Assembly (NCBI GenBank): GCA_016184305.1
Contig: JACPCX010000186.1
Span: forward strand, 1 to 28,608
DNA length: 28,608 nt
Origin: Candidatus Rokuibacteriota bacterium
Lineage (GTDB): Bacteria; Methylomirabilota; Methylomirabilia; Rokubacteriales; CSP1-6
Reading direction: 5' to 3'
The notes under the pieces: model-generated
The model's input: the letters and a program-made list of their open reading frames with translations, nothing else
Databases searched by the model: none
Told to the model about the DNA's origin: nothing
Part shown: one piece after another, positions 1-28,608 of the stretch
Layout: every line of letters starts with the position of its first letter
Position numbering within the stretch: the first letter of the stretch is position 1
Program-made: the position numbers and the translations under genes

Positions 1-126
1 GTGAAGATAGCCGCGGGACGAGGCGGTTCCACCCGTGAGGTAGAAGTCGGTCTCGACGGTGTTGATGACCTTCAAGACCCGATCCTGCAGCGGATAGAGC
101 GTGTCGAAGAAGAAGGCCTGATCCAT
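1..126 (-). CDS. AbiEii/AbiGii-family nucleotidyltransferase toxin, N-terminal part (runs off the window edge)
   Basis: Not in the ORF track. ATG at 126 directly follows the upstream TAG (TAGATG). Translates MDQAFFFDTLYPLQDRVLKVINTVETDFYLTGGTASSRGYLH; FYLTGGTA..R.YLH is the typical N-terminal motif of AbiEii-type NTases. Confidence 0.8.
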   Translation of the reverse strand, partial: MDQAFFFDTLYPLQDRVLKVINTVETDFYLTGGTASSRGYLH

Positions 127-408
127 CTACAGCTTTTCGGGGTGATGCGCCGTCAGCCACTCGACCAAGAAGTCGAACCCACGGCGACGGCCCGGCGAGC
201 GAACCCGTGTACGCACGAGAGGCCAGCGTTCAACGAGGCTCCGGTACCCAAGCAGCCGGATGATCTCGCGATAGGACGCGTACTCCAGCAGACGAGCGGT
301 TGCCCACTCTTGGTCCAACCGTCCGAGTGTCGCATGCCCTGACAACAGTTCGGCGAATTGGACCTCGTCGAGCTCATAATCCCACAGGTATGTCGGTCTC
401 CGCAGCAT
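127..408 (-). CDS. small protein, probable antitoxin/partner of the AbiEii-family toxin
   Basis: 93 aa from ATG 408 (MLRRPTYLWDYELDEVQFAELL...ARLLEYASYREIIRLLG). The YLWDY...RLLEY pattern is typical of small genes preceding AbiEii NTases. Stop abuts the toxin ATG; TACAAT -10-like hexamer at 425-430 on the minus strand. Confidence 0.7.
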   Translation of the reverse strand: MLRRPTYLWDYELDEVQFAELLSGHATLGRLDQEWATARLLEYASYREIIRLLGYRSLVERWPLVRTRVRSPGRRRGFDFLVEWLTAHHPEKL

Positions 409-566
409 GGGTGCGCCGACTCGAATTGTAACGTCTTTCTGGAGAGAAATCGAGACGCGGCTGAGCCGAGATTCCGGGAGGGGATCGGTCACGGTGAGCG
501 CATGCCGGTCGTACACCCTGTGATCGGCCGCCCCCTGCCGCGGGAGCAGCATTGCCTCAGGCCCAC

Positions 567-600
567 GGGGGACGACGGGTGCTGACGCGCCCGTTCCCCC
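567..600 (-). terminator. GC-rich hairpin downstream of the DUF2442 gene, possible terminator
   Basis: Imperfect inverted repeat GGGGGACGACGGGTGC-TGAC-GCGCCCGTTCCCCC just past the stop at 616; no clear U-tract. Confidence 0.3.
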
Positions 601-615
601 ACGATCCAGGCGTTC

Positions 616-1002
616 TCAGGCGTTGTTGGGAGGCGGGCCGAGGTCTCCCGGAGCCCCCCCAGGTCCCGCCGCGGGCGGCGCGAGGGCTTTCGAGTCTTGC
701 TTCTTGGCTTGTCGCGCCTCAAGCCATTTCTTTAGGGACTGAGGGCTCTCGCCGGAACGGCGACCGGCGAGAAGCCCGACCACGGTCAAATCCTCATCGA
801 GATCTGGCCAGTGAATGTACGCTCCCTCTCCGAAGATCTCAAAATGATTGCGCTCCTCAGGTGCGCCATACCACAGGCGAGGATACCAACCTAGAGGGAC
901 GAGTATGGTTCGACCATCCACGAGATCAACGGTTAAGGCCTCCTCACTCACCGTCACGCGTCGCGCCCGGGCCTCCTGTAGTTCAACGGCCAAAGAATTC
1001 AT
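616..1002 (-). CDS. DUF2442 domain protein (putative TA component)
   Basis: MNSLAVELQEARARRVTVSEEALTVDLVDGRTILVPLGWYPRLW...IHWPDLDEDLTVVGLLAG is a characteristic DUF2442 sequence. GAGGTGG RBS before ATG 1002; overlaps the upstream DUF4160 gene. Confidence 0.9.
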   Translation of the reverse strand: MNSLAVELQEARARRVTVSEEALTVDLVDGRTILVPLGWYPRLWYGAPEERNHFEIFGEGAYIHWPDLDEDLTVVGLLAGRRSGESPQSLKKWLEARQAKKQDSKALAPPAAGPGGAPGDLGPPPNNA

Positions 1003-1219
1003 ACCACCTCTCCAGTAATGTCTCGCGATGCTCCTGGACGAGCTTCGCAATCGTGTTGAGTTCCGCTCGATTAAATCCGCCTGCCCCTTCCAACACCACA
1101 GGATCCAGCCAGAATTTCGCAACCATGTTCTCGTGTCTCACATGAATGTGCGGAGGTTCACCGCGGTCAAGAGAGACAAAGAAGAAACGGTAGGGACCTG
1201 TCCTCAGGGCCGTCGGCAT
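983..1219 (-). CDS. DUF4160 domain protein (putative TA component)
   Basis: Last 78 aa of the 983..2698 track ORF: MPTALRTGPYRFFFVSLDRGEPPHIHVRHENMVAKFWLDPV...WYEFFG, with the EPPHIHV signature; canonical pairing with DUF2442. Confidence 0.9.
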   Translation of the reverse strand: MPTALRTGPYRFFFVSLDRGEPPHIHVRHENMVAKFWLDPVVLEGAGGFNRAELNTIAKLVQEHRETLLERWYEFFGR

Positions 1220-1375
1220 TTGCGTTGCGGGAATCCTACCTCCAACCTGGTGTGACCTGCAACCATACCGAGGGGACGCCCTCAACTCGGAGTCGACGGA
1301 TTCGACGGAATTCCATGGTAACGCGAAGGTAGCGGCTCGACGCGGTCTATACGCCCCGACCCAGTTGAGGCACCA

Positions 1376-1406
1376 CCTCCCCTCGGGGAGAGGGCAGGGG
1401 GAGGGG
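1376..1406. repeat. REP-like palindromic element at the htrA 3' end
   Basis: CCTCCCCTCGGGGAGAGGGCAGGGGGAGGGG: CTCCCC-TC-GGGGAG hairpin plus G-rich tail, resembling widespread GGGAGAGGG..GGG.GAGGG extragenic palindromes. Confidence 0.5.
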
Positions 1407-1407
1407 C

Positions 1408-2541
1408 TCAGCCGCCGGGCTTCGCGGGGCCCTCGCGCCTCGGCCGGTCGTCGGGGACCTCGGCGACCTTCGCCGTCACGTCGATCTTCTGCTTCTTCCT
1501 GAGCACCTGGAGCGTGACGGTCTTCCCCACCGGGGTGTCGGCCACGAGCCGCTGGAGCTGCCGGTAGTCCTCGATGGGGGCCTTGTCGTAGGCGACGATC
1601 ACATCCCCTTGCTGGAGGCCCGCCGCCGCCGCGGGGCTGCCCGGGATCGTGGACGCCACGAGGGCTCCGCCGCCCGTCACGCCCAGCGTCTGCGCGAGCT
1701 CCGGGGAAAGCGGCTGGAGCGCGACGCCGAGCCAGCCGCGCACCACCTTGCCCTTCTCCACGAGCTGGTCCACGACGCGCTTGACCATGTTGATGGGGAT
1801 GGCGAAGCCGATCCCCTGGCCGGCGGCGACGATGGCGGTGTTGAAGGCGTCGGTCTGGATGAAGTTCTCGTAGGTCGCCACCCCGACATCGGAGCGCCCG
1901 GTGGCGCTGATCACCCCCACCGTGACCGTCTGGTCCAGCCCGAACGGGTTGCCGATGGCGATGGCCCATTCGCCCACGCGGAGCGCGTCCGAGTCGCCGA
2001 GCGCGGCCACGCGGAGCTCGTGATCCGGCTCGAAGCGCAGCACGGCGAGATCGGTCTTGGGATCCACACCCAGCACCTTGCCCTGGTACTCGCGCTTGTC
2101 CGACAGCCGCACCGTGATCTCGTCGGCGCCCTTGATGACGTGGAAGTTCGTGAGGACGAGTCCCCGCTTGTCGATGATGACGCCGGAGCCGAGGCTCGGC
2201 TGCCGGAACTCGGGCCGCTGGCCCGGCGCGTCGCTGCCGAAGAACTGCTTGAAGAAGTCCTGGAAGAACGGATCGTCGGTGCCCGGCTGGGGCGCGATGG
2301 GCCGGCGCGACCGCGAGCGCTGGATGGTCCCCACGTTGACCACGGCGGGGCGCAACTGCTGCGCCACGCCGACGAAGGTGGCCTGGAGCGTCTCGGGAAC
2401 GCTCGTCGCGGGCGCTGCCGCCTGGATGGACACGGCGGGCCTGGGAGACACCGCGGAGTGGACCAGGTAGCCCCCGGCCGCGGCGGCCACGACCGCGAGG
2501 CCCGCGGCCAGTCCAGTCAGGAGAGGGCGATCCATAGGCAT
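1408..2541 (-). CDS. htrA: HtrA/DegP-family trypsin-like protease with one PDZ domain; catalytic-Ser motif deleted (pseudo-protease or defective allele)
   Basis: N-terminal TM segment, SLGSGVII, TNFHV (His), KTDLAV (Asp), AIGNPFGLDQTVTVGVIS, GIGFAIP and C-terminal PDZ (RGWLGV...GSPAAAAGLQQGDVI). Reads FIQTDA-F-NTAIV, lacking INPGNSGGP. Start ATG 2541 or 2535. Confidence 0.9.
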   Translation of the reverse strand: MPMDRPLLTGLAAGLAVVAAAAGGYLVHSAVSPRPAVSIQAAAPATSVPETLQATFVGVAQQLRPAVVNVGTIQRSRSRRPIAPQPGTDDPFFQDFFKQFFGSDAPGQRPEFRQPSLGSGVIIDKRGLVLTNFHVIKGADEITVRLSDKREYQGKVLGVDPKTDLAVLRFEPDHELRVAALGDSDALRVGEWAIAIGNPFGLDQTVTVGVISATGRSDVGVATYENFIQTDAFNTAIVAAGQGIGFAIPINMVKRVVDQLVEKGKVVRGWLGVALQPLSPELAQTLGVTGGGALVASTIPGSPAAAAGLQQGDVIVAYDKAPIEDYRQLQRLVADTPVGKTVTLQVLRKKQKIDVTAKVAEVPDDRPRREGPAKPGG

Positions 2542-2560
2542 GGGGCCCGAAGGCGAGCGA

Positions 2561-2590
2561 ATCATACCGGCCGGGATCTGGAGGTGTCAA
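2561..2590 (-). promoter_or_regulatory. sigma70-type promoter of htrA
   Basis: Minus strand TTGACA (2590-2585), 18-nt spacer, TATGAT (2566-2561), about 20 nt upstream of ATG 2541. Confidence 0.7.
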
Positions 2591-2618
2591 GGAGGCCGAG
2601 CCGCAGGCGAGGCGAGCG

Positions 2619-2651
2619 GATATGGCAATCCCCCGAGCGGAGCGAGGAGCT
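2619..2651 (+). repeat. dispersed intergenic repeat, copy 1
   Basis: ATCCCCCGAGCGGAGCGAGGAGCT, nearly identical to 5099-5132. Confidence 0.7.
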
Positions 2652-2803
2652 CGACAGCCATGAGGCGAGAGAGGCGCGGGCGCGCCGTCGCAATTCATAA
2701 GGGTTACCCTCCGCGTGGGTGAGCATCGTGCCCGCCTGGGCGGCCTCCATCCGTTCCGTGGGCACGACGCACCTCCGGCAATGGGCGCGCGGCGTCCGCG
2801 CCG

Positions 2804-4669
2804 TCAGCGGTACCAGGGGACAGCACCCCGCCAGAAGATGTGGCGCCCGTCGTGAGAGACGAGGCCTTCGGTCCGCCAGGCCGGCGCCGTGACGGTCCTG
2901 CCCTGGAGCACCAGGGGCGACCGTGATCCCGCCGGGTTGACGGCCTCGAGATCACCGGCTGGCCCCGCGCGGACCTCTGCCACCCGCGCGAGTTCTCGCC
3001 ACGCTCCGGCGATCCCACGCGCATCCACCCCGCCGCCGGCGCACGAGATCTCTCCGACCGGCGTCGCCGCCGGCACTCGGGCTCGGTGCAGATTGAAAGA
3101 GGTCTCGGGGAAGATGACGTCGATGAAGTACACGAGCTCGGTCTGGTGGCGGACATACGGTCCGAACCACGGCAGCGGATCGTGGCCCGGGCAGTCGGCC
3201 GACACCCGGAAATACGCGGGCCGTGACGGGAGGGCGTGCCAGCGCTCCGCGTGGTGCAGGAGCTCGAGCTTCGGCGCGACATACGAGTGGCGGAACTCCG
3301 CCAGCAGGGTGGTGGTCGCCACGACGTTCGCGGCGATCAGTCCCACCGCTCCGACGCCCAGGAGGGTCGTCCACACCGTGCCCCGGGGCTCCGGCGTCGA
3401 GTGCCCGCCGCCGATGCGCCTCCACGTCCAGCCGGCCACGGCGATCGTCAAGACGGCACTCAGGAGCGCGGGATAGGCATGCTGGAGGTTCTGCTGGAGC
3501 GTGTAGGAGAGGCCACGGGGTACGGACCGGCCCAGCGCCACGAGCCACGAGTACCCGCCGAGCACCGCGAGACCGGCCAGGACGCCGGGCGCGGCGGCAC
3601 GAAGCGGCCGGCGGGTCGCGAGCAGGCCCACGCTGCCGGTGAACAGGGGGAACACCCCGACCGCGTTGATGGCGAAGGCAGGGCCGGCCGGGGTCATCAC
3701 GCCGGCCAGGAACGCCCGGGATCCCGGGACGATGTCGTAAAGCGACGGGAACACCAAGCCGCCGAGCCAGACGCCGATCTGCTGCACCGCATACCGGCCC
3801 CCGAGGACGAAGGCCTCTGGCCCGGGCACCTGGGCGTCGGACCCCTCGAGCCCCGGAAAGCGACGGAGGAGGTCCACCACGCTGATCGCCAGATAGGTGG
3901 CGGCGATGGCACCGTGCCCACCGCTCATGAGCAGGCGCGCGCGCCGGCTGGAGGGGATCCCTGCCGCGCCCGCGGCTCGCTGCCCCGGGCGCGGCAGGGC
4001 CGAGATGGCGAGCAGGGCGCCCACCATGAGGGAGTAGAACGCCCCGAGCTCGTACGTGAAGGCGGCGGTGAGGGCGAGCAGGAGCGATGCGGAGCCCTTG
4101 GCACGCCGTCCGGTGTCCAGGTACGCGAGAAGTCGCTCCAGCGAACCGGTCAGCAGGACGGTGCAGAGGATGTAGGCGTTCGCGTGGAACCAGATCACGG
4201 TCTCGGCGCACAGGAGCAGGCTGGCGAAGAGGGCGGCGAGGAGGACCGGCGGCCAGAGCGCGCCGGGGAAGGCCCGCCGCCCCACGCGCAGCACCAGCAC
4301 GGCCTGCGCCGCATGGAGCGCCATCCCCACGGCTTGCCATAACCAGTACGACCTGCCGAACAGGATCTGTTCCGTCGCCAGCAGGAGATGGAAGAGCGGG
4401 CGGAACTCTGCGTGATCGCCGATGGATACCGAGCGATTCCAGGCCGGGGCGTGCGCGATCAGCTCCCCGGCGGTCCCGAACTGGGACGCCTCGTAGAGAA
4501 AGATCAGATGGTCCCACCTCGGGACGCTCCACAGACCCTCCCGGTAGATCGCGAGGGTGAAGGCGGCCACCAGCGTCTCCGCCACCATGGGCGCACGCGC
4601 GAGCGCCAAGAGCGTCGCGGGCGGCCGGCGCCACGGCGGCGAGAAGCGCGTCAGCGACCTGACACCCAT
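2804..4669 (-). CDS. multi-pass membrane protein, putative GT-C-fold glycosyltransferase with C-terminal soluble domain
   Basis: About 11-12 hydrophobic segments; acidic loop after TM1 (PRWDHLIFLYE), FRPLF, AETVIWFHA; clear paralog of 15516..17407. Start ATG 4669 (or 4588); the longer track ORF extends into the antisense transposase remnant. Confidence 0.7.
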   Translation of the reverse strand: MGVRSLTRFSPPWRRPPATLLALARAPMVAETLVAAFTLAIYREGLWSVPRWDHLIFLYEASQFGTAGELIAHAPAWNRSVSIGDHAEFRPLFHLLLATEQILFGRSYWLWQAVGMALHAAQAVLVLRVGRRAFPGALWPPVLLAALFASLLLCAETVIWFHANAYILCTVLLTGSLERLLAYLDTGRRAKGSASLLLALTAAFTYELGAFYSLMVGALLAISALPRPGQRAAGAAGIPSSRRARLLMSGGHGAIAATYLAISVVDLLRRFPGLEGSDAQVPGPEAFVLGGRYAVQQIGVWLGGLVFPSLYDIVPGSRAFLAGVMTPAGPAFAINAVGVFPLFTGSVGLLATRRPLRAAAPGVLAGLAVLGGYSWLVALGRSVPRGLSYTLQQNLQHAYPALLSAVLTIAVAGWTWRRIGGGHSTPEPRGTVWTTLLGVGAVGLIAANVVATTTLLAEFRHSYVAPKLELLHHAERWHALPSRPAYFRVSADCPGHDPLPWFGPYVRHQTELVYFIDVIFPETSFNLHRARVPAATPVGEISCAGGGVDARGIAGAWRELARVAEVRAGPAGDLEAVNPAGSRSPLVLQGRTVTAPAWRTEGLVSHDGRHIFWRGAVPWYR

Positions 4670-4683
4670 CCCCACCAGGATAC

Positions 4684-4950
4684 CCGCGCAACCCTGCGGC
4701 CGGCCAGCAATCGGGTACAGCTCGAGGGGCTCTGCCGGTATATGCTCCGCCCCCAATTCGCCCAGGACCGGCTCCACCTCCGGGCCGACGGGCGCGTGGT
4801 GGTGGTCACTCTCAAGACGGCTGGGAGTCAGCGACATAATGCCCCACCTCGCTATCGAGCATGCATGCGAGGCTGCTGGCGCTTCCCCGGCTGACACTGC
4901 GAGGGCTGGCCGACCTCGAGGTGCTGGCGAGGCACACGCGACTGCGGATC
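4684..4950 (+). mobile_element. IS91-family (Y2, rolling-circle) transposase remnant
   Basis: QLEGLCRYMLRPQFAQDRLHLRADGRVVVVTLKTA matches the IS91/ISCR-type motif LE.LCRY..RP..A.DRL....DG.V...LKT.W. Frameshifted continuation PHLAIE and VLARHTRLR resemble THLVFE and GVLAPHARLR. Confidence 0.75.
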
Positions 4951-5098
4951 GAGCGGTATTGTCTCCTTCGTCCCGTCCCGTCGCGCTGAGGACAGGCGGT
5001 CACGACAGGAGCGCGCGATCCCCACGCGCTGCACCGGGTTGTCCCGGGAGCTGTCGGGAGCCTTCGTCTGTTTCATCACCCCCCCGCCCTCTGACGAG

Positions 5099-5132
5099 GA
5101 GATGGGGATCCCCCCGAGCGGAGCGAGGAGCT
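5099..5132 (+). repeat. dispersed intergenic repeat, copy 2
   Basis: ATCCCCCCGAGCGGAGCGAGGAGCT, matches 2619-2651. Confidence 0.7.
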
Positions 5133-5173
5133 GCCGCGCCGGCCGAGGCCCTCGCGCTACTATCGGGTCTGCC

Positions 5174-8113
5174 ATGTCACGCGTGAGCGAGTGGGGCAGG
5201 CGGCGGCCCGACGCCGCGGCCGGCTGGGCCCTCGTCCTCCTCGGCTTCGGCACCCAGGCGCGCGCCTTCCTCCCCGGCCGGGTGCTCTCCCCGGCCGACG
5301 CCCTGGTGATGTTCGATCCGTGGAAGGCCCTCGCGCCGGGGGTCGAACCGGCGAATCCCGTGCTGACTGATGTGAGCCTCCTGTTTCACCCCTGGCTTGT
5401 GTGGGTAACCCGCGAAATCAGCCAGGGGCATCTGCCTCTCTGGAACCCCCAGGTTTTCACGGGCGCCCCGCTGCTCGCCAACCCGAACTTCGCCGTGCTC
5501 TTCCCCACGAACGCTCTCGCCTACCTGCTCCCCTTCGGGCTCGCCCTGGCTCTCGGGGCCGCCCTCAAGCTCCTGACGGCGGGGCTCGGGATGTACTGGT
5601 TCCTGCGGCTCCTCGCGCTGGGGCCTCTCGGCGCTTTCACGGGGGCGTTGGCCTTCATGCTCAGCGGACCGCTTGTCGTGTGGCTGCAGTATCCGTACGG
5701 CGGTGCGATCGCCCTGCTGCCGGTCCTCCTGGCGTTGACCGAGCGGCTGCGCCAGAGGCCGGGAGGCGGCCCCGTGGTGGGGCTCGCCTGTGCCGTGGTC
5801 CTCGACATCTTCGCGGGATACCCGCCCATCGGCCTCCTCGGCGCGCTCACCGCCGGCGCCTGGGCACTTGTGCGCGCGCACGGTGCTCCGGGTGGTCCGC
5901 GCTTCCTGCTCCGTTTCGCCGCCGGCATGGGCCTCGGAATCGCGCTCGCCGCCGTCCAGCTCCTGCCCTTCGTCGAGTACATGCGCGAGAGCGCGGTCTA
6001 CGCCTACCGGCTCGAGTGGAAGCCCGTGCTCTCTCTCCCGCCCCGGGCGGCCATCGTGTTCCTCATGCCGTACTACTACGGCGGCCCCCGGGATTTCTGG
6101 GGCCCGTGGAACTTCAACGAGATCACGACGTCAGTGGGGCTTCTGCCATGGGTCGCGCTCCCGGCGGCCCTCGTGGGCGCCTGGCGCCGGCCCGGGACGC
6201 GCTTCTTGGCCGCGCTGGCCGCGCTGGCGGCGGCCATCCTCTACGGCGTGCCGGGGCTGGCGCCGGCCCTTGCCACGCTGCCGGGCGTGTCCCTCGCGAT
6301 CAGCCTGCGCGTCGCCCCGCTGCTGACGCTGGCGCTGGGCGCCCTGTGCGGCATCGGAGTGGACGCCGTCCGGCGCGACGCGGGCGGATCGAGCCGCGCC
6401 GTGCGCTGGGCGCTGGCGGCTGCGCTGGCGGCGCTCGCGCTCCTCTCCCTGGCGAGCCTCCTCGACGACTACGCGACATCCATCCGCGCGGGGATGAAGC
6501 TCCCTCTGGCGCTCCAGTACGTGTGGTTCCTCGCGCTCTCGACGGGCCTGACCCTGCTGCTCCTGCGGGGGCCGGGTCCGGGCGCCGCGACTGCACGGCG
6601 GGCGCTGGGTCTCGTGGCGCTCCAGCTCGCGAGCACGCTGCCGCTGGCCATCGGCTACAACCCGGCGATGGAGTCGCGCTGGCTCTACCCATCCACTCCC
6701 GCCATCGAACACCTCAAGCGGGAGAGCGCGCGGGACCCGGGGCGCGTCCTGCTCCAGGCCAACCTCGGCATGCTCTACGGCCTCTCGGACCCCTCGGGCT
6801 ATGACGGCATGACGCCCCGCCGGTTCGAGCAGGTCGTCCGGCCGGGCGGAGGCCTCACGCTCCTGGGCAACGGCAGCCTCACGGTGGCGGACGTGTGGGC
6901 CTCGCCCGTGGTGGATCTCCTCGGGGTGCGCCGTGTGCTCGTGCCGCCGGGGATCACGGTCGCCGGCCGCGGGTACGTGCTCGAGTACGACGGCGCCGAT
7001 GCGCGCGTGTATCGCAACGACGGGGCGCTGCCCGGCGCCTTTGTCGTGCCCGTGGGTCGATGCCTCGGAGATGCGGCCGCGCTCGGGCTGATCGCGGCGC
7101 GGGCGGTGGACTTCCGCCGGGAGGTGCTGCTCGCCGGCTGCGAGCGGGCGCCGGAGGCCGCGCCGCGGGCGAAGGAGTGGAACGCGGCGATGCGGCGCGG
7201 CGAGGCGTCCCGCGTGGTGATCGAGGCGACCACGGACGCTCCGGCCTATCTCGTGCTCACCGACACCTGGTACCCGGGATGGCGCGTCTCGGTGGACGGT
7301 GCCGAGCAGCCCATGCTCCGCGCCAACTACGCGTTCCGCGCGGTGCGGCTCGGGCCGGGCACGCACGAGGTGGCTTTCGAGTACCGGCCGGCCTCGGTCC
7401 GCATCGGTCTCGCCGTGAGCCTCGCGGCGGCGGCTGTCGCCGTCGGCCTCGTCCTGGGCTCGAGGCTCCGCGGGCTCCGCCGGCGGCAGTCCGGGGGGCA
7501 GCCGGAACCGCGTCGCCGCGCTGGCTGGGCGGTGCTGGCGCTGCTGCTCTCGGCCCTCGTTGCCGGTGCGTTCCTCCTGGGGTCGCCCCGCCCGACCCTG
7601 CCGCGAGCCCCCTTCGATTTCGAGGTGGTCCCCTCCACGGTGCGTGAGGGGGTGCCGGCGACGATCCGCGTCCGCCACAGGGGGCCCGGGCGTCTCGAAG
7701 GGTCTCGGCCCCTCGACCTGTACATCGCCGCGCTCCAGGGATGGGAGAGCGCCGTGTTCCTCACCCCTGGAGGCGCCTGGTCCGCCCGGCCCGAGCCGTA
7801 TCGGCGAGCGCCATCCCTCGCGGGCCTCGCGCCCGTCGAGGCGCCCTGGCCCTGGGAGCGCACGGTGGGCTCGCTCCGCCTCGCGCTGATCGTCGTCGAG
7901 GCCGGGGCCGATCCGCGCTCGCGCTCGCACTGGCTCTTCCAGCCCGTGCTCGTGGTGGTGGATCTCAAGGCGTCGATGACGAGCGATTTCGGACGAGCGC
8001 GGGCGGCGGCTGTTCTGGGTATGGTGGGCCTCCTGACGATCGGCGCGGTGCTGGTCGTCGCGCGGTGCGCGCGGGCGCTCTCGCCCCCGTCGGAGCCGCG
8101 ATGCGACGCGTGA
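5174..8113 (+). CDS. YfhO-family membrane protein (GT-C glycosyltransferase) with extra C-terminal TM-flanked domain
   Basis: LPLWNPQVFTGAPLLANP, AAVQLLPFVEY, GYDG and C-terminal TDTWYPGWRVSVDG...RANYAFRAVRLGPGTHEVAFEYRP are YfhO hallmarks. Start ATG 5174 is supported by N-terminal similarity to the paralog at 8101. Confidence 0.88.
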   Translation: MSRVSEWGRRRPDAAAGWALVLLGFGTQARAFLPGRVLSPADALVMFDPWKALAPGVEPANPVLTDVSLLFHPWLVWVTREISQGHLPLWNPQVFTGAPLLANPNFAVLFPTNALAYLLPFGLALALGAALKLLTAGLGMYWFLRLLALGPLGAFTGALAFMLSGPLVVWLQYPYGGAIALLPVLLALTERLRQRPGGGPVVGLACAVVLDIFAGYPPIGLLGALTAGAWALVRAHGAPGGPRFLLRFAAGMGLGIALAAVQLLPFVEYMRESAVYAYRLEWKPVLSLPPRAAIVFLMPYYYGGPRDFWGPWNFNEITTSVGLLPWVALPAALVGAWRRPGTRFLAALAALAAAILYGVPGLAPALATLPGVSLAISLRVAPLLTLALGALCGIGVDAVRRDAGGSSRAVRWALAAALAALALLSLASLLDDYATSIRAGMKLPLALQYVWFLALSTGLTLLLLRGPGPGAATARRALGLVALQLASTLPLAIGYNPAMESRWLYPSTPAIEHLKRESARDPGRVLLQANLGMLYGLSDPSGYDGMTPRRFEQVVRPGGGLTLLGNGSLTVADVWASPVVDLLGVRRVLVPPGITVAGRGYVLEYDGADARVYRNDGALPGAFVVPVGRCLGDAAALGLIAARAVDFRREVLLAGCERAPEAAPRAKEWNAAMRRGEASRVVIEATTDAPAYLVLTDTWYPGWRVSVDGAEQPMLRANYAFRAVRLGPGTHEVAFEYRPASVRIGLAVSLAAAAVAVGLVLGSRLRGLRRRQSGGQPEPRRRAGWAVLALLLSALVAGAFLLGSPRPTLPRAPFDFEVVPSTVREGVPATIRVRHRGPGRLEGSRPLDLYIAALQGWESAVFLTPGGAWSARPEPYRRAPSLAGLAPVEAPWPWERTVGSLRLALIVVEAGADPRSRSHWLFQPVLVVVDLKASMTSDFGRARAAAVLGMVGLLTIGAVLVVARCARALSPPSEPRCDA

Positions 8114-8918
8114 CCGCGTGGGCGGAGCGGCACCCCGACGCCTCCGCGGCGCTGGCCCTCTTCGTGCCGCCCTTTGCGGTGCACGCGCCGGCCTTCCTTT
8201 CCACGGCGCGGCGGGCGGCACTCATCGCGTCACCATACGAGAGCATGGTCCCCACCTGGTCCGCCTCGAGACGGAGGCCGAGGCGGCGGCCTACCTCGTG
8301 CTGACCGACACCTGGTTTCCCGGCTGGCGGGCGCGCGTGGACGGGGCCGACCAGCCGATCTGGCGGGCGGACCACGCGCTGCGCGCCGTCACGCTGGGAC
8401 CGGGATGCCACGAGGTCGAGTTCCGCTACGAGCCGGGGCCGGTACGCCTCGGCCTCGGGCGCAGAGGTGACGGTCCATGCCCGGTACGCGGGAAGAGAGC
8501 CCTCCCGTGGCGCCGCGCGCTTCGACGTTTTCCTGGTCGCCTTCATCGGGTGGGACACGGCCGTTCTCCTCGGCCCGGACGGCAGCGTCGCGGCCGGGCC
8601 CCTCCCCCAGCGGCTGGGGATTTCCCTGGCAGACTTCATGCCTCTCGTGGTGCGCTCGCGCTGGGAGCGCAGGGTGGGATCGCTCCTGGTCGCCATGATC
8701 GCGGTCCCTGCGGGCGCAAGCCCCCTAACCGTTCCCGGTGGGCCTTCCGGCCGGGTTTCGACACGCTGACGCTGAGGCCCCCCTCCCCTGGCGGCCCGGG
8801 GGGAGGACCCGGGCCGCTGATCCCGACCCTTCTCGGTCTCCTGGTCCTGGCGGCCTCGGTTCTGGTGGGGCCATATCCGTGGGGCCTCCGGGAATTGGAG
8901 GGCGAGGTACAGCAGTGA
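8101..8918 (+). pseudogene. internally deleted, frameshifted tandem paralog of the YfhO gene
   Basis: MRRVTAWAERHPDASAALAL matches the YfhO N-terminus MSRVSEWGRRRPDAAAGWAL, then jumps in another frame to YLVLTDTWFPGWRARVDG...HEVEFRYEP, then to FDVFLVAFIGWDTAVLLGPDG...WERRVGSL and RSRWAFRP, all matching the upstream gene's C-terminal domains. Confidence 0.85.
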
Positions 8919-8943
8919 GGATGCGGCCCTCGCCGGACAGGGG

Positions 8944-8956
8944 CAAGGGACTGATT
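8944..8956 (-). promoter_or_regulatory. putative IHF binding site upstream of the sigma54 promoter
   Basis: Minus strand AATCAG-TCCC-TTG fits WATCAR-N4-TTR, about 45 bp upstream of the -24 element, within an AT-richer patch. Confidence 0.45.
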
Positions 8957-8997
8957 TTCTTGGGAGCCCTTGAGGCTCAAGAAATCTTTCGAGCATC

Positions 8998-9013
8998 CGG
9001 CACATGCCTTGCT
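8998..9013 (+). promoter_or_regulatory. sigma54 (RpoN) -24/-12 promoter of the pilin gene
   Basis: CGGCAC-ATGCC-TTGCT matches YGGCAC-N5-TTGCW with exact GG-N10-GC spacing, about 80 nt upstream of the pilin ATG. Confidence 0.85.
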
Positions 9014-9095
9014 AGTATGATTGCACAGATACGCATGTGGGCCGAGGCGGGCGAGTTGGTCACCAACTCTGAACCGGGCAAGGGAGGACAAATCG

Positions 9096-9596
9096 ATGTT
9101 CACGGGGGCGATGCGATCGCTGTATGGCGAGGAGCGAGAGCGGGGCTTCACCTTGGTCGAGCTACTGATCGTGATCCTGATCGTGGGGATCCTGGCGGCA
9201 GTGGCCGTGCCGCTCTACCTGGGCTACACGCAGGACGCCAGGAGCGCCGAGGGCAAAGCGCTGGCTGGCTCGGCCATGACTGCGCTGCAGGGCTGCGTGC
9301 AGGCGCGGGGCGGGGGGGGCAGCTGCACCCGGGCGGACGTCGCAGGGCGGATCGGGGTGAGCTCGGCGACCGGGTTGACGGGCGATACCCGCTGGACGGT
9401 GGGGACGGCGAGCCTGACGGTGAGCACGGCAGCGGTGCCCACCTTCTCGGGGACGATCAACGTCTTTGGGGTGGCGGCGCGGGACACGAACAACATCGCG
9501 ATGGCGATGTACCCGGGGACCTGGGGTGTGGAACTGAGATGCACGACGACCTCGCTGACGCCGCCACCCACCAGCACGTCTAACGAGCCCTGCTAG
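9096..9596 (+). CDS. pilA: type IV pilin (probable major pilin)
   Basis: Class III signal MFTGAMRSLYGEERERG|FTLVELLIVILIVGILAAVAVPLY (G-1, F1, E5); GGGAGG RBS at 9082-9087; 166 aa with four Cys; own sigma54 promoter and 3' hairpin. Confidence 0.93.
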   Translation: MFTGAMRSLYGEERERGFTLVELLIVILIVGILAAVAVPLYLGYTQDARSAEGKALAGSAMTALQGCVQARGGGGSCTRADVAGRIGVSSATGLTGDTRWTVGTASLTVSTAAVPTFSGTINVFGVAARDTNNIAMAMYPGTWGVELRCTTTSLTPPPTSTSNEPC

Positions 9597-9620
9597 ACAG
9601 TCGCCCCTCTGCCTCGCCGG

Positions 9621-9654
9621 CGGGGTGATGGGATCGCCCGATCCCGTCACCCCG
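9621..9654 (+). terminator. strong stem-loop after the pilin gene (terminator, attenuator or mRNA stabiliser)
   Basis: CGGGGTGATGGGATC-GCCC-GATCCCGTCACCCCG: 15-bp stem with one G-U pair; weak U-tract. Confidence 0.75.
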
Positions 9655-9757
9655 GGTTGCTCCCGACGCGCAGCGATGCTGCTCCCAAGCGGACCGATCA
9701 GGGAGGAGACGCGAGCATCACCCCCACGCCGAGGAGCCGGAGGCAGCTCCGCTCCGG

Positions 9758-11797
9758 GTGGCATCCTGGGACCTATTGCATCGCTGCAGCCACGGGTGTG
9801 ATCCTGCGGTGCTCGGAAAGCTCGCTGCCCCGGCCCGCCTCGACGGGCGCGGTTTCCTGGTAGCCCGACCGTCCCCCGGCAGCACGGGGGCTCGTCCCTT
9901 CCCTCTCTGGAGCGATGCTCTCCTCGTCGCTCTCGTCACCGTGGTCGCCTTCCTGCCGGGGATCTTTGGCGAGTTCGTCGGCTGGGACGACGACCGGAAC
10001 TACCTGGACCTCACCCCCTGGCGCGGCCTGGGGCTCCGCCAGCTCGCCTGGATGTTCACGGCGTTTCACATGGGGCATTACCACCCGCTCACCTGGGTGA
10101 CGCTCGGCGCCGACTACGTGATATGGGGCCTCAACCCCTTCGGCTTTCACCTCACGAGCCTGCTGCTCCACGGGGCCGCAGCCGTGACCTTCCTCCACAT
10201 CGCGCGGCGGCTGCTCGGGGCGGCGCTGCCCGCAGGCCCGGGCGGTCCCGCGCTCCGGGTCGGCGCCGTGGCGGCGGCGCTCCTGTTCGCGGTGCACCCG
10301 CTGCGGGTGGAGTCCGTCGTGTGGCTTTCCGAGCGGCGGGACGTGCTCTCCGGGCTCTTCTACCTGCTCACCGTCCTCGCCTATCTCAAGGCCGTCTCCG
10401 CGCGCTCGGAAGGCTCCGCGCCCAGCGCCTGGCGCTGGTACGGCGCCTCCATCGTCATCTTCGTGGCGGCGCTCCTCTCCAAGGGGCTGGTCGTGAGCCT
10501 GCCGGCCGTCCTCATGATCCTGGACGTCTATCCGCTGAGGCGGCTCGGCGGGGCGGCCGGGTGGATGACGCCGGCTGCGCGGCGGATCTGGGCCGAGAAG
10601 ATCCCGTTCGTCCTGCTCGGCCTGGCGGGCACCGTCGTGGCGTTCCTCGCCCGCGCGCCGCTTCAGTCTGCCGTCGGGCTCAAGGACTTCGGCATCGCCG
10701 AGCGCGCCGCGTTGTCGCTCTACGGCTACGCGTTCTACCTGAGGAAGATGCTCCTCCCCTACGGCCTCTCGCCGCTCTACGAGATGGACCGGGGCTTCGA
10801 TCTCTTCGGCGCACCCGTGCGCTGGAGCGCGGCGGCGGTGCTCCTCCTGGCCGCCGTGGTGATGATCATGCGTCGGCGCTGGCCCGCGCTCGCTGCCGTG
10901 GCCGCTGCCTACGCCATCACGCTCCTGCCCGTGATCGGGGTGGTCCAGAGCGGCCCCCAGATCACCGCCGACCGCTACACCTATCTGGCCTGTCTCGGCT
11001 GGGCGCTGCTCGCCGGGGCGGCCGTGGCCTGGTGCGCCGAGCGGTGGATGTCCGGGGCGCCCCGGCGGGTGCTCTGGGGCGGGTCGCTCGCAGCCGCGAC
11101 TCTCGCCGTCGTCGTGCTCGTGGGCGTGACGGCGCGGCAGAGCCTGATCTGGTTCGACTCCCTCTCGCTCTGGACGCACGCCGTCGCCCTCGATCCATCC
11201 AGCGCCCGGGCTCGCACCGGGCTCGCCGCCGCCTACTTCGCGGCGGGGAAGCGCGAGGAGGCGCAGCGACAAATCGAGCAGGCGGTGAGGCTCTCCTCGC
11301 AGATGCCCGAGGCGCTCATGGGGCTGGCGGCGATGCTGAGCCTGTCGGGGCAGGCCGAGGAGGCTCTTTCATACGCGAGGGGCGCCGTGAGCCGGCGACC
11401 GCATGATTCCAACCTCCACCACCTCCTGGGCGAGCTGCTGCGCGTCGCGGGCAAGCGGGAGGAGGCCGTGGCCGAGTTCAGCGAGGCCATGCGCCTGGCG
11501 CCCGATTGGTCCGTGACCCGCTTTGTGATGGCGAGGACGCTCGCCGAGCTGGGGCGCACCCAGGAGGCTCTCGCAACTCTCGCCGAGGCCGATCGGCTCG
11601 CCCAGTCCCAGAACCCGGCGGACCCCGAGCGCGACCGCTACCAGGCGCTGGTGTACACCCGCACCGACCCTCAGCGCGCCATCGCCGCCTGGGACAGGTA
11701 TCTGGCCGCGCTCACCCGTGCTCAGACTCTCAGCCCCCAGCAAGCCGCGAAGGCGCTCGAGGCCCTCGGCGCGCTGGAAGATCTCCAGCGGAAGTAA
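9758..11797 (+). CDS. TMTC-like protein O-glycosyltransferase (GT-C membrane domain plus C-terminal TPRs), copy 1
   Basis: EFVGWDDDRNY, HYHPLTWVTLGADY, HPLRVESVVWLSERRDVL, ALLSK and ADRYTYL motifs, then TPR repeats (HAVALDPSSARARTGLA; FSEAMRLAPDW). Start codon uncertain and may be downstream. Confidence 0.85.
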   Translation: MASWDLLHRCSHGCDPAVLGKLAAPARLDGRGFLVARPSPGSTGARPFPLWSDALLVALVTVVAFLPGIFGEFVGWDDDRNYLDLTPWRGLGLRQLAWMFTAFHMGHYHPLTWVTLGADYVIWGLNPFGFHLTSLLLHGAAAVTFLHIARRLLGAALPAGPGGPALRVGAVAAALLFAVHPLRVESVVWLSERRDVLSGLFYLLTVLAYLKAVSARSEGSAPSAWRWYGASIVIFVAALLSKGLVVSLPAVLMILDVYPLRRLGGAAGWMTPAARRIWAEKIPFVLLGLAGTVVAFLARAPLQSAVGLKDFGIAERAALSLYGYAFYLRKMLLPYGLSPLYEMDRGFDLFGAPVRWSAAAVLLLAAVVMIMRRRWPALAAVAAAYAITLLPVIGVVQSGPQITADRYTYLACLGWALLAGAAVAWCAERWMSGAPRRVLWGGSLAAATLAVVVLVGVTARQSLIWFDSLSLWTHAVALDPSSARARTGLAAAYFAAGKREEAQRQIEQAVRLSSQMPEALMGLAAMLSLSGQAEEALSYARGAVSRRPHDSNLHHLLGELLRVAGKREEAVAEFSEAMRLAPDWSVTRFVMARTLAELGRTQEALATLAEADRLAQSQNPADPERDRYQALVYTRTDPQRAIAAWDRYLAALTRAQTLSPQQAAKALEALGALEDLQRK

Positions 11798-11799
11798 GG

Positions 11800-13761
11800 A
11801 TGGGCGGGGAAGTGCTGGAGGCTGAGGGGGCCATGGGTCGCTCCTGGCCTCGCCGCGGCGACTCGGCGCTCGTCCTGCTCGTGACCGCTCTCGTCTTCCT
11901 CCCGGGCGTCTTCGGGGAGTTCGTCAACTGGGACGATGATCGGAATTTCCTGCAAAACCTCGACTATCGCGGCCTCGGCTGGGCCAACTTGCGCTGGATG
12001 CTCACGACGTCCCACATGGGCCCCTGGGCGCCGCTGAGCTGGGTCACCCTCGCCGCCGACTATCTCCTCTGGGGGATGAGCCCGCGCGGCTACCATGTCA
12101 CGAGCCTCCTCTTCCATTCGGCCAGCGCGGCGCTCTTCCTGCTGATCGCTCGCCGGCTGCTCCGGGCGGCGCAGCCCGGGGCGCCCGAGGGAGCGCTCAG
12201 GATCGGCGCCGTGGGCGCGGCCCTCCTGTTCGCGGTGCACCCGCTCAGGGTGGAGTCCGTCGTGTGGATCACCGAGCGCCGCGACGTGGTCTCCGGTTTC
12301 TTCTACATGCTCACCGTGCTCGCATACCTCAGGGCGGTGGAGGGGCGCCTGGCGGGAATGCGGCTCGGGGGGAGGTACTGGCTGAGCCTCGGCTGCTTCG
12401 CCGCGGCCGTGCTCTCCAAGTCCATGGTGGTGAGCCTCCCCGTGGTGCTCCTGATCCTCGACGTCTATCCGCTCGGGCGGCTCGGGGGCCGGGCGGGCTG
12501 GACCGGGGCGGCGGCCCGGCGGGTCCTGGCGGAGAAGATCCCGTTCCTCCTCGTGGCCGCCGCCGGGGCGGCGGTGGCGTTCCTGGCCCTCCGGCCCTGG
12601 GGCAACCTGCTCTCCCTCGGCGATTTCGGGCCGGCCCAGCGCGCCGCGGTATCGGTGTACGGCGTGGCGTTTTACCTGTGGAAGACGCTCGTGCCCATCG
12701 GCCTCTCGCCGCTCTACGCCCTGCCGCGCTCGGTGGACCCGCTCGCTCTCCCGTTTGTCTTCTCCGGAGTCGTCGTGCTGGCGCTGAGCGCCGCTGCGGT
12801 CATCATGCGGCGCCGCTGGCCCTGGCTCGCCGCCGCCTGGTCCGCGTATGTGGTCACGGCCCTGCCGGTGCTCGGGGTGTTCCAGAACGGGCCGCAGATC
12901 GCCGCGGACCGCTACACCTATCTCCCGGTGCTCGGATGGGCGCTCCTCGGCGGGGCGGGCCTCGCCCGCTGCGCCGGCCGGTGGATGGTCGGGGCGGCCG
13001 GCAGGCGCTCTGCCGGTGCCGTCCTGTCCGCCGCCGTCGCGCTGCTGATCGCGCTGGCGGCGCTCGCCGCGAGGCAGGCCCTCGTCTGGCAGGACTCGGT
13101 CACGCTCTGGCGCCACGCGGTGGCGCTCGATCCCGGGAGCGTCCGCTCCCGCGTGCACCTGGGCGGCGCGCTCATGGGAGCCGGGTGGCTCGAGCCCGCC
13201 ACCCGGCAGTTCGAGGCCGGGCTGCGGCTCGACCCCACCGACCCCGAGGCGCTCATCGGCCTGGCGGCGACCCTCGGGGCGTCGGGACGCGGCCAGGAGG
13301 CTGTGGCGCCCGCCACGGAAGCCGCGCGGCGGCGTCCGGGAGACGCCGAGATCCAGTACCATCTGGGTGAGGTGTTGAGGCTGGTGGGGCGCCGCGAGGA
13401 GGCCCTTGCGGCGTATCGCCAGTCAATGCGGTTCAGGCCTCGCTGGCCGGTTGGCGGTTATCGCGCGGCGACCACGCTGGCCGAGCTGGGGCGGACCGAG
13501 GAAGCCGTCGCCGCGCTCGCGGAGGCACAGCGGGTGGGGCGAGCCATCGATCCCGGCGATCCCGAGGCCGAGCGGGTCACCGCGCTGGTCTACGCGCGCT
13601 CGGATCCCATCCGCGCCATCGAGGCGTGGGAGCGCTACCTCTCGCTCATGGGTCGGCTCCCGGATCCGAGTCTGCCCGAGATGGCCAGGATGATGGAGGC
13701 CATGGTGTCTCTCGATGCCCTCCGCCGCCAGCAGGGCGCGCCCGCCGTGTCGCGCCCATGA
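11800..13761 (+). CDS. TMTC-like protein O-glycosyltransferase (GT-C plus TPRs), copy 2
   Basis: EFVNWDDDRNF, HPLRVESVVWITERRDVV, ADRYTYL and TPRs (FEAGLRLDPTDPEALIGLA); close tandem paralog of copy 1. Start ATG 11800 or 11833. Confidence 0.87.
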   Translation: MGGEVLEAEGAMGRSWPRRGDSALVLLVTALVFLPGVFGEFVNWDDDRNFLQNLDYRGLGWANLRWMLTTSHMGPWAPLSWVTLAADYLLWGMSPRGYHVTSLLFHSASAALFLLIARRLLRAAQPGAPEGALRIGAVGAALLFAVHPLRVESVVWITERRDVVSGFFYMLTVLAYLRAVEGRLAGMRLGGRYWLSLGCFAAAVLSKSMVVSLPVVLLILDVYPLGRLGGRAGWTGAAARRVLAEKIPFLLVAAAGAAVAFLALRPWGNLLSLGDFGPAQRAAVSVYGVAFYLWKTLVPIGLSPLYALPRSVDPLALPFVFSGVVVLALSAAAVIMRRRWPWLAAAWSAYVVTALPVLGVFQNGPQIAADRYTYLPVLGWALLGGAGLARCAGRWMVGAAGRRSAGAVLSAAVALLIALAALAARQALVWQDSVTLWRHAVALDPGSVRSRVHLGGALMGAGWLEPATRQFEAGLRLDPTDPEALIGLAATLGASGRGQEAVAPATEAARRRPGDAEIQYHLGEVLRLVGRREEALAAYRQSMRFRPRWPVGGYRAATTLAELGRTEEAVAALAEAQRVGRAIDPGDPEAERVTALVYARSDPIRAIEAWERYLSLMGRLPDPSLPEMARMMEAMVSLDALRRQQGAPAVSRP

Positions 13762-13768
13762 GCGCCGC

Positions 13769-15499
13769 GTGACGTCCCGGACCGGCCTGCTCCTGGGGCT
13801 GGCCACGGCCCTCTGCCTCGTCCCCTTCGCCGGCAAGGCCTTCCACGTGGATGACCCGCCTTTCTTGTGGGCCGCCCGTCAGATCCAGTCGCAGCCGACC
13901 GACTTCTACGGCTTCCGCCTCAACTGGTTCGGCGCCGAGCAGCCGATGTGGGAGGTGGCGACGAACCCGCCCCTGACCTCGTACTATCAGGCCGCGGCCG
14001 CCGCGCTGGCCGGCTGGAGCGAGAGGGCGCTCCACCTGGCGTTCCTCCTTCCCGCCCTCGCCGCCGTCCTCGGGACCTATGTCCTGGCCCGAGGGCTCTG
14101 TGCCCACCCGGCGCTCGCGGCGCTCCTGGCGCTCGTCAATCCCGCCTTCGTGGTGTCGAGCACGAGCGTGATGTCGGACATCATGCTCGTGGCCTTCTGG
14201 GTCTGGGCCGCGGCGCTCTGGGTGCGCGGGCTCGCGCGGGAGTCGCCCGCTACTCTCGCCGGCGCCGCCTGCCTCGTGGCGCTCGCCGCGCTCACCAAGT
14301 ACTACGGGGCAAGCCTCGTGCCCCTCCTCTTCGCCTACGGGCTGGCCGCACGCCGTCGCCCAGGCACATGGGCGCTCTGGCTCCTGCTCCCTCTCGGGGC
14401 GCTGGCGGCCTACCAGGGGGCGGCGCTTGGCCTCTACGGGCGTGGGCTCGTCTTCGACGCGGGATCGTATGCGGGCGCCTTCCGCTCCGCGATGGGCGTG
14501 CCGCTCTGGGCCAGGGGCGCCACGGCGCTGGCCTTCGCCGGCGGCGGCCTCGCGACGCTGGCGTTCCTTGCACCGTGGTGCTGGTCGCGCCGCGCCGTCG
14601 GCTACGCCTGTGCCGCCGCGGCTGCCGCCATGCTCGCCGTCGTCAGTGCGGGCAGCATCGGCGGCTTCCCGCTCGTCGAGGCGGGCGGTGTCCGCTGGGC
14701 CGTCGTCGTCCAGCTGGGCCTCTGGGGTCTCGGCGGGCTCACGGTCGTGGCGCTCGCCGCGGCGGACCTCTGGCATCGGCGCGACGCCGGCTCGCTCCTT
14801 CTCGGGCTATGGGTCCTCGGCACGCTCGCCTTCGCCGGCCTCATGAACTGGTCGGTCAACGCGCGCTCGATCCTGCCCATGGCCCCGGCGGCAGCGATCC
14901 TCCTCGCGCGCCGGCTCGAGCAGCGGGGCGCGCTCGCTCACGGGCGGCTCCGGTGGCCGCTGCTCTTGCCGCTGGCGGCAGGCGCCGCGCTGGCGCTCTG
15001 GGTCGCCGGGTCCGACTACAGCTTGGCGAACAGCGCGCGTCAGGCCGCCGCCGTGGTCCACCGGCTCTACGGCCGGGGGCCGGGTCCGCTCTGGTTCGAG
15101 GGACACTGGGGCTTCCAGTACTACATGGAGGCGGCGGGCGGCCGCTCCGTGGACTGGAACGGGGCGCGTCCTTCACCGGGGGAATGGCTCGTGGTCCCGG
15201 CCAACAACACCAACACCTTCCTCATGCCTCGCGGTGCCGTGTCGCTCCATCGGGTCGTGGAGGTGCCCTCGCCGGGTGTCATGGCGACCATGAACCGGTC
15301 GGTGGGCGCGGGGTTCTACTCGGATGTCTGGGGGCCGCTGCCCTTCGCTGTGGGCCGCGTGCCCCCGGAGCGCTACTACGTCTTCGTGGTCGGGGGCCGG
15401 GTCGAAACCCCGGCGCCCGCGTCACGCGGCTTGATGGGGGCGGTTACCGGCGGACCGGCCACGACGCCCCCCAGACCGGAAGGTCGCCTCCCCCGGTAG
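13769..15499 (+). CDS. PMT_2/ArnT-like (GT39/GT83-type) membrane glycosyltransferase
   Basis: HVDDPPF acidic loop after TM1, NPPLTSYY, SVMSDIM, ALAALTKYYG, NARSILP; many TM segments. GTG start at 13769, just after the upstream TGA. Confidence 0.8.
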   Translation: MTSRTGLLLGLATALCLVPFAGKAFHVDDPPFLWAARQIQSQPTDFYGFRLNWFGAEQPMWEVATNPPLTSYYQAAAAALAGWSERALHLAFLLPALAAVLGTYVLARGLCAHPALAALLALVNPAFVVSSTSVMSDIMLVAFWVWAAALWVRGLARESPATLAGAACLVALAALTKYYGASLVPLLFAYGLAARRRPGTWALWLLLPLGALAAYQGAALGLYGRGLVFDAGSYAGAFRSAMGVPLWARGATALAFAGGGLATLAFLAPWCWSRRAVGYACAAAAAAMLAVVSAGSIGGFPLVEAGGVRWAVVVQLGLWGLGGLTVVALAAADLWHRRDAGSLLLGLWVLGTLAFAGLMNWSVNARSILPMAPAAAILLARRLEQRGALAHGRLRWPLLLPLAAGAALALWVAGSDYSLANSARQAAAVVHRLYGRGPGPLWFEGHWGFQYYMEAAGGRSVDWNGARPSPGEWLVVPANNTNTFLMPRGAVSLHRVVEVPSPGVMATMNRSVGAGFYSDVWGPLPFAVGRVPPERYYVFVVGGRVETPAPASRGLMGAVTGGPATTPPRPEGRLPR

Positions 15500-15515
15500 G
15501 CTGGCGGCCCGGGGC

Positions 15516-17407
15516 TCACTGCCTTCGCCAGATGGCCCCGTTCCACCAGAAGATGTGCTTCCGGTCATGCGAGACGGTGCCGGAGACATTCCAGCGCTTC
15601 GCCGACACGACGCCGTCCTGGATCACGCCCTCGGATTGGGCCCCTGTCTGACTGACGAGGACGAGGGCTTCCCCCTCCGCGCGGCGCACGAAGGCCGGTC
15701 CGCCGCCGGTCTCCCACACGCCCAGGATGTCCTGGACCTGCGCGCGCTCGTCGACGCACGAGATCTCCAGCACGCGCCCGCCCCGCGTCGCGATCGTCTC
15801 GCGATTGAGGTTCCACGAGGTGGCCGGGAACAGGATGTCCAGGAAGTGCGGGGTGTCGACCCGCTGCCTCAGGTAGGGCGCGAACCACGGGAGCGGCGCG
15901 TTGCCCGGACACGTCCGGGACACCCTGAAATAGACGTCCCCCTGATTCCGCTCGTGCCAGCGCTCGGCGTGATAGAGCAGCTCGAGTCGGGGCGCCGCGT
16001 AGAGGTGGCGCTGGTCGGACAGCAACGACGCGGTCTCGACCGCGTTGACGAGCGCCAGCCCGCACAGCCCGGCGACGAAGAGCCGCCGGCAGGTCGTCCT
16101 CGCCGCCCCGTGCCGCCCGACTTCCCGGTCGCCGTCCCCGACCAGAGCGCGAGCGCATGCACCACGAAGACGCCCAGGATGGCGATGTAGGCGTAGTTCA
16201 GATTCTGCAGCATGTAGGACGCGGGGCGCGGGAGCAAGCGTCCGAACGAGACGATGGACGCGTAGGCCAGGACGAAGGCATAGCCCGGAGCGAGCCGGCC
16301 GAGGCCCGCGAGGCCGCAGCGTTGCCACCACGGGAGGATCAGGCCTGCTCCGCCGATGGCGGCGGCGCCCACGCTCGCCACGTTGCCCAGAAGCCACGGG
16401 CCGCCGGGCCGCCTGAAGCCCAGGAACAGGACCCTGTTGCCGGCCGCGAGCTGGTACACGGGGGGCAGGAGGGCCCCGCCGAGCCAGAAATACAGCCCGG
16501 AGACCGCCAGGGTCAGTCCGCCGAGGACGTCGACCGAGGCGCTCGCCCGGAGGTCCGAGGCCTGGACACTCCCCAGGCGGGCGAAGAAGTCGATCGGGCT
16601 GACGGTCTTGTACAGGACAGGGACCAGGGCGAGCATCGTCGCGAGCCGGACGCGCCCCCTCACGCCGCGGGGATCGGGCGGGAGTGCGTGGTCCCGCGTC
16701 GTTCGCTTCCAGCGGATCGCAGAAGCCAGCGACGCCAGTGCGGCGAGGAGGGAGTACACGCTCCCGAGCTCATAGGTGAACGCCGCGCCGATCGCGAGCA
16801 GCACCGACGTGTCGGCCGCGCGTGGACGGTCAGTCTCGAGGTAGTCGAGGAGGAAGGAGAGCGAAAGACTGGCCAGCACCGTGAAGAGGATGTAGCCGGT
16901 GATGTGGTGCCAGACTACCATCTCGGAGGAGATGAGCAGGCTCGAGAAGAGCCCCGCGACGACCAGGTTCGCCGCCGGGGTTCGCGGGGAGGCTCTCCCG
17001 AGGAGTCCGTACAGCAACACCGACTGCGCGGCGTGAAGGGCGATGCCGGCAGCCTGCCAGAGGACGAAGCTCGGGCCGAAGAGGATCTGCTGCACGGCCA
17101 GGAAGAGGTAGAGGAAGGGCCGGAACAGGATGTGATCGCCGATGGAGACGGTGCGGTTCCACGAGGGCGAGTACCCGAGGATCTCGAGCGCGCTGTCAAA
17201 CTGGCTGGCTTCGTAGAGGTGGACGAGCTGGTCCCATCGCGGGACGCCCCAGAGGCCATCGCGGTACACGACCGCGACGAAGAGGCCGAGGAGAACTCGG
17301 GGACACTGGGGGTGTGTCACGAGCCTTTGCAGTCGTGGTCGGAGGGCTATCACCAGCGCTCCGGCGCCGCTTGGCGGGGTCCCGCGTCCGTTGACGTCAG
17401 AACGCAT
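15516..17407 (-). pseudogene. paralog of the 2804..4669 membrane protein, split by a single frameshift near 16095-16140 (pseudogene or sequencing error)
   Basis: 5' part (ATG 17407; YRDGLWGVPRWDQLVHLYEASQF, SWNRTVSIGDHILFRPF) and 3' part in another frame (APRLELLYHAERWH, CPGNAPLPWFAPY, SHDRKHIFWWNGAIWRR) align colinearly with the intact paralog. Confidence 0.8.
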
Positions 17408-19703
17408 CGGTCGAGGAACTGCTCGAGAGCAACCGCCAGAGGAAGGCGAAGAAGTCGCCTCCCGGCAGGACGGGCGGGGCGTTGAGGATCTTCGGCGCTC
17501 CCGGGGACGGCGAGCCCGCGGTGACGAGATCGAGGAGCGGCTGGACCTGCGGTAGCGAGACGAGGAAGACATCGGAGCGCAGGATCGCGTCCAGCTCCTC
17601 GGCCCGGAGCGCGCCGAAGGCGAACCTCCGCGGCGGCACTCCCCACCCCTCCCGCGGCGGAGCCGCCCGGAGGCGGGCGTACTCCACCAGGAACAGGAAG
17701 CGGACATAGGCTGTGACCTCGTCGACGAGCAGCCGCCTGATCGCCTCGACCTTGGGCTCTGACTGGCCGAACCAGTGGTCGTAGTTCTCCGCCATCCCCT
17801 GGAGCCAGGCCAGGATGCTGGCACCGCTGGTCATCCACTCCATGTCCGGATCGGGCAGCGGTCCCAGCACGTAACGCACGCTGAACGGCCGGGTCGAGGC
17901 CGCGCCCCCGAGGGCCGCCGCGGCCGCGTGGTCGCCCGCTGCCACGAGGGCGCGCACCCGGGCGTGAAGCCGCTCGAAGGGGTCGATCCCGAGTCCATCC
18001 CTCATGACCTCCGCCCCCCGCACCGTGTAGAGGTAGGCTCCGTCGGCCGCCTGAGCGCCGCAGTCGAGGCGGAGGCGGGAGAGATCCCGCCGCCCGAGGG
18101 TCTGGGCCAGCACCGCGAGCGCCGCATGGTCGTGGAGCCGGGCAGGAGTGCCGAGGGTGTCTCGCCACGCCTGGGCATAGGGGGGTGGGTCCAGCCCGTT
18201 CACGCACACGAGGGCGTCGCCGGGCGCCCCCGAGCGGTCCAGGTCCGACCGGATGAGGTCGGCGGCGCGGATGTAGTCGAGGACCTGATACGTGTCGGCG
18301 AGGTTGTGCCGCCACGCCTCCACGCGGATCGCGGCGACGTTGGTCAGGACGACCGCAGCCCACAGGGCGGCGGCGGCCGCGCGGGGCCAGGCGCTCCGGG
18401 GGAGCAGCCCCTCGATCCGGGACAGGAGCGCGTCGGCGGAGGCCGCGAGCACGATGGCCAGCGCCGGGGTGAGGTAGATCCAGTAGCGCAGCGGCTTGAC
18501 CGCCATCGAGTACAGGGCGACGGCCGGGACCAGGAGCAGCGGCAGCAGCAGCACGATCTCTCGATTGCGCCGGGTCTCGCGTACGAAGACGCCGACCAGG
18601 ACCGCCGCCAGGCCGGCGCCGAGAGCGCTCGCCGACGGTGAGGTCACGTGCCACCGAGCCGTGTTGATGCCGGTGAGGGCGGGCCCGAGCGGGGCGAAGA
18701 ACGCCTCCACGCCCCACACCACCACCACCGCCGCCTGGAAGAGCCACGGAGCGGCCAGGATGGCGCCGAGCGTCCAGAGCGCGGCCCGCGCCGACCCGCG
18801 GGAGGCAAGGCCGGTGCCCTTCCGCGCGGCCTGCCCGAGCAGGAGGCGGAGAGTCCCCAGGAGGACCACCGGAAGCGCCACACCCAGAGCCCACGTGGCT
18901 GCGGCGCCGATCTGCCACGTGAGCTGGCGCAGCCACGCGCCGGGCGTGATCCCAAGAGGGAGCGCCTCGGCCCCCCAGGCGACGAGCGCGATTGGGTACA
19001 GGAGGCTCAGGAGGATCACGGGGCGCCACCGGTCGAAGCGCGCGAGGCGCTCCGCCGTGCTGGCCGGGGCGAGGAGGATGTGGACGAGCATGGCGGCTGG
19101 GCCGATGGCCGAGGACGCGCGGCCCAGCGACGAGGCCAGCGCCAGGGCGATGGTGGATGCGTGGTGGATCCGCCAGGGCCGACCGGCCTCGCGGCGCTGC
19201 TCGGTGAGGAGGTAGCCGTGAAGCGTGGCCAGGATGCCAAGCACCGTCAGCACGTGCTGGACGCCGACTGGCCAGAGGTAGGCGTGGGAGCCAGGGTAGG
19301 CGGTGAGGTGCAAGATGCCGGCGAGCCATGCGGCGCCAGGCGGCAGGCCGAGGCGTCTCGCGAGGCTCAGGACCAACAGCGAGGACGCCGCGTGCAGGGC
19401 GAGCCCGACAGAGACGAGGCCCGAATTGGACGGGCCGAGGAGCCAGCGGCTGCCCAGGACATAGAGCTTCCACAGGGCGGGCGGCAGCAACGGCTGGTCC
19501 GGGGCGAACAGGTACGCCACGGCGCCCCACGGGGAGCGGCCCTCCAGCCCGGCGAGGAGAGTGCGGACGAGAAGGGTCGTGTCGTCGCTCGGGTAGCTCC
19601 GTCCCGCCAGGGGCACGACCACGGCCAGGTAGACGCTCGCCAGGCCGAGCGCCATCGCGGGATAGACCCACCAGATACGCGAGCCGGAGAAGGGCTGGGT
19701 CAT
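17397..19703 (-). CDS. large multi-pass membrane protein, putative GT-C glycosyltransferase
   Basis: 768 aa; SYPSDDT acidic loop after TM1, many TM helices, RYWIYLTP motif and a soluble C-terminal domain; GC3-rich codons; lies between the GT2 and the frameshifted gene on the same strand. Confidence 0.65.
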   Translation of the reverse strand: MTQPFSGSRIWWVYPAMALGLASVYLAVVVPLAGRSYPSDDTTLLVRTLLAGLEGRSPWGAVAYLFAPDQPLLPPALWKLYVLGSRWLLGPSNSGLVSVGLALHAASSLLVLSLARRLGLPPGAAWLAGILHLTAYPGSHAYLWPVGVQHVLTVLGILATLHGYLLTEQRREAGRPWRIHHASTIALALASSLGRASSAIGPAAMLVHILLAPASTAERLARFDRWRPVILLSLLYPIALVAWGAEALPLGITPGAWLRQLTWQIGAAATWALGVALPVVLLGTLRLLLGQAARKGTGLASRGSARAALWTLGAILAAPWLFQAAVVVVWGVEAFFAPLGPALTGINTARWHVTSPSASALGAGLAAVLVGVFVRETRRNREIVLLLPLLLVPAVALYSMAVKPLRYWIYLTPALAIVLAASADALLSRIEGLLPRSAWPRAAAAALWAAVVLTNVAAIRVEAWRHNLADTYQVLDYIRAADLIRSDLDRSGAPGDALVCVNGLDPPPYAQAWRDTLGTPARLHDHAALAVLAQTLGRRDLSRLRLDCGAQAADGAYLYTVRGAEVMRDGLGIDPFERLHARVRALVAAGDHAAAAALGGAASTRPFSVRYVLGPLPDPDMEWMTSGASILAWLQGMAENYDHWFGQSEPKVEAIRRLLVDEVTAYVRFLFLVEYARLRAAPPREGWGVPPRRFAFGALRAEELDAILRSDVFLVSLPQVQPLLDLVTAGSPSPGAPKILNAPPVLPGGDFFAFLWRLLSSSSSTDAF

Positions 19704-19754
19704 GGCGCGGGCATGGCCGCCCCGCCTACGGTGGCGAGGCTGGCGCGGTTGCGG

Positions 19755-20465
19755 CTACGGCCTCCAGAAATACACCTCGCGCAGCGTCTGCAGCAGGTAG
19801 GCGGCGCCCCAGCGGAACATCTGGAGCTTGCGCTGCCCGCCGATGCGCGCGGGCTCGTCGGCGGGGATCTCGGACACCGTGAGCCGCTTCTTGGCGGCGC
19901 GGATGGAGAGGAGCGGCTCCACGCCGATCACGGTCCCCAGGAGCTTCTCCGGCGCATAGCCCTCGTCGCGGTCCAGCCCGAGGTCCCGGAAGAGCGTGGT
20001 CCGGTACGCGCGGAACATCACGAAGGCGTCGGTGTAGCGGCCGCCGTGGAGGAGGTTGATCAGCCGGGTGAACCCCCAGTTGCCGAGCGCCGTCAGGACG
20101 TCGTCGTCCTGGCTCCGCGCGGAGGCGAGGTAGCGCGAGGCGATGACCATGTCGGCGCCAGCGGCCATCGCGCGGACGAGATCGGGGATCGCCGAGGGCA
20201 GCGAGTTGCCGTCGGGGCTGAAGGTGACGACGATCTCACCGCGCACATGCGGGAAGGCCTCGACGTACGCGTTCCGGATGCCGGGCTTCTGCTGGACGAT
20301 CAGGTCGTAGCCGTGCTCCCTGGCGTACTCTTGCGTCCCGTCCGTGGAGCCGCCGTCCACGACCAGGATCTGGTCGCACCAGCCATGCTGGATCTGCGGC
20401 ATGATCTGGCGCATGCCCTCGATCTCGTTGTAGGTGGGGACGAGGAGCGTCACCGAGGGTCTCAT
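19755..20465 (-). CDS. GT2-family glycosyltransferase, DPM1-like (polyprenyl-phosphate sugar synthase)
   Basis: LLVPTYNE, VVDGGSTDGT, DMVIASRY, GNWGFT, YTDA...FRA, EIPADEPARIGG. Start ATG 20465. The DXD position reads FSPDGNS. Confidence 0.88.
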   Translation of the reverse strand: MRPSVTLLVPTYNEIEGMRQIMPQIQHGWCDQILVVDGGSTDGTQEYAREHGYDLIVQQKPGIRNAYVEAFPHVRGEIVVTFSPDGNSLPSAIPDLVRAMAAGADMVIASRYLASARSQDDDVLTALGNWGFTRLINLLHGGRYTDAFVMFRAYRTTLFRDLGLDRDEGYAPEKLLGTVIGVEPLLSIRAAKKRLTVSEIPADEPARIGGQRKLQMFRWGAAYLLQTLREVYFWRP

Positions 20466-20634
20466 CCCTGCAGGTTCCCCCGCAAATGGAGGCTCGGCGG
20501 GCGTCGCGGGCGCTCGCCGGTCATGGGCGCCGCTGTCAGAGATCCGCTCGAAAAGTCTGGCAAATTCCGCACCGCCCGTATCGTACAATACCGGGCAAAT
20601 GGCACCTACGAAAAGTCGCTGAGGCCGAAGGCTC

Positions 20635-21618
20635 TTGGACCTCCCCTTGCAACGTTCAGGCCTCGTGGACCCCGCGATGATGGCGCGGCTCTATCGCTCG
20701 GTCCGGCGCATTCGCCGGGTGGAGGAGGAGATCGCCCGCCTCTATCCCACCGATCGGATCAAGAGCCCGGTGCACCTGTCCATCGGCCAGGAGGCCGTGA
20801 GCGTCGGTCTCTGCGAGGCCCTCCGCCCCGACGACGTCGTCTTCGGCACCTACCGCGGCCACGCGCTCTACCTCGCCAAGGGCGGTGACCTCCGGCGGAT
20901 GATGGCGGAGCTGTACGGCAAGGCGACGGGTTGCGCCCGGGGCAAGGGCGGCTCCATGCACCTCATCGACGTGGCTCACGGTGTCATGGGCGCCTCCGCG
21001 GTGGTCGGGAGCACGATCCCCCAGGCGGTGGGCTACGCCTACGCGTGCAAGGTGAGGGGCCAGGAGGCCCTGGTGGCCAGCGTCTTCGGCGACGGGGCCG
21101 TGGAGGAGGGCGTCTTCCACGAGAGCATCCAGTTCGCGGTGCTCAAGGCCCTCCCCGTTCTGTTCGTCTGCGAGAACAACTTCTACGCGATCCACACCCC
21201 GCTGGCCGAGCGCCAGCCCTTCGACAATATCTGCGAGCGCGCGCGGAGCTACGGCCTGCCCGCCGCGCGCCTCGAGGCCGATGACGTCCTCCGCGTCCAC
21301 GAGCGCATGGCGGAGGCGGTGCACCACATCCGGCGCCAGAGGGCCGGGCCGCAATTCCTCGAGTGCCGGACCTATCGCTGGCGGGAGCACGTGGGGCCCG
21401 GCGAGGACTTCGACCTGGGCTATCGGTCGCGCGAGGAGGCCGCGGCCTGGATGGAGCGGGACTCCTGCGTCCGGCTGGGCGCGCTCCTCGACGAGCCCGC
21501 GCGCGCGCGCATCGATGCCGCGATCGAGGCCGAGATCGAGGACGCCGTACGCTTCGCCGAGGCGAGCCCCTTCCCGGGACCGGAGGAGCTGCACGCCGAC
21601 CTGTTCAGGGAGGCCTGA
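20635..21618 (+). CDS. TPP-dependent dehydrogenase E1 alpha-like subunit (sugar-pathway associated)
   Basis: HLSIGQEA, TYRGH, GKGGSMH, TPP motif GDGAVEEGVFHES...CENN, TYRWREHVG. Start TTG 20635 or ATG 20677. Confidence 0.92.
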   Translation: MDLPLQRSGLVDPAMMARLYRSVRRIRRVEEEIARLYPTDRIKSPVHLSIGQEAVSVGLCEALRPDDVVFGTYRGHALYLAKGGDLRRMMAELYGKATGCARGKGGSMHLIDVAHGVMGASAVVGSTIPQAVGYAYACKVRGQEALVASVFGDGAVEEGVFHESIQFAVLKALPVLFVCENNFYAIHTPLAERQPFDNICERARSYGLPAARLEADDVLRVHERMAEAVHHIRRQRAGPQFLECRTYRWREHVGPGEDFDLGYRSREEAAAWMERDSCVRLGALLDEPARARIDAAIEAEIEDAVRFAEASPFPGPEELHADLFREA

Positions 21619-21621
21619 GCC

Positions 21622-22686
21622 GTGGAGCGCAGGCTCACCTACGCCGAGGCGATCCGCGAGGCCACGCTCCAGGAGATGGACCGCGACCCGTCGGTCGTGG
21701 TCATGGGGCTCGGCGTCGAGGACCCGAAGCCCATCTACGGCACGACGCGGGGACTCGCCGAGCGCTTCGGCGCGGATCGCGTGTTCAACACCCCGCTCGC
21801 CGAGGAGGGGATGACGGGCGTGGCCATCGGGGCGGCGCTGGCGGGCTTGCGCCCCATCCACGTGCATATCCGGATGGACTTCGTGCTGCTCGCCATGAAT
21901 CAGCTCGTCAACATCGCCGCCAAGAGCCGCTACATGTCCGGCGGGGCCGTGTCGGTGCCCATCGTCGTGCGCTCGATCATCGGGAAGAGCTGGGGGCAGG
22001 GGGCGCAGCATTCCCAGGGGCTCCACGCGCTCTTCATGCACATCCCGGGCCTCAAGGTCGTGGCGCCCTCGACGCCCTACGATGCCAAGGGCACGCTGAT
22101 CCAGAGCATCCGCGACGACAACCCCGTCATGTTCGTGGAGCACCGGCTCCTCCATGGCGTGACGGGGCCCGTGCCCGAGATCCCGTACACGGTGCCATTC
22201 GGGCGGGCCCGGGTGCTGGCCGAGGGCGACGACGTGACCATCGTCGGGATCTCCCACATGGCCATCGAGGCGCTTCGCGCGCGCGCGCACCTGGAGCGCG
22301 CGGGCATCGGGGCCGAGGTGATCGATCCCGTGTCCCTGAGCCCGCTCGACATGGACAGCATCGAGGTCTCGCTGCGGAAGACCGGACGCCTCCTCGTGGT
22401 GGACTGCGGGTGGACCACCTGCGGCGCCTCGGCCGAGATCGCGGTCCAGAGCATGGAGCGGCTCCAGGGGGCGCGCGATCTCCGCATCCGCCGGCTCGGG
22501 TTCGCCCCCGTGGCCTGTCCGACGACCAGGCCGCTGGAGGATCTCTTCTACCCCGACGCGCGGCGCATCGCCTCGGCCGCCTATGCCCTCGTCCACGACA
22601 AGCCCGAGCTGTGGGAGCCGCCGGAGGCGTCGGACGAGGCTGGCGCTCCCGGGCCGGCGGACATCGAGTTCAAGGGGCCCTTCTGA
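21622..22686 (+). CDS. TPP-dependent dehydrogenase E1 beta-like subunit (transketolase C-terminal domains)
   Basis: LTYAEAIREA, RVFNTPLAEEGMTGVAIGAA, GQGAQHSQ, PGLKVVAPSTPYDAKG, DNPVMFVEHRLL, KTGRLLVVD. Confidence 0.92.
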   Translation: MERRLTYAEAIREATLQEMDRDPSVVVMGLGVEDPKPIYGTTRGLAERFGADRVFNTPLAEEGMTGVAIGAALAGLRPIHVHIRMDFVLLAMNQLVNIAAKSRYMSGGAVSVPIVVRSIIGKSWGQGAQHSQGLHALFMHIPGLKVVAPSTPYDAKGTLIQSIRDDNPVMFVEHRLLHGVTGPVPEIPYTVPFGRARVLAEGDDVTIVGISHMAIEALRARAHLERAGIGAEVIDPVSLSPLDMDSIEVSLRKTGRLLVVDCGWTTCGASAEIAVQSMERLQGARDLRIRRLGFAPVACPTTRPLEDLFYPDARRIASAAYALVHDKPELWEPPEASDEAGAPGPADIEFKGPF

Positions 22687-22687
22687 C

Positions 22688-23887
22688 ATGGCGCTGCGCT
22701 ACCGGCTGGCGGACGGCACCATCGACCGGCACGACGTCGAGCTGCTCATCGAGTGGCTCAAGACCGACCCGTGGCTCACGATGGGCCCGCTCACGGAGGA
22801 GTTCGAGGGGCGCTGGACGCGCTGGCTGGGCGTGCCGCACGCGGCCTTCGTCAACTCGGGCTCCTCGGCCAATCTCCTCATGTACTACGCCGCCCTCTGC
22901 TCGGGCCGGCTGCGGAATCTGCGCGTGGTCGTGCCGGCCGTCTCCTGGGCGACGACCGTGGCGCCGGCGCTCCAACTCGGCTTCGAGCCGATCATGTGCG
23001 AGGCGGACCGTGACACCTTCGGCCTCGATCCGGCGCACCTCGAGGCTCTCTGCAAGGCGCATGATCCCGCGGCGGTGATCCTCGTCCACGTCCTCGGCGT
23101 GCCCGTGGACCTGGAGCCGATCATGCGCCTCAAGGAGCGCTACGGGTTCCTCCTGATGGAGGACTGCTGCGCCGCCACGGGCTCCCGCTACGATGGGCGC
23201 CCGGTGGGCACGTTCGGCGAGATGAGCGCGTTCTCGTTCTACTTCGGCCACCACCTCTCCACCATCGAGGGCGGCATGGTCTGCACCGGGGACGAGGCGC
23301 TCCACGACATCCTCCTGCAGATCCGCAGCCACGGCTGGCCCAAGAACCTCTCGCCGGAGAAGGAGGCGCTGCAGGCGCGGAAGCACGGGGTCCTCGAGTT
23401 CAACCGCCGCTTCACCTTCTACTATCCCGGCTTCAACGTCCGCTCCACCGATCTCAACGCGCGCATCGGCCTCAGCCAGCTGGCCCGGGCGGACCGCGTC
23501 GTCGCCCGTCGCATCGACAATCACGCGGCCTACCTGTCGCGCTTCGCCGGGGCCCGCGGCTTCACGTGCCAGCGGAACCCGCGGGCGACCATCTGCAGCA
23601 TCTCGTTCGTGGCGCTGGCCGCCTCGCTCGAGCACCGGGACCGGATCGGACGGGCGCTGGAGGCCCACGGCATCGAGACGCGCCCGCTGGGCGGGGGGAA
23701 CATGTCGCGCCAGCCGTTCTGGGTGGAGCGCTACGGCGCGCAGCCCTTCCCGGTGGCCGACGAGATCCACGAGCGGAGCTTCATGCTACCGAACCATCCG
23801 GGGCTCACCGTGGACGACATCGACCGCATCGCCGACGTCGTCCTGGCCGTGCCGGGGTCAGGTCTTGCAATCCAACATTTGTCGTAA
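22688..23887 (+). CDS. DegT/DnrJ-fold PLP enzyme, ColD-type NDP-4-keto-6-deoxy-sugar 3-dehydratase
   Basis: FVNSGSSANL, VPAVSWATT, EDCC; SFYFGHHLSTIEGG has His where aminotransferases have the Schiff-base Lys; RSHGW and PGFNVR as in ColD. ATG 22688. Confidence 0.85.
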   Translation: MALRYRLADGTIDRHDVELLIEWLKTDPWLTMGPLTEEFEGRWTRWLGVPHAAFVNSGSSANLLMYYAALCSGRLRNLRVVVPAVSWATTVAPALQLGFEPIMCEADRDTFGLDPAHLEALCKAHDPAAVILVHVLGVPVDLEPIMRLKERYGFLLMEDCCAATGSRYDGRPVGTFGEMSAFSFYFGHHLSTIEGGMVCTGDEALHDILLQIRSHGWPKNLSPEKEALQARKHGVLEFNRRFTFYYPGFNVRSTDLNARIGLSQLARADRVVARRIDNHAAYLSRFAGARGFTCQRNPRATICSISFVALAASLEHRDRIGRALEAHGIETRPLGGGNMSRQPFWVERYGAQPFPVADEIHERSFMLPNHPGLTVDDIDRIADVVLAVPGSGLAIQHLS

Positions 23888-23907
23888 TGCAAGACCTGAC
23901 CCCGGCA
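23850..23907. repeat. REP/REPIN-like perfect inverted repeat, copy 1
   Basis: TGCCGGGGTCAGGTCTTGCA (23850-23869), 18-nt spacer, TGCAAGACCTGACCCCGGCA (23888-23907). Confidence 0.9.
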
Positions 23908-24839
23908 TGAGGATCCTGGTCACGGGCGGGGCAGGATATATCGGCGCGGTGCTGGTGCCGCTGCTTCTCCGCGAGGGCCATGAGGTCACCGTCATCGACA
24001 GCTTCATGTACGGACAGGCCTCGCTGCTCGATTGCTGCCACGAGCCGCGCCTCACCATCGTCCGTGGTGATGCCAGGGACCGGACGCTGGTGGCCGAGCA
24101 CCTGCGCGAGGCGGAGGCGATCCTGCCGCTGGCCTGTCTCACGGGCGCGCCGGCCTGCGACCGTGATCCGGTGGCCGCGCGCACGGTGAACCTAGAGGCC
24201 GTCCTGATGATCCTCGAGATGAAGCGCGCCGAGCAGCGGATGATCTTCCCCAACACGAACAGCGGCTACGGGGTCGGCGAGCGGGATGTCTTCTGCACCG
24301 AGGAGACTCCGCTCCAACCGGTGTCCCTCTACGGCCGGCTCAAGGTCGAGGCCGAGCGCGCGGTGCTGGCGGCGCCCAGCACCATCGCTCTCCGGCTGGC
24401 GACGGTGTTCGGCGTGAGCCCCCGCATGCGGCTGGACCTGCTGGTGAACGACTTCACGTACCGCGCCGTCACCGACGGGTTCGTGGTCCTCTTCGAGGGG
24501 AACTTCAAGCGCAACTACGTCCACGTCCGGGACGTGGCCCGCGCCGTCAGCCATTGCCTCGGCCACTGGGAACGCATGCGCGGGCAAGCCTACAACGTGG
24601 GGCTCAGCGAGGCGAACCTGTCCAAGCGCGAATTGTGCGAGGCCATCCGCAAGCAGGTGCCGCGCTTCTCCTGGCAGGAGGCCGCCGTGGGCCGGGACCC
24701 GGACCAGCGCAACTACATCGTGAGCAACGCGAAGATCGAGGCCACAGGCTTCCGGGCCGAGGTGTCCCTCGAGGCCGGCATCGCGGAGCTGATCAAGGGC
24801 TACCAGGTGGTCCGCCGCCAGGGCTACGCCAATGTCTGA
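23907..24839 (+). CDS. NAD-dependent epimerase/dehydratase/reductase (extended SDR)
   Basis: MRILVTGGAGYIG, catalytic YGRLK (YxxxK), LRLATVFGVSPRMRLDLLVNDF, RNYVHVRDVA, YNVG. Confidence 0.92.
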   Translation: MRILVTGGAGYIGAVLVPLLLREGHEVTVIDSFMYGQASLLDCCHEPRLTIVRGDARDRTLVAEHLREAEAILPLACLTGAPACDRDPVAARTVNLEAVLMILEMKRAEQRMIFPNTNSGYGVGERDVFCTEETPLQPVSLYGRLKVEAERAVLAAPSTIALRLATVFGVSPRMRLDLLVNDFTYRAVTDGFVVLFEGNFKRNYVHVRDVARAVSHCLGHWERMRGQAYNVGLSEANLSKRELCEAIRKQVPRFSWQEAAVGRDPDQRNYIVSNAKIEATGFRAEVSLEAGIAELIKGYQVVRRQGYANV

Positions 24840-26304
24840 TCGGGGCCGCCTCGACCTGGTGCTCGTCCAGCCCGGCAGCCGCATGGAGGTGTACCAGCGC
24901 CTCGGCTCGACGCTGACCGCCATCGAGCCGCCCGTGTGGGCGGGACTCATGGCGACCTTCGCGCGCGCCCGGGGCTACTTGGTGGAGATCGTGGACGCCG
25001 AGGCCGACGATCTCGCGCCCGCCGAGGCGGCCGGGCGGATCGCGGACCTCGGGCCGCGGCTGGCCGTCGTCGTGGTCTTCGGCCACCAGCCGTCGGCCTC
25101 TACTCAGACCATGCCGGCGGCCGGCGCCGTCTGCGCCGCGCTCCGGCAGCGCGCGCCCGGCATTCCGACCCTCCTCGTTGGCGGGCACGTCTCGGCGCTC
25201 CCCGAGCGCACGCTCAGGGACGAGGCATGCGACTTCGTGTGCCAGGGCGAGGGGCCGCACACGATCGTGGGCCTGCTCGAGGCGCTGAGCTCCGGCGGCG
25301 GCCACGACCGGGTCCCGGGGCTCTGGTGGCTGGACGGCGGCGAGATCCGCTCCACGCCCCCGGCCCCGCTCCTGGACAACCTGGACCGCGACCTGCCGCG
25401 GATGGCGTGGGACCTCCTGCCCGTGCCGAAGTATCGGGCCCATAACTGGCACTGCTTCGGCGCCCTCGACCGGCGCCAGCCCTACGCCTCGATCTACACG
25501 AGCCTCGGCTGCCCCTTCAAGTGCACGTTCTGCTGCATCAACTCGCCCTTTGGCAAGCCCGGCTACCGCTACCGCGGTGCCGGCAGCGTCATCGAGGAGA
25601 TCGACCTGCTGGTCTCGAAGTACGGCGTGCGGAACATCAAGATCCTGGACGAGATGTTCGTGCTCAACTACCAGCACGTGGAGAGCGTCTGCGACCGGAT
25701 CATCGAGCGCGGGCACGACCTGAACATCTGGGCCTATGCCCGCGTGGACACCGTGAAGGAGCGCATCCTCGACCGGCTCAAGCGCGCGGGGATCAACTGG
25801 CTGGCGCTGGGGATCGAGTCCGGCAGCCAGCATGTCCGCGACGGCGCGCTCAAGAAGTTCGGGCACGCCGACATCGCCGCCACGGTCCGCGCCATCCAGG
25901 CCGCCGGGATCAACGTCATCGGCAACTACATCTTCGGCCTCCCGGACGACGACCACGACACGATGCAGGCCACGCTGGACCTGGCCTGCGAGCTCAACTG
26001 CGAGTTCGCCAACTTCTACTCGGCCATGGCCTATCCAGGCTCGCGGCTCTACGACATGGCGCTCGAGGAAGGGTGGCCGCTGCCCGCGACCTGGAGCGGC
26101 TACTCGCAGCACTCGGTGGACACGCTGCCGCTGCCGACGAAGTTCGTCTCGGCGGCCGACGTCCTGCGCTTCCGCGACCGCGCTTTCGAGATCTACTTCA
26201 ACCGGCCGGAGTACCTGCGGATGGTGGAGCGGAAGTTCGGCCCCGGGACCGTCGCGCATGTGCGCGAGATGGCAAGCCACCGCCTCGATCGCACGCATGC
26301 GTAG
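24832..26304 (+). CDS. cobalamin-binding radical SAM protein (class B methyltransferase-like)
   Basis: N-terminal B12-binding domain (EPPVWAGLMA, GGHVSALPE, GEG); CPFKCTFC (CxxxCxxC); GIESGS; YIFGLP. Confidence 0.92.
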   Translation: MSDRGRLDLVLVQPGSRMEVYQRLGSTLTAIEPPVWAGLMATFARARGYLVEIVDAEADDLAPAEAAGRIADLGPRLAVVVVFGHQPSASTQTMPAAGAVCAALRQRAPGIPTLLVGGHVSALPERTLRDEACDFVCQGEGPHTIVGLLEALSSGGGHDRVPGLWWLDGGEIRSTPPAPLLDNLDRDLPRMAWDLLPVPKYRAHNWHCFGALDRRQPYASIYTSLGCPFKCTFCCINSPFGKPGYRYRGAGSVIEEIDLLVSKYGVRNIKILDEMFVLNYQHVESVCDRIIERGHDLNIWAYARVDTVKERILDRLKRAGINWLALGIESGSQHVRDGALKKFGHADIAATVRAIQAAGINVIGNYIFGLPDDDHDTMQATLDLACELNCEFANFYSAMAYPGSRLYDMALEEGWPLPATWSGYSQHSVDTLPLPTKFVSAADVLRFRDRAFEIYFNRPEYLRMVERKFGPGTVAHVREMASHRLDRTHA

Positions 26305-26325
26305 CGAGGTGAGGAGGGGGAAGCG

Positions 26326-27333
26326 ATGATCATCAGCCGGACGCCGTTCCGCGTCTCGTTCTTCGGCGGGGGCACCGACTACCCGGTCTGGTTCCGCGAG
26401 CACGGCGGCGCGGTGCTGGCCACCACGATCAACAAGTACTGCTACATCTCCTGCCGCTACCTGCCGCCCTTCTTCAGCCACAAGAGCCGCGTGGTCTGGT
26501 CGCAGATCGAGCTGGTCCAGGAGCGCGAGGAGATCCAGCACCCGGTGGTGCGCGAGGCCCTGGGCGTCCTCGGCGTCACCGAAGGCATCGAGCTCCACCA
26601 CCAGGGCGACCTCCCGGCCCGCACGGGCCTCGGCTCCAGCAGCGCCTTCACCGTGGGCGTCCTCAACGCGCTACACGGGCTGCGCGGGGTCATGGCGGGC
26701 AAGGAGCGGCTCGCCCGCGAGGCGATCCTGATCGAGCAGGAGCGGCTGAAGGAGCATGTCGGCTGCCAGGACCAGGTCATCGCCGCCTACGGCGGCTTCA
26801 ACCGCGTCGACTTCTGGGGCGAGGGCCAGTTCCGCACCTCGCCCATCATGATCACCTGGGAGCGGCTCAACGAGCTCCAGGATCACCTGATGCTCTTCTT
26901 CACCGGGCTCTCGCGTACCGCCTCCGACATCGCCGCGGAGCAGGTCAGCGTGTCCCCGCAGAAGGCGCGCGAGCTGCGGGTGATGCATCAGATGGTGGAC
27001 GAGGCGGTCAACATCCTGAAAAGCCCGCACGGCCTCGGCGACTTCGGCAAGCTGCTGGACGAGGGCTGGCAGCTCAAGCGGAGCCTCACCGGCCGGATCT
27101 CCACGCCCTATATCGACGAGCTCTACGAGCGGGCGCGGCGGGGCGGCTGCACGGGCGGCAAGCTCATCGGCGCCGGCGGCGGCGGCTTCCTCCTGCTCTT
27201 CGCCCCGCCGGAGTCGCAAGCGGATGTCGCCGCGGCGCTCGGCGGGCTTCTCCAGGTGCCCTTCCGCTTCGAGTCCGTCGGCAGCCACGTGATCTTCTAC
27301 GAGCGGCCGGACCTGCCTCCCGGACGGCTGTAG
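26326..27333 (+). CDS. hddA: GHMP kinase, D-glycero-D-manno-heptose-7-phosphate kinase-like
   Basis: SRTPFRVSFFGGGTDYP, DLPARTGLGSSS, VGCQDQ..AAYGGFN, GGKLIGAGGGGFLL; GAGGAGG RBS. Confidence 0.88.
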   Translation: MIISRTPFRVSFFGGGTDYPVWFREHGGAVLATTINKYCYISCRYLPPFFSHKSRVVWSQIELVQEREEIQHPVVREALGVLGVTEGIELHHQGDLPARTGLGSSSAFTVGVLNALHGLRGVMAGKERLAREAILIEQERLKEHVGCQDQVIAAYGGFNRVDFWGEGQFRTSPIMITWERLNELQDHLMLFFTGLSRTASDIAAEQVSVSPQKARELRVMHQMVDEAVNILKSPHGLGDFGKLLDEGWQLKRSLTGRISTPYIDELYERARRGGCTGGKLIGAGGGGFLLLFAPPESQADVAAALGGLLQVPFRFESVGSHVIFYERPDLPPGRL

Positions 27334-27343
27334 GGCCCCCGCG

Positions 27344-28330
27344 GTGACGCGTCCGGAGCGGTCGTTCCAGCGAGTGCTCATCACCGGCATCGGCGGGTCC
27401 GGCGGGAGCTATCTCGCCGAGCACATCGTCGAGAGCCACCCCGAGGTCGAGGTGCACGGGCTCTCCCGCTGGCACAGCACCACGCGGAACAACCTCGCCC
27501 GCATCATCGAGCGGGTGACGGTGCACGAGGCCGACCTGCGCGACTTCGGCTCCACCTTCGCGGTGCTCCGCGAGGTGAGGCCCGAGGCGATCTTCCACCT
27601 GGCGGCCCACGCCAACGTGCGCGCATCGTTCGTGACGCCGAGCGCCGTGCTCGCCGACAACATCCTGGGCACGAATCACCTCCTCGAGGCCGTGCGGCTC
27701 CTGGGCCTCGACCCGACGATCCAGCTCTGCAGCACCTCCGAGGTGTACGGCGTGGTGGACCCCGCGCGGTTGCCCATCGACGAGGACACGCCCATGCGCC
27801 CGGCGAGCCCCTACGCCGTCTCCAAGGCGGCGCAGGACATGCTGGGCTGGAGCTACTTCCTGAGCTACGGGATGCGCATCATCCGCACGCGGATGTTCAC
27901 CTACCTCAACCCGCGGCGCGCCGATCTCTTCGCCACGGCCTTCGCGCGCCAGGTGGCGCGCATCGAGCGGGGGCTCCAGGCGGAACTGCTGCACGGCAAC
28001 CTGGACTCCGTCCGCACCATGCTCGACGTGCGGGACGCCATGCGCGCGTACTGGGAGGCGCTCGGCCACTGCGAGCCCGGGGAGGCCTACAATATCGGCG
28101 GCGCAACCACCATGACGGTGGGCGGCGTGCTGGCCCGCCTCGTGGCGCTGGCCGACACGCCGATCCCGACGCGGCTCGACCCGCGCCTCCTGCGCCCGGC
28201 GGATGTGACGCTGCAGATCCCGAACGTGGACAAGTTCGTCAAGGCCACGGGCTGGCAGCCGCGCCACCCCTTCGAGGAGAGCCTGGCGTATCTGCTCGCG
28301 CATTGGCGGGCCGAGGTCGCCCGCGAATAG
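27344..28330 (+). CDS. GDP-sugar 4,6-dehydratase, Gmd/DmhA-like (possibly GDP-manno-heptose dehydratase)
   Basis: VLITGIGGSGGSYLAE, IFHLAA, CSTSEVYG, ASPYAVSK, TRMFTYLNPRR, GNLDSVRTMLDVRDAMRAY, LRPADV. Confidence 0.85.
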   Translation: MTRPERSFQRVLITGIGGSGGSYLAEHIVESHPEVEVHGLSRWHSTTRNNLARIIERVTVHEADLRDFGSTFAVLREVRPEAIFHLAAHANVRASFVTPSAVLADNILGTNHLLEAVRLLGLDPTIQLCSTSEVYGVVDPARLPIDEDTPMRPASPYAVSKAAQDMLGWSYFLSYGMRIIRTRMFTYLNPRRADLFATAFARQVARIERGLQAELLHGNLDSVRTMLDVRDAMRAYWEALGHCEPGEAYNIGGATTMTVGGVLARLVALADTPIPTRLDPRLLRPADVTLQIPNVDKFVKATGWQPRHPFEESLAYLLAHWRAEVARE

Positions 28331-28467
28331 GGGTCAGGTCTTGCATTACGACATCGGCAGCGGTGCGGTCTTGCATTGGGATCACGTCAGGGCACTGGTC
28401 ATCGTGTGCCGCTGGGAGCGTAACAGCCGGGGCCGGGGCTACGTGTCGGATTGCAAGACCTGACCCC
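28330..28467. repeat. REP/REPIN-like inverted repeat, copy 2
   Basis: GGGGTCAGGTCTTGCATTACGACA (28330-28353) ... TGTCGGATTGCAAGACCTGACCCC (28444-28467); same units as copy 1 in inverted order, with a partial internal unit GGTCTTGCATT at 28367-28377. Confidence 0.9.
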
Positions 28468-28608
28468 CTGGAGGGGGGCAGGAGGCGAGGGCGTCGGGTG
28501 GGGCGGAGCCGCGGGCGGAGAGGCGGCGGAGGCCCGCGCAGGCCTCCGGGAGCCCCGGGTTGAGCCTCAGCGCCTCGGCGAAGCGGACGGCAGCGCCGCG
28601 GTCGCTCC
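28439..28608 (-). CDS. C-terminal end of a convergent TPR-containing protein (starts beyond the window)
   Basis: Not in the ORF track. Minus frame from 28606 reads SDRGAAVRFAEALRLNPGLPEACAGLRR...GGQVLQSDT*; FAEALRLNP..PEA..GL is a TPR pattern. TAG at 28441-28439. Confidence 0.6.
   Translation of the reverse strand, partial: SDRGAAVRFAEALRLNPGLPEACAGLRRLSARGSAPPDALASCPPPGGQVLQSDT

Follow-up and report, generated by a model that had tools for sequence, protein, structure and literature searches.

The window analysed here, 28,608 nucleotides long, is the entire contig C218 from an uncultured groundwater bacterium. It contains a type IV prepilin gene (9096..9596, + strand), a short GT2, a nucleotide-sugar operon and eight GT-C-type genes, of which six are intact and two are broken; the original prediction had counted about eight GT-C enzymes. 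The prepilin matched PF07963 above cut-off and has a G|FTLVE processing site. Its class III signal (G|F...E5) is present, and an assembly machine is linked to it. The mature chain is 149 aa long, Ser and Thr make up 25% of the head, and the C-terminal disulfide loop contains 9 Ser/Thr among 18 residues.

The pilin had been described as standing alone, without pilus machinery. This is true within the window, but contig overlaps lead to a second type IV pilus machine. The start of C218 shares a 48-base overlap with C154, and its end shares 99 identical bases with C175. Along these joins, pilT is located about 15 kb upstream of the pilin; on the downstream side, the minor pilins come at about 29 kb and PilB at about 38 kb. 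The joins also add three further TMTC-like genes. The 3' end of the first of these, the third TMTC-like gene of the locus, is in the window (28430..28608, − strand, left limit approximate) and continues on C175, as indicated by an 85% match to the end of a TMTC-like gene in the congener G003 and by the 99-base overlap. The gmd–TMTC join lies within single contigs in G002 and G003. The orthologous locus of G003 contains PilB, PilC, PilQ-like and PilM-like proteins, all below the curated cut-offs, and PilT above it. In G153, the pilin orthologue is directly 5' of the minor pilins. The window pilin is likely the major pilin of the second machine.

The pilin is followed by two TMTC/TfpW-like GT-C + TPR genes, encoding protein 1 (9809..11797, + strand) and protein 2 (11800..13761, + strand), which are 56% identical. 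The AF2 model of protein 1 (pLDDT 91.8) matched solved GT-C enzymes by VIA, namely AglB (Z 19.8, rmsd 6.7, 350 aligned), STT3B (Z 19.2), Pmt2 (Z 19.1, rmsd 4.6, 348 aligned), Pmt4 (Z 18.4) and ArnT (Z 17.4, rmsd 4.4, 324 aligned). The protein is thus predicted to have a GT-C membrane fold. D43, D44, HPLR.E, K208 and DRY are its invariant residues. In the TMTC-like proteins, the DDX motif of the first periplasmic loop reads WDDD, and TPR families matched the C-terminal part. Eight TMTC-like copies are present in the genome, including a close solo paralogue of protein 1 on C71, where the surrounding 17 kb to either side hold no pilus gene.

The remaining intact GT-C-type genes belong to what we term the cassette. 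An unnamed 594-aa membrane protein is encoded at 2804..4669 (− strand; start uncertain, 4588 or 4669). Its AF2 model (pLDDT 95) gave GT-C proteins in all of the first 23 Foldseek rows, and VIA matched AglB (Z 17.7; 5.4, 355) and Pmt1 (Z 17.5; 4.3, 344), so that this protein, too, is predicted to have a GT-C membrane fold. The fold check called for originally therefore gave matches to solved enzymes for both predicted structures. The 594-aa protein also matched the TMTC-like family by profile (96.4%, E 1.3e-9). The original prediction paired it with a second unnamed gene; the first member is intact, but the second, a 39% paralogue (15516..17320, − strand), is frameshifted. This gene is intact in G003, against which 16 bases are absent at 16117-16137. 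The letters across this gap are identical in contigs from four sequencing runs that belong to a single study, and one of these runs is possibly the source.

Two YfhO genes had been predicted, and only one proved intact (5174..8113, + strand, 979 aa; PF09586 E 5.5e-13, above cut-off), with orthologues of 71–97% in three congeners. Behind it, 8101..8915 (+ strand) holds what is left of another yfhO and of the following 193-aa gene, with an internal deletion and frame changes, as traced by tblastn with the intact G002 genes. Of the intact 772-aa G002 gene, the yfhO remnant has lost all but residues 1-33 and 662-768; the same remnant recurs in G001. A PMT_2/ArnT-like GT-C with DD after TM1 (13769..15499, + strand; PF13231 E 3.2e-13, above cut-off) has 79% orthologues in G002 and G003. 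The last gene encodes a 768-aa membrane protein with SDD after TM1 (17397..19703, − strand), which is probably a GT-C, with moderate support: its ESM Atlas model (pLDDT 0.59) found PMT, PMT_2 and TPR clusters at TM 0.47-0.50 by query. Its SDD aligns with the TMTC-like DD in a weak profile match (8% probability), and the match to the unnamed family was also weak (39% probability).

The short GT2 (19755..20465, − strand) is a candidate polyprenyl-phosphate sugar synthase. All four PDB matches were DPMS or ArnC (DPM synthase E 3e-11), which fits the lipid-monosaccharide donor route proposed originally; matches to the AglJ and Dol-P-hexose transferase models fell below cut-off. The enzyme has no canonical DxD. 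FSPDG aligned against MDADL, with SPD in its place, and SPDGN is conserved in 94 of 120 GT2 homologues.

The predicted nucleotide-sugar operon was borne out at 20635-28330, all on the + strand. It begins with a TPP-dependent E1-alpha/E1-beta pair (20635..22686; PF00676, PF02779/PF02780). With yersiniose-type pathways as the model, this pair may catalyse two-carbon branching of a 4-keto sugar. The next gene encodes a ColD-like PLP-dependent C3-dehydratase (22688..23887) with His where aminotransferases have Lys (GHHLSTIEGG versus SHHIATMEGG in the alignment); its best PDB matches were ColD/WbdK (E 2e-51), then E1 dehydrase. The first SDR (23907..24839) matched 6vo6, which we take to be Cj1427, with E 7.5e-112, the next match being at 2e-21. 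Its reading as a likely GDP-heptose C4-dehydrogenase is based on the role of Cj1427 as given in an accessible portion of PMC10680097. A B12-binding radical SAM enzyme (24832..26304; PF02310 + PF04055) may methylate or deoxygenate the sugar. An HddA-like heptose-7-phosphate kinase of the GHMP type (26326..27333; best model NF049969, E 1e-38, below cut-off) and a second SDR (27344..28330) complete the operon. The latter is a GDP-sugar C4-reductase or 4,6-dehydratase, with matches to RMD (2pk3, E 8e-60) and GDP-heptose 4,6-dehydratase (7us5, E 4e-53). Among the 21 window proteins scanned, the D-Araf pathway (PPPRS/DprE1/DprE2) gave no match, nor did the Wzx, Wzy, ABC exporter and GT4 families, these last in agreement with the original prediction. 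Elsewhere in the genome, C133 appears from its sequence to carry another sugar operon and a 12-TM gene that is Wzx-like.

The conserved pilin linkage expected of relatives was found. The same layout occurs in 3/3 congeners, partly on split contigs. Outside the genus, 13/19 genomes have a TMTC-like gene at most 6 kb from a pilin of this clade; the other 6/19, some on short contigs, have no TMTC nearby. The two also adjoin in 10 of 14 metagenome loci. The cassette (GT2, GDP-heptose-type operon and extra GT-Cs) is confined to this genus and one other genome. Its extra GT-Cs vary between congeners, and in G219 it has an additional gene that is GmhA-like by sequence motif. The pilin–TMTC core persists in genomes without a local GT2, sugar operon or HddA-like kinase, and pilin Ser/Thr content is equally high in genomes without the cassette. 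Since four genomes with the core have no HddA match, the core does not need heptose. The occurrence of the core without the cassette, together with the variation of the extra GT-Cs among congeners, therefore indicates one tier that is stable and another that can be swapped. The single fixed relay of all GT-Cs proposed originally is not supported by this pattern.

Ordinary pilus clusters show a related arrangement. Of the 24 other family members scored, 19 have a TMTC-like gene no more than 3 kb from pilus genes. A single clade of these TMTCs and those of the island was rejected (AU p 7e-5), so the pilin–TMTC linkage probably arose more than once. In the sister family, pilin-linked TMTC-like genes were found in 0/4 genomes examined. 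Separate insertions beside the ordinary pilA consist of a GT2 in G014 and of a GT2 and YfhO in G033.

The genes themselves, two predicted GT-C folds, the connection to a pilus machine and the division into core and cassette lead us to propose that the window is the central part of a locus for a second type IV pilus whose pilin Ser/Thr residues are likely primed by the TMTC-like enzymes, the inserted variable cassette likely adding a modified heptose; we give this reading about an even chance. The TMTC/TfpW-like enzymes would attach the first sugar outside the inner membrane, the GT2 would load sugar on a lipid carrier, and the cassette would then add the rare heptose on top from this carrier. 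A more specific version, in which the GT-C families act in sequence and wholly extracytoplasmically, the cassette capping the TMTC-initiated Ser/Thr glycan with a deoxy, branched or methylated heptose from polyprenyl-monophosphate heptose, is offered tentatively and seems rather doubtful. We know of no description of such a donor. Such a coat would likely serve to hide the pilus from phages, and this would account for cassette genes that turn over and decay; pilin glycans protect against phages according to the available part of 10.1101/150227. If the more specific version is true, swapping of cassettes would yield pilus 'serotypes' as a defence against phages, and bacterial TMTC-like enzymes would have their first named substrates in the pilins. 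The main proposal draws further support from the independent GT2 insertions beside the ordinary pilA and from the TfpW precedent. Against it stand the TMTC-like genes that mostly lie away from pilins, the solo paralogue on C71, the outside genomes with no TMTC near this pilin, the pilin Ser/Thr content that does not depend on the cassette, GT2 relatives in exopolysaccharide-like loci, the GtrA-family search that found nothing in the 89%-complete genome, the GT2 without a canonical DxD, the rarity of YX6PFX7P among TMTC-like sequences and the moderate support for the 768-aa protein.

It is unlikely, in our judgement, that only the core acts on the pilin, while the cassette, inserted here by chance, is an unrelated three-component module that decorates LPS, exopolysaccharide or some other glycolipid. 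Related modules do occur in exopolysaccharide-like loci without a pilin (G186, G182 and G032), where GT2 relatives (42-43%) accompany DegT, radical SAM and 6-7-TM genes, and the cassette is missing from 18/19 outside genomes with this pilin. YfhO homologues act on teichoic acids too (PMC12041528, in part), and three-component GT-C systems decorate O-antigens (PMC11127046, likewise in part). However, among 251 genomes of the class, this locus is the only place with the cassette GT2 (at 78-91% identity) and the 768-aa gene, and the pilin has cassette genes to either side. Moreover, G026 carries an independent insertion of GT2, HddC/HddA/GmhA-like and GT-C genes beside its ordinary pilA–TMTC. General periplasmic protein O-glycosylation, with the pilin as one acceptor of many and the linkage reflecting shared regulation, appears distinctly unlikely. 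The eight genomic copies would suit it, as would the distances elsewhere: in relatives, 35/75 TMTC-like copies lie within 3 kb of pilus genes and 40/75 do not, and in a wider survey across phyla only 6/78 loci are within 3 kb of a pilin (72/78 are not). The YfhO-family PgtC2/PgfM1 also glycosylate many Ser/Thr-rich regions, as an excerpt of PMC12041528 states. Repeated, phylogenetically separate placement of TMTCs directly behind pilin genes argues against this reading, as do ordinary pilA alleles that differ with TMTC presence, though in only two supported independent pairs.

The chance is small that the GT-Cs work in parallel, each adding a single sugar to its own site or own pilin (major, minor or PilX-like) without building a chain. 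Two TMTC-like genes adjoin the minor pilins, and animal TMTCs give single unextended mannoses on specific domains (PMC11292533, accessible portion). Yet TPR domains are missing from several cassette GT-Cs, and among relatives of the unnamed family there are domains of carbohydrate-binding type (F5/8 in 9/56 at E<=0.01, laminin-G in one), as expected for glycan acceptors. Very improbable is a role of the TMTC-like proteins as non-catalytic pilin accessory factors, with no pilin glycan. Of the human-TMTC motifs, KE occurs in only 7/72 and DW in 35/72 TMTC-like sequences, and TMTC presence follows short Cys-less pilA alleles (13/15 vs 0/4). But DD is kept in 66/72 and [DE]RY in 65/72, the loop residues are invariant, and lipid-sugar synthases were co-inserted.

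Among known systems, the two-tier pilus locus can be set beside several. Streptococcal Pgf/GtrB-PgtC2 likewise combines a GT2 lipid-sugar synthase with YfhO-family GT-C(s) and acts outside the membrane on Ser/Thr-rich regions, according to the available text of PMC12041528; it differs in that the bacteria are Gram-positive, the sugars are common ones and the acceptors broad, and it lacks both TMTC-like enzymes and a link to pilins. The PgfM2 model match of window proteins was far below cut-off. Three-component systems (GtrABC, ArnCEFT and Citrobacter pentofuranose, in the part of PMC11127046 consulted) also join a lipid-phosphate sugar synthase to an extracytoplasmic GT-C, whereas here there are several GT-Cs per synthase and a predicted protein-glycan acceptor. 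A search of the 89%-complete genome for a GtrA-family flippase (PF04138) gave no match, the control being found in 8/14. The kinase, C4-dehydrogenase, C3-dehydratase and C4-reductase/4,6-dehydratase have relatives in the Campylobacter jejuni capsular GDP-heptose pathways outlined in sections of PMC10680097. There, heptose passes from GDP into the capsule in the cytoplasm; here, only the DPM-synthase-like GT2 and GT-Cs are present, with E1-alpha/beta and the B12 radical SAM enzyme as extras.

Animal TMTC1-4 (CAZy GT105), O-mannosyltransferases with a lipid-phosphate mannose donor and protein Ser/Thr as acceptor, resemble the core enzymes in architecture and some motifs. According to the accessible parts of PMC7801869, which mentions uncharacterised prokaryotic homologues, they share an 11-TM-type GT-C with TPR, DD in loop 1, the LLFAVHP helix (SLLFAVHPIHT in human TMTC3, ALLFAVHPLRV here), a conserved Lys and a late Arg-Tyr motif. 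By contrast, loop 1 here reads HMGHYHP, the KE (KET) and SHKSYRP motifs are not kept as such, and the DUF1736 loop domain had no match at E<=0.01 among the 21 scanned window proteins. The original statement that no characterised system of this composition is known was too strong, since TfpW already has such a layout. In the available portion of 10.1101/2020.04.19.049825, this enzyme of P. aeruginosa group IV pilin arabinosylation is a GT-C of about 650 aa with DDX and a C-terminal TPR, encoded directly behind pilA; its donor is a lipid-linked single sugar, and donor genes cluster with pilA in some species. Layout and motifs liken it to the TMTC-like gene directly downstream of the pilin, but its motif YX6PFX7P is absent from the window TMTC-like proteins (1/72 overall), and its donor route is PRPP/DprE rather than GT2 and a GDP-sugar. 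TfpW both starts and polymerises, whereas here two TMTC-like genes follow the pilin, with three more in the extended locus and four other intact GT-C-type genes. The proposed two-stage sugar-coating of this pilus is likely an elaboration of the one-enzyme Pseudomonas system.

The window is the whole of contig C218, and its genome (G000) is 89% complete with 70% G+C. Its best DNA matches came from groundwater metagenomes, and near homologues of its TMTC-like proteins carry the label Candidatus Rokubacteria. Gene calls based on codon bias and family scans yielded the order degP, an unnamed 594-aa membrane protein (2804–4669, minus strand), yfhO, a yfhO remnant, the type IV prepilin (9096–9596), two membrane-plus-TPR proteins (TMTC-like 1 and 2; 9809–11797 and 11800–13761), a PMT_2 protein, a frameshifted paralogue of the unnamed protein (15516–17320, minus strand), a 768-aa membrane protein, a short GT2 (19755–20465) and a seven-gene sugar operon (20635–28330). 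The original prediction counted about eight GT-C genes; the window has six intact and two broken GT-C-type genes. The yfhO remnant consists of two gene ends only, the gene being whole in the congener G002 and broken in the same way in the congener G001. The frameshifted paralogue has lost 16 bases relative to the congener G003. This loss was present in contigs of four runs of one study, so the frameshift is probably real in the population sampled there.

The pilin had been taken to stand alone, which did not hold beyond the contig ends. C218 overlaps contigs C175 and C154 by 99 and 48 bases, respectively, and the joined locus contains pilus machinery. From upstream, it comprises pilT, a TMTC-like gene, degP, the window genes, two further TMTC-like genes, small regulators, three minor pilins, PilM/N/O-like genes, a secretin, an ExeA-type ATPase, a TPR protein, PilB, PilC and a two-component pair. 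The gmd–TMTC junction lies on a single contig in G002 and G003. In the relative G153, the orthologous pilin has pilT as its immediate neighbour on one side and the minor pilins on the other, so the window pilin is the likely major pilin of the second machine. The only prepilin peptidase match in the genome belongs to the ordinary type IVa pilus cluster, in which pilD is preceded by another two TMTC-like genes. An MSH-type identity of the second machine, suggested by its gene order, found no support in the family scores, which placed the secretin nearer to PilQ than to MshL.

Several smaller features accompany the locus. The degP/HtrA gene (1408–2565, minus strand) lacks, near position 1844, the GNSGG catalytic-serine stretch present in G001, G002 and G003. 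C154 carries a second degP fragment with an identical gap, G002 has two degP copies, and the lesion is either a pseudogene or an assembly collapse. Short palindromic intergenic repeats (2600–2650, 23850–23910 and 28328–28470) gave 19–29 matches on 12–15 contigs of the genome; they are REP-like, and the sugar operon and the end of the contig each contain one. Small toxin-antitoxin/nucleotidyltransferase-type genes (DUF2442; 127–1122, minus strand, and C154:20484–21100) form an insertion that separates degP from the pilT module, and G001 has transposase-like genes in the degP–pilT interval and other small inserts within the sugar operon, which marks the locus as an insertion hotspot. Solitary additional pilin-clade copies (L203 in G224:C82; L205 in G226:C93) have no TMTC or machine genes in their vicinity, and two to three tandem copies occur at L186–L188 in G167, G171 and G174; both are possible cases of pilin variation. 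In an 857-aa database protein (P0043), the N-terminus of the window pilin and a complete TMTC-like domain share a reading frame. Its middle looks out of frame, so a frameshift is more probable than a true fusion.

The GT-C fold was assessed through models and family scans. The model of TMTC-like 1 (pLDDT 91.8) aligned best with AglB, STT3B, Pmt2 and Pmt4 (Z 18–20), and VIA also returned ArnT, PglB and AftB. With the full model, the Foldseek matches listed were TPR proteins only, and the membrane part was resolved by the wide VIA search; the sequence likewise matched only TPRs in the PDB. For the unnamed protein (pLDDT 95), the first 23 Foldseek rows were exclusively GT-C enzymes, and AglB, Pmt1, Pmt4 and AftB were on top in VIA. 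Across the first six helices, its family profile gave a 96% match to that of the TMTC-like family. None of the 56 members scanned (117 aligned) gave a Pfam membrane-domain match, and the PDB sequence search yielded no significant match. The YfhO and PMT_2 proteins scored above the Pfam cut-offs. The proposed fold was confirmed by models for TMTC-like 1 and the unnamed protein and is supported by Pfam membership for YfhO and PMT_2; the 768-aa protein is a probable GT-C only. The TMTC-like proteins of the locus keep the DD, the FAVHP helix, the conserved Lys and DRY. Motif and family scans did not find the human KET and DUF1736 signatures in them; therefore, we call them TMTC-like and claim no GT105 membership.

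The window pilin clade was found in 23 of the 251 genomes of the class, in seven genera of one family. Among the 19 genomes outside the genus (one without a pilin call, and G007 scored from a separate comparison), a TMTC-like gene lay within 6 kb of the pilin in 13, and machine genes lay within 25 kb in 10, many contigs being short. In metagenomes, TMTC adjoined the pilin in 10 of 14 loci, with differing GT-C neighbours. The expected conservation of the pilin linkage was borne out by these counts. The cassette, i.e., the GT2, the sugar operon and the extra GT-Cs, was present outside the genus only in G219 among the 19 genomes with the pilin clade. Its GT2 (at least 78%) and the 768-aa gene occurred in this genus and G219 only, always at the pilin locus; neither was found in G001, where the assembly breaks at that place. 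Four cassette-free genomes (88–100% complete) gave no HddA match, yet each has 20–30 GT2 genes. The core persists without the cassette or HddA, and the extra GT-Cs vary between congeners. Hence, the TMTC tier is stable and independent of the rare sugar, and the cassette is an insert with turnover.

For the DegT-family gene of the operon, an aminotransferase role was rejected, as His replaces Lys; its best solved relative is ColD, with the dehydratase His. One SDR has 6vo6 as its best solved relative, which we take to be Campylobacter Cj1427. The accessible text of PMC10680097 gives Cj1427 a C4-dehydrogenase role. The solved relatives of the second SDR are RMD and a GDP-heptose 4,6-dehydratase. 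The kinase is HddA-like, and the G219 cassette adds a GmhA-like gene. Judged from these relatives, the product may be a 3-deoxy or 3,6-dideoxy heptose. E1 pairs branch sugars in yersiniose-type pathways; here, the E1 pair may branch the heptose, or the radical SAM enzyme may methylate it. The GT2 is the sole cytoplasmic transferase of the window; all four of its PDB matches are lipid-phosphate sugar synthases, and its DxD position reads SPD across the subfamily. No GtrA flippase was found in the 89%-complete genome. A second sugar locus (C133:1–35000) encodes an E1 pair, two DegT-family genes, radical SAM enzymes, GmhA- and HldE-like genes, a PMT-like membrane protein and a Wzx-like gene, and is a possible source of heptose precursors or of a flippase.

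More distant GT2 modules of similar make-up stand in exopolysaccharide-like loci without a pilin (labels from sequence reading), so the cassette could possibly decorate another glycan. The TMTC-like family itself is wider than the pilus. Its membrane domains occur in 44 of 61 relatives, and 40 of the 75 copies scored in relatives have no pilus linkage. Across phyla, 6 of the 78 loci from the best 80 matches lay within 3 kb of a pilin (4/22 in this phylum, 2/56 elsewhere). A sister family was considered to keep TMTC in the pilus cluster; this was rejected, with the genes about 20 kb apart and no pilus machinery called between them, and the link was seen in none of the four genomes examined of 15 having matches. 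As most copies are not pilus-linked, the family is general, and the pilin is the target of at most some copies. Within the family outside the genus, 19 of 24 scorable members carry pilus genes no more than 3 kb from a copy, usually in the order pilA–TMTC–pilD. Descent of the island TMTCs from this ordinary pilA-linked clade was rejected, since they fell outside it in rapidly built trees (groups defined once the first tree was available; one tree omits four long rows).

Separate lipid-sugar gene insertions lie beside the ordinary pilA in G014, G033 and G026. In G026, an independent cassette directly upstream of pilA–TMTC–pilD (L046; C4:7357–16000) contains a GT2, an epimerase, HddC-, HddA- and GmhA-like genes, a transaldolase, an FAD oxidoreductase, a methyltransferase and a GT-C. 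The ordinary type IVa cluster (C120 end and C239 start in G000; L027, L029, L033 and L035) holds one to three TMTC-like genes between pilA and pilD, and where such genes are missing (G023, G025, G029 and G035), the pilA allele is longer and contains Cys. Alleles with a TMTC gene behind them are reduced in length, for the most part free of Cys, and Ser/Thr-richer (nominal p 0.004 and 0.02). With independent pairs, the covariation fell short of significance (two supported pairs, p 0.5), and we keep this apparent association as a lead only.

In our view, the adjacent TMTC-like enzymes probably glycosylate the pilin in some form. The loop CTTTSLTPPPTSTSNEPC is the first candidate for the Ser/Thr sites. 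In the fuller scheme, which we favour at about even chances, the TMTC-like enzymes would start the glycan on pilin Ser/Thr, and the cassette would cap or extend it. In the mainly open-access literature searched, no paper on bacterial TMTC and pilin glycosylation was found. Titles and abstract openings on Rokubacteria pilus glycosylation concerned other organisms only, and, among the papers that matched, no title addressed prokaryotic TMTC-like O-mannosyltransferases and pili. The locus offers a candidate acceptor that is small and expressible, a putative donor synthase and natural pairs with and without the cassette (genera g52 and g47 versus g1 and G219), which makes prokaryotic TMTC-like function directly testable. 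If the heptose step is true, a new lipid-linked donor and a multi-enzyme outside-membrane route to bacterial protein glycans would follow.

Prokaryotic TMTC homologues are described as uncharacterised in the available part of PMC7801869. The locus resembles the Pgf/PgtC2 systems (PMC12041528) and the three-component systems (PMC11127046), as far as the accessible portions of these papers describe them. In Pseudomonas aeruginosa, pilin glycans block phages, according to the accessible text of 10.1101/150227. With TfpW (10.1101/2020.04.19.049825), the locus shares the architecture, the position and, as predicted here, the lipid-linked single sugar. As one TfpW motif fails in the TMTC-like proteins, we did not file the locus as a TfpW member. 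Its core/cassette structure is newly visible, and the heptose donor is predicted. We conclude that the locus is real and conserved and that it is probably a multi-enzyme variant of pilin glycosylation of the TfpW type.

Follow-up and report, generated by a model that had tools for sequence, protein, structure and literature searches.

The analysed DNA, a contig stretch of 28,608 nucleotides (hereafter the window), carries a seven-gene operon, which raises the question what sugar its products build and where this sugar is used. We propose that the operon represents, in Rokubacteria, a multi-phylum cassette for the synthesis of a modified cell-surface heptose, and hold this proposal as a whole to be about evenly poised between right and wrong. 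From sequence comparison, the cassette appears to start from an activated seven-carbon sugar and to yield a surface sugar that is deoxygenated and carbon-branched.

Organization of the operon

Profile searches against Pfam and NCBIfam located seven co-directional plus-strand genes between positions 20635 and 28330, their families being those named in an initial annotation of this DNA (Table 1). After start correction, the intergenic gaps are 3, 1, 19, -8, 21 and 10 nt in gene order, the negative value being a ATGTCTGA overlap between SDR1 and the radical SAM (rSAM) gene. The genes are thus tightly coupled, as had been claimed. The PLP enzyme gene starts at ATG 22688 instead of 22583, in agreement with the ColD alignment, and SDR1 at ATG 23907, in agreement with the alignment to PDB 6vo6. 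Six of the seven genes passed a GC3 coding filter (GC3 0.89-0.95); the SDR open reading frame 23865-24839 was not listed by this filter and matches a solved structure at 6.3e-112. The NCBIfam matches of all seven proteins lie under the curated equivalog cut-offs, so that none is a proven orthologue.

Table 1. Features of the operon and its surroundings in the window.
Feature	Position	Strand	Evidence and remarks
YfhO-like polytopic membrane protein, candidate GT-C user of polyprenyl-P sugar	5039..8113	+	YfhO 5.5e-13; 12 TM-like segments
Two paralogous polytopic membrane proteins, C-terminal TPR	9758-11797, 11506-13761	+	TPR families; 9 and 7 TM-like segments
PMT_2 (ArnT/PMT-like GT-C) membrane glycosyltransferase	13715..15499	+	PMT_2 3.2e-13; 8 TM-like segments
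GT2a, 236-aa soluble family-2 glycosyltransferase, polyprenyl-phosphate sugar synthase type	19755..20465	-	Glycos_transf_2 2.3e-16
ThDP enzyme alpha subunit, E1-alpha / alpha-KADH2 type; proposed carboligase	20635..21618	+	E1_dh 2.2e-61
ThDP enzyme beta subunit, E1-beta	21622..22686	+	Transket_pyr 6.3e-34, Transketolase_C 2.3e-26
ColD-type PLP/PMP sugar 3-dehydratase (predicted)	22688..23887	+	DegT_DnrJ_EryC1 5.2e-77; His replaces Schiff-base Lys
Hairpin	23850..23908	+	20-bp, from 16-nt inverted repeat; spans PLP stop codon, abuts SDR1 start
SDR1, Cj1427-like NAD-dependent GDP-heptose C4 dehydrogenase (predicted)	23907..24839	+	Epimerase/GDP_Man_Dehyd 1.5e-31
B12-binding radical SAM enzyme	24832..26304	+	B12-binding 5.9e-15, Radical_SAM 3.8e-16
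GHMP sugar kinase, HddA/WcbL heptose-kinase group	26326..27333	+	GHMP_kinases_N 1.5e-13, GHMP_kinases_C 7.8e-11
SDR2, GDP-sugar SDR of Gmd/Rmd/DmhA group	27344..28330	+	GDP_Man_Dehyd 8.4e-63
Second pair of 16-nt inverted repeat GGGGTCAGGTCTTGCA	28330..28467	.	directly 3' of SDR2 stop codon

The gene set recurs in many phyla

With the rSAM gene as search marker, at least 553 genome stretches were recovered. The counts below refer to 39 rSAM loci with at least 8 kb on either side (full loci) or to a wider set of 79 loci. Kinase and ThDP enzyme are each present in 34 of the 39 full loci, the DegT enzyme and SDR1 each in 31 and an HddC-like nucleotidyltransferase in 29. The rSAM cassette is spread over about 18 phylum-level groups, Herbaspirillum lusitanum (L014) being an example of a cultured carrier, and because the rSAM gene is accompanied by the same genes in other phyla, the gene arrangement is far beyond chance. 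The operon is one copy of a cassette common to many bacterial phyla, and its sugar is not peculiar to the source genome. Co-occurrence in other genomes, on which the initial annotation had staked its reading, is clearly seen in the full loci.

A heptose nucleotide as probable starting material

Heptose kinases are the four best solved relatives of the kinase in the PDB comparison (3k85, 138.9 bits; 4usk/4usm, about 131 bits; 4n3o, 116.5 bits); against the HddA model NF049969 it scored 133.7 bits (cut-off 600). GmhA-, GmhB- and HddC-like genes sit in related loci, where cluster representatives reached 213 bits (NF010546), 154 bits (NF006506) and 154 bits (NF049965), respectively. No window ORF of at least 90 aa matched the cassette HMMs for SIS/GmhA, HAD/GmhB or nucleotidyltransferase, which bears out the reported absence of gmhA, gmhB and hddC from the window. 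Only the kinase of the first step would therefore be encoded here, and GmhA-, GmhB- and HddC-like genes would have to lie elsewhere in the genome.

SDR1 aligned over residues 16-323 with 6vo6 (377 bits), which we take to be Cj1427, a GDP-heptose C4 dehydrogenase. A gene for L-2-hydroxyglutarate oxidase (533 bits against a cut-off of 299) is present in 10 of the 79 loci, and in six of these ten it lies at most 300 nt from the SDR1 orthologue. This neighbourhood matches the ping-pong cycle described for Cj1427, in which alpha-KG is converted to L-2-HG (PMC10680097). SDR1 is likely the generator of the 4-keto sugar, a role missed by the initial annotation. It would oxidise C4 without removal of O6 and be recycled by conversion of alpha-ketoglutarate to L-2-hydroxyglutarate. 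With SDR1 in this role the pathway can do without a 4,6-dehydratase, and the sugar may retain its 6-OH. The kinase relatives, the Gmh/HddC-like genes in related loci and the match of SDR1 to 6vo6 support the heptose-nucleotide origin postulated earlier.

Predicted removal of the C3 hydroxyl

The DegT enzyme matches ColD (2gms, 178.6 bits) and E1 dehydrase (3bcx, 166.6 bits). At the Schiff-base column it reads GHH, compared with SHH in ColD, and the PDB mutants H188N and H188K (3b8x, 2r0t) depart from the wild type at exactly this His column. All 52 cassette DegT proteins carry His at the lysine column, and an Fe-S-type Cys motif (C-x-C-x(5-9)-C) was found in none of the 52. The designation as 'His-type' PLP enzyme was correct, and the conserved His supports the ColD-type 3-deoxygenation proposed with it. 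The enzyme would remove the C3 hydroxyl in the manner of ColD, using PLP and glutamate without an E3 partner, to give GDP-3-deoxy-4-keto-heptose. Cj1427 and a ColD-like enzyme yield GDP-D-glycero-3-deoxy-4-keto-heptose in vitro (PMC10680097).

Proposed C4 branching by an interchangeable ThDP enzyme

E1-alpha scored 507.7 bits with the cassette E1a HMM and 291.7 bits with TIGR03182 (cut-off 393.85); E1-beta reached 299.3 bits with NF006667 (cut-off 321). The ThDP slot is interchangeable among loci: where E1-alpha/beta is not used, it holds a split transketolase (TK), a YerE-like enzyme or a minimal pair. Across the 79 loci we counted E1 in 50, split TK in 11, both in one, a minimal PP+Pyr pair in two and none in 15. 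In one of the latter (L025), the slot directly preceding DegT is taken by a YerE/ALS-like enzyme of 610 aa, which scored 338 bits with PDB 8rph and 304 bits with 5ahk, true acetolactate synthases giving at most 231 bits. A ThDP enzyme accompanies DegT in all 31 DegT-bearing full loci. A review lists DC (YerE-like), alpha-KADH2 and split-TK enzymes as sugar-branching ThDP classes (PMC12247030); the slot enzymes thus include classes known or proposed for C-branching of keto sugars.

The best NCBIfam names of the two subunits, PDH E1 alpha and beta, would also suit the E1 of a common 2-oxoacid or acetoin dehydrogenase, and since most known branching enzymes of the alpha-KADH2 and TK classes serve secondary metabolites (PMC12247030), the operon might belong to an avilamycin-type antibiotic cluster. 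We find this scarcely credible. Both subunits stay under the PDH cut-offs, E2/E3 genes were found neither in the 20 other window ORFs scanned nor in 112 ORFs embedded in loci, and PKS or NRPS genes were absent from the window ORFs scanned. Moreover, the E1 pair gives way elsewhere to other ThDP enzymes in its slot (TK, YerE-like or minimal pair), and the genes around the cassette encode GT2, GT-C and TPR membrane proteins, flippases and ABC exporters or are rml genes. The slot interchange supports the transfer of a C2 branch to a 4-keto sugar, as initially suggested. The stand-alone E1-alpha/beta enzyme would decarboxylate pyruvate and attach the C2 unit at the keto carbon C4, so that a tertiary alcohol bearing an acetyl branch results, as in the reactions of YerE and alpha-KADH2 enzymes. 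The findings thus support a heptose origin, 3-deoxygenation and branching at C4. Family assignments, the DegT His, co-occurrence, the exchange of ThDP enzyme classes and the DegT-rSAM fusions are direct observations, from which the substrates, step order, rSAM reaction, fate of O6 and acceptor are inferred.

SDR2 and the fate of O6

SDR2 matches Rmd (2pk3, 206 bits), DmhA (7us5, 183.9 bits) and Gmd (1db3, 138 bits), its best solved relative thus being a reductase and 7us5 a heptose 4,6-dehydratase. The label 'DmhA/Gmd-like dehydratase' in the initial annotation was too confident. By its sequence, SDR2 could be either a 4-keto (or branch) reductase or a 4,6-dehydratase; it would reduce the leftover keto group or else supply 6-deoxygenation.

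If SDR2 were a DmhA-type GDP-heptose 4,6-dehydratase, the product would be a 3,6-dideoxy-4-C-branched heptose, a yersiniose analogue with an rSAM-added methyl group. Besides the alignment with 7us5, SDR2 carries the T-S-E and P-R-R motifs of 7us5 and Gmd, in contrast to P-G-Q in the two Rmd reductases. Two loci (L029, L050) have SDR2 but lack SDR1, as expected if SDR2 can supply the 4-keto group, and C. jejuni makes its 3,6-dideoxyheptoses by this kind of route (PMC10680097). We nevertheless judge this product improbable. Apart from the higher score with the reductase, SDR1 is also kept in the window, L008 and L011, where a dehydratase would therefore be redundant as 4-keto generator. True SDR2 orthologues (>500 bits) are rare, being confined to four members of the set of 39 full loci plus window (the window, L008, L029, L050), and the methyl group presupposes a methylase activity of rSAM that is itself a guess.

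The companion SDR in most loci is GDP-fucose-synthase-like (406 bits) and in this respect similar to a C4 reductase; should C4 itself be reduced by it, the branch would have to sit on another carbon. In L008, SDR2 occupies the slot that this SDR holds in other loci, and the two (7 and 39 sources, respectively) overlap in only one source. Because the Rmd/Gmd-type SDR2 replaces a reductase in this slot, the '6-deoxy' part is uncertain.

The radical SAM step

The rSAM gene is the most conserved of the cassette, with 54-66% identity across phyla and C227/C231/C234 invariant in 25 sequences. Its product matches best HpnJ among NCBIfam models (161.7 bits, cut-off 577.6) and AprD4 among solved structures (6fd2, 61.3 bits); these nearest relatives are not methylases. 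In 22 of the 79 loci the DegT gene directly precedes the rSAM gene, and three proteins are DegT(His)-rSAM fusions. Five of the 39 full loci (L004, L005, L033, L036, L068) have rSAM without DegT or any ThDP enzyme, so that the rSAM step may be independent of the branch.

The enzyme might, for instance, catalyse an epimerisation or an AprD4-like C6/C7 diol dehydration, after which the two SDRs would finish the sugar. The diol dehydratase AprD4 as best solved relative, the existence of a radical SAM heptose C3 epimerase, AbmJ (PMC9978623), and two loci, L033 and L005, in which rSAM, SDR1 and GT2 occur but the DegT/ThDP module is absent, speak for such a role. It is rather doubtful, however, given the weak similarity to AprD4, the conserved B12-binding domain and the fusions and gene adjacency, which tie rSAM to the 3-dehydratase step.

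Still less probable is a cyclisation, in which an rSAM radical at heptose C7 would attack the carbonyl of the C4 branch to form a cyclopentane, a caryose-type 4,8-cyclo-3,9-dideoxy-nonose. The carbon count (C7 + C2 = C9) and the pattern agree, with a 3-deoxy position, a pyruvate-derived terminal methyl and tertiary carbons C4 and C8. The structure of caryose has been described, its biosynthesis being stated as unknown, and HpnJ and calditol synthase, both of the radical SAM type, are proposed cyclopentane formers (PMC9092360). HpnJ being the best NCBIfam match and the retention of the C6/C7 diol by a Cj1427-type oxidase would suit this reaction. Against it stand the HpnJ score far under the cut-off, the five loci with rSAM but neither ThDP enzyme nor DegT, and the conserved reductase-like SDR, which would be left without a role. 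As a weak test, no Burkholderia/Trinickia caryophylli appeared among the few named entries, where 120 Herbaspirillum rSAM homologues were listed.

In the pathway favoured here, the B12 enzyme would carry out one more radical step, for which C-methylation of an unactivated carbon is our leading guess among several possible reactions.

Probable glycan context

GT2a is divergently transcribed from the operon, and its ORF could reach 20588. Its best NCBIfam matches are AglJ and dolichyl-phosphate hexose transferase, and all four PDB matches at E<=1e-5 belong to Dol-P-Man synthase or ArnC; a search for TM-like segments in GT2a found none. Orthologues scored 289-341 bits in 15 loci, and GT2a or a PgfS/ArnC-like GT2b, never both, occurs in 16 of the 39 full loci. 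The conservation of a GT2 of the polyprenyl-phosphate type favours a cell-surface glycan over an antibiotic.

The paralogous TPR membrane proteins share a mutual phmmer score of about 697 bits, and relatives of them adjoin the operon in L002. Other loci hold DedA/VTT, LPG_synthase_TM, PMT_2 and YfhO genes, of which the window has PMT_2 and YfhO. GT2a may put the finished sugar on polyprenyl phosphate, and the GT-C-type membrane proteins encoded upstream may use the polyprenyl-linked sugar outside the membrane.

Two structured repeats accompany the operon. The 16-nt repeat GGGGTCAGGTCTTGCA has four copies in the window, compared with 0.02 expected. The hairpin at the PLP/SDR1 junction folds with -42.7 kcal/mol (z = -9.4), and the repeat pair behind SDR2 with -74.3 kcal/mol (z = -5.3).

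A seven-gene operon and its coding evidence

The seven plus-strand open reading frames (ORFs) between 20635 and 28330, which the initial annotation had read as a single operon of sugar-modifying enzymes, were assigned by Pfam and NCBIfam searches, and these assignments together with reading of the gene junctions bore out both the operon and the enzyme families. On reading the junctions, the start codons of the PLP gene (hereafter DegT) and of SDR1 were reset to 22688 and 23907, respectively, leaving intergenic gaps of 3, 1, 19, -8, 21 and 10 nt. GC content of the window ranges from 0.62 to 0.75 per kb. Six of the seven ORFs passed the GC3 coding filter, SDR1 being the one not listed; the SDR1 ORF matched a solved structure at 6.3e-112. 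An Rfam scan of the whole window gave no matches, and no promoter or terminator site was detected between 20300 and 20800. A serine protease gene at the left end of the window is unrelated to the operon.

Features of the window and of related loci (L numbers) found with the rSAM marker
Feature	Source	Position	Strand	Assignment
E1-alpha	window operon	20635-21618	+	PF00676, 2.2e-61
E1-beta	window operon	21622-22686	+	Transket_pyr and Transketolase_C
PLP enzyme	window operon	22688-23887	+	DegT family, 5.2e-77
SDR1	window operon	23907-24839	+	extended SDR
rSAM	window operon	24832-26304	+	B12-binding and radical SAM
Kinase	window operon	26326-27333	+	GHMP kinase
SDR2	window operon	27344-28330	+	extended SDR, GDP_Man_Dehyd type, 8.4e-63
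GT2a	window	19755-20465	-	glycosyltransferase, divergent from operon
Serine protease	window	1408-2565	-	HtrA/DegP-like (Trypsin_2 and PDZ)
Large membrane pair	window	2804-4897, 15869-17824		no Pfam family
YfhO-like protein	window	5039-8113
Short ORF	window	8118-8918		repeat of C-terminal YfhO-like part
TPR-tailed membrane pair	window	9758-11797, 11506-13761		paralogous
First repeat pair	window	23854-23903		inverted copies of 16-nt repeat
Second repeat pair	window	28330-28467		inverted copies of 16-nt repeat
Inserted ORF	L001	624-1292		DUF1016 N-terminal domain, 9.5e-26
Single repeat copy	L002	3573-3588
rSAM-GT2a region	L004	4066-8595
Shadow frame 'unk295'	L006	10678-11565		overlaps rSAM gene
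rml-type regions	L014	4884-9587, 18995-21362

The cassette is widespread among Bacteria

Scanning one genome per species with an alignment of the rSAM family yielded at least 600 stretches and placed the marker in at least 553 confirmed species-level genome stretches, from which 80 loci were kept. By hand count these represent about 18 phylum-level groups, mostly uncultured, comprising Rokubacteria, Myxococcota, Verrucomicrobiota, Cyanobacteria, Poribacteria, Nitrospirae, Nitrospinota, Binatia, Alpha-, Beta-, Gamma- and Deltaproteobacteria, Omnitrophota, Chloroflexi, Acidobacteriota, Planctomycetota, Patescibacteria, Elusimicrobiota and Spirochaetes. Cultured carriers among these loci include Herbaspirillum lusitanum (L014) and the cyanobacterium Floridaenema fluviatile (L007). 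The nearest named homologues of the rSAM enzyme are from Candidatus Rokubacteria MAGs (89% identity), and identity across many other phyla remains at 54-66%.

The loci were processed by ORF calling, clustering and HMM building. One locus (L002), in which the contig ends within the rSAM ORF, was left out of the counts, giving n=79. The ORF cluster 'unk295', whose representative overlaps the rSAM gene, and the antisense clusters 4, 9, 12, 13, 19 and 25 were judged to be shadow frames and were likewise left out of the gene counts.

Co-occurrence was counted in the 39 full loci, which have at least 8 kb on both sides of the marker. The kinase and a ThDP enzyme of any kind were each present in 34 of these, DegT and SDR1 each in 31, the nucleotidyltransferase and either of two companion SDRs each in 29, and a GT2 in 16. 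ThDP enzyme, DegT, SDR1 and kinase were found together in 26/39. These counts dispose of the objection, named in the initial annotation, that the genes might not occur together in other genomes. The cassette appears to be a widespread variant of an acyl-branched-sugar pathway.

Unrelated ThDP enzymes occupy the same position in the cassette

E1-alpha and E1-beta both fall below the NCBIfam cut-offs for pyruvate dehydrogenase (291.7 vs 393.85 bits for E1-alpha; 299.3 vs 321 and 289.6 vs 454 bits for E1-beta). No E2 or E3 gene was found among the 20 other window ORFs and 112 locus-embedded ORFs scanned, so that a two-subunit E1 without E2/E3 stands beside deoxy-keto-sugar enzymes, which is the context of the alpha-KADH2 group. 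According to the available sections of PMC12247030, keto-sugar branching is known or proposed for three ThDP superfamilies, DC (YerE-like), alpha-KADH2 and split transketolase (TK), the latter two known mainly from antibiotic clusters; KbDH-alpha/beta coupled pyruvate to sugar-like ketones in vitro, and the 13 predicted split TKs all came from Streptomycetes.

Across the 79 loci, the cassette position of the carboligase candidate, the ThDP slot, held an E1-alpha/beta pair in 50 cases, a split transketolase in 11, both in one, a minimal pair in two and none in 15, many of the last being short fragments. The minimal pair, found in L014 (Herbaspirillum lusitanum) and L026, consists of a 199-aa PP domain and a 178-aa Pyr domain. 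In one locus counted as 'none' (L025), the gene directly upstream of DegT encodes an ALS/YerE-like enzyme of 610 aa. Its best PDB matches were 8rph (338 bits) and 5ahk (304 bits), which we take to be the YerE-like enzymes JanthE and PpYerE, whereas true acetolactate synthases scored 231 bits at most. A ThDP enzyme was present in all 31 DegT-bearing full loci.

Of all the evidence, this non-orthologous displacement speaks most strongly for the E1 pair as a sugar-branching carboligase, with carboligation itself being predicted. The pair would act on a 3-deoxy-4-keto sugar in the manner of YerE, which uses such a substrate in the yersiniose scheme as far as the source details it (PMC9306805). The cassette resembles a natural experiment, in which four unrelated ThDP architectures would do one job.

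Predicted route to a 3-deoxy-4-keto-heptose

The best PDB relatives of the PLP enzyme are ColD (2gms, 178.6 bits) and the CDP-sugar E1 dehydrase (3bcx, 166.6 bits). A histidine lies in the column where the ColD mutant entries H188N and H188K depart from the wild type, and His occupies the lysine column in 52/52 cassette DegT proteins. Neither the window enzyme nor any of these 52 proteins contains the motif C-x-C-x(5-9)-C, presumably the Fe-S site of E1-type (RfbH/AscC) 3-dehydratases, which work with an E3 reductase partner; no E3-reductase-like gene was seen in the window. Lack of both the cysteine motif and a reductase-like gene favors a ColD-type over an E1-type 3-dehydratase as the probable identity of the window enzyme.

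SDR1 aligned end to end with PDB entry 6vo6 (377 bits; residues 16-323 to 4-311), which we take to be Cj1427, and by this similarity is a probable GDP-heptose C4 dehydrogenase of the Cj1427 type. A gene for L-2-hydroxyglutarate oxidase, an FAD oxidase (533 bits vs a cut-off of 299), was present in 10/79 loci and lay within 300 nt of SDR1 in six of these ten; the scanned window ORFs included none. In the available part of PMC10680097, Cj1427 is described as holding a tightly bound NADH that is re-oxidized by alpha-ketoglutarate with formation of L-2-hydroxyglutarate, and Cj1427 together with a PLP C3-dehydratase as producing GDP-D-glycero-3-deoxy-4-keto-heptose in vitro, with m/z 616.08 in negative mode given for the 3-deoxy-4-keto sugar. 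An oxidase beside SDR1 is telling because Cj1427 turnover yields the substrate named in its title, L-2-hydroxyglutarate, and the neighborhood lends indirect support to the idea that SDR1 may use alpha-ketoglutarate.

The four best PDB relatives of the kinase are heptose kinases (3k85 with 138.9 bits, 4usm, 4usk and 4n3o); the HddA equivalog NF049969 was not reached (133.7 bits, cut-off 600). Of the four-gene heptose-synthesis set, the window holds the kinase alone, and the initial annotation had expected the rest to lie elsewhere. The 79 related loci contain a nucleotidyltransferase in 44 cases (best match HddC, 154 bits), a SIS/GmhA protein in 19 (213 bits against the GmhA model) and a HAD/GmhB phosphatase in 15 (154 bits against GmhB). 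By similarity, these genes would complete the picture of heptose synthesis.

The 6-deoxy step of the initial annotation rests on SDR2, for which two roles have to be weighed. Its best PDB match is the reductase Rmd (2pk3, 206 bits), followed by a heptose 4,6-dehydratase (7us5, 183.9 bits), and it scored 130.8 bits against the Gmd model TIGR01472 (cut-off 415). SDR2 and the dehydratases have T-S-E and P-R-R in common, where two Rmd entries read P-G-Q for the latter. Among full sources, orthologues above 500 bits were limited to the window and three loci (L008, L029 and L050). In the window, L008 and the partial locus L011, SDR2 accompanies SDR1 and replaces its usual companion, a GDP-fucose-synthase-like SDR (406 bits), whose very gene position it takes in L008. 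This pattern suggests that SDR2 may be a reductase. In L029 and L050 it occurs without SDR1, a pattern suggesting that it may be a 4-keto-forming dehydratase.

The B12 radical SAM enzyme and its partners

The rSAM enzyme combines a B12-binding domain (PF02310, 55.6 bits) with a radical SAM domain (PF04055, 60.1 bits), and the CxxxCxxC cysteines C227, C231 and C234 are invariant in 25 sequences. GenK and Fom3 are cobalamin-dependent radical SAM C-methylases, and the cassette enzyme shares with these and with HpnJ an N-terminal B12-binding domain and a CxxxCxxC core. In contrast to the known cobalamin rSAMs of sugars and lipid-linked sugars, its highly conserved family stands apart and reached no curated cut-off: the NCBIfam matches listed were all far below theirs, the best being HpnJ (161.7 bits, cut-off 577.6), and the best PDB match was AprD4 (61 bits). 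HpnJ and AprD4 are non-methylases. The enzyme has class B architecture and falls outside the characterized methylase families. Given the precedent of GenK and Fom3, methylation of an unactivated carbon, as initially proposed, is the simplest guess for its reaction; HpnJ-like cyclization, epimerization or diol dehydration could take its place.

In the 79 loci, DegT lies immediately upstream of the rSAM gene in 22 cases and the kinase downstream in 20. Moreover, in three natural fusion proteins (P0241, P0247 and P0249; 909-948 aa) a His-type DegT forms the N-terminal part and a B12 rSAM the C-terminal part. Gene adjacency and fusions argue that the DegT and rSAM steps are coupled. Complex prediction for the window DegT and rSAM gave a score of 0.00 and a mark of 0.32, speaking neither for nor against pairing. 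In five of the 39 full loci, neither DegT nor a ThDP enzyme accompanies the rSAM gene.

A Protein Atlas search with the rSAM sequence returned generic B12/rSAM clusters only. In one nearby cluster Uroviricota was the commonest known phylum, the phylum being known for 15 of 76 members, and some members of the family may lie on phage-assigned contigs. Intein-type domains (Hint, intein splicing, LAGLIDADG) were located within the enzyme in 26 of 33 longer homologues (P0242-P0271), and the family is a frequent intein host. The C-terminal extension of one homologue (P0250) has no Pfam domain, resembles read-through and was ignored.

Glycosyltransferases and membrane proteins around the cassette

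Orthologues of GT2a scored 289-341 bits in 15 loci, and 4/4 PDB matches were Dol-P-Man synthase or ArnC. Other loci contain a PgfS/ArnC-like GT2b instead, and the two never occurred together. The best NCBIfam matches of both lie within the polyprenyl-phosphate GT2 subgroup (ArnC, PgfS, AglJ), all below cut-off. By similarity, GT2a is assigned to the polyprenyl-phosphate glycosyltransferases of the DPMS, ArnC and AglJ type. Upstream, the window encodes YfhO-like and PMT_2 proteins and several further polytopic membrane proteins, including two with TPR tails; related loci contain genes for DedA/VTT, LPG_synthase_TM, PMT_2, YfhO, flippase, ABC-exporter, rml and further glycosyltransferase functions. 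Glycosyltransferase type and membrane and export gene surroundings point to a surface-glycan setting with a lipid-phosphate sugar donor, and not to an antibiotic cluster.

Several membrane protein genes of the window are duplicated. The TPR-tailed paralogues matched each other with about 697 bits, their ORFs overlapping by 292 nt as called; a second pair of large membrane proteins did so with 256 bits, and the short ORF behind the YfhO-like gene repeats its C-terminal part (85 bits). In a Verrucomicrobiota locus (L004), the rSAM-GT2a pair adjoins a GT4 and three genes for ATPases of type II/IV secretion (pilus) systems, which hints at pili as one acceptor of the cassette sugar. In Herbaspirillum lusitanum (L014), rml-type genes (two or three SDRs, RmlA-like, RmlC) surround the cassette together with a GT1-type transferase and a methyltransferase; by its predicted gene content this is an O-antigen or EPS-type locus.

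Relation to known pathways

Acyl-branched deoxysugars have been described in a few LPS structures and antibiotics. The predicted chemistry of the cassette follows the same logic as the yersiniose A pathway of Yersinia pseudotuberculosis (YerE, YerF) and the acyl-branched sugars of ErwE and MMAR_2332. In outline, as given in the available part of PMC9306805, a ThDP acyl anion equivalent is added to the C4 ketone of an NDP-3-deoxy-4-keto sugar and an NAD(P)H reductase follows; for yersiniose A, YerE joins CDP-3,6-dideoxy-4-keto-glucose and pyruvate before YerF acts. A YerE-like enzyme was seen in one cassette locus (L025), whereas the window has a ThDP enzyme of the two-subunit E1 type. Furthermore, the cassette differs in its predicted heptose scaffold, with a GDP-type nucleotidyltransferase in related loci, in a 4-keto group that would come from a Cj1427-like dehydrogenase rather than a 4,6-dehydratase, in 3-deoxygenation of ColD type rather than E1/E3 type, in the additional B12 radical SAM enzyme and in delivery that appears to proceed via polyprenyl phosphate.

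The capsular GDP-heptose set of Campylobacter jejuni comprises the C4 dehydrogenase Cj1427/MlghA, the 4,6-dehydratase DmhA, the HS:5 C3 dehydratase and C4 reductases of the Cj1428 type. SDR1 resembles 6vo6, and for the kinase and SDR2 the best or near-best solved relatives belong to this pathway. In contrast to the cassette, the enzymes listed in the available part of PMC10680097 include no ThDP or radical SAM enzyme, and the heptose products there are unbranched.

As in the cassette, alpha-KADH2 enzymes of antibiotic pathways (aldgamycin, kosinostatin, kibdelomycin with KbDH-alpha/beta, avilamycin) are stand-alone E1-alpha/beta pairs beside keto-sugar-forming enzymes. The antibiotic branching enzymes belong to secondary-metabolite clusters of actinomycetes and act on hexose or pentose nucleotides, whereas the cassette has a surface-glycan context. 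The cassette split TKs have the architecture of those proposed for the miharamycin and amipurimycin pathways; those of the cassette come from Nitrospirae, Legionellaceae, Patescibacteria, Verrucomicrobia and Proteobacteria loci, the predicted antibiotic ones, in the sections available, all from Streptomycetes (PMC12247030). The GT2s with nearby PMT_2 and YfhO proteins recall the ArnC/ArnT, GtrB, PgfS and Dol-P-Man synthase routes, in contrast to which the sugar carried would be a modified heptose.

Candidate products

A literature search found no description of such a cassette; a survey by Krug et al. (2024), reportedly a bioinformatic one of branching ThDP enzymes, may overlap and may already list some of the loci. 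No link of GDP-heptose to a radical SAM or ThDP enzyme was found either, 'GDP-D-glycero' with radical SAM returning septacidin alone. The cassette would bring acyl-branching chemistry to a heptose scaffold and join it to a conserved B12 radical SAM step, and its product would be an abundant envelope sugar never seen chemically.

Bradyrhizose was rejected as the product: the cluster considered for it in Bradyrhizobium centers on a dTDP-glucose 4,6-dehydratase, and the available part of the paper mentions neither radical SAM nor transketolase (PMC4743980). Caryose is a 4,8-cyclo-3,9-dideoxy-nonose whose biosynthesis is stated to be unknown in the part of PMC9092360 that deals with it. Its carbon pattern matches heptose plus C2 plus 3-deoxygenation plus ring closure, and a caryose-type product is the boldest reading, of low probability. 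The caryose producer is Burkholderia (Trinickia) caryophylli; neither Burkholderia nor Trinickia was among the few named of 120 listed Herbaspirillum rSAM homologues. In its most novel form, which we consider improbable, our proposal is a sugar class undescribed in these phyla, namely a 3-deoxy higher sugar derived from GDP-heptose and carrying an acyl branch at C4. In this sugar the rSAM enzyme would forge a new C-C bond, either closing a caryose-like cyclopentane ring from the heptose side chain to the branch carbonyl or C-methylating a carbinol carbon and so lengthening the side chain. If the ring-closure version were true, a route to carbocyclic LPS sugars would be identified, and these would be widespread across Bacteria rather than the curiosity of one plant pathogen.

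Repeats and insertions at the cassette junctions

The 16-nt sequence GGGGTCAGGTCTTGCA forms two inverted-repeat pairs in the window (4 copies vs 0.02 expected). The first pair folds into a 20-bp hairpin (-42.7 kcal/mol) that spans the stop codon of the PLP gene, takes in its final 11 or so codons and ends at the SDR1 start. The arms of the second pair, 106 nt apart, lie behind the SDR2 stop codon. A single copy is also found after SDR2 in a related Rokubacteria locus (L002). The repeat has the look of a REP- or MITE-like element or of a regulatory or stabilizing hairpin within the operon. In a 95%-identical Rokubacteria relative (L001), a DUF1016-containing ORF is inserted between the 3' end of DegT and SDR1, and similarity to the window sets in again precisely at the SDR1 ATG; the junction appears to be a hot spot for insertions.
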